From a virus (taxonomy: Duplodnaviria; Caudoviricetes): a DNA stretch of 63,794 nt. The notes under the pieces were generated by a model. The model worked only from the letters and a program-made list of their open reading frames with translations. It was not told the origin of the DNA and did not search any database. The stretch covers positions 1-63,794 of the IMG/VR virus record IMGVR_UViG_3300048061_000324. The stretch is one strand, 5' to 3'. Every line of letters begins with the position of its first letter. Position 1 is the stretch's first letter. This document shows positions 1 through 63,794 of the stretch, piece by piece. The translations under genes were made by a program, and so were the position numbers.

Positions 1-321
1 ATGATTCTTTTTATCAAAGGTAAATTGTTTATTAAGAGCACCTCTGGTAGTCCATGTACTACTGCGATCACCAAACATTCCTTGTCCGGCATATAGTTCT
101 CTAGTCTTTTTTAACCAAGGTGTTTCATAAAACCCAATAGCATCAAACTTTCCGTATCCTTCTTGATATGATAATGCTTGTTTAATTATTGGTTCACATA
201 AATCTTTATCGTGTTTCTTTTTACTATATCTTTCACTATGTCCAGCAAAAACAATTTCACCATCTTCTACGACAGCCAATCCTGCGTCATGAAATCCTGC
301 ACTTACTCCTAGTGTTAACAT
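1..321 (-). CDS. O-carbamoyltransferase (NodU/CmcH family), N-terminal part; runs off the window edge
   Basis: Not in ORF track. Manual translation from ATG at 321 (TAATG overlap with upstream stop): MLTLGVSAGFHDAGLAVVEDGEIVFAGHSERYSKKKHD...FYETPWLK, matching the HD-x-A...ERYSxxKHD signature. Confidence 0.9.
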   Translation of the reverse strand, partial: MLTLGVSAGFHDAGLAVVEDGEIVFAGHSERYSKKKHDKDLCEPIIKQALSYQEGYGKFDAIGFYETPWLKKTRELYAGQGMFGDRSSTWTTRGALNKQFTFDKKNH

Positions 322-1325
322 TATGCTCTTCTCTCCAAGTCTAACGTGGCACAGTGATGACCTCCTCCTAGTGTACGACTATGTGTTAGTTGTACAGGAA
401 TAACTTCAAACTTTGCACGTTCTAATTTCTTAATTAACTTTGGTTGTCTAGGATCGACAACAACTGTTTTAGGATCAATGCTTAACACATTCATTCCAAT
501 CCAATTACTAGCATATGGATATTTGTGAAACTCCATATCCTCTACACTGTCAACCCAAATGCGTTTATGCTTCTTTAAAAACTTTGGTAACTGCGACGGC
601 TTAACTCTTTGTTTGTTAATTAAAAGAGTTGATTCGTTAAGTGCCGCGATAGTACTATCAATATGAGCATATGCATAAACGTCTTCCCATATATGAACTG
701 TATACTTGGAACCAAGTACTGTACTTAACCATTGAGCACCTGCGGCATTACCTGTTTGACTTTTTAAGTATAACAAGTCATTACCAAAACGCATTACGTT
801 AGCCGCATCAAAGATTGGAGTCTTCTCTGTAAGTTTACCATCTTCAAATACTTCGTGTACTGGTAGTGCGTGTCTTGGTGCACTAATCCACTTAACACCT
901 GACTTCATTGCTTCGTGTCTAATGTCACGGTATGCTTCTGTTTCATGAAACCTACTATGAAACAATACTGGTGTTTCAATTACAACGTTTCCTATTACAA
1001 GGATAACATCACGTGGGCAATAATTATAAAAGCCATCTGCAAAGTATCTGTATCCATGTACAGTTTGTTGAAAGTCTAATTGTCTTGGACGTAAAACTTC
1101 AACACCTAAATCTGTTAATACTTTTTCAAACTGTCGTAGTTCATGATCTGTTAGGTCTATTATATCTTTATTAATTGGTCCAACTGGCTGTGCAGTTTCA
1201 GTCCACTTGCTATGTTTAGCAACTTCATTAAAAACATCATCATACTTTGGAAACCTTGCTCCGTGAACATCTCCTAGTACAACCTTCTTTAATGGATCCC
1301 ATTCGTTATGTGATTCAATAATCAT
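321..1325 (-). CDS. Amidinotransferase (glycine/inosamine-phosphate amidinotransferase family, StrB1-like)
   Basis: SHNEWDPLKKVVLG N-terminus, YCPRD, FDAANV, HIDST and GGGHHCATLD give the Asp-His-Cys triad. Confidence 0.9.
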   Translation of the reverse strand: MIIESHNEWDPLKKVVLGDVHGARFPKYDDVFNEVAKHSKWTETAQPVGPINKDIIDLTDHELRQFEKVLTDLGVEVLRPRQLDFQQTVHGYRYFADGFYNYCPRDVILVIGNVVIETPVLFHSRFHETEAYRDIRHEAMKSGVKWISAPRHALPVHEVFEDGKLTEKTPIFDAANVMRFGNDLLYLKSQTGNAAGAQWLSTVLGSKYTVHIWEDVYAYAHIDSTIAALNESTLLINKQRVKPSQLPKFLKKHKRIWVDSVEDMEFHKYPYASNWIGMNVLSIDPKTVVVDPRQPKLIKKLERAKFEVIPVQLTHSRTLGGGHHCATLDLERRA

Positions 1326-2020
1326 TTGTAACTTCCCATTTTAAAACATTTTGTAATACTTGGATACTTCACGTGTTGTGGTGTTTTCTCTTTGTATTGA
1401 TCTAATTTAACTATACCAACTGCTGATTGCTCAGGGGACAAATAATAATGATATCCAACTTCTTCATACTGTTCCTTATCCCAGGGAGACACTTTTAGAT
1501 CTCTGCCATCGTACCTGGCACGAATAATCCAATCATATGCTTCTCTACTATCTAATAGTATAGCACCTCCTTTACCGATTGTCAATGGTTTTCCATTACC
1601 AAAACTCAAGCATTTAAAGGTTTCTTGTTCATACATATTGCGTTGTAATCTTCTAGCACTATCGTATATAGGCAAGTGTCCTAGTTTGTATTCACCTATC
1701 CATTTGTCTTCGTTAATAACAAATGATAAACCCAAACGTTCAAGCATCATAGGTATACTTAAATATGTTTGGTCTGGTATTTCAATATGAGGGATATGAC
1801 TTGGGTGTTTTCTTTTATACCATCTTATGCACAATTCGATTGCGTGTGTACAACAATCAGTTGTTACTACATATGGTGCTCCAGTATAATCAGCAAGACG
1901 TTTTTCAAATTCTCTTATAACATCATACGGATCATTCCAACCAACACCATAATCTTTTAACATCTCTAGGATGTCAAGATTAATAATGTCCTGTAATTTG
2001 TAAGGTGTATCTTGGTTCAT
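1322..2020 (-). CDS. DegT/DnrJ/EryC1/StrS-family PLP aminotransferase, short form; true start may be downstream
   Basis: FEKRLADYTGAPYVVTTDCCTHAI, YDSAR, SFGNGKPLTIGKGGAI (PLP lysine motif). Confidence 0.85.
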   Translation of the reverse strand: MNQDTPYKLQDIINLDILEMLKDYGVGWNDPYDVIREFEKRLADYTGAPYVVTTDCCTHAIELCIRWYKRKHPSHIPHIEIPDQTYLSIPMMLERLGLSFVINEDKWIGEYKLGHLPIYDSARRLQRNMYEQETFKCLSFGNGKPLTIGKGGAILLDSREAYDWIIRARYDGRDLKVSPWDKEQYEEVGYHYYLSPEQSAVGIVKLDQYKEKTPQHVKYPSITKCFKMGSYK

Positions 2021-2504
2021 AACCTATATTGCCTGCACTGTGTGGAACTCTTCCACGCCAAAGCACGGCTCCTCCTTTGTGCCAATTCATACTATATTGG
2101 TCTACTTCAAACATATGTCCTTGTTTTTTATCTTCTAAAAATACTAAACAACGTAACACATCATCACTACTTTCGATATGAAAGAGTTCTTTATATTTGT
2201 TATAGTGATCTGCGTGTGGTGGTAGTATGTCACCTGTTGTCATTTTATAGAATGTATAACCGCAGTCTTTCCATTCTAAAATTTTTCCAATGTCTTTTGC
2301 CCATTGTGGAATTGCTGACTGATCATTAAACATCATACCAGTAAAGTTATCATGCGTATGTCCAGCAGTTCTCCATTTTGCTAATTGCTCTAAGTCTCCG
2401 TAAGCAACTCGTTTATAATCAAAACTTTCAAAGTCTTTTGTTTCCCATACAGGATCAAGTTCCAGTGTATGATATTCTAAAGGACTAATCTCTTGTGTTG
2501 CCAT
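1980..2504 (-). CDS. Putative 2OG-Fe(II) dioxygenase / cupin-fold hydroxylase
   Basis: LPPHAD...PHSAGN...RYTLQITG fits HxD...H...R facial triad pattern. Confidence 0.7.
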   Translation of the reverse strand: MATQEISPLEYHTLELDPVWETKDFESFDYKRVAYGDLEQLAKWRTAGHTHDNFTGMMFNDQSAIPQWAKDIGKILEWKDCGYTFYKMTTGDILPPHADHYNKYKELFHIESSDDVLRCLVFLEDKKQGHMFEVDQYSMNWHKGGAVLWRGRVPHSAGNIGYEPRYTLQITGHY

Positions 2505-3633
2505 AATGTATTACTTTCACTTTTGGATCTTTGGCTGTGTATGTACGCCATGGATCGAAAACTATTGTTGCACTGTCGACATTAAAGTTATGGTCAGTTG
2601 GGTGAGTTATAACCATAACTTCAACTGCATGGTCGAAACCATTAACAATCATTCCACCCAACTTTCCAATATAGTGTTGAACTAGTAATGCATAAGATCC
2701 ATCAGTGTATGCTACTCCTGGCTTATATGTATCACTCGTAAAGCAAATTTGCTTTCCATGTTTTAATATTTCTTTTGCCATACGTTCGGCTTGTACTTCC
2801 CTACTTTTGGCAATCGCGTCGAACAAGTCATATCCTAAGTCTAATCGTTCCGCTAAATGTCTTAGGGCAATATTATCTCTAGGGTGACAAGGTCCACCAT
2901 CGCCCATGCCTGCTTTCATATAAGCGGCACTGGTAATTCGGTATCCTGCATTACTTAAACTATTTGTTACAACATCAACATTCATATTCCCAACACTTTG
3001 GGCAACGTCTTGAATCATATTAACTAGACTTAACCTTGCACTAATAAATGTGTTGTAAAATATTTTTGTTGCTTCTGCTTCTTCCCATGTACCAATATTA
3101 TAATGCGGATCATTCTCCATTACTGTTTTGTAAAATTTTACTAATGCTTTTGCATCAGTGTCGTTTGGTTTGTTGCCTCCAATGATAACCATATCTGGAT
3201 TTACCATATCCCAAGCAACTGTACCCATAGCAATTAAGTATGGGTTATAAATTAATCTTGCTTTATCTAATAAGCCTGCGAATTCTCTTCTTGTTGTTCC
3301 TGGAAGTACTGTACTAATTAAAACAACAATAGTATCTTCTGTTGCATATTTGTTAATTTCTTTTAAACATTCTTTAACAGGATCTAATCCAAAGTCTTTG
3401 TTTGGTAAATGTGTTATAGGAGTTTCTCCACCATAGTCTTTATGGTGTGGAGTTTGTACTGCAACAAAGACAAAGTCCTGTCCTACTACTGCTTCTTTTG
3501 GTGTCTTAGACACTCGTACAAGCCCACTAAAGCGTTCTACCTTGTCATACCCTGTAACTGTATGTCCTTTCTTAACTAACATCTCAGAACTAATCATTCC
3601 AAGTTTTCCTAAACCAAACCAACCTATTTTCAT
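2485..3633 (-). CDS. ugd: UDP-glucose/GDP-mannose 6-dehydrogenase family protein
   Basis: GLGKLG Rossmann motif, VAVQTP, STVLPGT, AEATKIFYNTF, GMGDGGPCHPRD with catalytic Cys. Confidence 0.88.
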   Translation of the reverse strand: MKIGWFGLGKLGMISSEMLVKKGHTVTGYDKVERFSGLVRVSKTPKEAVVGQDFVFVAVQTPHHKDYGGETPITHLPNKDFGLDPVKECLKEINKYATEDTIVVLISTVLPGTTRREFAGLLDKARLIYNPYLIAMGTVAWDMVNPDMVIIGGNKPNDTDAKALVKFYKTVMENDPHYNIGTWEEAEATKIFYNTFISARLSLVNMIQDVAQSVGNMNVDVVTNSLSNAGYRITSAAYMKAGMGDGGPCHPRDNIALRHLAERLDLGYDLFDAIAKSREVQAERMAKEILKHGKQICFTSDTYKPGVAYTDGSYALLVQHYIGKLGGMIVNGFDHAVEVMVITHPTDHNFNVDSATIVFDPWRTYTAKDPKVKVIHYGNTRD

Positions 3634-4835
3634 AATTCTAATACCTTTGTAATATGTTTTCTAATCTCACCTGTCCTAATTAAGTTACGATTGTGTATAA
3701 GGATTGGTTCCATATGTTTCTTTATTCTTTTTAATTCTCTATATGATTGATTACTGATGTCAATAATAATATCAAATACTTTATCCATTCTTTTAATGGG
3801 ATCAGTTTCTTCATCATAACTTTCATCCCAGAACTCGTGGAATGTTTTTGCTCCCCAATGTTTCAACAAGTCTAAACTATGTGTACCTGCTAATAATAAT
3901 ACAGGTGAGCCTTGCTTCATAGGGTTTAATGTTTTTTCACTTATTTGTCCCCAAGGGTATTCGTAGTTTGTTTCACATACTAAACTAGCAAACGAGTTCC
4001 AATAAGTATCTTCCAACGGATCAGAAGTAGTAATATTATTTATGGTTCCTACTTGAGGGTTTATATAATCTTTCATGCTTACTATTTGACATTCAGTATC
4101 TTCTTTTGTTAATGGCAAATGAGCCATAAGGTCTTTACAACCTTTGCTATAAGATTCAAAATGTTTACTGTTGTTTAATGGAAATTTTAAAAGTACATCA
4201 TCTGTTTTATGATAATGTGTAATAACACTGTCCTCTGGCATTATGTTATATAAGAAACTAACAGCCATATGTCTATGCTGATCCCAGCGATATGTGAAAC
4301 AGTTTATTTTATGATTAATTTCTTCTGGTAGACCATTGCTAGGTTCTCTGTTATAATGACAAGCGCCTAAACTAAAAGTGTCTAATGGGTATATTGCCCA
4401 GTCGGAATACTTTGTGTTTTGTAATTGTTCTAACATACGATACTCATTTGTAAATATTTTAAACTTACAGTTGTGCTTTTTACACCAGTTTTGTATCATA
4501 TCGAATTCATTGATGCTACAATCTTCTTGTATTAACCCGTCTGGGCAACTATACCTGGAGTGATTTTGCCATACTGATAATACTTCGTACAAAAAGAAAT
4601 ATACTGTCGTATGGTCTACAAAGTTAATACTTGAATCTGACCAAGATTCGAACCATTCACACGGACCGTCAAATATAAAATAAGGGGTTTTGATTTCTAA
4701 ACTTTGGAGTGATTCTGCTGTTTTTCGAAATCTTCCACGTGTGTCACTAAATTTAGTGATGGTTGACGTTGCATCAACTACAGAGTGGTTTATTGCTTTG
4801 TTAATGTTATTTATGTAAATTGAATTAAATTGCAT
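3630..4835 (-). CDS. Hypothetical protein, possibly glycosyltransferase-like C-terminal domain
   Basis: 401-aa ORF coupled to neighbours; C-terminal SLVCET...ISEKT...FWDESYD loosely recalls the 'E..TEK' motif of GT10-like enzymes. Confidence 0.5.
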   Translation of the reverse strand: MQFNSIYINNINKAINHSVVDATSTITKFSDTRGRFRKTAESLQSLEIKTPYFIFDGPCEWFESWSDSSINFVDHTTVYFFLYEVLSVWQNHSRYSCPDGLIQEDCSINEFDMIQNWCKKHNCKFKIFTNEYRMLEQLQNTKYSDWAIYPLDTFSLGACHYNREPSNGLPEEINHKINCFTYRWDQHRHMAVSFLYNIMPEDSVITHYHKTDDVLLKFPLNNSKHFESYSKGCKDLMAHLPLTKEDTECQIVSMKDYINPQVGTINNITTSDPLEDTYWNSFASLVCETNYEYPWGQISEKTLNPMKQGSPVLLLAGTHSLDLLKHWGAKTFHEFWDESYDEETDPIKRMDKVFDIIIDISNQSYRELKRIKKHMEPILIHNRNLIRTGEIRKHITKVLEL

Positions 4836-6183
4836 CGAACCAAGCCATATATTCGGGAAAAACTTCGCTAAAAATGGTACTTCTACGTTTATCGAGCTCT
4901 TTAGTATATACTTTAAAGTTCTGCTTATGATTATTACTATCTACTGTTTGTTGACTTCTCCAGTATTCAATAATACGTTCTAGTTTAGCAGTTTCACTAT
5001 TGTGCATTAACTCTACAATTTCCATCTGTTTCATATACTCAACTGTATTAGTCATGTATTCTTCAAATGTTTTATCTAGTATTTTAACATCCATCATCTC
5101 AGGATATCTTAAAAAAGGTATGTCAATGTACATACAATCTCTACCGTATTGTTTTCTTATTTCAACTAAATCTTTTAGAAAGTCTTTGAATGATGTTACA
5201 CTTAATGCATTGTAGGTACACATGAATGTAACTACAAACCTGTCTTCATTTTTAAATTCTTCTAATACACGTTTTACATTTTTTATAAACTTGTTATAAT
5301 CTAAACCATTTCTAATATACTCTGCTTTATTACCAAATGCTTCTGCACTTGTGTAAACTTCTAGTTTACGAACTTTGCCACTTGCTAATACTTTCTTTGC
5401 TTGATTAATAAACTTATCGAATAGTTTGTCCTCAACACAAAAGTTACTATTAATACCTAACAATAAATCTTTATTTGGTTTATCTGTTTCAATGATCCAG
5501 TCCATCATTTTAAATGTGTTCTTATTCATAAGTGGCTCGCCACCTGTAACACGGAACGTATGCAATGCTGGGTACAACTCAGGCCACCATTCCCAAAATG
5601 CTTCTACATATGGATTGTGTTCTCTTTCCGGTATAGGCATTCTGCCTCTGCGTTCTGTCCATGTTATGTCGTTGTAATTGTCTGAGGTGCTAAAGCCTCC
5701 ATGTTGTTTTACTTCTTGCATCCACGCACTACTGATAGCCGGACTGCAATACATACATTTAAAATTACAAGCATAACCAAAACTTACTTCTACATAACTT
5801 GGTTGAAAGTTTGTACTCCAATCATTATTTTTAATTGTATCAAAGTGTTTGTTACTCCAACTAAATGCACTCTTTAAATGTCTGTCACTTAAAGCATTTG
5901 GATCTGCATCTTCAACTCTCCAACAGTAGTCACATTCTTTAGGTCTACCACCTTCGAGCATTTCTTTACGTTGTTGTTTTTTATATATAGAGTTGTGTAG
6001 TGAACTAGGGTCTAGTTTAATTTCGTCAACTGGTACTTGGTGTACCGGTGGGTGATGACAACTATGTGCAGTTCCATTTTGTAAGTTAAGTGTAAGTTGT
6101 GTCCACTTTGCTAAACAGAATCCAGGACCTACTGCATTCAGTTTGGCTTTCATTTCATGCGGATCTGTTCCGGTAAAACTCAT
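4825..6183 (-). CDS. Radical SAM protein with N-terminal Cys-rich (twitch/SPASM-like) segment
   Basis: CNFKCMYC (CxxxCxxC), TGGEP; N-terminal CLAKW...CHH...CDYC. Confidence 0.9.
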   Translation of the reverse strand: MSFTGTDPHEMKAKLNAVGPGFCLAKWTQLTLNLQNGTAHSCHHPPVHQVPVDEIKLDPSSLHNSIYKKQQRKEMLEGGRPKECDYCWRVEDADPNALSDRHLKSAFSWSNKHFDTIKNNDWSTNFQPSYVEVSFGYACNFKCMYCSPAISSAWMQEVKQHGGFSTSDNYNDITWTERRGRMPIPEREHNPYVEAFWEWWPELYPALHTFRVTGGEPLMNKNTFKMMDWIIETDKPNKDLLLGINSNFCVEDKLFDKFINQAKKVLASGKVRKLEVYTSAEAFGNKAEYIRNGLDYNKFIKNVKRVLEEFKNEDRFVVTFMCTYNALSVTSFKDFLKDLVEIRKQYGRDCMYIDIPFLRYPEMMDVKILDKTFEEYMTNTVEYMKQMEIVELMHNSETAKLERIIEYWRSQQTVDSNNHKQNFKVYTKELDKRRSTIFSEVFPEYMAWFDAI

Positions 6184-6887
6184 TACGAATAATCTTCTTT
6201 AAGTATATCCCAAGTATCATAAGGCCCTTTGACTTGATGCCATTTATCTCCAGGGTTTGTCATTTTGTCTGCTAATGGTTTATCGTTTCCATTAACATGA
6301 ATTCTGTCTCCAAAGAATATCATTGGTGTCCCAATAATATCATATACTTGTGCTTTGTTCTTTCCTTTTAGATGAATATCTATACTAGTGTTACCACCTA
6401 GTTCTGCTTCAAATCCTGGAAAAGTTTCGTTAAACATTTCACAAATACTAACACGTTCATTATTTACTTTGTCCCATTCATAATAATCATCACGTTGTTG
6501 CCCTACGGCATTTCTTCCTACAGTACTAAAGTTTATTAACCCTGTACGTTTTTCAATATGAAGTCCATACTTGTGTTTATATTTACTGAAGTCTACTTGT
6601 TGTTCTAACCATGTGTCCATATCTTCTGGAGCATTAAGGTTACTACTCGAAACTTCAATACCATTACGCCATACACTGTTACCTGCACATTGAAATACCA
6701 TTGTACAGTTGTCTACGATCTCGTGTCCTATTTGTTCTATTGTTTTAGGTCTATCACTACCTGTAACAATAAAGACACTTTTGTTTTTCATCCAGTTTAA
6801 GAACCAGAGTCTAAAGTCAACAGGAATTACTTGCCTACTTTCAGACAAGGTTCCATCTACGTCAAATACATAATTTACACGGTCCAA
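6183..6887 (-). CDS. HAD-IIB phosphomannomutase (eukaryote-type PMM family)
   Basis: FDVDGTL, VTGSD, IEKRTGLINFS, GGNTSIDI, FFGD...GND motifs; TTG start. Confidence 0.85.
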   Translation of the reverse strand: MDRVNYVFDVDGTLSESRQVIPVDFRLWFLNWMKNKSVFIVTGSDRPKTIEQIGHEIVDNCTMVFQCAGNSVWRNGIEVSSSNLNAPEDMDTWLEQQVDFSKYKHKYGLHIEKRTGLINFSTVGRNAVGQQRDDYYEWDKVNNERVSICEMFNETFPGFEAELGGNTSIDIHLKGKNKAQVYDIIGTPMIFFGDRIHVNGNDKPLADKMTNPGDKWHQVKGPYDTWDILKEDYS

Positions 6888-7036
6888 CTTTTCAACTGCT
6901 CCTTTGTTGGTTTCATTGGTTCAAGTTTTTCTATCTTGCCACCCTTCTCTAAAAACTTTTTCATTCGTTCATCTAGTTTTCTTTGAAGTTCAGCAGGTTC
7001 TGGTTTTGTATAATCTTTTTGTTTATTATCTATCAT
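6875..7036 (-). CDS. Small basic protein (53 aa), SutA RNAP-binding-domain-like
   Basis: Not in ORF track; ATGA overlap with RLP stop; MIDNKQKDYTKPEPAELQRKLDERMKKFLEKGGKIEKLEPMKPTKEQLKSWTV. Confidence 0.7.
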   Translation of the reverse strand: MIDNKQKDYTKPEPAELQRKLDERMKKFLEKGGKIEKLEPMKPTKEQLKSWTV

Positions 7037-8169
7037 TGTGTTACACTGTCTATTGCTTTTCTTAATTTTAATGCTCCGGCTTTCATACCGTCTGGGTGTT
7101 CGTGAATTGCTCCACCAACATTTGCCATATAGTCAACACCGAAGCGTCTTGTTATTTCTGGAATAAGTTCTGCTGTCATACCACAACTTAAAGCAGGCAC
7201 TACATTGTTGTTACTTAACATATGCATTGTGCTTCGAAGTTCATTTTCATCATCACTTAGATATCCGCCCCACATACCTGTATGGATTGTATCTACTCCA
7301 CAGATACTTGCTAACTTACATAACACATACCAACTAATACGATATGCATTCTTTGTACTGCTTATTACTTTGTCGCCTGACTTCTGATAATGTATATACA
7401 AAGGTAAGTTTAATTTGTTAATACTTTTATAAGATCCGTGTCCACTCCAGAAGTTAACGTGTACTCCATTACCTCCGCCATCTGCAACCATTTTGGCTCT
7501 ATCTAGCAAGTGCAAAGGATCACTATTAATACAATAGCAATACACAACGTTTGTTCCTGCTAACACCCGCTGTATGACGTCTATGCGAGTCTTAAGGGGT
7601 AAACAAGCCGGGTTTGCCATTATCTCATCTTCTTTAATAAAGTCAACTCCGCCTTCTACGAATGCAGTAACAATTTCAACTAATGCTTGTTCTGTTAGTC
7701 CTGTCTTAGGTTTAACAATACTACCTAGTAATGGTTTGTTATAATTGCCTGTAAGTTTTCTAAATCCTGATAATCCGTAACGTGGTGCAACTGCATCACA
7801 TAATGAAAAATCGATATCTAAATCTAATAGTTCACATCTGTGAATATAATCGATGTCCATTTGTCCACCCATTAACACACAAAGTAATTGTGCTATTCCA
7901 TCAGTTTCCCAGTCAATAATTCTATAGGGCCAAGCAATTTTAACTATGCCTGTGTTCTTTCCTATAAAGTCTGCTGGCTGTCCAATAATCTTTGCTGAGT
8001 ATTGTTCAATCAACTCTGGTGTTTCATATTCATTTCTTACACTAGGGTTACCTACACTTTGCCCGACTGCTAATCCAAATGCCGCCTTGTTTAAGTCGTT
8101 ACCTTCTAGTTTGTATGTTACTGTAAAGTATTCCTTGGGATCTACTTCACTCACGTATATATCAAGCAT
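7033..8169 (-). CDS. RuBisCO-like protein (form IV RLP)
   Basis: IVKPKTGL (K175/K177), GGVDFIKEDE (carbamylation motif), IH (H294), ALSCGM, GGAIHEHPDG; loop-6 K334 position reads GGYL. Confidence 0.92.
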   Translation of the reverse strand: MLDIYVSEVDPKEYFTVTYKLEGNDLNKAAFGLAVGQSVGNPSVRNEYETPELIEQYSAKIIGQPADFIGKNTGIVKIAWPYRIIDWETDGIAQLLCVLMGGQMDIDYIHRCELLDLDIDFSLCDAVAPRYGLSGFRKLTGNYNKPLLGSIVKPKTGLTEQALVEIVTAFVEGGVDFIKEDEIMANPACLPLKTRIDVIQRVLAGTNVVYCYCINSDPLHLLDRAKMVADGGGNGVHVNFWSGHGSYKSINKLNLPLYIHYQKSGDKVISSTKNAYRISWYVLCKLASICGVDTIHTGMWGGYLSDDENELRSTMHMLSNNNVVPALSCGMTAELIPEITRRFGVDYMANVGGAIHEHPDGMKAGALKLRKAIDSVTQ

Positions 8170-8186
8170 AATGTATTGTACCTTCT

Positions 8187-8516
8187 TTATTCTTTAATGT
8201 CAAACATATATTTGTCATCTGTGTCACAAATATCTCTAACTACTGTTAATTCTACATCGGTTAAGTATTCAACTTGACTAACTTCATATGGGTATAATAT
8301 AAAAATGTCGCCTTCGCTAAATATTTGTCCGTTAATTTTTACTTTTCCTTTTCGCATACAGTTGATCTCTGTACCTTTTTTATGAAAGTGATCCTGATGG
8401 AATTCACCTTTTTTGTGTCTGTGAATACCAACTTCAAAGTTTGCCTTAAAAGCCGTAGGTTCAAAGTTACCTACAAACCATCCACCTTTCATATCATCTA
8501 ATTTAAATTTCTTCAT
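8187..8516 (-). CDS. Cupin-domain protein
   Basis: GWFVGNFEP; HFHKKGTEIN (HxH...E metal motif); GDIFILYP. Confidence 0.8.
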   Translation of the reverse strand: MKKFKLDDMKGGWFVGNFEPTAFKANFEVGIHRHKKGEFHQDHFHKKGTEINCMRKGKVKINGQIFSEGDIFILYPYEVSQVEYLTDVELTVVRDICDTDDKYMFDIKE

Positions 8517-8797
8517 TTATGTTCCTCTAACAAGTTATATTCATATAACTCTTTTGGTGTATTAACTATAAGCATATCAGGATCGTGTACATCCATAAAC
8601 TTAACTTCGTTAACGTAAACTTTACACATATCAGTTAGTTCAGGATAGTCTAATATTAATTCATTATCTAATATTACAGTATCAAAGTTTCCTACTTCAA
8701 GTGTTCTTTGTAAAACACTTCTGCCATTACAGGCAACAACTGCGATTGGGTAATCCCAACCTATCCACTTATCGTTTGATACAGATAGTTTGCCCAT
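8513..8797 (-). CDS. Hypothetical protein
   Basis: 94-aa ORF overlapping both neighbours in operon orientation. Confidence 0.55.
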   Translation of the reverse strand: MGKLSVSNDKWIGWDYPIAVVACNGRSVLQRTLEVGNFDTVILDNELILDYPELTDMCKVYVNEVKFMDVHDPDMLIVNTPKELYEYNLLEEHK

Positions 8798-9468
8798 CCT
8801 TTATGTCCTTCATCTAATGTGTGTCCACCTGTGCCACAGGGCCAGCCTTGACTTTTTGTCATGTCAATAAAACTTGGCATAATGTAATTAACATCTTTAA
8901 GCCATTCGCTGTCTGGTTCGTCAAGTGCAAACGTTTGTATTAATTTTACTTTTAAACTTTTTGCAATTTGTTGTAAGTTCCACATACGTTCAAACTGCAT
9001 TTGTTTTCTACTTTCAGTTCCTAGTGTTGTTGTATACAGTTTATGCATTTTATTAATTGTGTCAACTAACATAGGATCTAAATTCATTTCATCGTTACCT
9101 GGTATATGTCCTGGTATGTTATAACATACATTATGATAAGGTATATACTTTGCACCTTGCCAATCCACTGGTAACTCATCACGTTCAAACGTTGTCCAAC
9201 AAACAACAACAAGTAATTCTGCACCTGGATGTTTATTACACCATTCACGCATAAAACGTATTGTGCGTCTTGCTATTCTGTTCCCACTTGTTCCACGCAT
9301 TGCTTCATTTACAACTGCTGGTATACTTAACTTATCTGCAAGTAGTTTGGGCCAACTGTTACGCAATCTGTATGTAGGTGTGTCATCATTATAAGGTAAT
9401 CCTAATTCATCACCTTCGGTCCAACTATCACCATTTGCATACAAACATTTAATCATCCACGCCACCAT
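8761..9468 (-). CDS. SGNH/GDSL-hydrolase-like protein
   Basis: YANGDSWTEG block I; NEAMRGTSG; C-terminal GHTLDEGH. Confidence 0.75.
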   Translation of the reverse strand: MVAWMIKCLYANGDSWTEGDELGLPYNDDTPTYRLRNSWPKLLADKLSIPAVVNEAMRGTSGNRIARRTIRFMREWCNKHPGAELLVVVCWTTFERDELPVDWQGAKYIPYHNVCYNIPGHIPGNDEMNLDPMLVDTINKMHKLYTTTLGTESRKQMQFERMWNLQQIAKSLKVKLIQTFALDEPDSEWLKDVNYIMPSFIDMTKSQGWPCGTGGHTLDEGHKGWANYLYQTISG

Positions 9469-10175
9469 TTGTTATGATAGTTAGATAAATCTTCTGGAGT
9501 ACCAACCGGGCTAAAGTTCTTTGCTTCTACCTCATACGGTTTAACAATATTATTTTTAAGTGTGTAATTATACACTGGTGCTAGATAAAATTCGTTATTA
9601 TGTCTATCATTGTTTTCAATCATTTGTTCAGCACCTTCAACAAATAAACTTCCTTTGCTCCAATGGTATAAACCAACAGTAGCCATATTACTAATTGCGA
9701 CTTTCTCTGCCGCTTCTGTTATGTGCCCGTCGTCATTAATCTTAACAAAACTATGTTTATTATGATTATGTGGGTAGGTCATTACCCAACTCACGTGGGG
9801 CTCAAGTTTACATTTTTCTAAAAACATTTCGCTATCCCAATGTAACACTTGATCACTGTTAATACTAATTAAAGGTTCATCGTTGTTTATAAATTCTTTT
9901 GCTTTTAATAAACTACAAGCGGCACCTTCTGTAAGATGATCTAATACAACAATATTAACATTGTCTGCAAAACTTTCTAAATGTTCTCTGAGCCATGGAT
10001 AATCAACAAGATGTTCTTGTTGGACTACGAATGTATAGTTACCAGCAATACCTAAACTATCAACAGCACTTTGTATCATTGTAGTGCCGCCAACTCTTAC
10101 TAGAGGTTTAGGAACAGTGTATCCTGCATCTTTGAATCTACTGCCGGCTCCTGCCATTCCAATTATAATATTCAT
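9453..10175 (-). CDS. Sugar-phosphate nucleotidyltransferase (NTP transferase)
   Basis: MAGAGSRFKDAGYTVPKPLV, TEGAA, INSDQ, AEK, EFYLAPVYN, GTPEDL. Confidence 0.88.
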   Translation of the reverse strand: MNIIIGMAGAGSRFKDAGYTVPKPLVRVGGTTMIQSAVDSLGIAGNYTFVVQQEHLVDYPWLREHLESFADNVNIVVLDHLTEGAACSLLKAKEFINNDEPLISINSDQVLHWDSEMFLEKCKLEPHVSWVMTYPHNHNKHSFVKINDDGHITEAAEKVAISNMATVGLYHWSKGSLFVEGAEQMIENNDRHNNEFYLAPVYNYTLKNNIVKPYEVEAKNFSPVGTPEDLSNYHNKWWRG

Positions 10176-10182
10176 TGATTTC

Positions 10183-10305
10183 CTACTTATATATGTATGG
10201 GTCTTTTTTCTTAATCTCTTTTAATTTTTTTCTGTAAGCACGTTCAAGTTTAATTCGGTAAACTATGTCACCAAACCAACGTTTAATTTTTTTTAGTATA
10301 TACAT
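10183..10305 (-). CDS. Small basic peptide (40 aa)
   Basis: Not in ORF track; fills the gap between genes; MYILKKIKRWFGDIVYRIKLERAYRKKLKEIKKKDPYIYK. Confidence 0.6.
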   Translation of the reverse strand: MYILKKIKRWFGDIVYRIKLERAYRKKLKEIKKKDPYIYK

Positions 10306-10324
10306 TTTATGAGTTCCATATTGT

Positions 10325-11083
10325 TTACTGTTGCAAGTGAGCAACAATAGTTTTTGCTAATTTTATATGTCCTAATTCATTAGGGTGTCTTCCGGGAGCC
10401 CTTACGTCTTCAAGGTGTTCGTATTCCATTAATTGTCTATTGAAACTAATGGGATATGGGGATATTGCATCCAACCATTTATTATTTGCTTCAGGTCTAC
10501 CTACTACAAATTCAGGATTGTCTAACGCATATACTTGTAATAAGTTAATTCCTAAGTTATCACAGGCTTGCTTTAACAACCATTGTAAGTTAAAGAACTT
10601 ATAACTATTTACCTTACTACTGTTCAGCATAGTACGAATCTTATGATATTCTGGAAGTAGTCTATCTAAATCCTTATCATTTGTTTTATTTAAATGGGGA
10701 TTGTTTAATAGCATACTAATATACTCATTGTCAATTGATTCCCATTCTGTATATCCATTATTGTGTTTTCGTTTGACACTAACTGGCGCCTCTATTCTTT
10801 CGTATGTTGTCCAGGCAACTATTACTTGTAATTCATTTGGATTACCTTTATAGTTTCTAATGTAATCTATTGTTTTACGAAATATTCGATCATTACTGCC
10901 GCCACCTAATCCTTCATTAACTAGTTGAGGTATCTTTAATTGCCTAGCAACGTGCCAGGGCCATGACTTATAAAATTTATAATCCAGCTCGTCAATAGTA
11001 CCATCTTTAAGTTCTTGCCCAAACGTCCAACTATCTCCATTAACATATAAAGTTTTAATCATATTAGTGATCCCACTGTGCAT
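10325..11083 (-). CDS. SGNH/GDSL-hydrolase-like protein
   Basis: YVNGDSWTFG, NEGLGGGSNDRI, HPNELGH. Confidence 0.78.
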   Translation of the reverse strand: MHSGITNMIKTLYVNGDSWTFGQELKDGTIDELDYKFYKSWPWHVARQLKIPQLVNEGLGGGSNDRIFRKTIDYIRNYKGNPNELQVIVAWTTYERIEAPVSVKRKHNNGYTEWESIDNEYISMLLNNPHLNKTNDKDLDRLLPEYHKIRTMLNSSKVNSYKFFNLQWLLKQACDNLGINLLQVYALDNPEFVVGRPEANNKWLDAISPYPISFNRQLMEYEHLEDVRAPGRHPNELGHIKLAKTIVAHLQQ

Positions 11084-11852
11084 CTACTTTAGGTTTAATA
11101 ATTTCAAACACTTGTCTATGTCCTTCGTAGTCACAATGTCCTGTATTCCTTTTGTCAGGGTACTCTCTACTAAAATATCCCCAATCAACATTTGCATAAT
11201 TTACTTCAGGTAGCAGTCTTTCAAAGTCTGGCTGGTGTCCCATAAAAATGTGTGGTATATTATTTGTTTTCATCAGCAAGTGTGCTGATGTTAAAATACC
11301 AATGTCATACTCATTTTTAATATCAAATGAGAAAAAGTCTGCTACCCAATTCTGTAATACTCTTAAACGTGCATCTGGTTCGTGTCTTTCAAACTGTGCC
11401 CAATGTGCCTTAACATCTCTATCAAAAAAACTATCTAAATTTTGTAGTGTTTCACTTTGCATACTATTATCAGTTGTAACTGGAATAGGTCTTCGAAACT
11501 CTGCTGGTGTGTATCTGTCATATGGTGGATAGTCTTCATAATTTAAATGTTCGATTGTTGGTTCTGTTCCCATAGGTTTATCTTGCCCAGGTTTAAACCA
11601 AACAGTTCTTGCCGCATTTGTCATGCTAATAATAACAAAAGGTTTATAATTACCTACTGTCATTCTTTCAACTGCGTGTTTAACTTGCAACCAAATAGTG
11701 AAGTTACAACACCCACTTCTACCAATTACTTTTTGTTCCACACCTTTGTATTCGGCAGTAAGTCCACCAAAACTTTTTTCAAAACAATCATGGTCAGGTA
11801 GTCCACTACCATTACTAAAACTATCACCGCACGTTATAATTAAATTTCGCAT
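11064..11852 (-). CDS. SGNH/GDSL-hydrolase-like protein
   Basis: TCGDSFSNG, GRSGCCN, GHCDYEGH. Confidence 0.72.
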   Translation of the reverse strand: MRNLIITCGDSFSNGSGLPDHDCFEKSFGGLTAEYKGVEQKVIGRSGCCNFTIWLQVKHAVERMTVGNYKPFVIISMTNAARTVWFKPGQDKPMGTEPTIEHLNYEDYPPYDRYTPAEFRRPIPVTTDNSMQSETLQNLDSFFDRDVKAHWAQFERHEPDARLRVLQNWVADFFSFDIKNEYDIGILTSAHLLMKTNNIPHIFMGHQPDFERLLPEVNYANVDWGYFSREYPDKRNTGHCDYEGHRQVFEIIKPKVDAQWDH

Positions 11853-12712
11853 ATGTTATTTTCTCTAATATATCTGTTAAGTTCTCTTGCCCAAAGCATA
11901 TGTCCGTATTTGTTTGGATGCATACCCGAAATAACTTTTGTATTATATTCAGTGTCATCTTGATTTGTAATATATCCATGAAAACTATGTGGTGCTTCTG
12001 TTTTACCATAGAATCTTTTACTGTCTACTTGTTCCCATAACCAACCATCGTTTTGTCCGTTGTAATGAAAGTTCCAACGTGGATCAGCATTACCTACCGT
12101 CATCTTTTCTGTTTCACTGTTAACGTAATTTTTATCTTGCCATTGCGATATCTGTGTTTCATCTACATTATAAAATGCTTGAAAGAACAAGTAGTTAATC
12201 TTATGTACTTTAAAAAAGTTTTCTAATTGTAGTACTTGTTGTACATATCGATTAACATACTCTTCTTTATTCCATAAGTACATTCTGTAGTTATCAAAGA
12301 AGGGTTGCATACCTCTTTGCATATACGGATGGTTAGTTTGATTGGGCCATATAGTAGTCCAGCCAGAGCCGTTACGTTCGTCTACAGGATCCTTATAGTA
12401 AAAGTCCTTACGTTCAGGACTAGTTAAGCCAACTATGACAAACAAATTGTTTTCACAGTCTATATCAGGCTTAATATAATTTTCAGTAATCCAACTTAAT
12501 GTTGTTCTTACAATTCTATCATTACTTGCGGCAGGATAAGATATGTTTGTTAAGTCATCTGCTTTAATCATATCCTTTAACATAGTGGGCCAAATTTTAG
12601 GAATGCGATATGCATTGTTCTCTGGATCCCAATCACTTACAGTGTCTGGTAAAGCAGGATCTCTAATCTCACTGCCAAATGTCCAACTATCTCCTGTTGT
12701 TAATAAGTGCAT
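11840..12712 (-). CDS. SGNH/GDSL-hydrolase-like protein
   Basis: TTGDSWTFG, NISYPAASNDRI, HPNKYGH. Confidence 0.78.
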   Translation of the reverse strand: MHLLTTGDSWTFGSEIRDPALPDTVSDWDPENNAYRIPKIWPTMLKDMIKADDLTNISYPAASNDRIVRTTLSWITENYIKPDIDCENNLFVIVGLTSPERKDFYYKDPVDERNGSGWTTIWPNQTNHPYMQRGMQPFFDNYRMYLWNKEEYVNRYVQQVLQLENFFKVHKINYLFFQAFYNVDETQISQWQDKNYVNSETEKMTVGNADPRWNFHYNGQNDGWLWEQVDSKRFYGKTEAPHSFHGYITNQDDTEYNTKVISGMHPNKYGHMLWARELNRYIRENNICEI

Positions 12713-13461
12713 TAATAAGCCGCCTTTATCTCTTCAAATTGTGTACTTGGATCTAAATCTTCTACACTAGTTCTCCAAAGTGTTTCCATTAATTGTGGAA
12801 CAATTTGTATCATTTTAATATTTCTTTTTTGTGCTTGTTGATATATTAATGTTCCAGGACTTAACATACTATCTCCTGGATCTGTAGTATAACCACCTTG
12901 TAGTTTTAATGCTAATGGATAAGTTTCCCAATTATAATAACGATATGAATCACAAGCAATATCCATACTAGGACTATCACCCCAGAATATAATATCACTT
13001 AATCCGTGTTTACCAAAGTCGTTTGGTACTAAACCTCTGTTACCAATACTATAGTATATACTTCTTTCTTCAATAGGTCTCGGACCAAATGTTTTTCCAT
13101 CTGGTGTTAGCATATCATATCTGCATTTAATTACTTTATCATATCTAAAATTATTCTTTACTTCAACTTCACGTTTCATAAAGTTTGATTTTTGTATACT
13201 GTAAAGCATATTACCAAACGGGCCTGCATGATTAATTGAAGTTTGATAATCTAGTTTAATTAAATTATGTACACTATCATTAATAGTTTCTTCTAATATT
13301 TTGTAGTCATCTAATTTATGTAACTTGTCACCTGAGGTTGTCCAAGTATGACAATAAATATCTGCTGGTGTATCTCTAAAGTAATCCATTAAACGTGGCA
13401 TAGCAACTTTAAAAGTTCTAAGTTCACCACTAAAACATATTGCAGTATTAGAGTGTTTCAT
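12712..13461 (-). CDS. Putative glycosyltransferase-like protein (paralog of next gene)
   Basis: AICFSGELR...HTW...YDKVIKCRYD shared with 13448-14185. Confidence 0.55.
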   Translation of the reverse strand: MKHSNTAICFSGELRTFKVAMPRLMDYFRDTPADIYCHTWTTSGDKLHKLDDYKILEETINDSVHNLIKLDYQTSINHAGPFGNMLYSIQKSNFMKREVEVKNNFRYDKVIKCRYDMLTPDGKTFGPRPIEERSIYYSIGNRGLVPNDFGKHGLSDIIFWGDSPSMDIACDSYRYYNWETYPLALKLQGGYTTDPGDSMLSPGTLIYQQAQKRNIKMIQIVPQLMETLWRTSVEDLDPSTQFEEIKAAY

Positions 13462-14185
13462 AATCGCCTCCTCCTGTCATATGTTCTTGTTTAGGTCTTA
13501 CTAGTTTAATTGGGGGATATATTTGTTCTAAGTTTAAGTTACATTCTTTTAAGTAATACATAAAAACGTGTTCAGGTCCATAATGTAATTTCTCTGGCAT
13601 TTCAAAAAACTCTATTGGGTGTCTATGAAAGTGACTGTAAAAATCACAAGCAATATCATAAACATCTGTTGGTCCTTGCCAATACAAATCTCCACAACGA
13701 CTTCTGTGATTGCCTTCTTCAAATCCTAAATGTATAACTTGTAACGTATCTTTCTTAGGTTCAGGTACTTGCCAATCTTCGTCAAACATAGTGTCCCAAC
13801 GTAATCTGACAACTAAATCAAAGTTACTATTATTCTCTATCTCAAATTTCTTTTTTAAATGTGATGCCACCATTACGCCATAAAACTGACTTTGGTAATT
13901 AACATCATGTAATGCTTGGTCTAACCCTGGAGTAAATTCAATTTGTTTTTGTGATACTATTTCTAGTCCAGGCAATTCTCTACGAAGTTCTTGTATTTCA
14001 GAATTAGGAACCTCTTCTATGTCATCAATACCTTTAGTCACTTTAACAAAGTTTGGTGCACTACGAGTATTCCATGTATGTCCAAAGTAATGTACTTCAT
14101 GTTCTTTAAATACATCTTTCCAAGTTGGTAAACATTTACGCCAACTCTGTCTTAATTGTCCACTTAAACAAATTGCTATTTTCAT
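13448..14185 (-). CDS. Putative glycosyltransferase-like protein
   Basis: AICLSGQLR...HTW...FDLVVRLRWD...PE. Confidence 0.55.
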   Translation of the reverse strand: MKIAICLSGQLRQSWRKCLPTWKDVFKEHEVHYFGHTWNTRSAPNFVKVTKGIDDIEEVPNSEIQELRRELPGLEIVSQKQIEFTPGLDQALHDVNYQSQFYGVMVASHLKKKFEIENNSNFDLVVRLRWDTMFDEDWQVPEPKKDTLQVIHLGFEEGNHRSRCGDLYWQGPTDVYDIACDFYSHFHRHPIEFFEMPEKLHYGPEHVFMYYLKECNLNLEQIYPPIKLVRPKQEHMTGGGDYETL

Positions 14186-14197
14186 AATGTTATCCTT

Positions 14198-14440
14198 TTA
14201 AAACCAGTTCCAAACTCCACGTATTGCTAAACACAAATACATAAGTTCCATTAGTGCTCTGGGTATATCTTTATCTTTGTAACCCATGTATACCCAAATA
14301 CTACAACTGAATAATGCAACTGCCCACCCTAGCCACTGTAGTTCTTCGTTACCACTTGATAATATAAATGCACTTATCATTGCTAGGATAAAACCTAACC
14401 ATCTAAATCCATCCAGTTTTTCGTAAAAGCGAATTTTCAT
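14198..14440 (-). CDS. Small membrane protein (about 3 TM helices)
   Basis: Three hydrophobic stretches in 80 aa. Confidence 0.65.
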   Translation of the reverse strand: MKIRFYEKLDGFRWLGFILAMISAFILSSGNEELQWLGWAVALFSCSIWVYMGYKDKDIPRALMELMYLCLAIRGVWNWF

Positions 14441-14858
14441 AATTGCTTACCCAATCTGAGCAAATACCAAAGCAACCTTCAGGGACGGTATCTTTCTCAT
14501 TTTGCAAACATATAACACTTTTAGATGTTACTTGTTTGTAAGGGTATGTCCAAATATACCCTTTACTTGTTAATGTTCTTTCATCTTGTTCATGCCAAAA
14601 GCAATGTATGTAATTAAATAACATAAATTCTAATGCTTCTAAATTTTTTGCATGATTCCAAAATGCATTGTTGCTTATAAAATTTTGTGTAACAGGGTAT
14701 GTAGGTTTGTCGTGTCCTAGCCATAACCTTTCATTAACAAACCACACATCAACTTCGCAGTCAAAACCTTTGTCAACTGCGTTAAGTAAATACTCAGGAT
14801 CGTTTTCCCTCTCAGGTTTTGGACCTGCTGTATTTCCTCTATGTGCGATTAGTTTCAT
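14403..14858 (-). CDS. Glycerophosphodiester phosphodiesterase (GDPD/PLC-like) domain protein
   Basis: LIAHRGN...EN...GFDCEVDV...LGHD motifs. Confidence 0.8.
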   Translation of the reverse strand: MKLIAHRGNTAGPKPERENDPEYLLNAVDKGFDCEVDVWFVNERLWLGHDKPTYPVTQNFISNNAFWNHAKNLEALEFMLFNYIHCFWHEQDERTLTSKGYIWTYPYKQVTSKSVICLQNEKDTVPEGCFGICSDWVSNYENSLLRKTGWI

Positions 14859-15036
14859 CTTTTTTTCTTATACTCCAAGTTTTATCATCCAGTTCTTCCC
14901 AAATAAGATTATCGCCTACGTCCCATCCTACTTGATCTAAACACCCAGGGGGAAATTCTAAAAACAGTTCTTTTGTCTTGCCGTTCTCTTGTATTTCTAC
15001 TGTCCAACTATTTGTTCCTGTTTGTTTATATTTCAT
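14839..15036 (-). CDS. AbrB/MazE/SpoVT-like small DNA-binding protein
   Basis: LFLEFPPGCLDQVGWDVGDNLIW swapped-hairpin pattern. Confidence 0.6.
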   Translation of the reverse strand: MKYKQTGTNSWTVEIQENGKTKELFLEFPPGCLDQVGWDVGDNLIWEELDDKTWSIRKKDETNRT

Positions 15037-15971
15037 TATTTCTTCCTGTCTGCTTCTTGTTCTGTAATCATTACACCATAACGTTTTGGATTTTGGTATA
15101 CACTTTTAAACCATATACTACCTTGTGCATCTAAATCTGCAACTCTGTAATGAAGTTCATCTCTTAATCTATCGCCATAGTGTTGCAATTTTTTCAAACG
15201 ATCTTTAGGATTTGAATATACTTTTGTTTTCTCTCGTACAAAAGGTTGCATAAAACCATAGTCGGCAATTTGTGTATGATCCCAGCCATCTAAATTTATT
15301 TTCGCAACTGCTTCTCTGGCTCCTAATATTGCCCAATCACCATTTGGAACATCCATACCAACACTACACCAAATACTAAGACGTTGCATATTTTTAATAT
15401 GATTCTGTGTTAAGAATTTATTTTTAGGAGGAAGTATACCTTTATCTAAACTCATTTTAACGCCTTCTCTAAAGCCGCCTCTGTATGCTTGTTCTGGTGT
15501 TGCGTTAATAACTACATCACTAAATGTGTCTGCCATTTGGAAGTATGTATGCATCCAACAAAAGTCTACACTATGAGCACCATCTTCACTTTGGTCATTC
15601 TCATGACTATTCATATTCTCAATAACGTGTTTGGGCCATAGTTTAAGTCCACCATTACCGTATGCTAAACTATTAACAATGTTATGTCCACACCAACTAA
15701 AGATATAATCGCTTTGTTCTTCTTCGTCAATCTCAATAGTTTGTTTAAAGAAATCTTTGTGTACAACATTGTCCCCGTCTACTGTAACTAATCTTCTTTT
15801 AGTTGCAATCCTACCTGCTTCATTGTGTGCCGCATCGAAACCCGTAAAGCCGTCAACACGTTTAGCCCATGGGCACTTGCTTAACAAGTCTGCCCAATTC
15901 TTTTCTTTGTTTGGTTCATCGTAACTAATGTAAATTACATCAAAGTCACTAATTGGATAAGTCTGTTTCAT
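15036..15971 (-). CDS. Putative GT-A glycosyltransferase
   Basis: DVIYISYDEP, AAH, VTVDGDN (DxD). Confidence 0.6.
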   Translation of the reverse strand: MKQTYPISDFDVIYISYDEPNKEKNWADLLSKCPWAKRVDGFTGFDAAHNEAGRIATKRRLVTVDGDNVVHKDFFKQTIEIDEEEQSDYIFSWCGHNIVNSLAYGNGGLKLWPKHVIENMNSHENDQSEDGAHSVDFCWMHTYFQMADTFSDVVINATPEQAYRGGFREGVKMSLDKGILPPKNKFLTQNHIKNMQRLSIWCSVGMDVPNGDWAILGAREAVAKINLDGWDHTQIADYGFMQPFVREKTKVYSNPKDRLKKLQHYGDRLRDELHYRVADLDAQGSIWFKSVYQNPKRYGVMITEQEADRKK

Positions 15972-16548
15972 TTTCTATTTCCTTATAAGCCATAAACACA
16001 TTTACATCATCTTCTGTAAGTATTTCACAACTATTGATTTTTTTATATTCTTTAATATGATATTCTAATTCTTGCTTATGTTGTAAATCTATTTCAGCAA
16101 GTGATAGCAAATAATTTCCTTTTGGCACTACCCATAATTTTCTTTTAGAAGGTAAACTACTTGCTACATTAATTTTTAAATTTCTTGTTTCTTTATTAAA
16201 AAGTAATGTTACAAGTCTTTCAGGATTCCATAAAGACGGATCTAATTTATGTAACATTGAATTGTTTCGAGAAGCATTGCTACTAATGTCAACAATCTTT
16301 ACAGGGTCTGAATCTTTATCAATAATGTAATTATTTAAATTAACATCTTGCATTTTTAAAAATTCTTCTCTAGTAATATTTGTTACTAGATCATCTTTAA
16401 ATTCTTCTTGTTGATTCGCTGACATTGATAATATTTTACCAAACGAATCGTAATAAAGAAAAAACTGTTGTTCTTCTTTATCTTTTTTTAGAGAACCAAA
16501 ATGTTGTTGCATCATTTGATTAAATTCTAAATCGCTAAATTCTGACAT
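15949..16548 (-). CDS. Hypothetical protein
   Basis: 199-aa ORF translationally coupled to neighbours. Confidence 0.65.
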   Translation of the reverse strand: MSEFSDLEFNQMMQQHFGSLKKDKEEQQFFLYYDSFGKILSMSANQQEEFKDDLVTNITREEFLKMQDVNLNNYIIDKDSDPVKIVDISSNASRNNSMLHKLDPSLWNPERLVTLLFNKETRNLKINVASSLPSKRKLWVVPKGNYLLSLAEIDLQHKQELEYHIKEYKKINSCEILTEDDVNVFMAYKEIENETDLSN

Positions 16549-17411
16549 TATACTCCTGCTTGTTTCTCTAAAGTTTTAATTAATTCATCTGTACACCATG
16601 ACTTAACACAATAATGTACTGGCTTTGTTTGATAGTAGTTATTAATCCACAAACCTTCTTCATTATATTGTCCGTCTAAATAATCTGTCCAGTCTGTATC
16701 ACTAACTGTGTAATCTAATAATCCTTGGCATCTACTTTTCATATGTACAAAACTAAAAGATTGTGGAGGTGTTACTTTATCTTCCCAACCTAATAATCTA
16801 ATTGCCATTCCATAAACCTCATCAGTGTAAGCAACATCATTAGTATTAATTCTCATAAACTCGTTTGAATACTTTTCCCAATCCCTATAGATATCTTCTA
16901 CTTGTAAATAAAACAATAGTGCTTCTTTACTTTTCTTAAAGTATGTTAATGCACTGTAGGCATTATAAAATTGATTTTCAGAAAACCCTCTTCTATAATA
17001 AGTATCGTCTCCAACTATATCTCTAAACGTGTGTATTTTATTACACACTCCAATTGGGAAGTTTCTGGCTTTCATTATTTCCCAATAGTAGTTTACATCT
17101 GTTGTGAAAAGCATATCAGCATCAAGTTTAATAGTTTCGTCATATGGCGTCATATGATAAACTTTCCACTCATTTTGTAACTTCCAATTATGCATTATTG
17201 CTTCGTCTGTCCAGGGGATAATTTTGACATCGAAAACGTCTAAATAATGCTTAGGTAGTTTTTCTAAATCTTCTTCAGTCATACCTACTGTTAAGTCACT
17301 CGGCCCTTTTGTTTGACTTGCTTTCAAACTTAATGCTAGTGCATATGCCATTCGAGGATAGTCCCCAAATTTCTTACTGTATTGTGCAAATGTAAAATAT
17401 CCTTTACTCAT
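16548..17411 (-). CDS. Putative GT-A (GT8-like) glycosyltransferase
   Basis: TPYDETIKLDADML (DxD), TDE, FVHMK. Confidence 0.65.
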   Translation of the reverse strand: MSKGYFTFAQYSKKFGDYPRMAYALALSLKASQTKGPSDLTVGMTEEDLEKLPKHYLDVFDVKIIPWTDEAIMHNWKLQNEWKVYHMTPYDETIKLDADMLFTTDVNYYWEIMKARNFPIGVCNKIHTFRDIVGDDTYYRRGFSENQFYNAYSALTYFKKSKEALLFYLQVEDIYRDWEKYSNEFMRINTNDVAYTDEVYGMAIRLLGWEDKVTPPQSFSFVHMKSRCQGLLDYTVSDTDWTDYLDGQYNEEGLWINNYYQTKPVHYCVKSWCTDELIKTLEKQAGV

Positions 17412-18241
17412 GAATAAATCTCCATAAACTTATCATAATTTTTTTCTAAAGATTGTTTGTTGAGCATATGTACATTTGTATCTTTAAGTAATACAGGAAT
17501 AGTTTCTGTTTCTAAAACTATACTTCCTTTTTTAACATCTAATATATTTTCCATTCCAAAACTATTGATTTGTCTAACAGGTAAAGGTTTAATATAGTCG
17601 TCTCTAAAGCCGCCAATTATATGACTTGCAATCGCGGCTGTTATATCATTACGAAAGTATTGATAAGGAATTCTAAATGTCTTTTTATAAAAGTCGTAAT
17701 TTTCTTTTACATACTTTGCAATATCAAACCATTCTTTAGTTTCTTCACACTTGCGAAAGTACATAACTGTAAACCAGTGTACTTTGCTAAACCCATCTTG
17801 CACAACAAGTTCATAAATGTGTTGTTGATGTTTAGCAGGAATTCTTGTATGTGTGTTCATAAGCATGGGTTCTTTGTTTCCCCATACAGAGTTTAGCACA
17901 TCATTTTGTATTAAGTAATCAGTGTCAATTAATATTGTTTCATCAAATGGAGATAGATCGTATGCAGTGAGCCTATCAAGATTATGCCATTGTACAGGAG
18001 TAAATTTTCCATCCACGTACATTGGTCTTAAATTTATCTCTTCTACTTTTGCTTTCCAATCAATAATGACATCAAATAATGATAAATCTTCTTCGCATTC
18101 ATCTAAAGGTGTTACTATTGCAACAGGTACATTTAGATAGTGTTTGGCAAGTACTGCCGACACTTTTGCTTGTTTTATATAATTAAAGTCTTTATTGTTT
18201 TTTGCAAAGAGAAGAATACCTTTATTCTTCGTTGAAGTCAT
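17408..18241 (-). CDS. Putative GT-A (GT8-like) glycosyltransferase, paralog of 16548-17411
   Basis: SPFDETILIDTDYL (DxD), RND, VHMLNK. Confidence 0.65.
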   Translation of the reverse strand: MTSTKNKGILLFAKNNKDFNYIKQAKVSAVLAKHYLNVPVAIVTPLDECEEDLSLFDVIIDWKAKVEEINLRPMYVDGKFTPVQWHNLDRLTAYDLSPFDETILIDTDYLIQNDVLNSVWGNKEPMLMNTHTRIPAKHQQHIYELVVQDGFSKVHWFTVMYFRKCEETKEWFDIAKYVKENYDFYKKTFRIPYQYFRNDITAAIASHIIGGFRDDYIKPLPVRQINSFGMENILDVKKGSIVLETETIPVLLKDTNVHMLNKQSLEKNYDKFMEIYS

Positions 18242-18581
18242 ATTGAACTAACTCTTCGATTGTCCTTGCTTGTCTTAATCGTCTTATCTCTGCTAGTGCA
18301 TTGTTCTGCTCTTGAGCATATTTCTTCATGCAACTATCTTTGAATTCTTTTACGTTTGTAATTTCAGTTGGGTTTCCGTTGATATCGTCTATAACTGCTG
18401 AGTCATATCCAGAACGGTTTAAGTGGTCTAAATGATTTAGAAGCTCACTATTGATATAAAATAGTCCGCCAAGATGACCAACAGTGAGCTTCTCTTTGAT
18501 TAATTCTTTAAGAAGGTTTAATTGATTTTGTTGAACTGCTATATATTTTGATTTGTCAAAAATTGTTTCTAAGTTTTGCAT
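18222..18581 (-). CDS. Hypothetical protein, first gene of the accessory operon
   Basis: 119-aa ORF with AGGA SD upstream. Confidence 0.65.
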   Translation of the reverse strand: MQNLETIFDKSKYIAVQQNQLNLLKELIKEKLTVGHLGGLFYINSELLNHLDHLNRSGYDSAVIDDINGNPTEITNVKEFKDSCMKKYAQEQNNALAEIRRLRQARTIEELVQYDFNEE

Positions 18582-18593
18582 TATTTTTCCTAT

Positions 18594-18630
18594 TAAAATA
18601 GTAGAGTAATTGTCTTACTCTACTATTTTA
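18594..18630 (-). terminator. Perfect 16-bp inverted repeat; likely intrinsic terminator for tail-fibre transcripts, or an operator
   Basis: TAAAATAGTAGAGTAA-ttgtc-TTACTCTACTATTTTA. Confidence 0.6.
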
Positions 18631-18653
18631 TATGATAGGGGGATAAATGTCAA
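18625..18653 (-). promoter_or_regulatory. Sigma70-type promoter for the accessory cluster
   Basis: Minus strand TTGACA (18653-18648), 17-nt spacer, TAAAAT (18630-18625). Confidence 0.7.
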
Positions 18654-18669
18654 TCTAAATATTTAATAT

Positions 18670-19587
18670 TTAGAATCCAGATACTTGTGTGTTTGATGGT
18701 GTAGCAGGAGCATATACTGTACTCTTTCTAAACCCAACACTTACGGCTGTTCCAGATGCTACTGTGTCAGCAGTACTTGGAGCAATCGCCACAGATGCAT
18801 CTACTAATGAAATAGTAAAGTATACTCTGTGATTTGTTTCGTCTATTTTTGCTGTTACGTTAACATCGTTGGCACCGTATGCGCCACCACCAATGTTAGT
18901 ACCAGTATAAACTGCTTGGTAACTACCAGATAATGAAGTATAACCAAAAGCGGCTAAAGTACCACTACTACCTGTTCTTGTAGTTGCAGTTTTACCTAAT
19001 TTTAGTGTACCAATTTTGTTATTAAAAATGTCTCTCCAGTCATTATCTTGTGATGTTGACCCACTTGCGTGTTGGAAAGTTAAGTGGATTTCGCCACCTG
19101 TGTTAAAGAAACCATCTAAAGCCGCCTGTGAAGCGAACTGTGAATAAATTTCTGCAGTAATAGTTTCACTGCCGCCTGAACCCCAAGTACTGCCTCTTGA
19201 AGAAACAGCCGAGCCAGCCACTGTAGTTTGTTGTGCGGCATCAACGTTATTAGCATTTGTACTAATATCTGATACTGCTGATGATAAGTTTAATGTACCT
19301 GAACCCGATGTTGAACCATCTAATGCTTCAATCGTGTCACTTGTACTTGGGTTACTACCAATATTAATTGATGTACCCTGGTGTGTTGCGGCATTTGTTA
19401 CCGCTGTCATTAATGTCGCCCATGAACTTGCACTAACAGTTGCCGAAGCAGATACTGTTGATAGTGAAGTCTGACCGTAGCCCGAGCCACTTCTATAAGA
19501 AGCACTGTTACCAATTACGGTATTAACAGTACTTACGAACGAGTTGTAGTCTGCGGCTAAAATTGTATTGCCTGAACTATATGTCAT
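18670..19587 (-). CDS. Virion structural / tail fibre-associated protein
   Basis: Ser/Thr/Gly/Ala-rich; MTYSSGNTILAADYN N-terminus; FFNTGGEI; lies in tail fibre block. Confidence 0.7.
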   Translation of the reverse strand: MTYSSGNTILAADYNSFVSTVNTVIGNSASYRSGSGYGQTSLSTVSASATVSASSWATLMTAVTNAATHQGTSINIGSNPSTSDTIEALDGSTSGSGTLNLSSAVSDISTNANNVDAAQQTTVAGSAVSSRGSTWGSGGSETITAEIYSQFASQAALDGFFNTGGEIHLTFQHASGSTSQDNDWRDIFNNKIGTLKLGKTATTRTGSSGTLAAFGYTSLSGSYQAVYTGTNIGGGAYGANDVNVTAKIDETNHRVYFTISLVDASVAIAPSTADTVASGTAVSVGFRKSTVYAPATPSNTQVSGF

Positions 19588-19617
19588 TTATATTCCCCTA
19601 TATTCGAATAGTTGTTT

Positions 19618-21090
19618 TTAGTTTACTTTAACGAAGCACATTACTGAACCTTCGTCTTCCGTATATTTATTTTCCAATGCTCTACCAATAGTATTAAACG
19701 CATTGATTTCACTTGAAGAACCTGCTCTCGCAACTCCGTTACCTGCACTAATTAAACGATCGCCTTTGTTCACAGTACCGACTACCATTACTGGGACACG
19801 ACCTTGAATAGCAACTGCTGGGTGAGTATCCTCACTACCTGCTCCTGCATTCATTAAGTATGCTGGTCTAGTTGAGATAACGCCAAAAACTTTACTTGAA
19901 GCCTCTTCGTTAACTCTTGTAATTTCTTCTACTCCGCCTAGTGCTACTACTGTACCTGGAGCATAAACATTGTCAGAAGCAAAACGCTCTGCCAAGTCAG
20001 CATATTGTGCCGATGTACTTTCTCCATGAAATGTAGTTGCGTGTACTTCAGCAAATTTAGTTCCAGTAGAACCTAAGTCTCTTGTATTGTTTGCATCTGG
20101 TAATAAATCACCTGCTAATGCAACACTACCGTCACTTGCTAATGTACCGGAAGAACCTAATACACCATCAACGTATGCTTTAGTGGCTACACCTAATGTT
20201 TGTGTAGGAGCACCTAAAACTAAAACTTCACCCGTTGCGCCATCGATAGTTAATGCACTTTTTGGAGTACCACCATCGTTAACACCAAGAATTAAATCTC
20301 CGTCTGATGTATTATTTTTAATTGTAACATCATTACTTGCGATTGTCAATGTTAAATCATTATCAGCACCAACTGTTACACCACCGTCATTAAGAATACC
20401 TAATGTTCCGCTTGATGTGTCGTTAGCGTCTGAACGCAAATAACTTGTTGCGGCTTGACCACCTAATGAATCTGAATCAGTGGCTGTGCCGTTTAATTTG
20501 TTGTTTGTAACACCAGTACTTAAATTGTACCCTGGTGCAATACTTGAAAATCCTGTTATAGTTGGACTTGGTGTAAATGCTGTATCTTTACTTACGATTG
20601 CAACAATTACATCTGAAATCATTATTTTTACAATAACGTGGGCTGTTCCACCGCCATCATTTACTGATTCAACTACCGGTCCACTTTGTCCAGCACCTGA
20701 ACTAAACGCAGGTCCTACTAGTGTCCATGTTGCACCATTATAAACTTTTAATTGAGTATTAGCGGTATCCCACCATAAATCTCCTACTACACCTGACGCT
20801 GGCTGTGAGGCACTTGCAGTTGAACTTGAAACAGTTTTAAAAGTACTACCTGTGTAAACTTTTAATAAATTGTTTGTAGAATCCCACCAAAGTTGACCTG
20901 CCAACGGTGAACTAGGAGCAGTTGTGTTTGAGAAGTTCTCTAGCAGTTTGACAAAGTTTTCGTTTAACGCATCGCCGTAACCACTATAATTTTTTCCAAT
21001 AAGCGTTAAGTCAGCAGTTGAGCTGTCAATAGTACCGTCTGCCACGTTGGCTAGTACTGTTCCGCTTGTTTTATTAATTGTATAGGCCAT
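19618..21090 (-). CDS. Tail fibre protein with C-terminal autocleaving chaperone-like domain
   Basis: GQLWWD/GDLWWD repeats, ATKAYVD, YADLAERF...GVIS...GRVP...GRALE. Confidence 0.78.
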   Translation of the reverse strand: MAYTINKTSGTVLANVADGTIDSSTADLTLIGKNYSGYGDALNENFVKLLENFSNTTAPSSPLAGQLWWDSTNNLLKVYTGSTFKTVSSSTASASQPASGVVGDLWWDTANTQLKVYNGATWTLVGPAFSSGAGQSGPVVESVNDGGGTAHVIVKIMISDVIVAIVSKDTAFTPSPTITGFSSIAPGYNLSTGVTNNKLNGTATDSDSLGGQAATSYLRSDANDTSSGTLGILNDGGVTVGADNDLTLTIASNDVTIKNNTSDGDLILGVNDGGTPKSALTIDGATGEVLVLGAPTQTLGVATKAYVDGVLGSSGTLASDGSVALAGDLLPDANNTRDLGSTGTKFAEVHATTFHGESTSAQYADLAERFASDNVYAPGTVVALGGVEEITRVNEEASSKVFGVISTRPAYLMNAGAGSEDTHPAVAIQGRVPVMVVGTVNKGDRLISAGNGVARAGSSSEINAFNTIGRALENKYTEDEGSVMCFVKVN

Positions 21091-21113
21091 TTTATCTTTG
21101 CTCCAATTTATTG

Positions 21114-21121
21114 TATTTATT
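21114..21121 (-). promoter_or_regulatory. T4-type late promoter core (AATAAATA)
   Basis: TAAATA core upstream of tail fibre gene; recurs before many structural genes. Confidence 0.55.
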
Positions 21122-21143
21122 CAATTTTTAATATATCCATGTA

Positions 21144-21812
21144 TTAACTAATAGTACTTAGGTTGGTTAAAGTCTGAATTCTAACCGTATAATCTATTTG
21201 GATTAAGCGGTTTAATGACTTTTGTACTGGGTGAAACACTACATGAGTCAGTAATTTACCTGTTCCCACTGTTCCATTCCACGATTTAAGTCCTAATTCG
21301 TCAAATACATATGTGCTTTCGAAGTTACTTGCGTTGTCGAAAGCGGCTTGTCCACTAGGTTCACCATAATCTAGTAGGCAACTTACAACGATGTCAGTGT
21401 AAACCAAACTACTTGTATGGCTTACTTGAATTTTGTTTCTTACTGGGTCTGTGTTTAAACTACTTGTATCATCCACTACTTTATAGTAAGTTGGGTTATA
21501 CAAGTTTGCACTTTGTCCAGTATTGTTAGCAGGCAAATATGTAATAACTCCAGTTGGGTCAACACTTGTACCACCATTACCAAAGTGCATTTCGTGAACA
21601 AAACCGTTTGTTTTATTTGCTAAACTCATTGCTAATGCTTCACTCATATTCTCATAATGAATTGCATTACGTTTGTTTACAAATACTTCGCCGTTTTCAG
21701 GATCAAAGATTTTAATGTGTCCTTGAACTTGTACGCCGCCATTCTCATCTGGTTTTTTCATTTGTTTACTCTCGTTTTCTTTTTCGTTTTTAATTTCTGT
21801 TTCTTTTGTCAT
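21144..21812 (-). CDS. Virion structural protein (baseplate/tail fibre attachment)
   Basis: Position in tail module; KRNAIH, FDELGL, HPVQKSLNR motifs. Confidence 0.65.
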   Translation of the reverse strand: MTKETEIKNEKENESKQMKKPDENGGVQVQGHIKIFDPENGEVFVNKRNAIHYENMSEALAMSLANKTNGFVHEMHFGNGGTSVDPTGVITYLPANNTGQSANLYNPTYYKVVDDTSSLNTDPVRNKIQVSHTSSLVYTDIVVSCLLDYGEPSGQAAFDNASNFESTYVFDELGLKSWNGTVGTGKLLTHVVFHPVQKSLNRLIQIDYTVRIQTLTNLSTIS

Positions 21813-21813
21813 A

Positions 21814-24048
21814 TTATAACTTCAACATAATTTCTACTAACTTGTCACCATTGTCAGTATTTGTTTCTAATGCAATACCAACTATTGGTCCTGATCCGTT
21901 CATACTTGCTTTACCGTCTGCAATAGCAAGTGCCGGAGCACCTTTAGTAATTGGACCAGACACTATACAAGGTACACGACCTACTAGTGCTATTGGTTGT
22001 CCATCTGCATCTTTGTTCATTAAGTATGCAGGTGCAGTTGAAATAACTCCAGCAATATAATCATCGCCAGGTTGATATTTTCTAACTTCTTCAGTGCCAC
22101 CAACTACAACAACTGTACCTGGTAATAATTCAGCATTTGGTTTATATACCTCAGCCAAGTCAGCATATTGAGCCTGGGTAGCAGTTCCGCTAAACACACT
22201 TGCCATTAATGTATCTGTACTTGGATTATATGTTAAATTAGTATCAACATATAAATCTTCGTCTCCAGATGTAGCATCAGCAAATGTTAAATAATGTGTC
22301 GCGTTTGTACTACTGCTTTGTATATTTATCTTATCTGCATTTACGGCATCTGTAGCATTGGCTACTGTGCCAGTAACATTAATAGTCATTGTGTTATCTG
22401 TTGTAGCAGTGGTAATATTTGTTCCACCTGCAAATACTAATGTATCAGTACCAACAGTAACGTTGTCTGTAGTTGAACCATCACTAACTGTTAGTGTAGT
22501 ACTTAAACCTGAAACTTGTGCGTCAACATACGCCTTAGTAGAGGCATCTTGTGCCGCTGTTGGATCAGCCATTGCTGTAATTTTATTACTGCCCATTGCT
22601 AATTCACCAGCCATTGTTCCACCTGCTAGTGCAAGTTTAGTAGTGTCTGCTGTTGTTAATGCGTTTAGTTGTGTTTGGATAGCACTTGTTACACCATCTA
22701 AATATCCAATTTCTGTATAAGTTAATGTTGATGGTATTCCGTCTAATACATTTAATTCTGTTGCTGTTGCTGTAATACCAAGTCCGCCTAATGTTGCACT
22801 TGTTGGAGTTACAAACGTAACTACACCTGATCCATCAGTTGTTAATACTTGGTTGGCTGAGCCATCTGCTGTTGGTAAAGTGTATGCACCGTTAACATCA
22901 ATTCCGCCAGTAGTTTTTATACCTGTTGCTGTTGTCTCAAATTTCTTATTTGCATTGTGAAATATTTCAATTTGTGCACCGTTGTAACCTTTTAAGAAAT
23001 TTGTACCACTGCCATTTTCTAATACTAATGTGTTTGCTTGAAGTCTTAAACTTCCTGTTCCGCTATGTGTAAGAAAACTATGTGATGCATTATGTTGTAT
23101 TGTTAAATCTTGTGTGTTACCAAATGTTGCTTTAGCATTGTCGTTAAACTCTAGTCTATCACTTGCACTTGTCCAACCTGCGTTAGCACTTGCACCTGTT
23201 AGTGTTAAGTTTCCTCCAATGGTAACATTATTTGGTAATCCTACTGTTACTGTATTATCTGTAACGGCAGTTTCAATCTCATTCGCAGTACCAAGTATTG
23301 CTAAAGTATCTGTACCTACTGCTACTGTATCTGTTGTACTTCCATCACCAATTGTTAAAGAACTACTAAATCCTGATATAGCAGTATCAACATAGGCTTT
23401 AGTAGCCGCGTGTTGGGCCGCTGTTGGATCTACTACATTAATAATTTTTTGTGTGTTTGCATCTACATCTGTCGTTGGAGTAAATGCAACGTCAATTGTA
23501 TTGTTACCAGTATTTTGTGTAACTGCAATTATAGTATCAGTAGAACGTATTGTATTAAATTCTAAATCGATACCTACTTTTTGTTTGAATAAACTTCTAC
23601 CAGTTCCAATGTTTGAAACTGTGTTTGCTTCACCACCTGCCGCACCCGGTGCCGCCGCTGGTTTAAATTTTGTTCCGTCCCAAGTTAAAACATCACTAAC
23701 ACTTGGAACCGCAGTAGTTGTATCAACGTCACTTAATCCGTTAATTGATGTTGCCGCAATTCTTGTATCTACTAAACTATTTGAGAAGTATAAATTTGTG
23801 CTACCTTGTGTTAAATCATCTGTGGTTTTTGCAGTAAGTCTAGTATCAAAACGTGCATCAGTATAATATAAATTTGTATTTTCTGTAATTTGTGCAGTAG
23901 TAAGTGTAACGTTTCCTGAAAGCCCATTAACCGCAGAAACATTGGTAGTTTCTATAGTTGTAAGTCTAGAATCTATATCCGTAAAGTTGCCGTCTAACTC
24001 GTCAAAAGTTAGCGGTATTGCTTTATTGCTACGAAGTACTATTGCCAT
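21814..24048 (-). CDS. Tail fibre protein with C-terminal autocleaving chaperone-like domain
   Basis: LTFDELDGNF N-terminus; two DPTAAQ(H/D)A.TKAYVD repeats; YADLAEVY...GVIS...GRVP...GIALE. Confidence 0.78.
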   Translation of the reverse strand: MAIVLRSNKAIPLTFDELDGNFTDIDSRLTTIETTNVSAVNGLSGNVTLTTAQITENTNLYYTDARFDTRLTAKTTDDLTQGSTNLYFSNSLVDTRIAATSINGLSDVDTTTAVPSVSDVLTWDGTKFKPAAAPGAAGGEANTVSNIGTGRSLFKQKVGIDLEFNTIRSTDTIIAVTQNTGNNTIDVAFTPTTDVDANTQKIINVVDPTAAQHAATKAYVDTAISGFSSSLTIGDGSTTDTVAVGTDTLAILGTANEIETAVTDNTVTVGLPNNVTIGGNLTLTGASANAGWTSASDRLEFNDNAKATFGNTQDLTIQHNASHSFLTHSGTGSLRLQANTLVLENGSGTNFLKGYNGAQIEIFHNANKKFETTATGIKTTGGIDVNGAYTLPTADGSANQVLTTDGSGVVTFVTPTSATLGGLGITATATELNVLDGIPSTLTYTEIGYLDGVTSAIQTQLNALTTADTTKLALAGGTMAGELAMGSNKITAMADPTAAQDASTKAYVDAQVSGLSTTLTVSDGSTTDNVTVGTDTLVFAGGTNITTATTDNTMTINVTGTVANATDAVNADKINIQSSSTNATHYLTFADATSGDEDLYVDTNLTYNPSTDTLMASVFSGTATQAQYADLAEVYKPNAELLPGTVVVVGGTEEVRKYQPGDDYIAGVISTAPAYLMNKDADGQPIALVGRVPCIVSGPITKGAPALAIADGKASMNGSGPIVGIALETNTDNGDKLVEIMLKL

Positions 24049-24078
24049 TTTGTTTTATAATCCTGCTTCTTATATGTT

Positions 24079-24086
24079 TATTTATT
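24079..24086 (-). promoter_or_regulatory. Late promoter core (AATAAATA)
   Basis: Overlaps the stop of the giant gene, upstream of a tail fibre gene. Confidence 0.5.
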
Positions 24087-27000
24087 CGTTAATTTGGACG
24101 TAGTTATCGTCTACATAGCCACTTGCTATATATCTTCCACTTTGATCAAAAGTTACACCAACAAGTGGTACTGTTCCTTGACATTCAGTTAAAAATTTAG
24201 CCTGATTAGACGTTTGATCCTGGATTGTATTAGTATCACCGTATGTGTACCACACTTTACTATGCCCGTCTACTATCTCTTGACGTTCACTAACATCAAT
24301 AACTTGATCAGTTTCATAATGTCTAAATGCTCTTGCTGTTCCCATTGTTCCTCTGTGGATATTTTTTAATTTATTTCCATCAATTTCCCAATAAACAATA
24401 CGTTCTCCTGCAATCCAAATTACACCTGGAATATTGGCATTTAAGTTTGGTGTTGCTAATTTACTTGCATCTACTACTGAAATTTCTTTATCTGTTCTTA
24501 ATAAATCTGTTGCTAGTGCAGTTGTGTTATCTTCACACAACCTGTAGTAACGAACTTGTCCTAGTATGTCTTGCCATACTTTCCAAGAAACTCTTTGCTT
24601 AATAATGTTTTCACTAAATTGTGATATTACAATGATATCTGTGTTACCAATATTAGTTGTTAGTTTAAGTTTACCATCTTCAATTTCGTAATCTTGTTCT
24701 ACACTTAAACGTACACCGTTTTTACTAACCCAAAGATAATTTGCATTACTTGGAGTTCTATAGAGTGTGTAAGTCGGTGTATTAATAATTTGTGTTGTTG
24801 CAACATCAAATGAAGTTGATCCGTCAAACGGTGCACTATCAAAACCATTTGCTAATATAACTGCTGAAGCAGATGCACCTTTAAATGTTTGCGTTGTCAT
24901 ATCTAATACATTGTGGCTACTAAATGTTGTTACATTTAATTTAAATCCACTTGTAATAGTTAATCCACTTGCTAGTGTAATGTTTGTACTTGAAACTGTG
25001 TACTCGGCGTTTGTATTATCACCTATTGCAATTTTGGAACCACTTGATGGAGCAGAAGAAAATTGAACTTCCTTCGTACCCGAATTGTCAACGAGTGTCC
25101 AACCTGAGTTAGATACTCCATCAATAAACACTGAAACGTCTGATGCTGTTATAGTTGCGTGGTCTATATCAGCAACGTCAGTTAAAGCAAAGTTAGTTAA
25201 AGTCCCGTCACCAGTTGCGTATGTGTATACCGCAGGACGTAAACGTTCCTCTGCTAGTTCTACATAAATTTTAGCATCAACTGGACCTTCGTATAAAGGT
25301 TCGTTTGCGAGAGTAAAAGTCCTCGTACTACCATCCATAGTAAAGATCTCTTGCCCAATGTGGCTATACGCAATCCTTACACTTGGATCCAAATTGAATA
25401 CAAATATATGTATGTGGTCACCCACTGTCGGTTTATAACCGCCTGTGAATTCTAATTCTGCTCTGCTATTAATATTGTTAATTTGGTTATCTTTTTTAAC
25501 TCCATTAACTAATACTAATGCCTGTTGAGCAATACTTGAACTAATTGGAAGATTGTATTTTGCGTCAACACCATCTCCAGTTAGTACATAATCTAAAATC
25601 ATATTTTCACCACTGTTGCCTAAACTAACAATGTCGATAATATCTCCAACAACAGGAGCAACATTAAACACAACTTCGAAAGTTGTAAAATCAAGTGTAT
25701 ACTCATCTGGCTGTACCTTACCAGTCTGTGTTGTATAAATTAATAAGTTCATATTGTGATGTCCGTCACTAGTTCTAAAACTAAATCTTGTTTTGTTACC
25801 ATCACCTGTATGTTTAATAACATCTATTCTTGGGCTTAATCCATCGGTACCACCATATTCACTTGTAGGTGTTTGATAAATTTCCATATCTAAACTATCA
25901 AACACTCTACCAGGAACAAACTCTTCTGGTGCGTGTGAATTGTATTGGTCTACAAACTTGCCGCCAACTATGTTAATGTCTTCTGGTCTTGTGCCTAATA
26001 ATGAATCTCCAAACCTACTGCTAATATGTGTATCAGCAACTCCACTTATCATTGGAACACCTTCAGCACCAATCTCAAAGTTATCAAATGGAGAGTCATC
26101 AAATCCTGCACGATCCATACCAGGCTGTTTATCAAATCCTGGTCCTAATATTTTATTACCAGGATAGTCAATACCATAAAACAAGTTTTCTAATTCTTTA
26201 GCAGGTTGAATATCTGTTGGTTGGTAATATGCAATAGTTCTGTCCATTGCGTTTGCAAAAGTTTCATCAGCAATTACTGTTAAACTATCACTAGTAAATG
26301 TTGTTCCACTAGTAAAGTTCTCATCGGCTGTATATACTTCTCCTTGGTATGTAATTTTATTACCTGTAGTATATGATGTATTTGCTTGCCATTCTATAAT
26401 CTCTGAAGTATATTTGATTCTATCAAACTTCATTGTAGTGTCTATAGAACGTGCTTTTAAATTTTCTAATTGTGCATATCCAAGTGCAGTAGTACCAGTA
26501 CTAGTTGCAATTGATACATTAGGTGTACTAACATAACCTGTACCTTTATTTGTAATTTCAATACCTGTAACTACACCGGATTCTACTGTTGCTGTTGCTT
26601 TAGCACCAGATCCACCGCCACCAGTAATTGTTACTGCTGGAACAAAGTTATATCCTGTTCCACCATTAGTTACTGCTACACTGCCAATAGAATGTTTATA
26701 GTTATCGTTCCAAGGCTTATTAAATCCTGTTGACAGTCTTACTGAATCTTCACTATCACTGCCATCTGGTTTTCTATAATAACCTAAGTTAGAATCAAAA
26801 TAACTATTGATATCAAAATCAGTTAAGTCACCTGTCCACGGATCAGTTTTATTATAGTTTGAAATATATTCTCTAATCTTAGTTCTGTAAGGTTTTGCTT
26901 CTGCAATAAACTCACTAACATATGTTTGATTATCTTTACGGTAATATGGTAAATCATCTAAGGCTCTAATTTTATGATTAACACCAATGAATGATGTTTT

Positions 27001-30000
27001 AAATAACCAATCAATAAATGGTTGTTCATCTAATACATAATACAACATTGTAAATATTGTATTGTTTGCCGACAGAGCCATATCATCAATTAAAATTTTA
27101 TTTAAAATTGTTTCAACAATTTTTCTTGTTTCAATTTGTGGCTCTTGGTCAAATAATTGGAAGTCAAAAACTTCAGTGGCAAAACCATAACGTGTAGAAG
27201 TGTAATTCCAAATACCTTCGCTAATTTGTATAGTTGCGTTTTTAATACCTACAGTTGTATACTCAGTTCCGTTCCAATATAGTAACTCCCAGTTACCACC
27301 ATTTTCTACTTTAACTGTTTGTCCTACTGTAGGCGTTACATCAACTAAATCTTTTTTAAGTGCAATACTATAATCAATATAAGTGTCTGCACTAAAGTTT
27401 GTTTCATACCAGTCAGTGTATGACCAATAGTTACTAACGTCGTAGCCTTGTAACTTACCAAGTACCCAAGTATTATCTGCTCTTTTAGAATATATACTCC
27501 ATCTATTTTGTACAGTTGTATCTGTGCCAACAAGCACTTTATATCCTACTGGTTTTTCTTTAATACGAACATAACTTAATTCTGTATTGTTGGAAACTCT
27601 TTGATCCCAGTCGCCACTTGCTTGTTTAGGTTCTGGATCTTTTGCTAATAAATCAGTAATGTCTTTAGTTAATGTAATGGTATTTTTAGCCATTACTGTA
27701 TTAACCGTTGTTAAAAATTCTTTTAATGCAGACATTCTATTAATGAATAAACTTTGTCTTGGTCTAAATTGAATACCGTATTGCTCACTTGCACTTAATG
27801 TAGGATCTGGTACACTATTACCATAACTGTCTGCACCTACTAAACTATCTATTAACTTTCTTTTAAAGTTAGTAGGTAATGTAGCATCAGCAACATTCTC
27901 TTTTATTAGTGCCCATTCATTGTGAATTATTTTATCGTTTTTAGTTTTATCATAATCGATAACTAAAACAGTTCCAGTATTTTTTAATTCTGATGCAAAG
28001 TTATATAATGAAACATCACTTGAACCTGTAAATGCAACATACTTTAATTCAGCAGTTGTAGGATCGATTAATATATCTGTAACATCTTTAATACTTTTTG
28101 TTTTGTTCTTGGCTAAATCTAAAACATTTTTAACCCAGAAGAAATATCTATTTTTAACAACTGTACCTTGTATTTTAGAAACTGTTGTATACAGGCTTGT
28201 ACTATAAACTGTTCCAGAACCTTCGTATGCACTTGGAACCTTATCGCTTTCAACCCACTGGTAAACATTTATACTACTTCCAGGAAATACACTTCCCCAG
28301 AAACTACTTCTATATGCCCAGTCACCTTGTTCAGCATAAACATATTTTACTGTTGATAGATCCCACCAAATTTTTCCTACTTGATCCGGTCCCCAAGTAT
28401 GAGCACCTTCGATGGCATATGTTGCCGGATCCCATAATGTTTTGTAATCAATATTTTCATCTGCTATACCTGGGATCTTTCCTTTAATAGGATCGACCCA
28501 GTCATAATAATTAATAACTTCGTTTTTAATTTTATCGTAACTAAACACACGATTAATTTTTGTTATATCTACTAATTGTTGCTCTTGTTCATGAGTAACA
28601 AATATATCTTTTGCAGAACAGTAATGTGCAACTTGACCTGAATCAATAATGCTTCCTGACTTATCGTCATTAGGCATACCAATATAAATGTCATTACTGT
28701 CTAGTACTTGTAAAGCACTACCGAATAAATCATCAGCATCTATATTTGTGTTTGTAAATTTTTGTGTTTGTATGTAACTTGTATCTAACTCTTGATACGC
28801 ATAAACATTACCACCACGTTTTGTTGCATCGGCAAAGTGTGTACTGCTACTATCAAAATCTGTACCTTGTGTATCAAAAGACATCTGTGCGTTATATGTA
28901 CTTGTAGGCGCACCTACAACTAAAACTTTACCAGTTGTATCGATTGCAATCGATTTACCAAATTCTTGTCCATCAGTTTTAGCATTTTGTACAATATTTT
29001 GTACATTACCAAATTGGTCGCCAATAACATTCGCAAATAAGTTACCTGAAATATCTACAATAATAAGTTCGTTATCTTTGTCTGCAGATGTAATAGTTAA
29101 TTTATTATTACTAGCAGAAGCAGATATATTTGTTATACTTGCATTATTAATTTGTGTTGCAATGTCTTCTACATTTTTAGTATTAACACTTACTGTAGTT
29201 CCGTTAATTACTATTGAACCTGATGTAGTAGTTGTGTACTCAGGCCCAGTGTGCGACTTCGTAGGACCGCTTACGAGCCCTATTTTTGTAACAAGTCCAC
29301 TTGCTCTTTCAAATCTATTACAACCTGGAGCACCTGCAAATAATTTTGTAAATGTATTATTACAAGCAACACTTTCACCATAACGTCCATCAACATTATT
29401 AAGTGTAGTTGTTATTTTTTGTGTTTTAGAATATCCAGTTGAATTATATTTACTGTATACATACACTGCACCTTCGTTAGAATATGTAGTGTTTTCTGCT
29501 GGAGCACCAATAATAATATTGTCGCCTGTTTTATCTGTATCAATTGCAAAACCGAATTCAGTACTTGCTGTTCCATTAATTGTTGCTTTTAATTCCCAAC
29601 CAGGTCCTGACTTAACTCTAATTTCTGCACTTGTGGCTGGTGCTGTTGTAAATGTAATAGTTGTTCCTGATACAGTAACATCTTCGTGTTGTATTTGTAC
29701 AACACCATCTACAGTAACAATACTTGCTTCTGCGTTTGCTGTTGTTGTGAATGCTGTTGTTGTGTTATCGCCGGTAAACGAATCTGTAGTTGTAAACGTA
29801 TCTGTGTCTGTTGCTCTTTTAAACACATAAACTTTATCCACACCTGGAGCACCTGCAACTAATGTACTTCCGTCTTTACTAAATTTAACATTTAGTTTTG
29901 AAGTACCTGTTATACTTGGCGGTGCCCAAGCAAAAGAAACATTATACTGATTTCCTTCTTGATAATAAATGTGTAAGTTACCTTCTGGACAGCCTACACT

Positions 30001-33000
30001 TGTTTTACTACCTACTGCAAATTTATTATCTTTAATATCTATGCTGTGTCCAAACCCTGCGAATCTATTGTCTTGTGCTGGACTAATAACTTTTGCTTCT
30101 GCTAAATCACCTTGTCCATTTGGAATGTACACAACTAATTTTCCATATGCATCGTAGTCTGCATAACCAAATACACCTAATGACTTATCTTGATTAATAG
30201 CAATACTATTACCCATTTTACCATTAGTGTATGCATAGTTGTTTGGTATTAAACTTGTTTTTGCTTTATATTCGTTTAATTTTTGGAATACTTTCCAGCC
30301 ATTGTCTGAAACTTTATCAACAAAAACTTTGTCGTTAAGTTTCCAGCCATTAACAGGAGTGTATCCTAATAAGTCACTACTAGTTTTGTATCTAATACTT
30401 CTGAACTTAAGAATAGTTGCTTCACCTGAAACATCTAAAGCATCTGATTGTTCATTAGTTTCAAAACTTTTTAATCCAGTAGTTCTTAAAACTTTGTGTA
30501 CACCGTTTGCCGCACCAAATCCTTTAATAACAATTAAGTCATCTTTTAGTATATCGTGGTGTTCTTTAGTTGTCCAAAGTATTGTATTATTATCACTTGC
30601 TTGTGCAGTTAATACAACATCTTTTGTTATGTCTAAGTAGTAGAAATTCCAATCTAAGTTTTCATCATTAGCAACGTATAAATGATATCCGATACTCATA
30701 TTAGAAACACTGTTGTTTAAATTTTCATAAGAAGAAATATTAAACAGTGTAGCATCTGCATCTGTAATTTTAGCATAGCCTGTATAAGGTAGTACATCAC
30801 CTTGTAATCCTATTGTTGTATTTGTAGGAATCCAATTAGGTGTAATTTCCGGTGGTGCTTTATAAAAATCTTCTGTTAAGACATTTTTAACACCTTCTAA
30901 TTTATTTTCAATACTATCAATTGAGTGTAATACTGTTGGGTTACCATTAATGTCATCGTTCTTAAGTTCTAACTCTACACGTTTGTTAATATCTAGTCCG
31001 CCATATTCGCCAACACGAACTGCCCATTCTTCATACATATCAATATTTGAAGTAGTGTTATCGAGTTTGGCACGAAGTAACTTATCAATTGCGTTGCTTG
31101 TGCCTTTCTCTTTAATCATACCTTGATAGAATTTAACTTGTGAAGTATCATCTAATCCAAGGTTTTCTAAATAATTTCTGCTTTGATATCCAATAACACT
31201 CTTACCAAATTTGTCTGCACTACTTTCTAAGTTCACAGTATCGACATCGTAATAACTTTCAAAATCGCCACCTAGTGTGTCCCAGTTAGGAAGTAATCCT
31301 AATTTGAAACTATCAGTTGGTGTCCACTTATCAAAGTCAAATGTTAACCCACTAGTATGCGTTTCACTTGCAGTATACAACTTGTCGTTGTTTTTAATAA
31401 TTTCGCCTTTTGCGTAATCTGTATTTTGTATCCATAGGTCAACTTTACCTTGGTTAAGAACAAATCCTTGAGCTGTTAAACTGCCATCCCAGTCACTTGT
31501 TCTCCAACCAACAAGTTTTAATCTGTTTTGTCTATTACCTAATTCTGGTTGGTATATAATATCGTTAAAGATTGTACTATTATTAAGAACAAGTGTGTGT
31601 TCGTATTGAACTGTTTTAATGTTAGCAAAATACAGTCCGCCTACAGTTGCTTCAGGTGTAACTTCGAACTCACCATCTTCTCTTGTAGTTTTAAATTTGT
31701 CTACAGTTAAGTTTTCAAAACTTTGATTCATTATAGATTTACCATTGTAATGATTAACTAAACTATCAACCATACTATCTGCTCTTCTAAATGTAAGTCT
31801 GTTTGCACTTGGACTTAATGTGATAACTGCATCAGTTCCCCACTTTTGTTGAACCCAATATCCAAATTCTTTACCTGCCATTGTCCAGTTAGCAACTTCA
31901 ATACCACCAGCCATTTGTTCGCTGTTGTTTGCAAAATCATATCCTAATGATGTTAGATATCTACCGTAACTAACTAAAAAGTCAAATACTTGTTGCGGTG
32001 TACTTAATTCTGTTCCGTATGGTACAGTTAATACTGAATCTTCTTTATCTTTGTATTCAATAAACCTTTGATCTAAAACTTGGTGTACATTAATGTTTCT
32101 AGATTGTCTACTTGGGATAACATTAAACACAGGATTCTGTGTGTCATATCCGTATATTGCATAACCACTATCAGTTTGCTGTACAATTACACCACTGTAA
32201 GGTGCACTTACAATAGGACTTGTTTTAGTAACAACTAGCTCATAATCCTCATCAGGGATCATAACGTTTTCACTAATTGCATTTGGACTTACTTGTTCAG
32301 CAAGTACTTTTAAGAATTTTTTATCTGTGTATCCACTTAATTTTACTGCAAGATTAATATCTACTCTATCAATAATATCTTTTAGTACACTAGGTGCTAC
32401 ACCTAAAAAGTTTAAATGATTAGCAACATAGAAACTGTATCCATTAATTACATTCTGATCAACTAACGGAGTTTCGAAATCACTTCTTTGTAACTGTTTG
32501 TTTGTAGTAACACTTACAATATTATTTGTAATTGGTGTTCTAATAACCTTGTCTGTATCAAAAAGTAAACTAAAATATTTTGCAGGTTTCATTACTGCGT
32601 TAGCAATTTGTTTCATAAACGGAAACTCACTAGACTTTTCCCAAGCCGCTTGAGCAGGACCGCCGTCTCCAACTGCCCACTTGTCGTTTAATTCAAATAC
32701 AGTACTTCCTGTTGCTAATGATTTCCATGGACTAACTAGTGTTCCATTTTCATTAACAGGAATCATATCTAGTAAATCTGCTCTTTTATAAAGATTATTT
32801 ACAGTATATGTTTGTGTTGTTGCGTCGTAAATTTTTCCATCACGTAGGTCTTCCCACATAACTCGGTTACCACTTGTATAAGGTGCAGGACCGTATTGCG
32901 TTTCCCACCAAGTTGGTTTAACATCTATACCTAACATTTCCCACGGATGTGTATGTGGTCTATCTGTATCGTAATAATGTTTGTAAATTTGTCTCCAGCC

Positions 33001-36000
33001 GCCTGGTAATAATTCGCCAGATATTTTATCTGCCATCTTATTATAGTTCCAAGTAAATTCATTACCACGCTCGTAACCATCGTGCGTACTCCAATCAATT
33101 CTATTTTTAATTGACCATTGTAAAAAATGTCTACTTAAAATTGACTGATATTCAGATCTACTATATCCAGTATCTCTCCAACGTCCAGGTTGTGTTTCGT
33201 GTATATTGAAAACATCTGGTTTGTATGTTGCTTTAATATTATTATAAATTCTTTTTTCTAATTCTAAGATAACATCATCTAAAACATCACCGTATGCTTT
33301 TGTTAAACTACCATCGTGTCCTTGAATAAAGTCGACGTTAGTTACATATGTATCGTCAGTATATTTAATTGGTTCGTATTTAGGATACATACCCATCTTA
33401 CTAGGTGTAGGCGGGATATAATTTCCTATAGTATTATTGTAATCTACAATTTTAATAACAGTAGCCAATGCAGGTTCGTTAACCATTTCAATAGCAGGTC
33501 TTGTTGCATTGAAAGTGTAATCTTTGCCTAGTACCGCTTGTACTCCATTAATGTAAACTAATACCGAACGATTTGTATTTGTTTTTGGATTAAAGGTAGA
33601 TCCCATTTGATAACTTTTGATTCTGTTATCTGTTACTGTGTATGTGTAATTCTTTTTATTTGTACCGTGTCCAACCATGTCGCTGTAGTAAAATGGAAAA
33701 GATGCACTTTTTGTACTATTAATACTTGCTAAAATTTTATCAACTGCTGTTGGTATATCTTCAAAGTCTAAGTCCAACGTTTCTGCCGCGGCAATAAACT
33801 TCTGTTTAAATTTTGTATATTCGTCTGAAGCATATTTTAATGCAGTTGTGACATTTAAATGATCTTCTTGTAAAAATATTCCAGGAAATACTAACCCACT
33901 TGAGTGATGTAAAATTTTACCTGCGTACTTTCCTGCATTGCCAATATCTCGTAAATTACCTGCTCCAGGATACACACCTGAAAATCCGTCAACAGTTTTA
34001 ATAATTTCGCTAACGTGCGAACGCATTTGTCCTAACGTAATGTCGCTAAAGTTTTTATTAAAAGCGTTGTTACTTAAATTGTTTGGAACCTCATAATATC
34101 CAAATGATGTTTGGTTATCAGATAATACTTTAATTGTTATTTGTGTTGAAACTGTTGGTGCAGTTGTAAATTCGATAATATGTCTTCCACTATCTAGTTT
34201 ATATTCCCAACCTGTTTTAATTTCTGTGCTATCTGTAAAAACAATAATTTCAGGTAGTTCTCCAACTGTTGGTGCAACACCTATTTCAAATTGTTTAGCA
34301 GTACCATTAGCAACGTATGTTACTACTTGATACTGTACACTTGGTGTATCAATCTTTTTCCAGCCATCAATGTAAGATACAGTTTTGTTACTATCTGTAA
34401 CTTTAATAAACCCTGTGCTTACGTTTAATGTTGAACTTCCTGTTGTTGCTGTATATGTAAATGTGTCTAAACTATATTTGTTGTCGAATACAATATCACC
34501 TATATTACTAAAGTTTTTATACTTTAAGTTAATACCTAATTCAGGATCTAATGTTGTTCCTGATCCTTTACCATATGCAAACAAAGATGTTCCTGCAAAA
34601 TTTGATGATTGGTAAGTAGTTTTATTAGTATAACTTTTACCATTGTTATCAAAGATGTCAAAAAGAGGTTCTTGGTTAACAAGTGTTTTTTGTTGACCTA
34701 CTACCCAGTTTGTTCCGTTGAACCAATATGTTTTACCTTTTAATTTTTCACCATCTTTAGCAACAACTTGGTCGCCATTAACTAATGATGTTGTACTTGG
34801 AATTAGTTTTACTTCTGATGTTCCATCATTTTGAAAGTCCACCATACTAACTGTAAATATTTTATTTTTAACTTCTAAATCTGTATCAGCAGTAAAAATA
34901 ACTTTCATTCCATTAGTTACTGCTTTACTATCAATAAAAAATGACGGGCCGTTGTTAATATTACTTAATGCATCAGTTGTAGTTGTATCAATTAAATCAA
35001 CAGAACCTGAACTCATGTTACCTGAGTTTAATAATGCAAGGTCTTTTTTAAATTCTATGATAGGACGTTTTGCTCTATTGTCTTGGTCAATAACTGCACT
35101 TTCGTTGTTATATCCTGCAATAGTAGTAATAACATCTTTATGGTACCAGTTATTATTTCTGGCCCATGCGTTACTATCAGCACTACCTACAGAACTAACT
35201 ATATAATCTTTTGTTTCGCTTGTTTCTAATTCGTATGCAACATGGTTGTCTTTTGGTACTAATCTAATTGATTCCCCAACACCGTCTACAATATATGTTT
35301 TGCTTCTGTAAGATATTGGACTTACCGTTGTATCAGTTTGTATATGCATACCATTAGAAAATACAACACCGTTAGGTGTAGTGTAATTCTTTTTACCAAT
35401 AATATCAGTAGTAACATCAATAATTTTTGTAGTAGAATCTAATAATTTAATTTCACCATATTTGCTACTGTCTGTAGGATCAACATAATAAAATGTACTC
35501 ATAGGTGCTGTAACGGCTGGTACTTCTAATAAAGTTGTACTATCAGATGATCTATAATATTCAAATGTACTAAAGTTTTCACCTTCTTGTATTTGTACTT
35601 TTTTATTAACTCCAATAAGTGTAACACCTTGCAAACTAATTGTTCCGCCACTTACTAAAATTCTAAATACTTGAAACTTCTCATCATTAGAAAATGTATT
35701 GGGCCATGCATTAGAAGTATTAACATCGGCATTGAAAATAACAGTTTTGTTTTCTAAATATAGTTGTCCGTCAATACCACCTGCATCCATTACAGTCTGT
35801 AAAGTTGCTCCGTTTAAACTTTCGTAAGTATATTCACTACATCTTAAATCAACATCAGAAACATTTACAACAGTTTTTGTAAAAAAGTTTTGGTCTGTTG
35901 ATTGAGGTACATTAAATGTAATTGTACCAGTTGATGTTCCGTTATTAATAACTCCATAAACATCTCTTGTAGTTCTATTGAAACTAACTGCACTTTTACC

Positions 36001-36615
36001 TGTAGTCCCTAATTCTGTTTGTATCCAAAAAGGATTAGTTTGGTCTACTGCAAAAGTATAACTACCACCACGTACTAGATAGATAGTTGGATTTTTTGTA
36101 GTTCCGTATGTTGGTGTAACTGAATACTTTTTTGCAGTACTAGTTACTGTAAAATCTTGTGTTGTTGGAACTTCAGCCGCTGTAACGTTAGCAGTACCTG
36201 GTCCACTTGGTAACCAATAGTATTCGCCAAAGTTAATTAATTTATCATAATTAACAAAGCCGTCCCAATTATAATACTCTTGGTCAAACAGTCTACTATG
36301 TTTGTTTGTTTTTCCGCCTGCTTCTTTAATAGAATTAAGCAAGTCATCATATGTAATTAATGTTTGTACTTCTTTTTTAATATCTTTATATACAACACTT
36401 GGCTCTAATTGATAAGATGTTCTATATTGTCCAACTGTTGTTAAGTATGGATCTTTGATAGAATAACTTGGCCCAAAGCGTCTCCCAACATAACCATCTA
36501 CTCTTTCTAAACTTTTAGAATTAAGTAACTGGTCAAGTGTTGAATGTAAGAACTTTTTGTTCTTATCTGTTTGTAACCACTTGGGTAGGAAGGATGCGGA
36601 TTTACGTTTTGCCAT
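24082..36615 (-). CDS. Giant (4177 aa) baseplate wedge/structural protein with FG-GAP-like beta-propeller repeats
   Basis: Follows gp6; repeated FG.SIAI...VGAP units around aa 2150-2650; GGTGY...GGGGSGA motif; repeated GDG/GDN..T.F modules. Confidence 0.8.
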   Translation of the reverse strand: MAKRKSASFLPKWLQTDKNKKFLHSTLDQLLNSKSLERVDGYVGRRFGPSYSIKDPYLTTVGQYRTSYQLEPSVVYKDIKKEVQTLITYDDLLNSIKEAGGKTNKHSRLFDQEYYNWDGFVNYDKLINFGEYYWLPSGPGTANVTAAEVPTTQDFTVTSTAKKYSVTPTYGTTKNPTIYLVRGGSYTFAVDQTNPFWIQTELGTTGKSAVSFNRTTRDVYGVINNGTSTGTITFNVPQSTDQNFFTKTVVNVSDVDLRCSEYTYESLNGATLQTVMDAGGIDGQLYLENKTVIFNADVNTSNAWPNTFSNDEKFQVFRILVSGGTISLQGVTLIGVNKKVQIQEGENFSTFEYYRSSDSTTLLEVPAVTAPMSTFYYVDPTDSSKYGEIKLLDSTTKIIDVTTDIIGKKNYTTPNGVVFSNGMHIQTDTTVSPISYRSKTYIVDGVGESIRLVPKDNHVAYELETSETKDYIVSSVGSADSNAWARNNNWYHKDVITTIAGYNNESAVIDQDNRAKRPIIEFKKDLALLNSGNMSSGSVDLIDTTTTDALSNINNGPSFFIDSKAVTNGMKVIFTADTDLEVKNKIFTVSMVDFQNDGTSEVKLIPSTTSLVNGDQVVAKDGEKLKGKTYWFNGTNWVVGQQKTLVNQEPLFDIFDNNGKSYTNKTTYQSSNFAGTSLFAYGKGSGTTLDPELGINLKYKNFSNIGDIVFDNKYSLDTFTYTATTGSSTLNVSTGFIKVTDSNKTVSYIDGWKKIDTPSVQYQVVTYVANGTAKQFEIGVAPTVGELPEIIVFTDSTEIKTGWEYKLDSGRHIIEFTTAPTVSTQITIKVLSDNQTSFGYYEVPNNLSNNAFNKNFSDITLGQMRSHVSEIIKTVDGFSGVYPGAGNLRDIGNAGKYAGKILHHSSGLVFPGIFLQEDHLNVTTALKYASDEYTKFKQKFIAAAETLDLDFEDIPTAVDKILASINSTKSASFPFYYSDMVGHGTNKKNYTYTVTDNRIKSYQMGSTFNPKTNTNRSVLVYINGVQAVLGKDYTFNATRPAIEMVNEPALATVIKIVDYNNTIGNYIPPTPSKMGMYPKYEPIKYTDDTYVTNVDFIQGHDGSLTKAYGDVLDDVILELEKRIYNNIKATYKPDVFNIHETQPGRWRDTGYSRSEYQSILSRHFLQWSIKNRIDWSTHDGYERGNEFTWNYNKMADKISGELLPGGWRQIYKHYYDTDRPHTHPWEMLGIDVKPTWWETQYGPAPYTSGNRVMWEDLRDGKIYDATTQTYTVNNLYKRADLLDMIPVNENGTLVSPWKSLATGSTVFELNDKWAVGDGGPAQAAWEKSSEFPFMKQIANAVMKPAKYFSLLFDTDKVIRTPITNNIVSVTTNKQLQRSDFETPLVDQNVINGYSFYVANHLNFLGVAPSVLKDIIDRVDINLAVKLSGYTDKKFLKVLAEQVSPNAISENVMIPDEDYELVVTKTSPIVSAPYSGVIVQQTDSGYAIYGYDTQNPVFNVIPSRQSRNINVHQVLDQRFIEYKDKEDSVLTVPYGTELSTPQQVFDFLVSYGRYLTSLGYDFANNSEQMAGGIEVANWTMAGKEFGYWVQQKWGTDAVITLSPSANRLTFRRADSMVDSLVNHYNGKSIMNQSFENLTVDKFKTTREDGEFEVTPEATVGGLYFANIKTVQYEHTLVLNNSTIFNDIIYQPELGNRQNRLKLVGWRTSDWDGSLTAQGFVLNQGKVDLWIQNTDYAKGEIIKNNDKLYTASETHTSGLTFDFDKWTPTDSFKLGLLPNWDTLGGDFESYYDVDTVNLESSADKFGKSVIGYQSRNYLENLGLDDTSQVKFYQGMIKEKGTSNAIDKLLRAKLDNTTSNIDMYEEWAVRVGEYGGLDINKRVELELKNDDINGNPTVLHSIDSIENKLEGVKNVLTEDFYKAPPEITPNWIPTNTTIGLQGDVLPYTGYAKITDADATLFNISSYENLNNSVSNMSIGYHLYVANDENLDWNFYYLDITKDVVLTAQASDNNTILWTTKEHHDILKDDLIVIKGFGAANGVHKVLRTTGLKSFETNEQSDALDVSGEATILKFRSIRYKTSSDLLGYTPVNGWKLNDKVFVDKVSDNGWKVFQKLNEYKAKTSLIPNNYAYTNGKMGNSIAINQDKSLGVFGYADYDAYGKLVVYIPNGQGDLAEAKVISPAQDNRFAGFGHSIDIKDNKFAVGSKTSVGCPEGNLHIYYQEGNQYNVSFAWAPPSITGTSKLNVKFSKDGSTLVAGAPGVDKVYVFKRATDTDTFTTTDSFTGDNTTTAFTTTANAEASIVTVDGVVQIQHEDVTVSGTTITFTTAPATSAEIRVKSGPGWELKATINGTASTEFGFAIDTDKTGDNIIIGAPAENTTYSNEGAVYVYSKYNSTGYSKTQKITTTLNNVDGRYGESVACNNTFTKLFAGAPGCNRFERASGLVTKIGLVSGPTKSHTGPEYTTTTSGSIVINGTTVSVNTKNVEDIATQINNASITNISASASNNKLTITSADKDNELIIVDISGNLFANVIGDQFGNVQNIVQNAKTDGQEFGKSIAIDTTGKVLVVGAPTSTYNAQMSFDTQGTDFDSSSTHFADATKRGGNVYAYQELDTSYIQTQKFTNTNIDADDLFGSALQVLDSNDIYIGMPNDDKSGSIIDSGQVAHYCSAKDIFVTHEQEQQLVDITKINRVFSYDKIKNEVINYYDWVDPIKGKIPGIADENIDYKTLWDPATYAIEGAHTWGPDQVGKIWWDLSTVKYVYAEQGDWAYRSSFWGSVFPGSSINVYQWVESDKVPSAYEGSGTVYSTSLYTTVSKIQGTVVKNRYFFWVKNVLDLAKNKTKSIKDVTDILIDPTTAELKYVAFTGSSDVSLYNFASELKNTGTVLVIDYDKTKNDKIIHNEWALIKENVADATLPTNFKRKLIDSLVGADSYGNSVPDPTLSASEQYGIQFRPRQSLFINRMSALKEFLTTVNTVMAKNTITLTKDITDLLAKDPEPKQASGDWDQRVSNNTELSYVRIKEKPVGYKVLVGTDTTVQNRWSIYSKRADNTWVLGKLQGYDVSNYWSYTDWYETNFSADTYIDYSIALKKDLVDVTPTVGQTVKVENGGNWELLYWNGTEYTTVGIKNATIQISEGIWNYTSTRYGFATEVFDFQLFDQEPQIETRKIVETILNKILIDDMALSANNTIFTMLYYVLDEQPFIDWLFKTSFIGVNHKIRALDDLPYYRKDNQTYVSEFIAEAKPYRTKIREYISNYNKTDPWTGDLTDFDINSYFDSNLGYYRKPDGSDSEDSVRLSTGFNKPWNDNYKHSIGSVAVTNGGTGYNFVPAVTITGGGGSGAKATATVESGVVTGIEITNKGTGYVSTPNVSIATSTGTTALGYAQLENLKARSIDTTMKFDRIKYTSEIIEWQANTSYTTGNKITYQGEVYTADENFTSGTTFTSDSLTVIADETFANAMDRTIAYYQPTDIQPAKELENLFYGIDYPGNKILGPGFDKQPGMDRAGFDDSPFDNFEIGAEGVPMISGVADTHISSRFGDSLLGTRPEDINIVGGKFVDQYNSHAPEEFVPGRVFDSLDMEIYQTPTSEYGGTDGLSPRIDVIKHTGDGNKTRFSFRTSDGHHNMNLLIYTTQTGKVQPDEYTLDFTTFEVVFNVAPVVGDIIDIVSLGNSGENMILDYVLTGDGVDAKYNLPISSSIAQQALVLVNGVKKDNQINNINSRAELEFTGGYKPTVGDHIHIFVFNLDPSVRIAYSHIGQEIFTMDGSTRTFTLANEPLYEGPVDAKIYVELAEERLRPAVYTYATGDGTLTNFALTDVADIDHATITASDVSVFIDGVSNSGWTLVDNSGTKEVQFSSAPSSGSKIAIGDNTNAEYTVSSTNITLASGLTITSGFKLNVTTFSSHNVLDMTTQTFKGASASAVILANGFDSAPFDGSTSFDVATTQIINTPTYTLYRTPSNANYLWVSKNGVRLSVEQDYEIEDGKLKLTTNIGNTDIIVISQFSENIIKQRVSWKVWQDILGQVRYYRLCEDNTTALATDLLRTDKEISVVDASKLATPNLNANIPGVIWIAGERIVYWEIDGNKLKNIHRGTMGTARAFRHYETDQVIDVSERQEIVDGHSKVWYTYGDTNTIQDQTSNQAKFLTECQGTVPLVGVTFDQSGRYIASGYVDDNYVQINE

Positions 36616-39600
36616 TAATAGCCAGAGCCTCCAGAACTAGTTGTATTAGTTGTACTTTGTGAAATGCTCGATGTTGTTGCTGTTCCAGTGTTAACTGTTC
36701 CAGTTGCTTTAATACCTGCGGCTGTAATTGCATCAATGATTGTAACATCATTAACTGTTGCCGCATTGGCAAATATTTCATCATGCTCACAACTTATTTG
36801 ATATAAACTACCAAACCCTTGTGAACTGTCATTAGGAACTAGTACTACACTGTTTAAGTACGGTGTAAGAGCTGAATGCAAGTATGCACTTAACTCTGAG
36901 AAATAAAATGTTTCTCCGAAGTCCCAATTTGAAACTTCAAAATATTCGTTTAATGCCGCTACTAGTTTTGACTTGATTTCACTATCACTAATACTAAAGC
37001 CTGGATTCTTAACTACTTTAAATGTTGCTTGTAGGTTTGATGTTGCTTTTGTACCAAATAATGGTTTAAATTTTGCACTGTGTAGAACAAGTGCGTCACT
37101 TAATGTTTTATAGCCTTCTAGTGTACCAAACTGCGAACGTAAACTATTAACTGTTGGTTTAGTTGGCTCTGTTACAGTACTTGTTGTATCTGTAATGTAT
37201 TGTGTATACGAGTCGCTATAATTTTTAGTTAATACAAATATATCAATAATATTACCTGGGCTCGGATCAATACGTCTGTCATTTGGTGCATTATGTGTAT
37301 AATGAAATTTAAGTCCGGCTCTGCCTGTATATACTTTGTAGTCTAAACTTTCAACTAGTGATTTAACATTATTGTTTTCTGTTACTACATAAAATTTATT
37401 ATCCGTTACTGCATACAATACTGAATTAGTAATTAAACTATTAATAACACTTTCAATATTTCCTTTTGTTGAGTAATCATGATTGATAACTGAATCTGCA
37501 ACTGTAACATATTTGTTAAAATTATCATAATCTGTTTGACGTTTTAAGAATACAAACTTTCGTAAATTGTTTGCTAGTGTAGTTGCTTCATCACCTACTA
37601 CTTCGTCAAATGCATTTGGATTATCAATAACACCGTCGTCATCGTTATCAGCAAACGTAACTAGGATTTTTGTATTGTCTTTGTATCCGTCTGTATCTGT
37701 TACAACGTCATAAACATTGAACGGAATATTTCTTACTAACGAAGTGTTTGCATCTGGTTTTGTATTAATACCTAAAACTTCAATATTATCTTTTTTACTT
37801 AATCCAGTTACTGGATCAAAAATCTTACTGGCTTTATCAAAGTAAAAACGTGTTTCTTCTACACTACTAAAGAAATATTCTAAACCTCTATATGCAACAT
37901 TGTAAATTGCTCCATCAGTTGTAAATTTAATCAACCAACTTGCATCTTTGTTTGTGTTTGTTTTATCTTTTGCAAAGGCATTGTCAAATGTATTTGATAC
38001 ACTAATATCTCTATTAGAAATAGTGTACCAAGTTCCTGCTAGGTGATCAAAGCCTAATGCAAAATTTTTATATTGTTTAATATTTGTAAACAGTTCACTT
38101 TCAATCACTGAAGGTAAATCAGAAACAAATGTTGGTAGTACTTTTGAAACTACTGCACCTGTTGGTACATTTTCGTTCAAACTCACTGCTCCTACAAATG
38201 CAGTAACTTTACCGTCGTTAACACCAATACCATTGTTGTTGATGCTAATAACACCTGCATATGCTTTATCTGTACTTCCTTTATGATTTGCACTACCTGA
38301 CATTAGTGTACCATTATCCATAAAGTGTTGATCTGCAGGTGCAGTAAATGTTACAAGTCCAGCATTTTTTAGATATTGTAAGTTATTACTACTTACACTG
38401 CCTACTTGTGCTACATTGTTTTCACTGTCGTTAAAGTAACCTGTACTTTTATTTGTTCCTACACTAACTCTTTGCCAAGTTGTATTAAGTGTACTAACGT
38501 CTACTTTACTAAAGTTTTTAAAATAAAAATGTTCCATTTCTTTACTTCTAAGAACTGGTTCAACTGTATTCCTAATTGCATCATAGATGTCATTATCATT
38601 AATCCAATTGAATGTTTTATTTTTTAAGAATTCGTTTTTATAAATTGCACCGTCATTAGAAAAAATGTTTGTACTAGAATATTTTCCAGTTACATCTTTA
38701 ATATCTAAAAATCTACTAATACCACTGCTTGTTCTATTCACACTTTTACTTTTAATAATATTGTTAAAGTTTGTTAATGGAAAAATATTATAATCTTCGC
38801 CATTAACCATTCTATTTTGTGTATAGTATTGTTGTGGTGCTTTTAGTTTAATATCTTCAATTGTATCTCTTGCTGTTGCATTGTCGATAGTATATTGTAA
38901 ACTTAAACCAACTGTTAAAGTTTCAACATTGCCCGTTCTACTTACATAAGGAATATCAATTTTAATTCCTCTAATATCATTAGGCTTAACTCTATATGTT
39001 CTTCCATTACTTACTCTGTGATAACTTCTAAAGTTACCAACCGGAATATCTGCAAATACGCCATCACCAAATAATAAATCAATTTGATCATTTGCTCTGC
39101 CGTTAATTGCATATAGTGAACGAACACTTTCACTTAAACTATTGTATATAACATTAGCACCTGTTACTGCTGGAACTTTTGTCCATTCTGTACTAACGTT
39201 TCCGTTATTGTCTAAATTAAATAACCAAACATCATCATTATTAATTCCGTTTTTATCAACTTCAACAATACGATTACTTAATGCGTTTTGTAAATTAAAT
39301 TCTACAGTTTCTAATGCACCTTGTTTAAAGTATACAAAGAAACCTGTGTTACTTGAACTTGCACCTTTACCATCTTGTCTATAAAACATATTAAATGTGT
39401 TACCTGGTTTAGGACTTTGTTCGTAAATAAATTCTTTATTTTGGAATGTTCCATTAACAACTTCAAACTTCATACTTTCTCCTGCCACATCAGCAGTGAA
39501 TGGCAATACTGGAATAGTATTCGGTAAAGTGTTAATTTCGTATAATTCTGTTTTGATATCGCTTAATGTTTTAGTTAATGCAGGATTTCCAAAACTTTGA

Positions 39601-40100
39601 GCACTTGACATTGCCGCATTCATTATTACTGCAAAATGTTCTAAGTAATCTGGGTTTGTACTATCATTGTATACAATGAAACTATCTGATAAGTTGCGTC
39701 CTGAACTATCATAAACATCTTCAGTTGTTTGTATGTTAGCAATTTTTAACATACCTCTTGCTGGCTGATTTCTTTTAGGTTGATAACTTAAAAGTTTTGC
39801 CAAACGTAATACACTGTCTCTTCTTTGTGCTGTCTCTAAAAAGTTTTCTCTAGAATTTAGATCTTGTCTAAATGCTAAACTTTGCCCAAAGTATGCAATC
39901 AAGTCCATTAGAGCTACAAACTCTGAACTTTCAATGTAATCGTTAAAATCTTCTGGGTAATTGTTGCGTAGGTACTGAACCATTGTCGAACGCAAAGTTT
40001 CATAGTCATAAGACTGGAAGTCTGCATCACGGAATGTCTGATAGATTTTAGTCCAATCTTCAGATACAAATAGACTATTTTGTCGCTTACTGGTGCTCAT
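36615..40100 (-). CDS. gp6: Baseplate wedge protein gp6-like
   Basis: DFQSYDYETLR, DYIESSEF, ENFLETAQRRDSVLRLAKLLSYQPKR, QNRMVNGEDY; next to gp25. Confidence 0.85.
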   Translation of the reverse strand: MSTSKRQNSLFVSEDWTKIYQTFRDADFQSYDYETLRSTMVQYLRNNYPEDFNDYIESSEFVALMDLIAYFGQSLAFRQDLNSRENFLETAQRRDSVLRLAKLLSYQPKRNQPARGMLKIANIQTTEDVYDSSGRNLSDSFIVYNDSTNPDYLEHFAVIMNAAMSSAQSFGNPALTKTLSDIKTELYEINTLPNTIPVLPFTADVAGESMKFEVVNGTFQNKEFIYEQSPKPGNTFNMFYRQDGKGASSSNTGFFVYFKQGALETVEFNLQNALSNRIVEVDKNGINNDDVWLFNLDNNGNVSTEWTKVPAVTGANVIYNSLSESVRSLYAINGRANDQIDLLFGDGVFADIPVGNFRSYHRVSNGRTYRVKPNDIRGIKIDIPYVSRTGNVETLTVGLSLQYTIDNATARDTIEDIKLKAPQQYYTQNRMVNGEDYNIFPLTNFNNIIKSKSVNRTSSGISRFLDIKDVTGKYSSTNIFSNDGAIYKNEFLKNKTFNWINDNDIYDAIRNTVEPVLRSKEMEHFYFKNFSKVDVSTLNTTWQRVSVGTNKSTGYFNDSENNVAQVGSVSSNNLQYLKNAGLVTFTAPADQHFMDNGTLMSGSANHKGSTDKAYAGVISINNNGIGVNDGKVTAFVGAVSLNENVPTGAVVSKVLPTFVSDLPSVIESELFTNIKQYKNFALGFDHLAGTWYTISNRDISVSNTFDNAFAKDKTNTNKDASWLIKFTTDGAIYNVAYRGLEYFFSSVEETRFYFDKASKIFDPVTGLSKKDNIEVLGINTKPDANTSLVRNIPFNVYDVVTDTDGYKDNTKILVTFADNDDDGVIDNPNAFDEVVGDEATTLANNLRKFVFLKRQTDYDNFNKYVTVADSVINHDYSTKGNIESVINSLITNSVLYAVTDNKFYVVTENNNVKSLVESLDYKVYTGRAGLKFHYTHNAPNDRRIDPSPGNIIDIFVLTKNYSDSYTQYITDTTSTVTEPTKPTVNSLRSQFGTLEGYKTLSDALVLHSAKFKPLFGTKATSNLQATFKVVKNPGFSISDSEIKSKLVAALNEYFEVSNWDFGETFYFSELSAYLHSALTPYLNSVVLVPNDSSQGFGSLYQISCEHDEIFANAATVNDVTIIDAITAAGIKATGTVNTGTATTSSISQSTTNTTSSGGSGY

Positions 40101-40127
40101 TTTTTAATATCCACGCTTTATTAATAG

Positions 40128-40135
40128 TATTTATT
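40128..40135 (-). promoter_or_regulatory. Late promoter core (AATAAATA)
   Basis: TAAATA core upstream of gp6. Confidence 0.55.
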
Positions 40136-40155
40136 CGTATTATAAACTGGGTATA

Positions 40156-40533
40156 TTATACTTGAACTGCTGAAGTGGAACGTTGGTCAAAATTGACTTT
40201 CATTGTTTCTACTTCATTAGTTTCTGCATATACCAAGTCTAGTGCTACGGATAAACCATGTTCATATTCAGCAACATCAATATCTCTTAATACTACTCTA
40301 GGATCCTTAGCCACAATTTCCTGGAGGTTTTCAATTATATTAAATTTAGCATTATCAGTGAATGGGTCGAACAAATATTGCCACACTAAACAACCAAATG
40401 TCGGTTGCATAACTCTTTCACCCTGTCTTGTATTAAAATGATTTAACAAGTCAGCACGAACTAGAGCAGTGTCTACAACTTCTGTACCACTAAAATTTCT
40501 ACCTACTGATGAATAACCTTTATATATTGCCAT
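40156..40533 (-). CDS. gp25: Baseplate wedge subunit gp25 (GPW/gp25 family)
   Basis: LLNHFNTRQGERVMQPTFG...LFDP...DPRV. Confidence 0.9.
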   Translation of the reverse strand: MAIYKGYSSVGRNFSGTEVVDTALVRADLLNHFNTRQGERVMQPTFGCLVWQYLFDPFTDNAKFNIIENLQEIVAKDPRVVLRDIDVAEYEHGLSVALDLVYAETNEVETMKVNFDQRSTSAVQV

Positions 40534-40538
40534 ATTAG

Positions 40539-40546
40539 TATTTACC
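40539..40546 (-). promoter_or_regulatory. Late promoter core (GGTAAATA), very close to the gp25 ATG
   Basis: Minus strand GGTAAATACTAATATG; would give a near-leaderless mRNA. Confidence 0.5.
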
Positions 40547-40550
40547 TACT

Positions 40551-41633
40551 TTAAATTCCACACATTTGTAGAGCGCCTTGACGCTCATATGTAAATCTAT
40601 TTGCCACACTTTGTTTAACTTTTGCTGTAGAACTAGCAAAGTATTTGTTAACGTTGTCTCTTTCATCAAAGATTGCGTTAATAATATCATCATCTGTTGG
40701 ATTTGCTCCTGCATTGGCTATTCCTAGTGTAGGTATTCTACTACCAGGACCATGTTGTACAGATATACTCCATACTGCGTCTTGTAGCCCGTTACAATGC
40801 GTTCCATCACATATGTCTATGCCAGTATCGTTTTTAATTTTTTTAACTAATTTATCATAATGTGTTACTTGTATAAAGTCATGTTGTGCTTGTTTAAATT
40901 GTGGATCTGCGGCTAACGATACCCAAGTATTTTTAAATGCTGTTGTTCCGTTTGTTGCACCAGTATTTCCACCTGCACTTTGTAATTGACTATACATATC
41001 TGTATACTGCTTCATATATGAAAGGAAACTATTCATAGTTCCTACTTTTGTTGCAATTTGATATGTACCATAACTGTAACCACCTGTTCTATCTCTACCT
41101 ATTGCGGCAGGATCTCCGTTACTCTCGTACCTTTCAGATAATGTTCCAATATCTGTTCTTGTACAAAGGCTTGGTTCGCCTGGAGTAAACTCTACACCTG
41201 CATTAACAAACGGACCTCCATCTACTCTAGGAGCAATAGCGCCACCACCTGGTGTGTTGGATTCTGCTCTATCTGGTTGATCAGTAATTGGTGTTTGTGT
41301 TGGTTGGTCTTCTAATTCAAAAGCAATAGTTGTTGGACTTAATGCTCTTGCAGTTGGAAAGCCAACGAATATAGTTCCACTTCCGCTTGACGCTGGTGTA
41401 CTAACGTGACCAGGTACAGGATCAGCCGCACCAGGATCACCATTTCTAATAACTAACTTACCTTCAACATAAACTCCATTTGCTTGTGAACTTAATGCTC
41501 CACCGCCATGTGAGTTTTCATCTGGTTCTACAGAAACTAATAATCCGTCTGCTGTAACTGTACTTTGATTAGATACAACTGTTGTTGCTCCACAACTTCT
41601 GTCATCACTGTGTCTGTGAATTGCAATTCCCAT
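40551..41633 (-). CDS. PAAR-like spike tip fused to a lysozyme-like peptidoglycan hydrolase (VgrG3 C-terminal-like)
   Basis: N-term HRHSDDRSCGA...H...VYVEGKLVIRNGD...H...SGSGTIFVG; Pro-rich linker; C-term LSERYESNG...GYSYGTYQ...WSISVQHG...NRF. Confidence 0.78.
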   Translation of the reverse strand: MGIAIHRHSDDRSCGATTVVSNQSTVTADGLLVSVEPDENSHGGGALSSQANGVYVEGKLVIRNGDPGAADPVPGHVSTPASSGSGTIFVGFPTARALSPTTIAFELEDQPTQTPITDQPDRAESNTPGGGAIAPRVDGGPFVNAGVEFTPGEPSLCTRTDIGTLSERYESNGDPAAIGRDRTGGYSYGTYQIATKVGTMNSFLSYMKQYTDMYSQLQSAGGNTGATNGTTAFKNTWVSLAADPQFKQAQHDFIQVTHYDKLVKKIKNDTGIDICDGTHCNGLQDAVWSISVQHGPGSRIPTLGIANAGANPTDDDIINAIFDERDNVNKYFASSTAKVKQSVANRFTYERQGALQMCGI

Positions 41634-42982
41634 TATGAATCATCTTTCCCTGCATTCTTTTCTTCATGTAATGTCCAAGGTTCGTGTTGTGGTACACGTT
41701 TTGAAATATATGCTTTAGGTTGTCCAGCAGTACCTGTCGAGTCTACTGTTGGTAATTCTTGTGTTGGTATCCGTGCTGATTGACTTGCCGCTGTACCACC
41801 ATTCATATGAATTGCTGTTGCAGTTTCTAAATGACTTGTACCTGAATTAATATGTGATGTTGCACCTGAAGTAATTTTTGTATCTCCTTGTGCTACTGAA
41901 TTTAAATTATTAGTATCTAAATTTATATCAGTCATTGATTTAATGTTTACACTTTCGCCTGCTTCAAGATTAATATTTTTATCTGCTGTCATATTAATAT
42001 TATTTGCAGTACGAATACTAATACTATCTTCACTATAAACATCTATCTTACCATGCTCTGATAATTCTATCCATGCTTTACCATTGTTAGTTCCAATATA
42101 CATTAAATTGTTTGTATCATCCATTAAGATTTGATGACCTGTGCTTGTACGCAAACGAACTAATTTACTATCACCATTAACATCTCCGTCATCTAAAACA
42201 AGACTATGTCCTGGCATACGTTTTCTAATTTCTAAATCTTCAGTAGTTGCTTCGCCTGATTGCATTCTTGATTTTAATGCACTATCGGTAGCAGGATCTT
42301 TATCTCCTCTACCTGGTGTACTAATTCCAAACACTGCACTATTGTTTTCTCTTTGCGGTGTACTAAAACTTTGTCCTCTAATAGTATCTCCTAGAAGACC
42401 TTGTCCTTTTAAAATTCTTGCTAGTTCAATGTTAACTGGTCTGTAAATTTGATGAGTTTGTTTTGTATCTCTTTCAACTTTAGTATTAAATTCTGTTACA
42501 GGTAAAAAATGTTCATCGGGGTTATATCCTGGAAACTCTGTTTCTACTTCTGCTGTTTTAACCCATTTTTTACTACTAGCCAAGCCAGGTGTCATATGAT
42601 TTGCAACATCATCGATAATTGATCCTATTACAACTCCGTTATTCTTTTGTCCTTGAATAAAGATAACAAGTACTTTACTTTCAGGATCAGGCAATGTTGC
42701 CCACATACCATAACTGTATACTCCTGAACTTTCTTGTTTATCTAATAATTTCTTATCCGTTGTTCCTAAGAATGGACTCATATATTTTACAGGTGTCCAA
42801 CTTCTAGGATCGGTTGGTATACCACCTAATGCAGGAATATAAACATCCATACGTCCAGTTCGTCTTGTGTCATTGTTATTTTTAACATAGGCTTCGTAAG
42901 GACCAGGATCGACAATAGCGCCTTTTTTATTAACGTCTAAGTCTGGATTAATTTTATTAATGTATTGTTGGAATGTTGGCAT
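41633..42982 (-). CDS. gp5: Baseplate central spike gp5-like (OB-fold plus beta-helix, no lysozyme domain)
   Basis: NNNDTRRTGRMDVYIP, YGMWATLPD, GHSLVLDDG, RTSTGHQILMDD, beta-helix repeats, RVPQHEPW. Confidence 0.8.
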   Translation of the reverse strand: MPTFQQYINKINPDLDVNKKGAIVDPGPYEAYVKNNNDTRRTGRMDVYIPALGGIPTDPRSWTPVKYMSPFLGTTDKKLLDKQESSGVYSYGMWATLPDPESKVLVIFIQGQKNNGVVIGSIIDDVANHMTPGLASSKKWVKTAEVETEFPGYNPDEHFLPVTEFNTKVERDTKQTHQIYRPVNIELARILKGQGLLGDTIRGQSFSTPQRENNSAVFGISTPGRGDKDPATDSALKSRMQSGEATTEDLEIRKRMPGHSLVLDDGDVNGDSKLVRLRTSTGHQILMDDTNNLMYIGTNNGKAWIELSEHGKIDVYSEDSISIRTANNINMTADKNINLEAGESVNIKSMTDINLDTNNLNSVAQGDTKITSGATSHINSGTSHLETATAIHMNGGTAASQSARIPTQELPTVDSTGTAGQPKAYISKRVPQHEPWTLHEEKNAGKDDS

Positions 42983-45738
42983 TACTCTACTATCTCTCCT
43001 TCAGCACCTTCGTTAAAAGAGTCATTTAAAAATTTATCAGCAGTGTTAACTACTTCTTCAACTGGTGCTGGTGTAACTACTGTACCAGGTTTAGGATTCC
43101 ATTCTTGTCCTACTGCCTCAGGTCCATCTGTTGTATTGACATCCATATTAGATAGTTGTCCTCTTTCATCTGCTGTTGTGTAATTATTAGGTGTATATTC
43201 ATATGCACTAGCACTTTTATAATTACCCATACTACTTAATGCGTTTCGTTGTTCACCTGTTAACCCTGTGCCAATTGTATTACTTTTAACATCAACCTTT
43301 TTCTTTGTCGCTGTTCTCATAATAGCATCTTGGTATACTTCTGTTCTTTCAGTTGATGTTTTTTCTTTTTTATCAATAGTGTTAAGTGGTTGCTTACGTT
43401 CTCTTACACATTCTAAATTTTGTGTAAACTGTCCGTTACTAAAGTTACTTGTTACTTTAATTACTTTATATTCTCCGCTAATACTCGGTGTGTTAACACT
43501 TGTCTTTCCAGTTTCATCAATATTAAAACCTTTCATAAGTCCTGTACTTGCATCTAAATCAGTTGGGTTTCTAAACTTAATGTATATGTGCCATTCTTTA
43601 TCTGTATTTAAACTTCCGTCTGGCAAACGATAATCTAAATTATCTTGCACTAATACACTTCTAAAATCTTTTGTTTGTATGTAACTCATATCGCCTACAA
43701 TACGCATATTCATTTGTAATAAGTCAGCACCTGTATCAAATACATTTTGCATAAAGTTATCGATGGTTACACTTTTATGACTTGAACTTGGATCATTAAT
43801 ATCATTACTTGTTGCTGTTTGTGTTACAACATTTCTAACATAAGGTGTCCATCTTGCAAGAGGATCATTTCCTGCTTTTGCAGTTTGTCCTTCGTGTATT
43901 GTTTCATTAAGTTTTGTCTGTGCTAATGGTGTGGCAAAAGATCCTGCTTTTTCCATTTGGTTATAAGTGTACGTTTGAAAATAAGCCGCATTAAAGTCAA
44001 TATCAAAACTTAAGATATCTTGATTGTTTCCTGTAAAAAAGTAATCATAATATTTTGAAATATATTCAACTGGTTTTTGACCTAAGTTTTCAAAGTCTTT
44101 ACCATGCATTTGATATTTTTTAATAACAAACGTAATAAATTTAGCATACATATTTCTAATTTTATCAAAAGGCCCTAATGTTATTCTAGGAACAATTCTA
44201 TAAAAATCAATTGGCTTATCGTCGACGTCTTCGTAACCTTCAACACCACTATCTTTTTGCTTTTTTAAATCTGCACTAATCACCTGATCTGTCATATATT
44301 CTGATGAACGTAAGATACTATGTATTGTTTGAATAATACTAGTTCCTGCTCTAATACTATATGTTTTAGTTGTTTCATCAAATATAAAGTTTTCAGAAAA
44401 ACGTTGTTGTGCAACTTTACCTGGATCACTTGTATTTGATGTTTTGGCTAAATCAACTGCTTCTTGTGTTACAATTTTAGAATTTGCAATGTCAGGATCT
44501 ATTTCAAAAGAATAAATGTCTGGTACGCCTTTTAATTTTGCTTCTACATGGTCATCTTCTAATTTATTTAAATATCCTACTAAACCTTTTTCTAATTGTT
44601 TTACTGGAATCATTGGTTGATTGGGCGGACCGTTTGGTCTCATATCTCCATTGTCAACTCTTAATGCTACATTAAAAAAGTCATGTACTGTTTTTGCTTC
44701 AATTTGTATATCAACAGGAATAGTTGTTGCTGTTGATTGTACACCCATGCTGTTATATGGAACCGCAGTAACATCATAAGTTGTACCTTGTTCTGTAACT
44801 CCAAATTTAAAATCTGTAAATCTAATTGGAATATATCTTGTACGTTGTCCTATAGAGTTTCTAGATCCTACTGGTTTTCCAAAACTATCGTATCCTGTTA
44901 TAAAAACTTTTAGTAAGTATGGCTGTTCAATATAATTGTATGATCCAAAATGATTCGCCGATAGTACAAGACTATTTAAAAGTGTCATACCGTATGGTTC
45001 TGTAATTTTAAAACTTAACCCTGTGTTAACTGCACCTTTGTTTTGACCGCCTGGACTAATAACACTATCAATTTCTAAATCGTCCATATAAAAATCATTA
45101 GTAAAGAACGGATTTCTCATACCGTAATTACCGCCACCTGATTTTATTAATAATCTTCCTGGGCTACTTTCTATTGTAAATTTAGGATCGTTTACAAAAT
45201 TATTATAATCATCGTATGTTAAAATATATAACTCAAAGTTATAAGTGTACGACGCTAATCCGTGTAATATGTTTTTCTTTTCATTTTCATTTAATAATGT
45301 TTGTGATAATACTGGTTTTGCTTGATTATTATTAATGCTTGTTGCTGTTGCTTTAATTGTAGAACCAATGTTACCTAACGCACCACCTAAATTTTGTAAG
45401 CCTGCATCTTCTAAATTTTCTTTGAAAGCATTTATGTCAATGTTTGATTCTAAATTTATTCCTTGAACAGCCGCATTTATTGACTTGGTAGCATCATCAA
45501 TAGGAAATACTGTGTCACCCGCTACTATCTGTGGAAACTCTCCTAGTTTAGGAAGTCCGTCTCCGAGATTTAATTCGTTTGCTACTCCTGAGATTTCGTT
45601 CTGTACCCAATTTCTGGCATCTTCTAATTTTGCAATTCCACTCGATACGATTTGATCACTATCACCAACAGTGATAGGTGTACCATCTTTGCTTCTTACC
45701 GGATCACCGAACTCATCATAGAGAGGAAAGTCAGCCAT
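42982..45738 (-). CDS. Baseplate hub protein (gp27-like)
   Basis: Between LysM/gp53-like and gp5; FKITEPYG, MRIVGD, GEYKVIKVTSNFSNGQFTQNL. Confidence 0.65.
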   Translation of the reverse strand: MADFPLYDEFGDPVRSKDGTPITVGDSDQIVSSGIAKLEDARNWVQNEISGVANELNLGDGLPKLGEFPQIVAGDTVFPIDDATKSINAAVQGINLESNIDINAFKENLEDAGLQNLGGALGNIGSTIKATATSINNNQAKPVLSQTLLNENEKKNILHGLASYTYNFELYILTYDDYNNFVNDPKFTIESSPGRLLIKSGGGNYGMRNPFFTNDFYMDDLEIDSVISPGGQNKGAVNTGLSFKITEPYGMTLLNSLVLSANHFGSYNYIEQPYLLKVFITGYDSFGKPVGSRNSIGQRTRYIPIRFTDFKFGVTEQGTTYDVTAVPYNSMGVQSTATTIPVDIQIEAKTVHDFFNVALRVDNGDMRPNGPPNQPMIPVKQLEKGLVGYLNKLEDDHVEAKLKGVPDIYSFEIDPDIANSKIVTQEAVDLAKTSNTSDPGKVAQQRFSENFIFDETTKTYSIRAGTSIIQTIHSILRSSEYMTDQVISADLKKQKDSGVEGYEDVDDKPIDFYRIVPRITLGPFDKIRNMYAKFITFVIKKYQMHGKDFENLGQKPVEYISKYYDYFFTGNNQDILSFDIDFNAAYFQTYTYNQMEKAGSFATPLAQTKLNETIHEGQTAKAGNDPLARWTPYVRNVVTQTATSNDINDPSSSHKSVTIDNFMQNVFDTGADLLQMNMRIVGDMSYIQTKDFRSVLVQDNLDYRLPDGSLNTDKEWHIYIKFRNPTDLDASTGLMKGFNIDETGKTSVNTPSISGEYKVIKVTSNFSNGQFTQNLECVRERKQPLNTIDKKEKTSTERTEVYQDAIMRTATKKKVDVKSNTIGTGLTGEQRNALSSMGNYKSASAYEYTPNNYTTADERGQLSNMDVNTTDGPEAVGQEWNPKPGTVVTPAPVEEVVNTADKFLNDSFNEGAEGEIVE

Positions 45739-45739
45739 G

Positions 45740-46039
45740 TTATATTCCTAATTCGTTGAATAATCTATCTTGCTTGGGCAAGAAAATTGTAGTTCCTCTT
45801 TTCATATCCCAAATTGGATCTTTAATTTCGTTTGGATTTCTTGCGGCAAAGACCCACCATAATTTAGGATTGTCATATAAGTCATTTGCTAATAAGTCTG
45901 GTCTAAATTCATATGTTGCATTTATAATTAATTTTTGATCTGATGGGTAAGCACTAATTACTCTGCGATCTAACACATCTAAATAATTTCCAAATGTTTC
46001 TGTTTTATAGAAAGGACTGTCTGCATTATAATCTGCCAT
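45740..46039 (-). CDS. Baseplate wedge gp53-like / LysM-type protein
   Basis: RPDLLANDLYDNPKLWWVFAARN. Confidence 0.8.
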   Translation of the reverse strand: MADYNADSPFYKTETFGNYLDVLDRRVISAYPSDQKLIINATYEFRPDLLANDLYDNPKLWWVFAARNPNEIKDPIWDMKRGTTIFLPKQDRLFNELGI

Positions 46040-47004
46040 TAGATGTGTCCTCCTGTTACATTATTAATTAATGCACCTGCTGTTAATCGGTCTACACCAA
46101 ATGACCTCATTTGTGCTCTGCTGTATACTGGAGTTAAACCAACGTTAATATCTAAACTTTTTGGCACTCTTGTTGTTTGTGCTTTTCCAGCCTGATCCAT
46201 TCCGCCTGTTGGTATTGAAATATAATCAACATTGTTAGGCATAGTAATGGAAACTGTGTTTACTACTACTGGAACATTTGGTAACATATATTGACCATGT
46301 CCAGTTAATCTTAATACAGGTGGTGGATTACCTGCTAGAGCATCTGTATTACTAAACATTTTAGTAACTGCTCTTAAAAATGTTATAACTGCAAGTACAT
46401 ATTGTGCATCTTGCCCGTTCTCACTTACAAATTCTCCAAACATTGATATGTCACTCACATTACTTGCATTGTAATAATTTAAAGGATAATTACTATGTGT
46501 AGGACTACTACGACTATAATCTGCATTATGTTGGAATATAAGTTGTGGTGTATATGGAAAGATTATACCATTAGTATCAATTAATGGTCTTAACAAATAA
46601 GGAACATTGGCTTTTTGGTAGTGAATATTAGCACCCTGGGGTAGAGACAATCTTACTCTATGATCATCTTTGCTTTTACCGACTGCAGAACTTGAAGCCG
46701 CAATATCAGCCAATTTATCGTTAGGATTAGCACCTTTGTCAATGCCAGCACCTTTTAACCTAGCAGTTACCGGATCACCGTTAAATGCATCAGTAAATGC
46801 TCCTTTGGCTTTGGATAACATACCTGTAAAATCACTACTAAATTGGTCAATACCATCAGTGAATGCTTTACTGGCTCCGCCTATACTAAAGGCACCTGTT
46901 TGGGCTACCTTAGTAGTATTTGTTGCTTTAGCAGTATTGAAGCCTGGATTACCCGTTAATTGGATACCTGGCTTGTTCGGATCTTGGTCTGTAAATGTTG
47001 CCAT
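46039..47004 (-). CDS. Baseplate/tail-tube initiator-like protein (gp48/gp54-like)
   Basis: GIIFPYTP, GNPPPVLRL, VPVVVNTVSI; first gene of baseplate operon. Confidence 0.6.
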   Translation of the reverse strand: MATFTDQDPNKPGIQLTGNPGFNTAKATNTTKVAQTGAFSIGGASKAFTDGIDQFSSDFTGMLSKAKGAFTDAFNGDPVTARLKGAGIDKGANPNDKLADIAASSSAVGKSKDDHRVRLSLPQGANIHYQKANVPYLLRPLIDTNGIIFPYTPQLIFQHNADYSRSSPTHSNYPLNYYNASNVSDISMFGEFVSENGQDAQYVLAVITFLRAVTKMFSNTDALAGNPPPVLRLTGHGQYMLPNVPVVVNTVSITMPNNVDYISIPTGGMDQAGKAQTTRVPKSLDINVGLTPVYSRAQMRSFGVDRLTAGALINNVTGGHI

Positions 47005-47024
47005 AATAAATTTAATCTTTCCTC

Positions 47025-47053
47025 TTGATATTAGTATTTATCGAGTGTATAAT
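47025..47053 (+). promoter_or_regulatory. Sigma70-type promoter for gp55
   Basis: TTGATA (47025-30), 17-nt spacer, TATAAT (47048-53). Confidence 0.7.
47035..47042 (-). promoter_or_regulatory. Late promoter core (GATAAATA) for the baseplate operon
   Basis: Minus strand GATAAATACTAAT, inside the spacer of the plus-strand sigma70 promoter. Confidence 0.6.
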
Positions 47054-47083
47054 ATGAGTATATAATTTAAGGAATGAAAAACT

Positions 47084-47920
47084 ATGGCAGTAAGAAATTA
47101 CCTCAATAACAGAGATTTATTAATAGAAATTCATAAATCTAAGACAACTTTTGGTTCGTTTTTAGATGATGATGCTAAAATCTTTGATATTATTTTAACC
47201 TCAACAAAAGAAATTAAAAAAAGTACAATCGATCAAGCTCGTAAAAATAGAGCAGATAGAATACAAAAGAACGGATATAAAGAGAATACTATAAAAGGAA
47301 AAAAGATGGCAGACTTTGCCGTTGATCCTAAGTCATTTAAAAAACAAGAACTTGTATTTAGAATTATGTCATACGAGCATATACCGTTAGACCCGGAACG
47401 TAAAAAGAATCCTAAAACAGTTGCAGATCATCATGTTAAATTAAACTTTCCCTCATATCAACATTGGCGTTTTAATGAAGAAAACGATTTGATATGTTGT
47501 GGTAAGTCTCATTGGACAGGTGGTATGGATAACGGATACTTTAGTTTATCTGAAGGTAAAGTAACAAAGAAGTTAGCACATATGTATATGATGCTTTGTG
47601 AACGTTACAGTCATAGATATAACTGGAGAGGATACACATACGTTGATGAAATGCGAGGACAAGCATTATTACAATTAGCACAAATTGGTTTACAGTTTGA
47701 CGAAAGTAAATCAGACAATCCTTTTGCATATTACACGGCGGCAATAACCAACAGTTTTACTAGGGTATTAAACATCGAAAAACGTAATCAAAATATTAGA
47801 GATGACATTTTAGAGATGAACGATTTAGCACCTAGTTTTACTAGACAACACGCCAACGATAGTGCGGCTGAACAAAAAAGAGTTCAAGCATTCAATGAGA
47901 AAACAAAGAAAAAGGCATAA
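47084..47920 (+). CDS. gp55: Late transcription sigma factor, gp55-like
   Basis: NYLNNRDLL; RYNWRGYTYVDEM...FDESKSDNPFAYYTAAITNSF; upstream of gp47/gp46 as in T4. Confidence 0.85.
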   Translation: MAVRNYLNNRDLLIEIHKSKTTFGSFLDDDAKIFDIILTSTKEIKKSTIDQARKNRADRIQKNGYKENTIKGKKMADFAVDPKSFKKQELVFRIMSYEHIPLDPERKKNPKTVADHHVKLNFPSYQHWRFNEENDLICCGKSHWTGGMDNGYFSLSEGKVTKKLAHMYMMLCERYSHRYNWRGYTYVDEMRGQALLQLAQIGLQFDESKSDNPFAYYTAAITNSFTRVLNIEKRNQNIRDDILEMNDLAPSFTRQHANDSAAEQKRVQAFNEKTKKKA

Positions 47921-47926
47921 ATCTGG

Positions 47927-47955
47927 TTGACTTTGAGTATATCTTACAGTATTAT
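47927..47955 (+). promoter_or_regulatory. Sigma70-type promoter for the gp47/gp46 operon
   Basis: TTGACT (47927-32), 17-nt spacer, TATTAT (47950-55). Confidence 0.65.
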
Positions 47956-47987
47956 AGTAAGTGTATGTAATTTAATTTAGGAAAAGC

Positions 47988-49001
47988 ATGAGCAATCTAT
48001 TCAAGAAAGCCATTGCCTTTACTGATATTCACTTTGGTAATAAGTCTAATAGTTTAGCACATAACGAAGATTGTGTAGACTTTGTAAAGTGGATAATCAA
48101 ACAAGGTAAAGAAAAGAACTGCGAAACTTGTATGTTCTTAGGTGACTGGCATCACCAACGAGCTAGTATTAATGTTGCAACACTAAATCACAGTGTAGAA
48201 GCATTAACTTTACTCAGCAAAAACTTCGACCAAGTTATTTTTATTCCTGGCAACCACGACGAATACTATAGAGACAAAAGAGATTTCAATAGTATTACTT
48301 GGGCCAGACATATTCCAAATGTAAGACTTTTTAATGAGATCACTACAGAAGGTGATGTCGCAATAGTTCCATGGCTAGTAGGTGACGAATATAAGTCACT
48401 TAAAAAAATTGAAGCAAAATATATGTTAGGACATTTTGAACTTCCTAACTTTTATATGAATGCAATGGTACAAATGCCAGACCATGGAGAAATTAAACAT
48501 TCGGACTTCAGAGGTGTTGAGCGAATGTTTACCGGTCACTTCCACAAGCGTCAAGAAGTAGGTAATATTACATACATCGGAAATGCTTTCCCACACAACT
48601 ACAGTGACGCTTGGGATGATGATCGGGGAGCAATGATATTAGAATGGGGCGAGCCACACTATTATGTTAAGTGGGATAACGCACCTAAATACAAAGTATT
48701 AAAATTAAGTCAATTACTTGATAAGCCGGCAGAACTACTGCTACCTAAAACATATTGTCGAGTAAACTTAGATATCAATATTAGTTACGAAGAAGCAAAC
48801 TTTATTAAAGAAACATTCTACGAACAATATGATGTAAGAGAAATTGCACTTATTCCACAAAAAGAAGTTGATACAAACTTTGATGAATCAGCAGAGATTA
48901 ATTTTGAAAGTGTCGACAGTATTGTTATGAGTCAATTAAAATCTGTAGATTCAGAGTTATATGATCCAAAACTTTTAATGGAAATATACAGGAACCTTTA
49001 A
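47988..49001 (+). CDS. gp47: Recombination endonuclease gp47 (Mre11/SbcD-like)
   Basis: FTDIHFG, LGDWHH, GNHD, GHFE, GHFH metallophosphoesterase motifs. Confidence 0.92.
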   Translation: MSNLFKKAIAFTDIHFGNKSNSLAHNEDCVDFVKWIIKQGKEKNCETCMFLGDWHHQRASINVATLNHSVEALTLLSKNFDQVIFIPGNHDEYYRDKRDFNSITWARHIPNVRLFNEITTEGDVAIVPWLVGDEYKSLKKIEAKYMLGHFELPNFYMNAMVQMPDHGEIKHSDFRGVERMFTGHFHKRQEVGNITYIGNAFPHNYSDAWDDDRGAMILEWGEPHYYVKWDNAPKYKVLKLSQLLDKPAELLLPKTYCRVNLDINISYEEANFIKETFYEQYDVREIALIPQKEVDTNFDESAEINFESVDSIVMSQLKSVDSELYDPKLLMEIYRNL

Positions 49002-49004
49002 TTA

Positions 49005-50774
49005 ATGTTTAAACTAAACAACTTAACTGTTAAGAATTTCATGAGTGTGGGTAACAGTACTCAGGCACTAGACTTTAACAGAAATGATTTAACACTTGTA
49101 CTAGGAGAGAACTTGGACACTGGAGGAGGTGACCATGGTGCTAGGAATGGTACAGGTAAAACTACTATCATTAATGCATTAAGTTTTGCATTGTACGGAA
49201 ATGCTTTAACAAATATTCGTAAAGATAATCTAGTAAACAAAACTAACGGCAAAAGTATGTTAGTTACTTGTGGATTTGAATATGGTGGAAAACAATATCG
49301 AGTAGAACGTGGCAGAAAGCCTAACGTACTAAAATTTTATGTAGATGGACAAGAACAAGAAGCATCAGATTCAGCACAAGGTGATAGTAGAGAAACACAA
49401 AAAGAAATAGAGATATTGTTGGGTATGAGCCATGAAATGTTTAAACACATTGTGGCACTGAATACATATACACAACCTTTCTTAAGTTTAAAACACAATG
49501 AACAAAGAGTTATTATCGAACAGTTGTTAGGTATAACATTATTAAGTGAAAAATCTGATCAACTAAAAGAACAGTTGCGTATTAATAAAGATTTAATTAC
49601 ACAAGAAGAATATAAAATTAAAGCAATTGGTGATGCTAATGAAAAAATTAGAGAACAGATTGACGCTCTTAAACGTAGAAGTAAGATGTGGTCAGATAAA
49701 AAGGTACAAGAATCTGGTCAATTACAAAAAGCATTAGATGATTTAACTCATGTTGATATCGATAACGAAATACAATCACACAACTTGCTAACAGAATATG
49801 TTGAAAAAGCAAGACAGTTTACAGATTTACAAGATCAACTTGCAAGACTTGTTAATGAATCAGATAGATATATTAAGAATCAAGCAAAATTAGAAAAAGA
49901 AGTTGAATCTTTAGAAGAGCATAAATGTTATGCTTGTGGACAAGAATTACATGATAATAAACATGAAGAAATACTTAAAGATAAAAAAGAATTATTAACT
50001 GAAGCAGTTTCTTTTATAGAAAACAGTAAAAAATCTGAAGAAGAACTGACATCTCAACTAGCAAGTATGGGAGATTTAGGCACAAAACCTGTTGTATTTT
50101 ATGACAAAATTGAAGATGCTTACAACCACAGGTCTAGTTTAGAGCAGTTAAAAAGTGAATTAACCAGCCTTCAAGCACAGGAAGATCCATATCTGGAACA
50201 GATTCAAGAAATGGAAGAACATGGAATTGAAGAGGTTAAGTACGATACAGTAAACGAATTAACTAGAGTTAAGGATCATCAAGATTTCTTGTTGAAACTT
50301 TTAACTAGTAAAGATTCGTTTATTCGTAAACGTATTATAGACCAAAATCTAGCATTCCTTAACAAGCGTCTTGCTTATTATTTGGAACGTATTGGATTAC
50401 CACATAGTGTTGTATTCCAAAATGATCTTACTGTAATAATTACGGAACTAGGACGGGAGTTAGATTTTGATAACCTAAGCAGAGGGGAACGTAACAGACT
50501 TATACTTTCTTTAAGTTGGGCGTTCAGAGATGTTTGGGAAAACTTATACCAGCCCATTAACTTGTTGTTTATTGATGAACTTGTTGACTCTGGTATGGAT
50601 AGCTCAGGTGTAGAAAATAGTCTGGCTATACTTAAAAAAATCAGTAGAGAACGTAAGAAGTCTGTTTGGCTTGTGTCACACAGAGACGAACTCGCTGGTC
50701 GGGTTAATAACATTTTATCCGTTATTAAAGAAAACGGATTTACTAGTTATAATACTGACATTGACGTTGTATAG
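49005..50774 (+). CDS. gp46: Recombination ATPase gp46 (Rad50/SbcC-like)
   Basis: NGTGKTT Walker A, CYAC zinc hook, LSRGE signature, LFIDE Walker B, VSH. Confidence 0.93.
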   Translation: MFKLNNLTVKNFMSVGNSTQALDFNRNDLTLVLGENLDTGGGDHGARNGTGKTTIINALSFALYGNALTNIRKDNLVNKTNGKSMLVTCGFEYGGKQYRVERGRKPNVLKFYVDGQEQEASDSAQGDSRETQKEIEILLGMSHEMFKHIVALNTYTQPFLSLKHNEQRVIIEQLLGITLLSEKSDQLKEQLRINKDLITQEEYKIKAIGDANEKIREQIDALKRRSKMWSDKKVQESGQLQKALDDLTHVDIDNEIQSHNLLTEYVEKARQFTDLQDQLARLVNESDRYIKNQAKLEKEVESLEEHKCYACGQELHDNKHEEILKDKKELLTEAVSFIENSKKSEEELTSQLASMGDLGTKPVVFYDKIEDAYNHRSSLEQLKSELTSLQAQEDPYLEQIQEMEEHGIEEVKYDTVNELTRVKDHQDFLLKLLTSKDSFIRKRIIDQNLAFLNKRLAYYLERIGLPHSVVFQNDLTVIITELGRELDFDNLSRGERNRLILSLSWAFRDVWENLYQPINLLFIDELVDSGMDSSGVENSLAILKKISRERKKSVWLVSHRDELAGRVNNILSVIKENGFTSYNTDIDVV

Positions 50775-50785
50775 GAGAAAATAAA

Positions 50786-50962
50786 ATGGCAATACATGAC
50801 GACATCGTAGCACACTACGACAATTATCTTAAAGAAAACGAAGCATTTGAAACTAAAGGTGTAAAAGCCGCGGCGGCAAGAGCTCGTAAGGCTTTAGGAG
50901 AAATGGGCAAACTTGCAAAAGCAAGACGTGCCGAGATCCAAGAGAAAAAGAACAGTATGTAA
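50786..50962 (+). CDS. Small histone H1-like (Hc1-type) nucleoid protein, 58 aa
   Basis: Not in ORF track; AGGAG SD; MAIHDDIVAHYDNYLKENEAFETKGVKAAAARARKALGEMGKLAKARRAEIQEKKNSM. Confidence 0.8.
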   Translation: MAIHDDIVAHYDNYLKENEAFETKGVKAAAARARKALGEMGKLAKARRAEIQEKKNSM

Positions 50963-52318
50963 ATGATTTCTATTACAAGATTATCTAATAATTTTGAAAT
51001 AGTTGATCTTATTACTGATACCCAGTTAGACAAAACAAAGTTAATGCGTTTTGCTTCTGGGTATCAGCAACTGTTCCGTAAACATAATCTAAAAAAAGGT
51101 GACAGAATTGGCCTTGCTCTGCAAGAAGACTTCCATCATCTTGCCTGTGTCTTCGCGGCAATTGATTATGGACTTATAATTGTTATAAGTGGTGAACATG
51201 AAATAACAGACAAATATATTTCTAGAAGACAAATAAAAGCATTTATATCACGGGGTGTACAACCTTGTACAGTTCATGCAACTAATGTTAATCATATTGA
51301 ATTAACAGAAGACGTTACTGAATCAAACAAAGATTACATTATCGATCATTCTGATATTTTAGTAGAAGCATTAACAAGTGGTAGTACTGGAGAACCTAAG
51401 TGTATTCAACATACACATTTTAGTGTAGAAAGTGCAACAGAAAATAGCATAAAACATTATTGGAAAGAAGCAGACACTAGTTGGTTTTTCCATAACATTG
51501 TACATTTAGGTGTAAGCAGTGTTTACTTTTTTCCTGCATTGTTTTCTAGTAAAAGAATTATTTTACCTCCGTTAGATAATCCATATGATGAAGTATTACT
51601 GTCTAAGTATAAACCAGACATAATGTTAATATTTCCATCACATTACCAAGAGTATTCTAAACAAGGAATACATTTAAGAGATTTAAGTCACGTTAAGTGG
51701 GTACTAACAGGCGGAAGTGTAATAGACCGTTCTTTTATTAGACGCATGATAAAAAATCAAGGCGTAGAAAAAGTTGCAGTAATATATGGACTTACTGAAT
51801 GTTTACCACCTTTAATACATAAAGTTGTTGACAAAGAAAATTTAGACTCGTATAATGTTAAAGAGATGGGTTACATCATCGACAGTACAGGAACATACGA
51901 TATTAACAAAGATGAAATACTTACAATTAAAGGTAGTAATCATTTATGTAAAAGTATAAACGACAAACCTGTAGATACATTTATTACTCAAGATGTTGTA
52001 AGTGCAGGTAGTGATTCATTTTTCTTTGAAAAACGTAATAGCGATTTAATAAGAATAAATGATACATTAATAAATCCACAACAACTAGTACCAAATTGGT
52101 TAGATGGTTATTGTTGTGTCTTTAGTACTTCACAGACACACGTTGTAGTGGTTATGCATCACAAAAAAGTAAATGTAAAAGAGTTGATTCAGAAATTAAC
52201 CGTTAACGGAATCAACCATGATAAATTAATTACGCCGATAAAACTTAATGTTCTCGGCAAACCAGATATCAATAAATTAAAGGGAATCTATGATAGGGCA
52301 AATAAGGGCACATCTTAA
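50963..52318 (+). CDS. Adenylate-forming (AMP-binding, acyl-CoA synthetase/A-domain-like) enzyme
   Basis: LKKGDRI, TSGSTGEPK P-loop, TGGS, YGLTE, TQD, R..DLI, terminal LGK. Confidence 0.85.
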   Translation: MISITRLSNNFEIVDLITDTQLDKTKLMRFASGYQQLFRKHNLKKGDRIGLALQEDFHHLACVFAAIDYGLIIVISGEHEITDKYISRRQIKAFISRGVQPCTVHATNVNHIELTEDVTESNKDYIIDHSDILVEALTSGSTGEPKCIQHTHFSVESATENSIKHYWKEADTSWFFHNIVHLGVSSVYFFPALFSSKRIILPPLDNPYDEVLLSKYKPDIMLIFPSHYQEYSKQGIHLRDLSHVKWVLTGGSVIDRSFIRRMIKNQGVEKVAVIYGLTECLPPLIHKVVDKENLDSYNVKEMGYIIDSTGTYDINKDEILTIKGSNHLCKSINDKPVDTFITQDVVSAGSDSFFFEKRNSDLIRINDTLINPQQLVPNWLDGYCCVFSTSQTHVVVVMHHKKVNVKELIQKLTVNGINHDKLITPIKLNVLGKPDINKLKGIYDRANKGTS

Positions 52319-52532
52319 AGAAGCCGGCAAATCGTATTTCGCACATACAAAATTTGCAATCGTGGCTGGCTTAGACTTGATACTAACCGGTATCATCAGC
52401 ATCATACACGGCATTGTTCCAACTCTGTTTCCTTTTTATGCAGAGAAAAAGATTGACGAATACCATCAAAAGGTGTTATTGTTAAACAAACATAGGAAGA
52501 AGAATGCCAAGCAAACAAAAAGCAAAAGGTAG
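52290..52532 (+). CDS. Small membrane-associated protein (DUF6356-like)
   Basis: HLKEAGKSYFAH...IIHGIVPTLF. Confidence 0.65.
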   Translation: MIGQIRAHLKEAGKSYFAHTKFAIVAGLDLILTGIISIIHGIVPTLFPFYAEKKIDEYHQKVLLLNKHRKKNAKQTKSKR

Positions 52533-53013
52533 TAATTGGGAAAGAGACGTTGCACGTTTCTTATCTGATCTATATCAGGAATCTTTTATTAGAGCACCTG
52601 GCTCAGGAGCCTATGTAGGCGGAACTAATACTGTCCGTAAAGAAGTATTACATGAAGGTCAAATACGTGGATTCAAAGGGGACATTGTTCCTGGACAATC
52701 ATTTCCAAAATTTAATGCAGAATGCAAATCGTATAAAGACTTTCCATTTCATCAACTGTTAACTTCAGACAAAGTTCGTATGCTGGAAGACTGGCTGGAC
52801 CAATTAATGGATGCGGCAGATGATGGTGACTTCAATATTTTAATAATGAAGTTTAACAACAAAGGCAAATTTGTAGCAACCCCCTCAACACATCAACTTA
52901 AAACAACACGACAATTCACATATCATTCCCCCAAGCACAACACATGGCTCATTACAGGCTTCGACGAATTTTGGCAAAGAAACGCAGACAGAGTTAAGAC
53001 TCTGTGTGCATAG
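52504..53013 (+). CDS. Hjc-like PD-(D/E)XK nuclease, putative Holliday junction resolvase
   Basis: KAKGSNWERDVA, RAPGSGA, GDI, AECK. Confidence 0.8.
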   Translation: MPSKQKAKGSNWERDVARFLSDLYQESFIRAPGSGAYVGGTNTVRKEVLHEGQIRGFKGDIVPGQSFPKFNAECKSYKDFPFHQLLTSDKVRMLEDWLDQLMDAADDGDFNILIMKFNNKGKFVATPSTHQLKTTRQFTYHSPKHNTWLITGFDEFWQRNADRVKTLCA

Positions 53014-53024
53014 GCAAATCATTT

Positions 53025-53390
53025 AGCACATAAGGTTAGCGGGCCAGTTTAATATACCGCTGTGGAAAAACTTATAGAGATATAAGACACGCAACACACT
53101 ATGAAACACGGCAGACCGTGAATGTCCATTCAAACAAATTGGGACGTGGATTGGTGTAGTACGAATGCTAACGTATGACAAACGCACATAACTCTTAAAA
53201 ACTGTAACGATAGGAACGAGGTTACAGACTGCTAACGCAGGATCAGTATAGGTTGGGAAAGGCTAGAGCCCATAGAGTTGCGATAAAATACCTATTTCCA
53301 ATAAAGTCTGGCTGGGGCGAACTCACATGAAGACAGGACGGAACCTTAAAAGTGGTTCCGTCTGACTGAAACAATCTACATGATGACTAT
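53025..53390 (+). ncRNA. Putative large structured non-coding RNA, family unknown; boundaries approximate
   Basis: ORF-free, GC-richer than flanks, at least 8 helices plus long-range pairings (see findings); strand favoured by a GAGA tetraloop and a G-U pair. Confidence 0.6.
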
Positions 53391-53455
53391 CGCTTCGCTC
53401 TTAACTTATATGTATTTCTAATTAAAAATAAACAACGAACGAAAGTGAAGTTGTT

Positions 53456-53478
53456 AGATGTACGAAGTACATCTTTTA
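53456..53478 (+). terminator. Hairpin with T-tract at the convergence point
   Basis: AGATGTAC-GAA-GTACATCT followed by TTT. Confidence 0.5.
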
Positions 53479-53489
53479 ATGTGAATCTA

Positions 53490-53678
53490 TTATAAGATAG
53501 GTAATCCAGTTTTATTAACTGTTTTAATATTCTCTTCGATAATATCGGCTATGTGTTTAGTGTCAGATCTCGACAACATATAAGCCTGATCTAAATTAAT
53601 ACCACCACGCATATACCATACGATTCGAGTAAGTTCTTTTTTTATAATTTGGGCTTCTTTGTCGTAGTCTTTAACCAT
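53490..53678 (-). CDS. gp51-like / 'T' segment of tail assembly chaperone, probably expressed by -1 frameshift from the upstream gene
   Basis: Frame stays open upstream of the ATG to the slippery site at 53720-53729; no clear SD; WYMRGG...AYML motif. Confidence 0.65.
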   Translation of the reverse strand: MVKDYDKEAQIIKKELTRIVWYMRGGINLDQAYMLSRSDTKHIADIIEENIKTVNKTGLPIL

Positions 53679-53713
53679 CTGTGCAATTTCTTCGTTGGCG
53701 AGACTCAGAAGCC

Positions 53714-54550
53714 TTATACGAAAAAATTTGCGTTATCGAATAATATTGGAGTCGACAACTCCGTTTCACAGTTAGAACACTTACCTTCAAATTGTTTAAA
53801 ACTGTTTTTATCTCTTTGTTGGTCTAGGTGATCTTGTACCGCTTTAAAAGTTTTTCTATCAACGTTTGATACAAACTCTGCAATATGATTTGGATCCTCT
53901 ACAACAACTCCATTAGACATTTCAATTTTACAAATTGTTTTTCCAATTAACCCTACTGTTAAGGCAGTAAGTCTTAAAAATGCATCTTGAAATAATTCAC
54001 GCTTCTTTTCATCGTCAATAGTTTCATTATTAACAATTTTCATAATTTTTGATTCTTCAAAATTACGCAAACTTTCAGCATTAATTTCTTTATAGTTTAA
54101 TGGTTGAAATGTAATTTTTAAATCACCTACTTCAAGTAAGTCGTCAAATTTCCAATTTTTAGTTTCATCCATTAAATGTGTTAAGTCAATTCCAAAATCA
54201 TTTTTGGTTTGACATTTAGGACAGCCGATGGTAATATCCATTTGCTCTCCATAAGTTGCAATACGAACGGCTATTAATAATGCGTCCATGTCGATACTAG
54301 GAACTTGCCAAGGATCCGAGATCGCTGGTACACAACTTCTTATTACTTCAACAGTACTAGCACCGTTGAGTAATGCATCTGGCGTTTTTAGGACTAACTC
54401 GTCCCTAGCAGTCATTGGGTAAATCCCAAGTTCGCCGTTAGGTGGCAAGTCTAAAACACCTTGTTTATAGTACTTTCCTTGACTAGGTAGTGCAATATAA
54501 ACTTCTGGTTTACGAAAATATCCCACTAAAGGGTTTTGATTGTTTTCCAT
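53714..54550 (-). CDS. gp26: Baseplate hub assembly / tail assembly chaperone, T4 gp26-like
   Basis: IALPSQG, PMTARDE, IDMDALLIAVRIATYG, two CxxC motifs, ends NFFV. Confidence 0.8.
   Translation of the reverse strand: MENNQNPLVGYFRKPEVYIALPSQGKYYKQGVLDLPPNGELGIYPMTARDELVLKTPDALLNGASTVEVIRSCVPAISDPWQVPSIDMDALLIAVRIATYGEQMDITIGCPKCQTKNDFGIDLTHLMDETKNWKFDDLLEVGDLKITFQPLNYKEINAESLRNFEESKIMKIVNNETIDDEKKRELFQDAFLRLTALTVGLIGKTICKIEMSNGVVVEDPNHIAEFVSNVDRKTFKAVQDHLDQQRDKNSFKQFEGKCSNCETELSTPILFDNANFFV
53720..53729 (-). other. Putative programmed -1 ribosomal frameshift site
   Basis: GCA AAT TTT TTC GTA TAA contains overlapping heptamers A_AAT_TTT and T_TTT_TTC. Confidence 0.65.
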
Positions 54551-54562
54551 GTTTTTGACTCC

Positions 54563-54613
54563 GATAAATAACTATATAAAATACTTCTTATGAAGTATAC
54601 ATAGTTATTTATC
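54563..54613. promoter_or_regulatory. Face-to-face late promoters forming an inverted repeat
   Basis: GATAAATAACTAT (54563-75) and its reverse complement (54601-13); inner ATACTTC/GAAGTAT stem. Confidence 0.65.
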
Positions 54614-54623
54614 TGGGTATATA

Positions 54624-56981
54624 ATGGCAGTTGAAATAGATATAGACAATAATAAAGTCACACTCAATAATGTTGCTACTGAAGAAACATTAAAGCGATT
54701 AGTGGATAAAATGGAAGGTTCTTCTTCCGGATCTACTGGTGGCGTTGCTTTCAAAGACGCAGTTGAGCAAACCAACAAAATGGCAAAAGGCACTAAAAAG
54801 CTCAACGTTGAGCTTAAAGGTCTTACTAAAAGTGCTGACGATTTAGCAGAAGAATTAGATGATGCGGCTGATTCTGCCCAAGGATTTGGCAGTAAAGTTG
54901 GTAACATGGCTAACAAAGTCATGGGTGCCGCCGAAGACGTAGTTAAATTTGGTGCTAGTACAGCCGGCGTTGGCTTAACAATGAAAGACGTTGGTGGAGC
55001 AGTTGACAAGTTTGCTAGTGCTATTCCTTATGCCGGGGCGGCTCTTGGAGCGGCTGGCGGAGCCATTATTGGACATACTGCAAATTTGGCAGATAGTTTT
55101 GACCAATTATCTAGAACAGGTGCAAACTTTAGCGGTAACTTATTTGATATTGAACGTGCCGCGGCAAAAAGTTATTTAAATTTAGAACAGTTTGGTGGAA
55201 TTATAAGAGAGAACTCAGCAAGTTTGGCTGTATTTGGTGGTAATGCTAAACTTGGTGCTAAACGATTTGTAGACATCAATGTCGCAATGAATGAAACATC
55301 ACGTGACAGATTGAGAATGCTTGGTATCAGTGCTGAAGAAAGTGCTGAAATGCTCGGTGAATATATTACGATGCAACAGCGTAATACTGCTTTCCAAGGA
55401 ATGAGTGTAAGGCAACAAAGTCAAGCGGCGGCAAATTATTCAGAAGAAATTACAAAACTTGCTACATTAACTGGACAAGACAGAAAACAACTTGCTGAAA
55501 AAATGGCAAGAGAAAAACAAGCGGCTGATATTGAATTACGTTTATCAGAGATGACTGCAAAAGGTAATACTGATACAAGAAATTCACTACAGTTACTAAA
55601 AGAAAAATTCGGCGATGTACCAGGTGCAATGGATCTTGTTACACAAGGTATGCGTGGATTTACAGTTGGTGCAACAACTGAAGGTAACGTTTTATTACAA
55701 AGTCCAATGGGGCAAGAGCTTAATAAACTTGGACAACAAATGCGTAATGGTACATTAACGCAAGAAGAAGTTATTAAGCGAATGGGTTCAGTATATGAAC
55801 AACAAAAAGGCACAATGGATGGTATGCGTGACTTGGGCGGATTTAGTCCTATAGCAGACCAAATGAACCAAAGTGTATTAGCACTTCAAGGTGTTAATCA
55901 GCAGTACAAAGTTATAATGGAAAAATTTGGCGGAGATATGACGGCATACTCCGAATCACTAAAACCAGATGTTAGCGAAGAAACAAAAACTGTGAAAAAG
56001 ACACAGATGGTAATTGAGGATTTAGGTAAAACAACAAGACTTGGAGTTAATAAAGTAGCCGAAGGTGCAATAGCATCGATGGGTGGAGTTGTTACACAAT
56101 TAAAAAATTTAGTTGACGGTGTTGAACTTGATGAAGATACTAAAAAAGAATTAACTAATTTCAAAACTAATACACAAGCGGCGGCTGGAGCGGCATCAGG
56201 ACTTGCCAAAGCGGCAACAAAAGCGGCAACTACTTTAGGTGAGATAGCAGTTAAAAATGCCGAAACAGTAAAACAAGTTGCAAAAGCGGCAACGTCGACA
56301 GGATCGTCAGCAACAACAGGAGTTGCAAAAGCAGTTACAAGTAACGCAGATGAGGTTGCTAAAACAGGTGGTGCAGTAGCATCAGCAGTAAAAGGAACAG
56401 CGGCGGCAACTGGGTCAGTTGGATCTAGTGTTGCGGCAAATTTACTTAAAAAAATTCCAATACTAGGTGCTTTAGCAACAGGTGGTATTAACTATGCAAC
56501 AAGTGACCAAGATACACAAGTAGGTAAAGTAGCAGAAGGTGTTGGTTCAGGACTTGGATCATTTGGTGGTGGTTTAGGTGGAGCGGCGGCAGGTGCCGCA
56601 ATTGGTACTGCAATTCTTCCTGTTGTAGGAACTGCCATTGGTGGTATTATTGGTGGTATTGCTGGAAGTTTAGCAGGTGATAAAGCAGGTAAAGGATTAG
56701 GCGGTTGGTTTGCAGATAAGTTTGGATTTGAAGATGGCGGTATTATTAGACAACCAACATTAAGTATGATAGGTGAAGGCGCAAGTGACGAAGCAGTTGT
56801 TCCTTTAGCAAATAACCGTAGTATTCCTGTAGATATCGACATGGCACCTATTGCAAATTTAACAAAAAGTGTTGAAAAACTTGTAGAAATGCAAAATATG
56901 AAAGCCGATAATACAGAATTAGTTAATGAATTAAAGAAAATGAATCGTCAAACAGGACAAATAGTAAAACTTCAATCTTAA
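54624..56981 (+). CDS. Tape measure-like protein
   Basis: Ala/Gly-rich helical 785 aa with NVATEETL N-terminus, glycine-zipper region and GEGASDEAVVPL; divergent from gp26-like gene. Confidence 0.72.
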   Translation: MAVEIDIDNNKVTLNNVATEETLKRLVDKMEGSSSGSTGGVAFKDAVEQTNKMAKGTKKLNVELKGLTKSADDLAEELDDAADSAQGFGSKVGNMANKVMGAAEDVVKFGASTAGVGLTMKDVGGAVDKFASAIPYAGAALGAAGGAIIGHTANLADSFDQLSRTGANFSGNLFDIERAAAKSYLNLEQFGGIIRENSASLAVFGGNAKLGAKRFVDINVAMNETSRDRLRMLGISAEESAEMLGEYITMQQRNTAFQGMSVRQQSQAAANYSEEITKLATLTGQDRKQLAEKMAREKQAADIELRLSEMTAKGNTDTRNSLQLLKEKFGDVPGAMDLVTQGMRGFTVGATTEGNVLLQSPMGQELNKLGQQMRNGTLTQEEVIKRMGSVYEQQKGTMDGMRDLGGFSPIADQMNQSVLALQGVNQQYKVIMEKFGGDMTAYSESLKPDVSEETKTVKKTQMVIEDLGKTTRLGVNKVAEGAIASMGGVVTQLKNLVDGVELDEDTKKELTNFKTNTQAAAGAASGLAKAATKAATTLGEIAVKNAETVKQVAKAATSTGSSATTGVAKAVTSNADEVAKTGGAVASAVKGTAAATGSVGSSVAANLLKKIPILGALATGGINYATSDQDTQVGKVAEGVGSGLGSFGGGLGGAAAGAAIGTAILPVVGTAIGGIIGGIAGSLAGDKAGKGLGGWFADKFGFEDGGIIRQPTLSMIGEGASDEAVVPLANNRSIPVDIDMAPIANLTKSVEKLVEMQNMKADNTELVNELKKMNRQTGQIVKLQS

Positions 56982-56984
56982 CGG

Positions 56985-57013
56985 TTGCAATAAATACTAC
57001 TATATGTTATAAT
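56985..57013 (+). promoter_or_regulatory. Composite promoter for portal: sigma70 extended -10 plus overlapping late core
   Basis: TTGCAA (56985-90), 17-nt spacer, TG-n-TATAAT (57008-13); AATAAATA at 56989-96. Confidence 0.6.
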
Positions 57014-57038
57014 AAAGCATTGAATATAGGAAAAACGA

Positions 57039-58724
57039 ATGAGTTGGAAAAAATATTTTAAAGTAGTAGACACTAATAGTATGACGGGATCTACAACTAT
57101 GCCCAGAGATTCTCAGGCAGATGTAGGATTTAAAAACTATCAAAGTCATCTACCAGAAGTTTACACTGGACATCCAAATCGTATTGAAAGATATAATCAA
57201 TATGAAACAATGGATAGTGACAGTGAGATCAATGCGGCATTAGATATCCTTGCAGAATTTAGTACTCAAGCAAACGTAGAAAATAGAACACCTTTTGATT
57301 TATTTTTTAAAGATGCACCAAGTGACTCTGAAGTAAAAGTTTTAAAAGAAGCACTCTTTAGTTGGGTAAGTCTTAACGATTTTGATAAAAGAATTTTTAA
57401 AATGTTTCGTAATACTTTAAAGTATGGCGATCAAGTATTTGTAAGAGATCCAGAAACATTTCAATGGCATTGGGTAGACAATGCAGACATTGTAAAAGTT
57501 ATTGTAAACGAAAGTAAAGGTAAAGAACCTGAACAATATGTTTTAAGGAATATTAATCCTAATTTTCAAAACTTAACAGTAACACAACCACAACACAGTG
57601 ATTTAAAATCTGGTAGTCAAATGGGCGGACAAGGTCCAGTTAACAACCAAGGAAACATTTATAATTTAAATCAACCTGGATCAACGGGAACAAGATTTAG
57701 TACACAGTCAAACGAAATGTCAATTGATGCAAGTCATGTTGTACATATTAGTTTAACAGAAGGACTTGATCCTAATTGGCCATTTGGTATTAGTGTATTA
57801 GAAAGTGTATTTAAAGTATACAAGCAAAAAGAATTATTAGAAGACGCTATTATTATTTACAGAGTACAACGTGCTCCGGAAAGACGTGTGTTCTATATTG
57901 ACGTAGGTAATATGCCAGCACACATGGCAATGGGTTACGTTAACAGAGTTAAAAACGAAATACACCAAAGACGTATTCCAACACAAAGTGGTGGCGGTGG
58001 AAGTATGATGGATGCAACATATAATCCATTAAGTATTAATGAAGATTACTTCTTTCCACAAACTGCTGAAGGTAGAGGTAGTAAAGTTGAAACATTACCA
58101 GGTGGAACAAACTTAGGTGAAATTGATGACTTAAAATACTTTACTAATAAGTTGTTTAGAGGTTTAAGAATTCCAAGTAGTTACTTACCAACAGGAGCAG
58201 AAGACGGAAGTTCGGTTGCAAGTGATGGTAGAGTAGGTACTGCATTAATTCAAGAATATAGATTTAATCAATACTGTAAACGTTTACAAGCAACAGTATC
58301 AACATCATTTGACCATGAGTTTAAAATGTATTTAAACTGGAAAGGTTATAATATTGATAGTGCTATGTTTGAGTTGCGTATGAATGAACCACAAAACTTT
58401 GCGGCATACAGACAAGCAGAACTTGATAATCAACGTGCAACTTTATTCTCTAGTTTATCACAAACTCCTTACTTGAGTAAACGATTTATGCTTAAACGTT
58501 TCTTAGGTATTAGTGAAGAAGAAATGGCTGAGAACGATAAATTATGGGCAGAAGAAAATGGAACAACAACGGCACAACAAACAGTAGGCGAAGACTTACG
58601 AAGTGTTGGAGTTACTCCAGGCGGACTTGGAACTGATTTAGAAACAGGAGCAGAACCCGAAGGCGGTGACACAGACATTGATGCACCTGAAGGTGGCGAC
58701 ACTTCCGACGACGTAGAACTGTAA
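57039..58724 (+). CDS. gp20: Portal vertex protein gp20
   Basis: LLEDAIIIYRVQRAPERRVFYIDVGNMP, EDYFFP...GRGSKVETLPGG. Confidence 0.95.
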   Translation: MSWKKYFKVVDTNSMTGSTTMPRDSQADVGFKNYQSHLPEVYTGHPNRIERYNQYETMDSDSEINAALDILAEFSTQANVENRTPFDLFFKDAPSDSEVKVLKEALFSWVSLNDFDKRIFKMFRNTLKYGDQVFVRDPETFQWHWVDNADIVKVIVNESKGKEPEQYVLRNINPNFQNLTVTQPQHSDLKSGSQMGGQGPVNNQGNIYNLNQPGSTGTRFSTQSNEMSIDASHVVHISLTEGLDPNWPFGISVLESVFKVYKQKELLEDAIIIYRVQRAPERRVFYIDVGNMPAHMAMGYVNRVKNEIHQRRIPTQSGGGGSMMDATYNPLSINEDYFFPQTAEGRGSKVETLPGGTNLGEIDDLKYFTNKLFRGLRIPSSYLPTGAEDGSSVASDGRVGTALIQEYRFNQYCKRLQATVSTSFDHEFKMYLNWKGYNIDSAMFELRMNEPQNFAAYRQAELDNQRATLFSSLSQTPYLSKRFMLKRFLGISEEEMAENDKLWAEENGTTTAQQTVGEDLRSVGVTPGGLGTDLETGAEPEGGDTDIDAPEGGDTSDDVEL

Positions 58725-58734
58725 GGAAACTGGA

Positions 58735-59298
58735 ATGATAGAATCTATCTTTCCTACTCCTTTATACAGTAATATTGCTTCTGACAATTTACTAGCAGAC
58801 ATACAAAAAGAAATTTCTAATGTTGTTGAAAAAACAAAATTAGATTATAAATCTGATTGGGGCAAGACCCATAAGATATCATCATTATCAAATAACATAA
58901 TACAAGATAATAATTTAATAAACTTTAAAATGTTTTTAAATGAGAATCTGCATGACTATCTAACACAACTTGGATTCGATGCAAACAGACCACATAGATT
59001 AGAATCGTGGATTACGTTATTAGACACAGATGATTATGGTCATATACACGACCATGGAAACGCAGACGTATCTGGCGTTTACTATTTTCAAACAAATGAA
59101 CAAGACGGTGATATAGTATTTTATAATCCAGCACCACAAGTTGATATGTCAACAATCTTAAAAGCAAGTACTTGGCGTCATAAACCGATAATTGGAAAAA
59201 TGCTTTTATTTCCAGGTTATTTAAAACATGGTATATTCAGGAATGAAACTACATCAACTAGGATTAGTTTATCATTCAATATATTTTTTAATAAATAA
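58735..59298 (+). CDS. 2OG-Fe(II) oxygenase (TIGR02466-like)
   Basis: IFPTPLY, HIHDH...SGVYY, LFPGYLKH, RISLSFN. Confidence 0.85.
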   Translation: MIESIFPTPLYSNIASDNLLADIQKEISNVVEKTKLDYKSDWGKTHKISSLSNNIIQDNNLINFKMFLNENLHDYLTQLGFDANRPHRLESWITLLDTDDYGHIHDHGNADVSGVYYFQTNEQDGDIVFYNPAPQVDMSTILKASTWRHKPIIGKMLLFPGYLKHGIFRNETTSTRISLSFNIFFNK

Positions 59299-59325
59299 CA
59301 TTAAGATAAAGGTAAATATTATATC

Positions 59326-59541
59326 ATGGACTTAAACGATTTATTTGAAAAAAACCGCTATTCTGTAGAGGACGATAAAAGTACACTAATTATAGGTGAT
59401 ACTCGTAAAGTCAAGTTGACTTTAGAACAAATCAATAAACTTAGACGTATTAAAGAAGCGAAGAAGTTTGAAGAGTATGAAAAACTACAGAAAGTTAAAG
59501 CACAATACGGTGCTCAAAAAGACGATAGTGGCGGTTTATAA
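59326..59541 (+). CDS. Small head-module protein
   Basis: 71 aa, TRKVKLTLEQINKLR...QYG; between portal and prohead genes; TAAATA cores upstream. Confidence 0.65.
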   Translation: MDLNDLFEKNRYSVEDDKSTLIIGDTRKVKLTLEQINKLRRIKEAKKFEEYEKLQKVKAQYGAQKDDSGGL

Positions 59542-59671
59542 GTCCTAAAATAGGTGCATTTTTTGGTATATCTAAATAAAATATCGAAAAACTGCTAATA
59601 TTTCACCTTTTAGACCCCTTTTTTAACTATCTAATGTAAATAATATTACCGATAACTATCCTAATAGGAGT

Positions 59672-60454
59672 ATGAATATGAGCGATAAATGGAAACAACT
59701 TGTTGACTTGATTGTTAACGAGGAAGAGCAAAAAGCAAGTGATCTGTTTCACGAAATCGTTATTGAGAATTCACGTGAGATTTATGAAAATCTTATTTCT
59801 CAAGAAGATTTAGAAGAAGTATCACAAGACGAAGTGAAAGACTTTGAACAAGATATTAAAGCAGATGAAGAAGGCGTTTCTGAAGAAGACGATGATATGG
59901 AAAACGCTAGTGATGAATTAGAAGCAGAAATGGGTATGGAGCCAGAAGCAGGCGAAGAAGCACCAGCAGATGCAGATAGTGAAGAACTAGAAGATCGTGT
60001 TGTTGATTTAGAAGATAACATTGCTGAACTTCAAAAAGAATTCGAAGAATTATTAAACAAAGAAGACGACGGTGATTCAGAAGAAGCACCTGCAGAAGAG
60101 CCAGAAATGGAAGAAGCAGTAGCAGAAACTGAAGAATCAGTTGAAGAAGCGAAATCAGATGATGAAGCCGAAGCAGTAGAAGAAGCAAAAACTGAAACTG
60201 AAGAGTCTAAAGAAGACGAAGTTACAGAAGAAGCAGAAGAAACTGTAGAAGAAGATGCTGAAAAAGTTGACGAAAGTAAACTTGAAAAGGCACCTGAGGC
60301 TGATAAGGCTGACCATGCAGACAATAAAGCATCACCAGTTGCTAAACAGCAAAAAGGTGGTATGAAAGTTGCTAAAGGCGAAGAAGCAGGCGCTCCTACA
60401 CCTAAATCAACAAGCATGGGCGGTACTACTAAACCGGACGTAAAGAAAGTATAA
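59672..60454 (+). CDS. Highly acidic prohead core/scaffold protein
   Basis: Glu/Asp-rich, LEDRVVDLED coiled coil, AGGAG SD, precedes the protease. Confidence 0.7.
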   Translation: MNMSDKWKQLVDLIVNEEEQKASDLFHEIVIENSREIYENLISQEDLEEVSQDEVKDFEQDIKADEEGVSEEDDDMENASDELEAEMGMEPEAGEEAPADADSEELEDRVVDLEDNIAELQKEFEELLNKEDDGDSEEAPAEEPEMEEAVAETEESVEEAKSDDEAEAVEEAKTETEESKEDEVTEEAEETVEEDAEKVDESKLEKAPEADKADHADNKASPVAKQQKGGMKVAKGEEAGAPTPKSTSMGGTTKPDVKKV

Positions 60455-60482
60455 TAAAACTTTATTAAAGGAATAATTCAGA

Positions 60483-61118
60483 ATGAACTCAGTATACTTA
60501 AAAGAGAACTTAACATTTGACCAAGCAAGAATGGTTACAGAAAGTGCAAACGACGGCAAGGACTTGTTCCTTAAAGGAATTTGTATTCAAGGTGGTGTGA
60601 AGAATCACAACCAACGACTTTACCCTGTTGATCAAATTGCAACTGCGGTTACTTCTCTTAACGAGCAAATTACTGAAGGAAACTCTGTTTTAGGAGAAGT
60701 AGATCATCCAGACGATTTAAAAATTAACTTGGATCGAGTTTGCCACATGATTACTGAAATGTGGATGGATGGTCCAAATGGTTATGGTAAACTAAAAATT
60801 CTCCCAACACCGATGGGTCAACTGGTACGAACAATGCTAGAAAGCGGTGTCAAATTGGGAGTTTCAAGTCGCGGAAGCGGCGAAGTCAATGATGCAACCG
60901 GAGAGGTTAGCGGATTCGAGATCGTCACAGTAGACGTAGTCGCACAGCCGAGTGCCCCTAATGCCTACCCAACTGCAATTTACGAAGGCTTATTGAACAT
61001 GAAACATGGTCATAAGGTTTTGGGAATAGCGGCAGAGGCTAAAGAAGATACTCGTGTGCAAAAATTTTTAAAAGATGAGGTGGTAAACCTTATCAATGAA
61101 CTTAAATTAAGGAGTTGA
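60483..61118 (+). CDS. gp21: Prohead protease gp21
   Basis: GEVDHP, LPTPMG, LGVSSRGSG, DVVAQPSAPNA. Confidence 0.93.
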   Translation: MNSVYLKENLTFDQARMVTESANDGKDLFLKGICIQGGVKNHNQRLYPVDQIATAVTSLNEQITEGNSVLGEVDHPDDLKINLDRVCHMITEMWMDGPNGYGKLKILPTPMGQLVRTMLESGVKLGVSSRGSGEVNDATGEVSGFEIVTVDVVAQPSAPNAYPTAIYEGLLNMKHGHKVLGIAAEAKEDTRVQKFLKDEVVNLINELKLRS

Positions 61119-61123
61119 CCAAA

Positions 61124-62215
61124 ATGTTTGACGCACTCAAACCATTGCTAGATAGCGGTATAGTCAACGAGGAAACTAAGACTGAAATTCAAGAGGCTTG
61201 GGAAACCAAGTTAAATGAAACTAGGGAAGAGATCCGCGGTGAGTTACGTGATGAATTTTCACGTCGTTATGAGCATGATAAAACCACTATGGTTGAGAGT
61301 CTTGACAAAATGGTGAATGAAAACTTAACTAAAGAACTTGAGAAGATTGCAGAAGAACGCAAAGCACTAGAGGAAGACAGAGTTAAATTCAATGTAAAAA
61401 TGAATGAAAACACTGATAAAGTTAAAAACTTTATGTTATCTAAATTAGGTGCTGAATTAAGCGAACTGAATGAAGATCGTAAAGTTCAAGCAGAAACTCT
61501 TGATAAGTTACAAAAGTTTGTTGTAAAAGCTCTTGCAGAAGAGATCGCAGAATTCCATAAAGATAAGGAAGCGGTTGTTGAAACTAGAGTTAAACTTGTT
61601 GCAGAAGGCAAGAAACAACTTTCAAAACTTAAAGAGACTTTTGTTGAACGTTCAAGCAAATTAGTGAAGGATTCAGTCGTTAAGAATCTTAACAACGAGT
61701 TGACTCAACTTAAAGAAGATATTGAGACTGCACGTCAAAATAACTTCGGTCGCAAATTGTTCGAAACATTTGCTGGTGAGTTTGCAACATCACATTTGAA
61801 TGAAAATTCAGAGATTAAAGAGTTGCAAAATACAGTAGCAGAAGTTAAAAAACAACTTGATGAATCGAAAAAAGACGCAGAAACGAAATCAACTTTAGTT
61901 GAAAGCAAAGAAGCAGAAATTCGTAAAATCAACGATCGCATTGTCCGTGATCAAAAATTAAACGAAATGATGGGACCATTAAGCAAAGATCAGAAAACAG
62001 TTATGCAAGATTTACTTGAAAACGTGATTACTGATAAACTTGATGCAACATTTAACAAGTATTTGCCAGCAGTTCTTAAAAACGAAGTTAAAGTAGACAG
62101 TAAAAAGTCTGCTATAATGGAGTCAAAAGAAGTAACTGGTAATAAAAAAGAATCCGTAAACGCAGAAGATGAGGGCAATATCATTGAAATTAAGCGTCTA
62201 GCGGGACTAAACTAA
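61124..62215 (+). CDS. gp22: Prohead core scaffolding protein gp22-like
   Basis: Coiled-coil protein between protease and capsid; ATG at 61124 preferred over TTG 61115 given GGAG at 61111. Confidence 0.85.
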   Translation: MFDALKPLLDSGIVNEETKTEIQEAWETKLNETREEIRGELRDEFSRRYEHDKTTMVESLDKMVNENLTKELEKIAEERKALEEDRVKFNVKMNENTDKVKNFMLSKLGAELSELNEDRKVQAETLDKLQKFVVKALAEEIAEFHKDKEAVVETRVKLVAEGKKQLSKLKETFVERSSKLVKDSVVKNLNNELTQLKEDIETARQNNFGRKLFETFAGEFATSHLNENSEIKELQNTVAEVKKQLDESKKDAETKSTLVESKEAEIRKINDRIVRDQKLNEMMGPLSKDQKTVMQDLLENVITDKLDATFNKYLPAVLKNEVKVDSKKSAIMESKEVTGNKKESVNAEDEGNIIEIKRLAGLN

Positions 62216-62241
62216 AAATATATAATTAGGAGACTAAAAAA

Positions 62242-63489
62242 ATGTCTGATATTTTAGCAGAAGGTCGTTGGGACAATACTAAAGAAGCCCTTTTAGATGG
62301 TTTACAAGGTACTCGTCGCAAGACAATGTCTACTATCCTGGAAAACACTAAACGCCACTTAACAGAAGCGGCAACTAGTGGCGCAACAGCGGCAGGTGGA
62401 GTAGCACAATTAAACAAAGTAATTTTACCCGTAATTAGACGTGTAATGCCTACAGTTATCGCAAACGAAATTGTTGGTGTACAGCCTATGCAAGGTCCAA
62501 TTGCTCAAATTCACACTTTAAGAGTTAAGTACAACTCTGCAAACACTATTAACCCGGCAAATGGTGCGGCTATCCAAGCAACAACAAATGACGGTACAAA
62601 CTTAGGTGCTGGTGACGAAGCGTTAGGTCCAAAGGACATAGCGGCTGGTTATTCAGGTACTGAAAGTGCGGCAGGTGTTAAAGCGGCAGGTACAACAGCA
62701 AGTGGATACTTAGAAGGTGTTCCAGGTAATACTCTTTCTATTGAAATTCTACGTCAAACAGTAGAAGCTCAAACTAGAAGATTATCAGCTCGTTGGACTT
62801 TTGAAGCGGCACAAGATGCTCAATCACAACAAGGTATCGATGTAGAAGCAGAAATCATGGCGGCATTAGCCCAAGAGATTACTGCTGAGATCGACCAAGA
62901 AGTTCTTGCAAGTTTAAGAGCTTTAGCGACTGCTGGTTCAACGGCTTTCGGTGCAAACACTGAAGCATACGACCAAGCGGCAGTTAGTGGTACAGCGACA
63001 TACGTGGGTGATGAACACGCGGCATTGGCTGTAGCAATTAACAGAGTATCTAACAAAATCGCACAGAGAACAAGACGTGGCGCAGGTAACTGGGCTGTTG
63101 TTTCTCCAACTGCATTAACAATGTTACAAAGTGCATCAACTTCAGCGTTCGCAAGAACAACTGAAGGTACTTTTGAAGCACCAACAAATACTAAATTTGT
63201 AGGTACTTTAAACAGTGCAATGAAAATCTACGTTGACAGTTATGCGGCTGATTCAGAAGCAGTTCTTGTTGGTTACAAAGGTAGTTCAGAAGCGGACGCG
63301 GCGGCATTCTATTGTCCTTACGTTCCACTAATGAGTTCAGGTGTAGTACTTGATCCAGCAACATTAGAGCCACTAGTAGGCTTTATGACACGTTACGGTT
63401 ACAGTGAACTTTCACAAACTAGTAGTTCACTTGGAAACGCGGCGGATTACGTTGGTAGAGTAACTATTGCTAACCCAACATTTAGTTAA
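62242..63489 (+). CDS. gp23: Major capsid protein gp23
   Basis: VIRRVMPTVIANEIVGVQPM, RRLSARWTFEAAQD, AEIDQE, FYCPYVPL, FMTRYG. Confidence 0.95.
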   Translation: MSDILAEGRWDNTKEALLDGLQGTRRKTMSTILENTKRHLTEAATSGATAAGGVAQLNKVILPVIRRVMPTVIANEIVGVQPMQGPIAQIHTLRVKYNSANTINPANGAAIQATTNDGTNLGAGDEALGPKDIAAGYSGTESAAGVKAAGTTASGYLEGVPGNTLSIEILRQTVEAQTRRLSARWTFEAAQDAQSQQGIDVEAEIMAALAQEITAEIDQEVLASLRALATAGSTAFGANTEAYDQAAVSGTATYVGDEHAALAVAINRVSNKIAQRTRRGAGNWAVVSPTALTMLQSASTSAFARTTEGTFEAPTNTKFVGTLNSAMKIYVDSYAADSEAVLVGYKGSSEADAAAFYCPYVPLMSSGVVLDPATLEPLVGFMTRYGYSELSQTSSSLGNAADYVGRVTIANPTFS

Positions 63490-63536
63490 TAGATATCCTT
63501 TTTGGATATTATTGTTAACTAACTGAAAACAATATT

Positions 63537-63564
63537 AGAAAGGCCCTTCGGGGCCTTTCTTTTT
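63537..63564 (+). terminator. Rho-independent terminator after the capsid gene
   Basis: AGAAAGGCCC-TTCG-GGGCCTTTCT-TTTT with C(UUCG)G loop. Confidence 0.9.
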
Positions 63565-63565
63565 G

Positions 63566-63573
63566 ACTAAATA
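63566..63573 (+). promoter_or_regulatory. Late promoter core (ACTAAATA) just upstream of the riboswitch
   Basis: TAAATA core about 9 nt before P1. Confidence 0.5.
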
Positions 63574-63581
63574 TTTGTACA

Positions 63582-63631
63582 ACGTTCAGCCGATATAGGC
63601 CGGAAGTAAGCAACTATGCTGAAGGAACGCA
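63582..63631 (+). promoter_or_regulatory. glnA-type (glutamine-I) riboswitch
   Basis: P1 CGTTC/GAACG, P2 GCC-GATATA-GGC, GGAAGTAA E-loop strand, short P3 GC...GC, TGAAG, terminal GAACGC. Confidence 0.8.
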
Positions 63632-63655
63632 CTTAACTGTAAAAAGGAGAGTGTA

Positions 63656-63794
63656 ATGAACAGACATGATCATCTACTTAAATCATACCGTGAGCAAAAA
63701 ATGAGAGAACGCAAGGAGAAAATCCTTATGAAAACTCGTAGTGAAGTAAACGTGTATGGAAATGGTACGACTGGATATACTGTTACTGCTGGAG
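63656..63794 (+). CDS. Basic hypothetical protein downstream of the riboswitch; truncated by window end
   Basis: AGGAG SD; MNRHDHLLKSYREQKMRERKEKILMKTRSEVNVYGNGTTGYTVTAG... Confidence 0.7.
   Translation, partial: MNRHDHLLKSYREQKMRERKEKILMKTRSEVNVYGNGTTGYTVTAG

Follow-up and report, generated by a model that had tools for sequence, protein, structure and literature searches.

A 28-gene block beside the tail-fibre genes of a marine jumbo phage very probably encodes a glycan or nucleotide-sugar pathway

What a marine jumbo phage gains from a 28-gene minus-strand block, made up mostly of soluble-enzyme genes and placed next to its tail fibres, is the question raised by positions 1–18581 of the window (the whole 63,794-nt stretch of DNA that was analysed). 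This region is tiled by 26 open reading frames (ORFs) with a length of 60 aa or more, all on the minus strand, and 21 of their 25 junctions overlap (by 1–41 nt), the other four being gaps of 12, 17, 145 and 149 nt. Each of the two long gaps is filled by one small minus-strand ORF, and the block thus comprises 28 genes (Table 1), in agreement with the single coupled operon of about this size that a first-pass annotation had described directly downstream of the tail fibres (fibre-like genes are located upstream at 18670–24048). A family or fold was assigned to 20 of the 28 genes, leaving eight without. The block very probably represents one glycan or nucleotide-sugar pathway, and most likely corresponds to the front two thirds of a putative phage factory of approximately 29 kb, which would produce an unusual sugar donor and a glycan from it.

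Table 1. Genes and signals of the block and of the adjoining fibre region (window coordinates).
Feature	Position	Strand	Basis
Carbamoyltransferase, N-terminal 107 aa, cut by contig end	1..321	-	PF02543 27.2 bits; phrog_1601
StrB1-like L-arginine amidinotransferase	321..1325	-	phmmer vs PDB: 1bwd E 4.4e-82, 279 bits, residues 2-332
Half-size DegT/DnrJ/EryC1-type sugar aminotransferase, 232 aa	1322..2020	-	PF01041 63.5 bits
Small Asp/Arg-hydroxylase-like (2OG/Fe) cupin, weak call	1980..2504	-	PF05118 20.4 bits, cut-off 22.6
NDP-sugar dehydrogenase (UDP-Glc/GDP-Man type)	2485..3633	-	PF03721 62 bits; PF00984 56.7 bits; phrog_9148 275 bits
Candidate GT10-like protein, 401 aa	3630..4835	-	Atlas lead at 0.80 only; 36 homologues
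Twitch-domain radical SAM enzyme (N_Twi_rSAM)	4825..6183	-	NF033640 326.5 bits, cut-off 170
Phosphomannomutase (PMM)-type HAD-IIB phosphomutase	6183..6887	-	PF03332 74.1 bits; phrog_29277 204 bits
Candidate small ORF, 53 aa, gap after RLP gene	6875..7036	-	weak sub-threshold SutA-RBD match
RuBisCO-like protein (RLP), non-carboxylase	7033..8169	-	PF00016 118.5 bits; alignment to form III 2cwx
Metal cupin, 109 aa, HxH...E, isomerase-like	8187..8516	-	family A2 invariants H43 H45 E50
94-aa protein	8513..8797	-	no family match (Pfam, PHROG, NCBIfam); homologues in close relatives only
SGNH-like protein (DUF6071), paralog 1	8761..9468	-	PF19547 43.6 bits; GDS motif invariant in family A6
Sugar-phosphate nucleotidyltransferase (NTase)	9453..10175	-	PF00483 47.4 bits
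Candidate small ORF, 54 aa, TTG start	10183..10347	-	no Pfam match
SGNH-like protein (DUF6071), paralog 2	10325..11083	-	PF19547 36.3 bits
SGNH-like protein, divergent paralog 3	11064..11852	-	hhalign A7 vs A6: 97.1%, E 4.9e-11, GDS aligned
SGNH-like protein (DUF6071), paralog 4	11840..12712	-	PF19547 71.2 bits
GT-A-fold transferase, DUF7796-like	12712..13461	-	phrog_13607; family A3 together with paralog 13448-14185
GT-A-fold glycosyltransferase, GT6-like fold	13448..14185	-	AF2 pLDDT 83.8; Foldseek 4ayj E 4e-8
80-aa membrane protein, sole one in block	14198..14440	-	one TM-like segment; weak sub-threshold PnuC-family match
Mini-phosphodiesterase, 151 aa, GDPD catalytic motifs	14403..14858	-	A1 invariants H6 R7 E18 N19 E35 D37 H49
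65-aa protein	14839..15036	-	phrog_661
Transferase, GT-A N-domain (D-x-D) + helical C-domain	15036..15971	-	AF2 pLDDT 94.1
199-aa protein	15949..16548	-	no meaningful family match (Pfam, PHROG, NCBIfam)
GT8-like (glycogenin-like) GT-A transferase	16548..17411	-	profile A4 vs glycogenin E 8.7e-4, D-x-D aligned
GT8-like transferase paralog	17408..18241	-	hhalign to A4: probability 96.35%, E 1.5e-9
119-aa protein, first gene of block	18222..18581	-	34% identical to RsoM2USA ORF354, equivalent position
Sigma70-like promoter (TTGACA-17-TAAAAT), then 16-bp hairpin + U run	18589..18653	-	between last fibre gene and block
Four fibre-region genes, directly upstream of block	18670..24048	-	PHROG tail-fibre families for two

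The nucleotide-sugar supply named in the first-pass annotation is borne out by the Pfam matches of the PMM, the NTase and the dehydrogenase, the last of which also scores 138 bits against TIGR03026, under the 189.8 cut-off. The nearest solved chain to the NTase is 4evw (E 3.6e-11), the cupin profile matches cupin_2 chains (one of them named mannose-6-phosphate isomerase), and that of the mini-phosphodiesterase (mini-GDPD) matches GDPD 7e0v (E 1.1e-4, residues 2–53), its likeness to known GDPDs being confined to approximately 50 residues. In the family alignment of the RLP, K153/K155, K179-E-D-E182, S328-C-G330 and G352-G353 are invariant; in contrast to form III RuBisCO 2cwx, 'IHAHRAMH' is replaced by 'IHYQKSGD', and the position of the loop-6 Lys of RuBisCO is an invariant Tyr. 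The RLP retains the Lys-Asp-Glu set for Mg/carbamate together with the first phosphate site and has lost the residues specific to carboxylases; sugar chemistry is its candidate role.

The surroundings of this gene in other genomes were assessed in the best 80 of 192 viral stretches (63 distinct RLP sequences) and in 43 cellular loci. Among these best 80 viral loci, the NTase is present in 76, the mini-GDPD in 65, the cupin in 56 and a DUF7796 GT-A gene in 39, with the twitch radical SAM family (12), SGNH (11) and carbamoyltransferase (10) being rarer; a glycosyltransferase (GT) or sugar-tailoring family is found within ~8–9 kb of the RLP in 72, and in only six does a homologue of a structural or replication gene from the window lie within 10 kb. 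The cellular loci carry the NTase (39), mini-GDPD (22) and cupin (14), next to epimerase/GDP-mannose 4,6-dehydratase genes (13 of 43 loci), GT2 and methyltransferases, and in a complete Pelagibacter chromosome the cassette adjoins GT9 and cytidylyltransferase (CMP-sugar-synthetase-like) genes. The NTase-cupin-RLP-miniGDPD cassette nearly always occurs in the company of sugar genes, both viral and cellular.

Most of the tailoring set previously read from the block was recovered, namely the aminotransferase, amidinotransferase, carbamoyltransferase, radical SAM enzyme, RLP and cupin; the 2OG-Fe(II) assignment remains weak (20.4 against 22.6 bits), the Asp/Arg-hydroxylase family being present in 19% of the members of its Atlas neighbour cluster, and a 26% identical homologue in cyanophage S-SCSM2R being annotated as a 2OG-Fe(II) oxygenase. 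The same cyanophage encodes a 37% identical homologue of the aminotransferase, for which NCBIfam LegC/PseC-type matches lie far under the cut-off. After StrB1, the next PDB matches of the amidinotransferase are HsvA, SxtG and AGAT, and its metagenome matches number over 6,700, the ~100 best outside its own clade at 45–51% identity. The carbamoyltransferase orthologue of the 306,714-bp relative G001 is 519 aa in length with both Carbam_trans_N and Carbam_trans_C, and the radical SAM enzyme is 40% identical to ORF349 of Ralstonia phage RsoM2USA. Four SGNH-like proteins had been claimed, and this number holds: three exceed the Pfam DUF6071 cut-off and the fourth (11064–11852) is linked to them by hhalign (97%).

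Five of the approximately six GT-like genes originally proposed are supported as GT-A-fold transferases (12712–13461, 13448–14185, 15036–15971, 16548–17411 and 17408–18241), and those calls that were examined by structure prediction were upheld; the sixth (3630–4835) matched no Pfam, NCBIfam or PHROG family, and its profile finds none in PDB or Pfam. The AF2 model of 13448–14185 aligns with the GT6 enzyme BoGT6a over 184 residues (VIA; Z 13.6, rmsd 3.3), and DUF7796 is present in 12 of the 38 members of its family. The product of 15036–15971 (VIA; Z 10.4, rmsd 3.0, 140 aligned) gives Foldseek matches to TarP and PBCV-1 A64R (E 3-4e-4), with IspD-type nucleotidyltransferases scoring nearly equal in structure comparison; its fold neighbours include the capsid-glycosylating A64R and the peptide-glycosylating SunS/ThuS, and relatives of 715–809 aa carry GT-B domain fusions. 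The gene at 16548–17411 has 915 homologues, without a Pfam family, and its product is 41% identical to RsoM2USA ORF352. Resemblance to GT8 and GT2 enzymes is distant (E about 1e-3; Z 10.4 over 140 residues).

Synteny in relatives supports the view that these genes form a coherent glycan or nucleotide-sugar unit rather than a scattered collection. L002/L003 and L005 preserve the gene order over its entire length, and the 12-kb contig L004 does so over the part that it covers (58–98% aa identity across these relatives), while L052 retains all genes except 8513–8797 in unchanged order at 49–85% aa identity, and G001 displays the same succession of giant protein, fibres and block. The claim of a self-contained system, conversely, did not stand: the contig end truncates the block at window position 1, and the G001 version extends by 8.7 kb or more, adding another dehydrogenase and another cupin as well as a cytidylyltransferase and three further radical SAM genes. 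Family searches also identified no initiating transferase, flippase or polymerase in the block, and no export or lipid-carrier family among the proteins of the block and the G001 extension; a TM-like segment is predicted in only one of the 28 products (14198–14440), consistent with the earlier remark that export genes are not visible.

Additionally, the block reads as a mosaic of three modules with very different distributions. The first is the RLP cassette described above, and the second, comprising GT8-like, GT-A and radical SAM genes, is common to RsoM2USA, the only one of 50,697 cultured phage records in which the GT8 module was found. In that phage, one run comprises the homologue of 18222–18581, a pair of GT8-like genes and the GT-A and radical SAM genes; it is located just after the genes for a giant virion protein, the sheath, a nucleotide-sugar epimerase and a further virion protein, detected by MS (PMC8504454). 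The third module, the amino/amidino/carbamoyl tailoring set, is partly common to S-SCSM2R, in which the amidino trio occurs alone.

In the proposed pathway, the PMM-type mutase, nucleotidyltransferase and cupin would provide sugar-phosphate supply and activation, the RLP cassette converting a common ketose or sugar phosphate to an activated (NDP-linked) sugar with the RLP performing an enolisation or isomerisation rather than CO2 fixation. The donor sugar would then be oxidised and aminated, its amine turned into a guanidino group, for which arginine would donate the amidino unit, and its hydroxyls carbamoylated and acylated, the four SGNH paralogs accounting for acyl handling. Soluble GT-A enzymes would finally transfer the units to an acceptor inside the infected cell, which, less surely, may be the Ser/Thr-rich fibre proteins that the phage itself encodes immediately upstream. 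Virion fibres are the most likely target with host LPS as a close rival, yet a virion destination taken by itself is a tentative assignment, and the complete scheme of donor, glycan and fibre acceptor, the best explanation of the locus, has slightly less than an even chance of being correct.

PHROG tail-fibre families are matched by 19618–21090 and 21814–24048 (18670–19587 has no PHROG match), and Ser plus Thr account for 30.5% (18670–19587), 21.4, 17.1 and 23.4% of the four fibre-region proteins, compared with an average of 10.3% in the block enzymes. The highest of these values and the A64R and SunS/ThuS fold neighbours lend some support to a virion target, as do the position of the RsoM2USA module beside virion genes, the 27 of 28 products devoid of a TM-like segment and the lack of matches to a lipid-carrier, flippase or polymerase family. 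The sigma70-like promoter, an 11/12 match, is the region's best promoter-like site; the hairpin has a predicted energy of -24.2 kcal/mol (z -6.76), and both are kept ahead of the first block gene in G001. A late-promoter-like motif precedes structural genes in nine of its 11 window copies and has no copy on the coding strand of the block. We propose that expression from an early-type promoter of its own would have enzymes and donor pool ready ahead of the late fibre proteins; however, the missing late motif and the hairpin insulation would fit an assembly-independent function equally well.

One such function could be remodelling of the host surface, in which the donor pathway and soluble GTs act at the inner membrane face on the host's LPS core or O-chain while these are still lipid-linked, and host machinery exports the product, the altered surface excluding other phages or preventing progeny from sticking to debris. 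This is somewhat less likely than a virion target. The early-type promoter and the separation of the block from the late fibre operon favour it, and phage export genes would then be unnecessary. The placement of the cellular core cassette in LPS-type islands, where its Pelagibacter neighbours are GT9 and CMP-sugar-synthetase-like genes, likewise points to the host surface and against the fibre-acceptor scheme. Furthermore, in a pelagimyophage study (PMC7029224), GT8 is the commonest GT in tail-fibre islands of marine pelagimyophages, and its authors favour, as a proposal, host O-chain modification for these GT8-rich islands. Against it stand the lack of an initiating or membrane-bound transferase in the block and the interleaving of the RsoM2USA transferase module with virion genes (PMC8504454).

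That the block yields no single product, being a hypervariable dumping ground in which each cassette has its own host or phage target, would explain the very different distributions of the RLP, GT8/radical SAM, amidino and SGNH cassettes. It is nevertheless improbable in view of the tight translational coupling across module borders, the one conserved promoter, the whole order conserved in L052 despite its divergence, and the chemical complementarity of the modules (supply, tailoring and transfer). Even less credible is a diffusible small molecule, aminoglycoside-like or a pseudo-oligosaccharide, that would be produced in the infected cell, for instance as a weapon against competitors, rather than a glycan on a macromolecule: the amidinotransferase, so close to the streptidine-pathway enzyme, does adjoin the DegT aminotransferase and carbamoyltransferase, radical SAM enzymes and transferases are also present, and the one small membrane protein could act in export, but no match to a cyclitol-forming enzyme (inositol-phosphate synthase or sugar-phosphate cyclase family) was obtained among 30 window and 10 further G001 proteins, genes for resistance or efflux were likewise not identified, and the abundance of metagenome matches means that the amidinotransferase is no marker of aminoglycoside clusters. 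Attachment of the donor sugar to hydroxymethylated phage DNA bases in the T-even style is very improbable, despite T4-like core genes and the existence in T4 relatives of phage-encoded donor-sugar pathways for DNA sugars, as a thymidylate-synthase-family (hydroxymethylase) gene was present in none of five related records, of which one is 87% and another 100% complete, and cellular carriers keep the core cassette amid cell-surface sugar genes.

Tiling of the minus-strand block at window positions 1-18581 identified 26 ORFs of at least 60 aa, all on the minus strand, with overlaps of 1-41 nt at 21 of the 25 junctions, which bears out the coupled operon described in the first-pass annotation. Two long junction gaps (145 and 149 nt) are each filled by a small minus-strand ORF (6875-7036, 53 aa; 10183-10347, 54 aa), and the larger and small ORFs together give the 28 genes originally counted. 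An assignment could be given to 20 of the 28; the other eight are the six larger ORFs so marked in the table and both small ORFs. The enzymes named in that annotation were correctly identified save for two corrections: the call of a 2OG-Fe(II) oxygenase is a weak one (20.4 bits against a cut-off of 22.6), and the block is cut. The view of a self-contained system could not be upheld, since the contig end truncates the block and its continuation in G001, a 306,714-bp relative, carries further enzymes. Beyond the window's cut, G001 encodes a full 519-aa carbamoyltransferase, a paralog of the 15036-15971 product, a second sugar dehydrogenase, a second cupin, a cytidylyltransferase and, up to the end of that contig, three more radical SAM enzymes. 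The genes for these three enzymes are consecutive, and the last encodes a protein with an N-terminal SPASM/twitch-like part, which is 23% identical as a whole to the radical SAM protein of the window.

Positions of the genes and stretches discussed in the text
Sequence	Position	Strand	Feature	Remark
Window	321-1325	-	Amidinotransferase	StrB1/AGAT family (predicted)
Window	1322-2020	-	Half-size DegT
Window	1980-2504	-	Small 2OG oxygenase	Weak call
Window	3630-4835	-	No assignment
Window	4825-6183	-	Twitch radical SAM protein
Window	6875-7036	-	No assignment	53 aa; overlaps the stop of the RLP gene and the start of the PMM gene
Window	7033-8169	-	RLP	Core cassette
Window	8187-8516	-	Cupin	Core cassette
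Window	8513-8797	-	No assignment
Window	9453-10175	-	NTase	Core cassette
Window	12712-13461	-	DUF7796-like GT-A	Family A3
Window	13448-14185	-	DUF7796-like GT-A	Family A3
Window	14198-14440	-	No assignment	80 aa
Window	14403-14858	-	Mini-GDPD	Core cassette; 151 aa
Window	14839-15036	-	No assignment
Window	15036-15971	-	GT2-type GT-A (predicted)
Window	15949-16548	-	No assignment
Window	16548-17411	-	GT8-like	Family A4
Window	17408-18241	-	GT8-like	Paralog of 16548-17411
Window	18222-18581	-	No assignment
Window	18670-19587		Ser/Thr-rich product
Window	19.6 kb onward		T4-type virion and replication genes	gp6-like wedge, gp25-like protein, late sigma factor, gp46/47-like nucleases, tape measure, portal, prohead protease, major capsid protein
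Window	24082-36615	-	Single 4,177-aa ORF	Between baseplate wedge gene and fibre genes
Window	58735-59298	+	2OG-Fe(II) oxygenase	Between portal and prohead-protease genes
L083 (G001)	5393-9053		Three radical SAM genes
L111 (Nonomuraea rosea)	7477-12917		Four-gene cassette	Flanked by integrase genes
L128 (S-SCSM2R)	1-21617		Surroundings of the cyanophage amidinotransferase

The block is a real, coherent unit and, in composition, a mosaic of modules. Among the viral RLP loci the whole order is kept end to end in L002/L003 and L005 only; L004, a short locus, spans just a part of it, L052 lacks the 8513-8797 gene, and L007/L008, L033 and L013-15 retain it in part.

The T4 late promoter octamer TATAAATA does not occur in the window (0 copies versus 11.3 +/- 3.6 expected), and the absence of TATAAATA led to the use of the looser motif RATAAATAH. 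Eleven copies of the latter are present in the window, nine of which lie just upstream of structural genes and on their strand; the block's coding strand has none. Upstream of the block's first gene lies TTGACA-17-TAAAAT, the region's best sigma70-like site; as such sites overall do not exceed chance in window 1-19999 (84 versus 87.8 expected), this single best site was the only one used. It is followed by a 16-bp hairpin with a U run (-24.2 kcal/mol, z -6.76), and both elements are kept in G001 while the spacer around them has diverged. From these motifs we infer that the block may be transcribed as a unit of the early or middle phase, shielded from late transcription of the fibre genes. Contigs from metatranscriptomes (four of four runs) map to portions of the block and, at greater depth, to 18.4-20 kb, with ends at 18444, 18463, 18605 and 18700; since contigs do not reveal level, strand or true ends, and DNA may have been present in the libraries, no conclusion on expression, or on stretches without contigs, was drawn from them.

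The RLP matched PF00016 at 118.5 bits (cut-off 30.1), while its best NCBIfam match, type III RuBisCO, scored 150.8 bits, its cut-off being 497. The form III enzyme 2cwx was aligned with HMMER and the alignment combined with invariance among 34 family members; K153, K155, K179, D181, E182, S328, G330, G352 and G353 are invariant and align to RuBisCO positions. These represent both Lys residues of 'KPK', the 'K-E-D-E' metal/carbamate stretch, and the Ser-x-Gly and Gly-Gly residues of the phosphate site; the roles of the positions (metal/carbamate set, phosphate site, loop 6) are presumed to be those of the RuBisCO literature. Residues specific to the carboxylases are the loop-6 Lys, the His-Arg...His stretch and the Glu/Thr/Trp/Asn residues of the N-domain. 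In the RLP, a Tyr that is invariant in the 34 members (Y303) aligns to the loop-6 Lys, 'IHYQKSGD' stands where 2cwx has 'IHAHRAMH', and an invariant GQSVGNP takes the place of the catalytic stretch of the N-domain. Judged by catalytic domain, metal set and first phosphate site, the protein is placed in the RuBisCO superfamily, as form IV in the wide sense. A RuBisCO proper (a carboxylase of forms I-III) was rejected on account of the replaced carboxylase residues and a type III score far under its cut-off. With the metal/carbamate and phosphate sites kept and the carboxylase residues gone, the RLP is probably able to bind Mg and to enolise a phosphorylated keto sugar, and it should not carboxylate. 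Teamwork of an RLP with a cupin has a precedent in the methylthio-sugar shunt of Rhodospirillum.

The available part of Jaffe et al. 2018 (PMC6389311) describes about 80 'Form IV-like' phage RLPs, leaves their function open, discusses them in terms of carbon metabolism and gene transfer, and makes no mention of the cassette. Those proteins resemble the window RLP in being divergent, in their location on large Myoviridae-type IMG/VR contigs and in their incomplete set of carboxylase residues; the difference to that account is that the RLP is here tied to an NTase, a cupin and a mini-phosphodiesterase within sugar islands. The RLP tree places the protein of a Beckwithbacteria MAG locus (L087; 48% identity) with the window family, which, together with the description in PMC6389311 as far as available, makes the window RLP a probable member of the phage/Beckwithbacteria 'Form IV-like' clade. 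A tblastn search with the RLP against 50,697 cultured phage records gave no match, and a literature search found no paper that connects an RLP with a nucleotidyltransferase or with jumbo phages.

Searching IMG/VR with the RLP returned 192 matching stretches, of which the best 80 were kept as loci; their RLPs (63 distinct sequences) are 48-96% identical, most about 50%. When neighbours were counted in same-strand ORF clusters within about 8-9 kb, 76 of these best 80 of 192 loci contained the NTase, 65 the mini-phosphodiesterase and 56 the cupin; 43 had all three. A glycosyltransferase or sugar-tailoring family of some kind was present in 72 of the same 80; counts for single families were DUF7796 GT-A (39/80), Methyltransf_24 (25/80), the epimerase/GDP-mannose 4,6-dehydratase family (22/80) and FkbM methyltransferase (13/80). 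Homologues of the window's structural genes lie near the cassette in just six of these best 80 of 192 loci, which says little since fibres diverge fast.

The cassette is not confined to viruses. A scan of one genome per prokaryotic species yielded 43 cellular RLP loci, many of them from Pelagibacteraceae (including one complete chromosome), with further ones from Patescibacteria/Beckwithbacteria, DPANN archaea, a Verrucomicrobiae chromosome, Nonomuraea rosea and Azospirillum oleiclasticum; some of the short 'cellular' contigs may be misbinned virus. The NTase lies beside 39 of the 43 cellular RLPs, the mini-phosphodiesterase beside 22 and the cupin beside 14; epimerase/dehydratase genes occur in 13 loci, and GT2 and methyltransferase genes are additional neighbours. 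As neighbours, the Pelagibacter chromosome carries a HAD-NTase fusion, a GT9 gene, a 2-hydroxyacid dehydrogenase and a CMP-sugar-synthetase-like gene. Viral and cellular rows are interleaved in a quick tree of 103 RLPs, with 10 label changes, at least five of which are forced by well-supported branches. Two SAR11 groups are placed apart in this tree, one adjoining viral sequences and one adjoining DPANN archaea, and their separate placement suggests that the cassette was transferred repeatedly. In Nonomuraea rosea (L111) the integrase-flanked cassette looks like a mobile island; its companions are a GT2 gene, an AdoHcy-hydrolase-like NAD-domain protein, a deoxynucleoside-kinase-like protein and a radical SAM gene.

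The cassette's mini-GDPD retains the catalytic His-Arg, Glu-Asn, Glu-x-Asp and His motifs, with H6, R7, E18, N19, E35, D37 and H49 invariant in 37 sequences. These motifs align to the GDPD 7e0v, with a PDB profile match that spans residues 2-53 alone (E 1.1e-4), and the protein has no Pfam match at E <= 0.01 and no full-length domain match. It may thus act in a GDPD-like manner while standing outside the GDPD family. The NTase is followed directly by the cupin in many loci, the order that a split form of the bifunctional ManC/AlgA-type enzyme would have (NTase, then phosphomannose-isomerase cupin); the NTase matches a PHROG profile of 495 positions, and the cupin matches generic cupin_2 chains only.

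Of about six glycosyltransferase-like genes initially proposed, five were sustained, while 3630-4835 drew no PDB match in a profile search and nothing in Pfam; its lead to GT10 from Atlas (0.80) is inside the chance range. Family A3 comprises both DUF7796-like proteins and 36 relatives, 12 of the 38 members matching Pfam DUF7796. As it gave no match to PDB by sequence, a fold search was needed. The AF2 model of 13448-14185 (pLDDT 83.8) shows a GT-A fold; Foldseek matched it to the GT6 enzyme BoGT6a (E 4e-8), VIA aligned 184 residues with this enzyme (Z 13.6, rmsd 3.3 A), and all 50 rows listed by VIA are glycosyltransferases. Both it and its paralog are therefore predicted, by modelled fold, to be GT-A glycosyltransferases. 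The model of 15036-15971 (pLDDT 94.1) likewise has a GT-A N-domain, so that both modelled proteins supported the glycosyltransferase calls. Its Foldseek matches are TarP and PBCV-1 A64R (E 3-4e-4), and VIA gave Z 10.4 with rmsd 3.0 over 140 aligned residues, IspD-type nucleotidyltransferases reaching Z 8.4-9.0. This family (1,044 representative clusters, with some members fused behind GT-B domains of GT28/EryCIII-like type) has a D-x-D motif in which D67 is invariant and D65 nearly so. Pfam GT2 matches of its relatives fall below the cut-off; with its modelled GT-A N-domain and conserved D-x-D, the protein is classed as a putative GT2-type GT-A transferase. In hhalign it showed no relation to A3 or A4. 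The 16548-17411 protein has 915 homologues; none is in a Pfam family, and many are encoded on contigs 200-384 kb long. Its paralog is 17408-18241 (hhalign 96%). Neither matches Pfam Glyco_transf_8; the A4 profile matches 19 glycogenin (GT8) sequences at E 8.7e-4 to 0.012 over its first ~108 positions, with the D-x-D aligned. A match to GmaR (E 0.06) was too weak and was dropped as evidence.

Part of this glycosyltransferase set recurs in the Ralstonia jumbo phage RsoM2USA, in which ORF349-354 (MG752970.1, all annotated hypothetical) form a single run containing a homologue of 18222-18581, two GT8-like genes, the 15036-15971 counterpart and a twitch radical SAM gene, at 34-41% identity. Among 50,697 cultured phage records, RsoM2USA alone has homologues of the GT8-like or radical SAM proteins. 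The run sits after the giant virion protein ORF361, a sheath gene, a nucleotide-sugar epimerase and ORF356, which is a virion protein confirmed by MS (PMC8504454, part of the article). In the window, unlike RsoM2USA, the radical SAM gene lies about 9 kb away from its module partners, and neither the RLP cassette nor the amidino set nor the SGNH paralogs have a match in the 31-kb stretch of RsoM2USA examined. The radical SAM protein is a predicted member of N_Twi_rSAM (NF033640, 326.5 bits versus 170) with a C-x3-C-x2-C motif in its translation. Its search against PDB sequences gave nothing meaningful, so that sequence lends no support to a BtrN-type reading.

The amidinotransferase matches StrB1, the L-arginine:inosamine-phosphate amidinotransferase of streptomycin biosynthesis, over residues 2-332 (PDB 1bwd, E 4.4e-82, 279 bits), and its C-terminal Cys motif '...GGGHHCATLD' aligns to '...GGGFHCATLD'; this full-length pentein-fold match predicts membership of the StrB1/AGAT family. 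In aminocyclitol pathways an aminotransferase and a carbamoyltransferase accompany the amidinotransferase, and the same neighbours are found in the block. However, no inositol-phosphate synthase or sugar-phosphate cyclase family was detected in 30 window and 10 further G001 proteins, and a streptidine-type aminocyclitol pathway was thus rejected. Given surroundings of nucleotide-sugar genes and glycosyltransferases and the lack of a cyclitol-forming enzyme, an amino sugar is the more likely acceptor. Homologues number more than 6,700 among metagenome proteins, the best 100 or so outside its own clade being 45-51% identical, and six cultured phage records contain a homologue. One instance of the amidino set is found in Synechococcus phage S-SCSM2R (genes 305-310, PQ898602.1; host Synechococcus sp. 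WH7803), where a half-size DegT-like protein (37%), a small 2OG oxygenase (26%) and an 'inosamine amidinotransferase' (36% identical to the window protein) lie amid glycosyltransferase genes with a radical SAM gene. In contrast to the window, the gene order is another one and the 21.6-kb stretch has no RLP, carbamoyltransferase or SGNH matches. Dense 2OG-Fe(II) oxygenases, glycosyltransferase genes, a dTDP-4-dehydrorhamnose epimerase and an 'MPI protein' lie near the amidinotransferase there. The four SGNH-like paralogs are assigned by profile to the SGNH hydrolase/acyltransferase superfamily (DUF6071), three being above the cut-off and the fourth linked by hhalign at 97%; G7, D8 and S9 of the N-terminal Gly-Asp-Ser block and the C-terminal H265 are invariant in family A6, and the family is present in 11 of the best 80 of 192 loci.

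Among known systems, the block is close to the host recognition cluster (HRC) islands that Zaragoza-Solas et al. 2020 (PMC7029224) describe from marine pelagimyophages and cyanomyophages. According to the available part of that paper, an HRC is a variable island in the structural region with tail fibres, many glycosyltransferases (GT8 commonest), UDP-glucose dehydrogenase and radical SAM cassettes, for which VrlC and gp14 are named as flanking markers. The window block, too, lies within the structural region and joins fibres and glycosyltransferases with radical SAM and a sugar dehydrogenase; by this content it is an HRC island in the sense of the part available. In contrast to the islands described there, it is a single tightly coupled operon with its own predicted promoter, and it further contains the RLP cassette, the amidino/carbamoyl genes and four paralogs of SGNH type; the word 'RuBisCO' does not occur in the available part of PMC7029224. 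The phage itself, unlike pelagimyophages, is a jumbo myovirus of about 350 kb with jumbo-type nearest capsids. Fibre-side glycan islands of marine T4-like phages (PMC7029224) and phage RLPs (PMC6389311) are thus already known from the parts of these papers available, as are phage amidinotransferases, annotated in a few records.

Gene content, coupling and co-conservation make a single pathway, supplying a sugar donor and building a glycan, the best reading of the block and a highly probable one. The acceptor is less certain. The phage's own Ser/Thr-rich fibre proteins are favoured, at somewhat less than an even chance, because all enzymes are soluble, because genes for lipid-linked assembly are absent, because two distant jumbo phages have the GT8/radical SAM module known from RsoM2USA placed amid their virion genes, and because Ser+Thr make up 30.5% of the 18670-19587 product against an enzyme mean of 10.3%. 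A TM-like segment was found in just one block product (14198-14440). As the first-pass annotation had stated, no export genes were matched (lipid-carrier transferase, flippase, polymerase or ABC exporter families), and the hallmarks of Wzx/Wzy- or ABC-dependent O-antigen or capsule loci (initiating polyprenyl-phosphate transferase, flippase/polymerase, ABC exporter) were absent from the window and the G001 extension proteins. Virus-encoded glycosylation of capsid and tail tube is established in mycobacteriophages. PBCV-1 A64R (PDB 2p6w) is likewise a soluble virus-encoded GT-A that, with nucleotide-sugar enzymes, has structural proteins of the virus itself as its targets in the cytoplasm; its likeness to 15036-15971 is at fold level only (E 4e-4, TM 0.28-0.39).

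Remodelling of host LPS is a close rival to the fibre acceptor, albeit a somewhat unlikely one: the early-type promoter before the block and the LPS-type context of the cassette in Pelagibacter speak for it, and it is the reading given for similar islands in the available part of PMC7029224. That the modules form a mosaic without a common product is improbable in view of the coupling and co-conservation that favour one pathway. A small-molecule product is more improbable still, a cyclitol-forming enzyme being absent by Pfam from 30 window proteins and 10 further G001 proteins. DNA glycosylation is scarcely credible, as the hydroxymethylase family PF00303 occurs in none of five related records.

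In its fullest form, the fibre reading would be that phages, SAR11, CPR bacteria and DPANN archaea alike have recruited a RuBisCO-fold branch for a committed step toward an as yet unnamed activated sugar; the donor made by the cassette would lead to a positively charged, guanidino- and carbamoyl-bearing, acylated glycan, and soluble GT-A enzymes would place it onto the phage's tail fibres. This entire chain is doubtful; if true, the fibre glycan would be a virion coat chemistry so far unseen in any virus, and, with the RLP step, a fold that ranks among the best studied in enzymology would gain a reaction of a new type. If borne by fibres or by host LPS, a guanidino or carbamoyl sugar would have consequences for phage host range, superinfection exclusion and the recognition of phages. 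For islands of the HRC type, the block offers a concrete, testable parts list; furthermore, the four-gene cassette ties a RuBisCO relative, of function open since 2007/2018, to nucleotide-sugar chemistry in viruses, bacteria and archaea.

The window's record (63,794 bp) is 18% complete according to CheckV, which implies a genome near 350 kb, and the 87% completeness of G001 implies the same size. Cultured phages with the nearest capsid proteins (61-64%) are the jumbo phages Sinorhizobium Phosso, Vibrio 2.275.O and Pseudomonas PA5oct, and megablast of window 1-18581 against 50,697 phage records gave no match. The phage carrying the block is common in seawater: 14 DNA runs from seawater metagenomes each hold at least 83% of the sampled words of window 12000-21000. 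The 4,177-aa ORF has a counterpart in G001 (81% identity) and itself shows weak similarity to the giant virion protein ORF361 of RsoM2USA. Two short products of the block gave weak, sub-threshold matches, namely 14198-14440 to the PnuC transporter family, which could make it a small transporter subunit, and the 53-aa ORF to the SutA RNA-polymerase-binding domain (E 2.9e-4, 20.6 bits versus a cut-off of 29.3). Finally, the 2OG-Fe(II) oxygenase encoded among the virion genes matches phrog_81 at 113 bits.

Follow-up and report, generated by a model that had tools for sequence, protein, structure and literature searches.

Large, highly structured RNAs of bacteria and phages that lack an assigned function are rare and have repeatedly been a source of new biochemistry. 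Several described systems offer points of comparison. The IS110 bridge RNA is a bispecific guide whose loops recognise two different DNAs, and it adjoins the IS110 recombinase. ColE1 RNA II is a structured primer RNA of several hundred nucleotides, located next to replication functions and not known to carry twin elements. GOLLD and ROOL (bioRxiv 10.1101/2024.12.08.627333) are large many-helix orphan ncRNAs, mainly of phages, mobile elements and environmental sequence; multimers of both have been observed. Polynucleobacter-1 (RF01718; Weinberg et al. 2010, PMC2864571) is represented in Rfam by a model of 141 positions.

The RNA described here occupies positions 53014-53478 on the plus strand of a Caudoviricetes DNA of 63,794 nucleotides (hereafter the window, 63.8 kb). 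It is a structured, pseudoknotted ncRNA of ~465 nt, made up of a 5′ pseudoknotted core, a 3′ module with two matched elements (the twin elements X and X′), tail hairpins and a terminator. To our knowledge, matched twin elements have not been noted in GOLLD or ROOL; the window RNA, likewise large and many-helixed, shows no sequence or structure match to their Rfam models and is smaller. With the IS110 bridge RNA it has in common a folded mobile-element RNA in which two variable single-stranded segments are carried by a conserved scaffold. This is a resemblance of logic only: in contrast to the bridge RNA, the two segments have the same sequence and no IS110-type gene lies nearby. The likeness to ColE1 RNA II extends to a folded state, a length of several hundred nucleotides and a place beside replication functions on a mobile replicon; the RNA-DNA hybrid, RNase H processing and antisense regulator of that system have no counterpart in the evidence on the window RNA. 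Polynucleobacter-1 matches the 5′ piece of another subfamily and not the window RNA; its model covers that 5′ piece only and apparently takes in neither the 3′ module nor the phage context, nor the pseudoknotted core found in the window's clade.

The locus had been singled out as a long ORF-free stretch, richer in G+C than its surroundings and adjacent to a PD-(D/E)XK nuclease gene, and all three observations were borne out. The gap at 53014-53713 is the longest of the window between ORFs of at least 100 aa, and the ORF listing holds no plus-strand ORF of at least 30 aa in 53014-53489. G+C content is 0.41-0.45 at the locus, compared to 0.26-0.40 in most flanking bins. The upstream gene (52504-53013) encodes a PDDEXK_15 nuclease (PF24608, E 1.1e-23), and conservation of the ncRNA begins directly 3′ of the upstream stop codon. 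Further upstream on the plus strand lies gp46 (SbcC-like, 49005-50774), with four extra ORFs between it and the ncRNA. Downstream, a small ORF (53490-53678) and gp26 (53714-54550), both on the minus strand, are convergent with the ncRNA. The sole Rfam match in the whole window at the gathering threshold is a glutamine riboswitch at 63581-63633.

Folding of the plus strand was compared to that of shuffled sequences (z -2.87, 1 of 100 shuffles equally good) and was stronger than that of the minus strand (z -1.86, 7 of 100). The many G-U pairs, which would be A-C mismatches on the opposite strand, likewise favour the plus strand. The named structure was tested helix by helix on an alignment of 30 members of the window's clade (A4). 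Standard pairs fill 91.3% of its pair cells versus 78.3% in shuffles, a value reached by none of 500 shuffles, and only 35-40% of cells were paired when the partners were slid by 1-3 columns. Changes on both sides of a pair were found in 39 of the 76 pairs tested; such changes occur in 16 of 78 predicted pairs of a 7-sequence alignment and in 26 of 49 pairs of the consensus predicted from the 30 sequences. This covariation supports the ribozyme-sized, pseudoknotted plus-strand ncRNA of the original prediction, together with seven of its ten helices; the helix GTGGATTG/CAATCTAC did not stand.

The core begins with hairpin P1 (UAGCGG...CCGCUG, 53037-53062). Its AGCGG/CCGCT helix is 100% paired among the 30 clade members, with both-side changes in three pairs, and the GCC of its loop may pair with GGC at 53310-53312; the predicted loop pairing GCCAG/CTGGC is 85.3% paired with GCC/GGC invariant. 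The long-range helix P2 (UGGAA/UUCCA, 53063-53067 with 53296-53300) closes the core and is 94% paired with no both-side change; a P2-like helix with other sequences is present, by eye, in another subfamily. Hairpin P3 (CTTATA/TATAAG, 53071-53086) shows both-side changes in all five pairs. P4 (53096-53101 with 53152-53157; 97.8% paired, three both-side changes) encloses a variable insert and the hairpin CACGG/CCGTG (53107-53120), changed on both sides in four of five pairs. The 5′ strand of GTGGATTG/CAATCTAC, only 58.2% paired, overlaps this better-supported P4, and the GTCC/GGAC site falls in a segment absent from many clade members. Hairpin P5 (GUACG...CGUAU, 53159-53176) is 99.3% paired with four of five pairs changed on both sides. 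The junction helix ACUCU/AGAGU (53191-53195 with 53274-53278), predicted as AACTCT/AGAGT, has both-side changes in all five pairs and encloses P6 (CTGTAAC/GTTACAG, 53202-53227; both-side changes in five of five), P7 (53229-53240) and P9 (GGG/CCC, 53255-53257 with 53269-53271), the last two also being among the helices tested on the 30 sequences. P8 (AUAGGU/ACCUAU, 53248-53253 with 53290-53295; 99.4% paired, three pairs with both-side changes) crosses the junction helix, which makes it a true pseudoknot.

The 3′ module follows. Stem a (GUCU/AGAC, 53307-53310 with 53331-53334) was read from the sequence and holds element X in its loop; equivalent stems covary, by eye, in other members. X (A-A-CUC-ACAUGAA-G-A, 53320-53333) and X′ (A-A-UCU-ACAUGAU-G-A, 53373-53386), of ~14 nt each, flank hairpin b (GGACGGAACC...GGUUCCGUCU, 53336-53363). 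The helix of hairpin b, predicted as GACGGAACC/GGTTCCGTC, is 97.3% paired; changes within the clade are one-sided only, and other clades carry other complementary sequences. Twin elements were defined by A-CUC-N7 and A-UCU-N7 with the same N7, 50-72 nt apart and with a stable hairpin between them. In the window RNA these are ACTCACATGA at 53321-53330 and ATCTACATGA at 53374-53383, on either side of the hairpin at 53336-53363. The pattern AYYYACATGA has exactly two sites in the whole window, X and X′. A conserved UGAC-type motif precedes each of them.

The sequence of X and X′ varies between lineages and is matched within each RNA, the differences being mainly C/U or G/A transitions. The free dinucleotide was identical in both elements in 162 of 167 loci. 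Over 143 unique members, positions +4 to +10 agree between X and X′ in 136-143, and at position +11 there is a G in X with an A in X′ in 82 and a G in both in 39; as the sequences are related, such counts are not independent events. The CUC/UCU contrast was set by the search pattern in most sampled loci, so that its independent support is limited to the variants found pattern-free, which amount to three sequence types in seven loci. Subfamilies found in this way have quite different elements that are nevertheless matched, ACUC-GACGAA/AUCU-GACGAA and ACUC-GUCGGAA/AUCU-GUCGGAA.

In thermodynamic ensembles the twins were not more open than the rest of the RNA (mean unpaired probability 0.46 for X and 0.42 for X′, versus 0.42), and for the window RNA itself the ensemble predicts mutual pairing of X and X′ (0.23 and 0.24). 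Mutual pairing of X and X′ was considered and rejected. Four base pairs, RGAU:AUCU, are possible in 60 of 60 sequences from outside the window clade in columns that never vary; a fifth pair is possible in only 26 of the 60, and the register fails in L010 and in the window clade, where C lies opposite C. A CAUG:CAUG pairing predicted within the window clade was lost from the 30-sequence consensus. An interpretation as type III antitoxin repeats or as a miniature CRISPR array was also set aside: the two units of ~27 nt are alike in part only and differ in conserved ways, a conserved hairpin takes the place of the ‘spacer’, and no Rfam CRISPR repeat was found.

Downstream of X′ lies tail hairpin A (53431-53455), with stem AACAAC/GUUGUU and loop GAACGAAAGUGAA, which may comprise a tandem G-A, a 2-bp mini-stem and a GAAA tetraloop. 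Within the 200 nt that follow X′, the motif GARCGNNAGYGA is present at 93 of 145 unique loci, compared to none of 139 control windows. In the window RNA, the family pattern GARCG-NNA-GYGAA appears as GAACGAAAGTGAA at 53437-53449 and is followed by an intrinsic-terminator-like hairpin with a CGAAG loop (53456-53478), whose T run ends at 53478. Inspection by eye gave no grounds for taking the GAUGA/UGAC motifs or tail hairpin A as a kink-turn, a box C/D-like or a hammerhead-like structure, the registers not being conserved and no Rfam match being found.

The region had been described as free of tRNA, tmRNA, RNase P and group I/II intron hallmarks, in agreement with ARAGORN, which found no tRNA or tmRNA gene, and with Rfam, which gave none of these in the region. 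When 52900-53800 was scanned with Rfam 15 at E up to 10, no family was found in 53014-53480; the models include self-cleaving ribozymes, GOLLD, ROOL and HEARO. Other family members gave RF01718 only. Polynucleobacter-1 corresponds to the 5′ third (first ~135 nt) of three of the nine loci scanned (L016, L017 and L061), with 101-120 bits for a gathering threshold of 37, and the window clade does not match it at gathering or at E up to 10. The window RNA has its 3′ twin-element module and its tail hairpin in common with that subfamily, and both lie at the same genomic position. The view that the RNA is undescribed holds in part: literature searches gave no description of the full-length RNA or of the 3′ module, and the 5′ third of one subfamily is Polynucleobacter-1.

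The 3′ module family comprises at least 160 viral contigs and one Rhodobacteraceae integrative element. By blastn the RNA was found 3′ of the nuclease in L001-L009, and the pattern ACTCRSATGA-N30-60-ATCTRSATGA recovered at least 120 viral stretches. A pattern scan on genome contigs gave 119 stretches, of which 8 passed extra filters, several hundred chance matches being estimated there. A covariance model of the 3′ module (R1; 85 positions) was built from 60 sequences, all from other clades, and its E-values are rough. Applied to the window, it gave a single full-length match at 53303-53386 on the plus strand, with a weak score (22.2 bits, E 0.025 over 273 kb). It also matched six Rhodobacteraceae loci (E 2e-7 to 6e-6) and 52 of 80 loci selected by their nuclease (E up to 0.1). 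Sequence profiles did not connect the 5′ cores of different clades: a 7-sequence profile gave weak matches in other clades, confined to the 3′ module, a 30-sequence clade profile reached them in 2 of 87 targets, and neither linked the cores. No match to the window RNA or to three other members was found by blastn in 50,697 phage records. Among named phages, those closest in nuclease and gp46 are SCTP-2, the PA5oct group, Phosso and Atu_ph07, and the region is absent from the two loci examined in them. The window RNA probably belongs to a large family of aquatic T4-like or giant phages and of a Rhodobacteraceae integrative element; the tie of its clade to the twin-element RNAs is suggested by a weak model score (E 0.025), the common anatomy and the position.

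Metatranscriptome contigs overlap parts of the ncRNA in all four RNA runs, labelled as marine, seawater or estuary; a discrete transcript, its ends, its strand and its level are not readable from contigs, and DNA carry-over is possible. Some bins of the ncRNA stretch have no cover in these contigs. One contig (53161-53405) spans X and X′ unbroken, and no joints across X-X′ were found in contigs from the four runs. These observations bear on a reading in which X and X′ are donor and acceptor of a strand transfer or realignment, by template switching, by excision of hairpin b as RNA or DNA, or by ribozyme self-processing. Identical direct repeats of any sequence are a signature of realignment sites, as in retroviral R repeats and telomerase template ends, and X and X′ are matched whatever their sequence, lie a short 50-72 nt apart around a stable hairpin and, in the Rhodobacteraceae copies, have tyrosine recombinase genes nearby. 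Apart from the missing joints, this reading is opposed by the lack of any match to a known self-cleaving ribozyme family and by the absence of a reverse transcriptase domain (PF00078) from the window, a stretch equal to only ~18% of the estimated genome; moreover, realignment gives no reason for CUC and UCU to be kept distinct. We consider it very unlikely.

A coding explanation was also examined. A conserved short ORF would have accounted for the region otherwise, and no frame conservation for a peptide was found. A small ORF starting at the AUG in X was rejected: among 141 members, it stops at the UGA before X′ in 47, earlier in 55 and at the UGA of X′ in 14; of the remaining 25, 19 stop beyond X′ and 6 at other places. 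A bypass of the T4 gene 60 type fared no better, the X-X′ distances modulo 3 being distributed as 38, 50 and 53 with no phase preference. Such a bypass calls for an ORF that runs into a take-off codon before a stop and goes on from a matched landing codon. A matched triplet plus UGA is present at both sites, but UGA follows the second one as well, and no plus-strand ORF of at least 30 aa leads into them.

The gene neighbourhood was then read from viral contigs picked by the RNA motif alone. Upstream of the RNA, gp46 is found in 73 of 84 assessable loci; a conserved convergent ORF of 62-72 aa lies just 3′ in 70 of these 84, and gp26 is downstream and convergent in 72. The window RNA has the same position, 3′ of gp46 on the same strand with the small ORF and gp26 convergent, at the end of the gp47-gp46 recombination-gene block and convergent with the baseplate genes. 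The nuclease is upstream in 7 of the 84 loci. The partnership with the PD-(D/E)XK nuclease that the original prediction put forward, with the RNA as its guide or scaffold, drew on the adjacency in the window, which recurs in 52 of the 80 loci selected via the nuclease. It is largely refuted by these neighbourhood counts, and the adjacency is incidental. Related nucleases of the giant phages SCTP-2 and PA5oct are without such a neighbouring region, and the nuclease family is annotated as of Holliday-junction resolvase type; a guide or scaffold role for this enzyme is extremely improbable.

The RNA closes an operon, follows immediately on a stop codon, carries terminator hairpins and faces convergent late genes, all of which would suit a cis-acting 3′ element of the upstream operon. 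Such an element might shield the mRNA against exonucleases that attack its 3′ end, act as an insulator of convergent transcription or regulate the upstream genes. The 2010 report points the same way, Polynucleobacter-1 being rated in its table as probably cis-regulatory (PMC2864571). A pseudoknotted core of ~350 nt and matched twins nevertheless exceed what a terminator or stabiliser needs. What lies upstream varies between members, from ORFs on the gp46 side to the nuclease or other inserts, and in Rhodobacteraceae to unrelated genes, which argues against regulation of one particular gene. Overall we regard a cis-acting element as decidedly unlikely.

The neighbours also invite a replication-related reading, as a ColE1 RNA II-like primer or origin RNA or as an origin in which the two repeats act as iterons at the DNA level. 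The phage RNAs follow the recombination and replication genes gp47-gp46, and in the Rhodobacteraceae element the RNA lies 3′ of a clamp-loader-like AAA+ ATPase gene, with a ParB-like gene in the same element; lineage-specific repeats that are identical within a genome are, in addition, typical of iterons. An iteron-type origin usually has at least three repeats, an A+T-rich region and an initiator gene. Here, there are just two repeat copies in 63.8 kb, the stretch between them is a G+C-rich hairpin and not an A+T-rich unwinding region, and no gene for an initiator was found. To an initiator that binds DNA, each of the three C/U exchanges would present a mismatch, and a DNA origin does not need the strong RNA-level covariation with its G-U pairs. 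A replication role of this kind is, in our estimate, distinctly improbable. PADLOC gave only Walker-motif-level matches for the Rhodobacteraceae neighbours and nothing useful for those of the window.

Our tentative reading, held at somewhat less than an even chance, is that of a stand-alone structured ncRNA which acts in trans and whose twin elements recognise one common partner. Its transcription would come by read-through out of the upstream operon or start at a putative promoter, and would stop at the terminator. The 5′ core would be the scaffold, and the X/X′ pair, as two copies of a lineage-specific element of ~14 nt, would be the business end. X and X′ are identical but for wobble-compatible transitions (CUC versus UCU, G versus A), and both would thereby be able to pair with one complement; the target of both would have the form 5′-..U-N7′-GGG-U..-3′. 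Acting in trans, the RNA may capture a pair of identical nucleic-acid targets, or hold a single one at two sites in turn.

A partner was searched for in cis and in trans. Within the RNAs, complements of at least 6 nt were scanned for and only G-U-rich, inconsistent places were found; the GGAUG/CAUCC hairpin of the Rhodobacteraceae RNAs does not, by eye, covary with X. The remainder of the 63.8-kb window gave no complement. Of three larger, incomplete phage records, G407 carries an exact 13-nt complement with GGG and G405 a wobble-perfect 14-nt complement with GGG, both ~43-45 kb from the RNA and on its strand. These are probably chance matches, as the places share no homology and sit in unrelated ORFs.

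The outcome of the scans in cis and over the window, where no nucleic-acid partner was found, is in line with another possibility, namely that X and X′ are twin binding sites of one co-evolving sequence-specific protein, engaged as a dimer or as two protomers. The RNA would then be an RNP scaffold or a protein sponge in which the core positions the sites. Elements matched in each genome and variable between lineages are also seen in iterons and operators, the conserved UGAC-type motif before each element would fit such sites, and the 62-72 aa convergent ORF just downstream is conserved in 70 of 84 loci. There is, however, no obvious reason for a protein to accept C/U and G/A exchanges and no others, with three in succession and the rest identical, and no conserved candidate protein is common to the phage and Rhodobacteraceae contexts. 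We find a protein partner of this kind rather unlikely.

Within the trans-acting reading, a more specific form may be considered, that of a programmable bivalent RNA in which the pseudoknotted scaffold would present two freely evolving, guide-like copies of ~14 nt that bridge targets of the same sequence, such as two DNA or RNA molecules or two sites, or hand one over to its counterpart. We hold this form to be unlikely. If true, nature would here have a bridging RNA for like sequences, with a part in recombination, in replication or in the takeover of the host.

An orphan Rfam motif of 141 nt now appears as the 5′ piece of an RNA of ~400-480 nt, and the twin-element RNA is common in uncultured aquatic giant phages. 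It is under an unusual constraint, the two elements being free in sequence provided that both match. The same RNA is present in cultured, harmless Rhodobacteraceae isolates, in records titled Rhodovulum bhavnagarense DSM 24766 and Nereida ignava CECT 5292, which makes genetic and biochemical tests feasible. If the twin elements are guides, they would define a new kind of programmable RNA; if they are not, the window RNA still adds to an orphan RNA family a new clade with good support.

When ORFs of 100 aa or more are considered, the longest gap in the window lies between the PDDEXK_15 nuclease gene (52504-53013) and the gp26 baseplate hub gene (53714-54550, opposite strand), and its G+C content is somewhat above that of the flanks, in agreement with the original prediction of a long ORF-free, GC-richer stretch. 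No + strand ORF of at least 30 aa is found within 53014-53489; a 62-aa ORF on the strand opposite to the RNA separates it from gp26. The fragment, of about 18% completeness according to CheckV, is by its predicted genes of T4-like or giant myophage type. It encodes a tape-measure-like protein and a 4177-aa ORF (24082-36615, - strand) with a 1161-aa ORF (36615-40100) after it, a pair that fits a giant phage. Giant phages (PA5oct group, Phosso, Atu_ph07, SCTP-2) provide the closest named relatives of gp46 and the nuclease (37-50% identity). A glutamine riboswitch aptamer (RF01739) was also detected at 63581-63633 (+), close to the fragment end and directly after ORF 62242-63489 (54.6 bits, gathering threshold 35).

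Rfam 15 gave no match in the RNA region, either at gathering thresholds or at E up to 10, and neither did ARAGORN, consistent with the predicted absence of tRNA, tmRNA, RNase P and intron hallmarks. A known ribozyme, intron, tmRNA or RNase P, a tandem-repeat antitoxin and a CRISPR array were rejected for the window RNA. A peptide gene or bypass site was rejected as well: no ORF leads in and there is no phase preference, which also disposes of the conserved short ORF that the prediction had named as a refuting outcome.

The + strand folds better than shuffled sequences (z -2.87), the - strand more weakly (z -1.86), but we regard the comparative evidence, drawn from aligned sequences, as decisive for a structured RNA. 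Among 80 viral loci collected via the nuclease protein, the region is recognisable immediately 3′ of the nuclease gene in nine. An alignment of seven sequences revealed hairpins with both strands changing together, with two-sided changes in 16 of the 78 pairs predicted by RNAalifold; with 30 distinct members of the window clade, this was the case for 26 of 49 predicted pairs. In a structure combining the originally predicted helices with those of RNAalifold, standard pairs occupy 91.3% of cells compared to 78.3% in shuffles (0 of 500 reach 91.3%), two-sided changes affect 39/76 pairs, and sliding the partners by 1-3 columns lowers pairing to 35-40%. Frequent G-U pairs establish + as the RNA strand.

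On this strand, support was obtained for P1 (53037-53042 with 53057-53062), P3 (53071-53086), P4 (53096-53101 with 53152-53157), an inner hairpin (53107-53120), P5 (53159-53176), a junction helix (53191-53195 with 53274-53278), P6 (53202-53227), P7 (53229-53240), P9 (53255-53271) and hairpin b (53336-53363), as well as for P8 (53248-53253 with 53290-53295), whose crossing of the junction helix makes a pseudoknot. Pairing without covariation is kept in P2 (53063-53067 with 53296-53300). The proposed long-range GTGGATTG/CAATCTAC pairing, 58% paired, was dropped; GCCAG/CTGGC may be a long-range pairing, and GTCC/GGAC falls within a variable insert. We are thus highly confident that the feature is a real, conserved, pseudoknotted non-coding RNA, as first proposed. 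Contigs from RNA libraries of four studies contain the region; ends, strand and abundance cannot be shown by such contigs. Those from three runs differ within P1 and its loop, by A>G at 53038 and at 53052/53053, which represents strain variation within the same RNA.

All subfamilies have in common a 3′ module that contains a pair of direct repeats, X (A-CUC-N7) and X′ (A-UCU-N7), each preceded 5′ by a UGAC-type motif and separated by 50-72 nt containing a stable hairpin; in the window they occupy 53320-53333 and 53373-53386. A pattern scan of viral contigs found these twin elements in at least 120 stretches. A covariance model of the module, built from 60 sequences all belonging to clades other than that of the window, has a single match in the window, full length, at 53303-53386 (+) (22.2 bits, E 0.025 over 273 kb), and matches 52 of the 80 nuclease-selected loci (E up to 0.1). 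In eight nuclease-selected loci (L038, L042, L058, L060, L064, L074-L076), roughly 550-755 nt between the nuclease gene and gp26 are free of ORFs and give no match to the model; a different or more divergent RNA may lie there. Sequence profiles gave no link between the 5′ cores of different clades; two long-range helices have, by eye, counterparts of other sequence in another subfamily. A hairpin whose loop reads GARCG-NNA-GYGAA lies 3′ of X′ in 93 of 145 unique loci versus 0 of 139 control windows (window 53431-53455, +). Tandem G-A pairs, a 2-bp mini-stem and a GNRA-type tetraloop are our reading of this loop. Next comes a terminator-like hairpin plus T run (53456-53478, +).

X and X′ are matched to each other. 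Their free dinucleotide is equal at 162/167 loci (AC/AC 62, AG/AG 57, GG/GG 38, GC/GC 3, and an AGAUAA variant twice), and close relatives differ in a concerted manner, e.g. AG/AG in L025 and GG/GG in L031. Among 143 unique members, all sequences counted here being related, the two elements agree at positions +4 to +10 in 136-143, at +12 in 98 and at -1 in 89; at +11, X has G and X′ has A in 82, and both have G in 39. Subfamilies detected independently of the search pattern have elements of very different sequence that are likewise matched: ACUC-GACGAA/AUCU-GACGAA, ACUC-GUCGGAA/AUCU-GUCGGAA and ...UCU-AAAUCAAG/UCU-UAAUCAAG. X and X′ differ chiefly by transitions: G/A at +11 and C/U at three positions in a row, the CUC/UCU contrast having been preset by the search pattern in most of the sample. 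A single partner carrying G against the pyrimidines and U against the purines could wobble-pair with both elements, which argues for RNA-level recognition by one common complementary sequence.

We tentatively favour, at somewhat less than even confidence, a trans-acting RNA whose twin elements would recognise one common nucleic-acid partner, the folded core serving as scaffold. No partner was found in cis or elsewhere in the window, and nothing convincing in three larger phage records. Two of the larger genome records carry complements of their own twin elements, exact at G407:C1:143804-143816 (-) and with G-U pairs at G405:C1:192846-192859 (+), both with GGG opposite CUC/UCU, on the RNA's strand and about 43-45 kb from it; they are probably due to chance, since their flanks are not homologous. 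In predicted ensembles X and X′ are no more open than average. Twin protein sites, the first of the rivals when ordered by odds, are an unlikely explanation of the matched pair: the X/X′ pattern argues against a protein site, as it does against a DNA iteron or mutual pairing. X and X′ could also serve as donor and acceptor in strand transfer or self-processing, fourth in that order and improbable: contigs of the four RNA libraries contain no X-to-X′ junction, and one spans both elements intact. No reverse transcriptase is encoded in the window fragment.

Gene neighbourhoods were counted at 120 listed loci found through the RNA motif alone, 84 of them assessable. The C-terminus of gp46 lies on the same strand within 4 kb upstream in 73/84, and downstream, both convergent, are a small ORF (70/84) and gp26 (72/84); the end of the gp47-gp46 block is thus where the RNA sits. 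This position is in line with a replication-related RNA and with a cis-acting 3′ element, equal second among the rivals, both of which we consider rather unlikely. The nuclease lies upstream in only 7/84 (under other limits, nuclease 8/92 and gp26 63/91). In the window, it and three other ORFs are inserted between gp46 (gp46/SbcC-like, 49005-50774) and the RNA; genes for a phage-borne, adenylate-forming AMP-binding enzyme (PF00501, 50963-52318, +, E 1.2e-26) and a DUF6356 protein (52290-52532, +), located there, are missing at most relatives' loci. The link between RNA and nuclease is incidental and the nuclease a bystander. The idea that the RNA is scaffold or guide for this nuclease, a partnership suggested by their adjacency in the window, thus comes last and is very improbable.

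The RNA is not confined to phages. Bacterial and archaeal genome contigs gave 119 pattern matches, of which eight passed extra filters; most of the others are expected to be chance. Two of the eight are contigs binned into MAGs and called phage-like because gp46 and gp26 are present. The other six are from Rhodobacteraceae (Nereida ignava, Rhodovulum bhavnagarense, Roseicyclus, Ascidiaceihabitans and a Rhodobacter MAG, as titled) and have the same module and tail hairpin as the family (E 2e-7 to 6e-6 with the 3′ module model). Here the RNA belongs to an integrative element spanning 10.5 kb or more, in the order ParB-like gene, clamp-loader-like AAA+ ATPase, two unknown proteins (263 and 244 aa, without match in a family search), RNA, galU fragment and, at the border, two tyrosine recombinase genes (188 and 509 aa). 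Copies are 95-99% identical (L332, L333 and L334, in genomes G238 and G201). The element is sporadic, with the motif in 3/401 sampled Rhodobacteraceae genomes, and can be multi-copy: one isolate assembly has three copies, and G238 has two 38.5 kb apart.

An Rfam scan of nine members besides the window matched the orphan motif Polynucleobacter-1 (RF01718) in three, L016, L017 and L061, as the first ~135 nt of the RNA (101-120 bits, gathering threshold 37). This motif, from Burkholderiales and fresh water or estuary, is graded a probable RNA, probably cis-regulatory, with no function given (Weinberg et al. 2010, PMC2864571); a literature search for structured phage RNAs gave nothing closer. In one subfamily, then, Polynucleobacter-1 makes up the 5′ part of a longer RNA. 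The window clade has no match to its model; 'undescribed', as first proposed, holds in part, since one subfamily of the family contains a catalogued motif. The window RNA is a new clade of a widespread family of phage and mobile-element RNAs.
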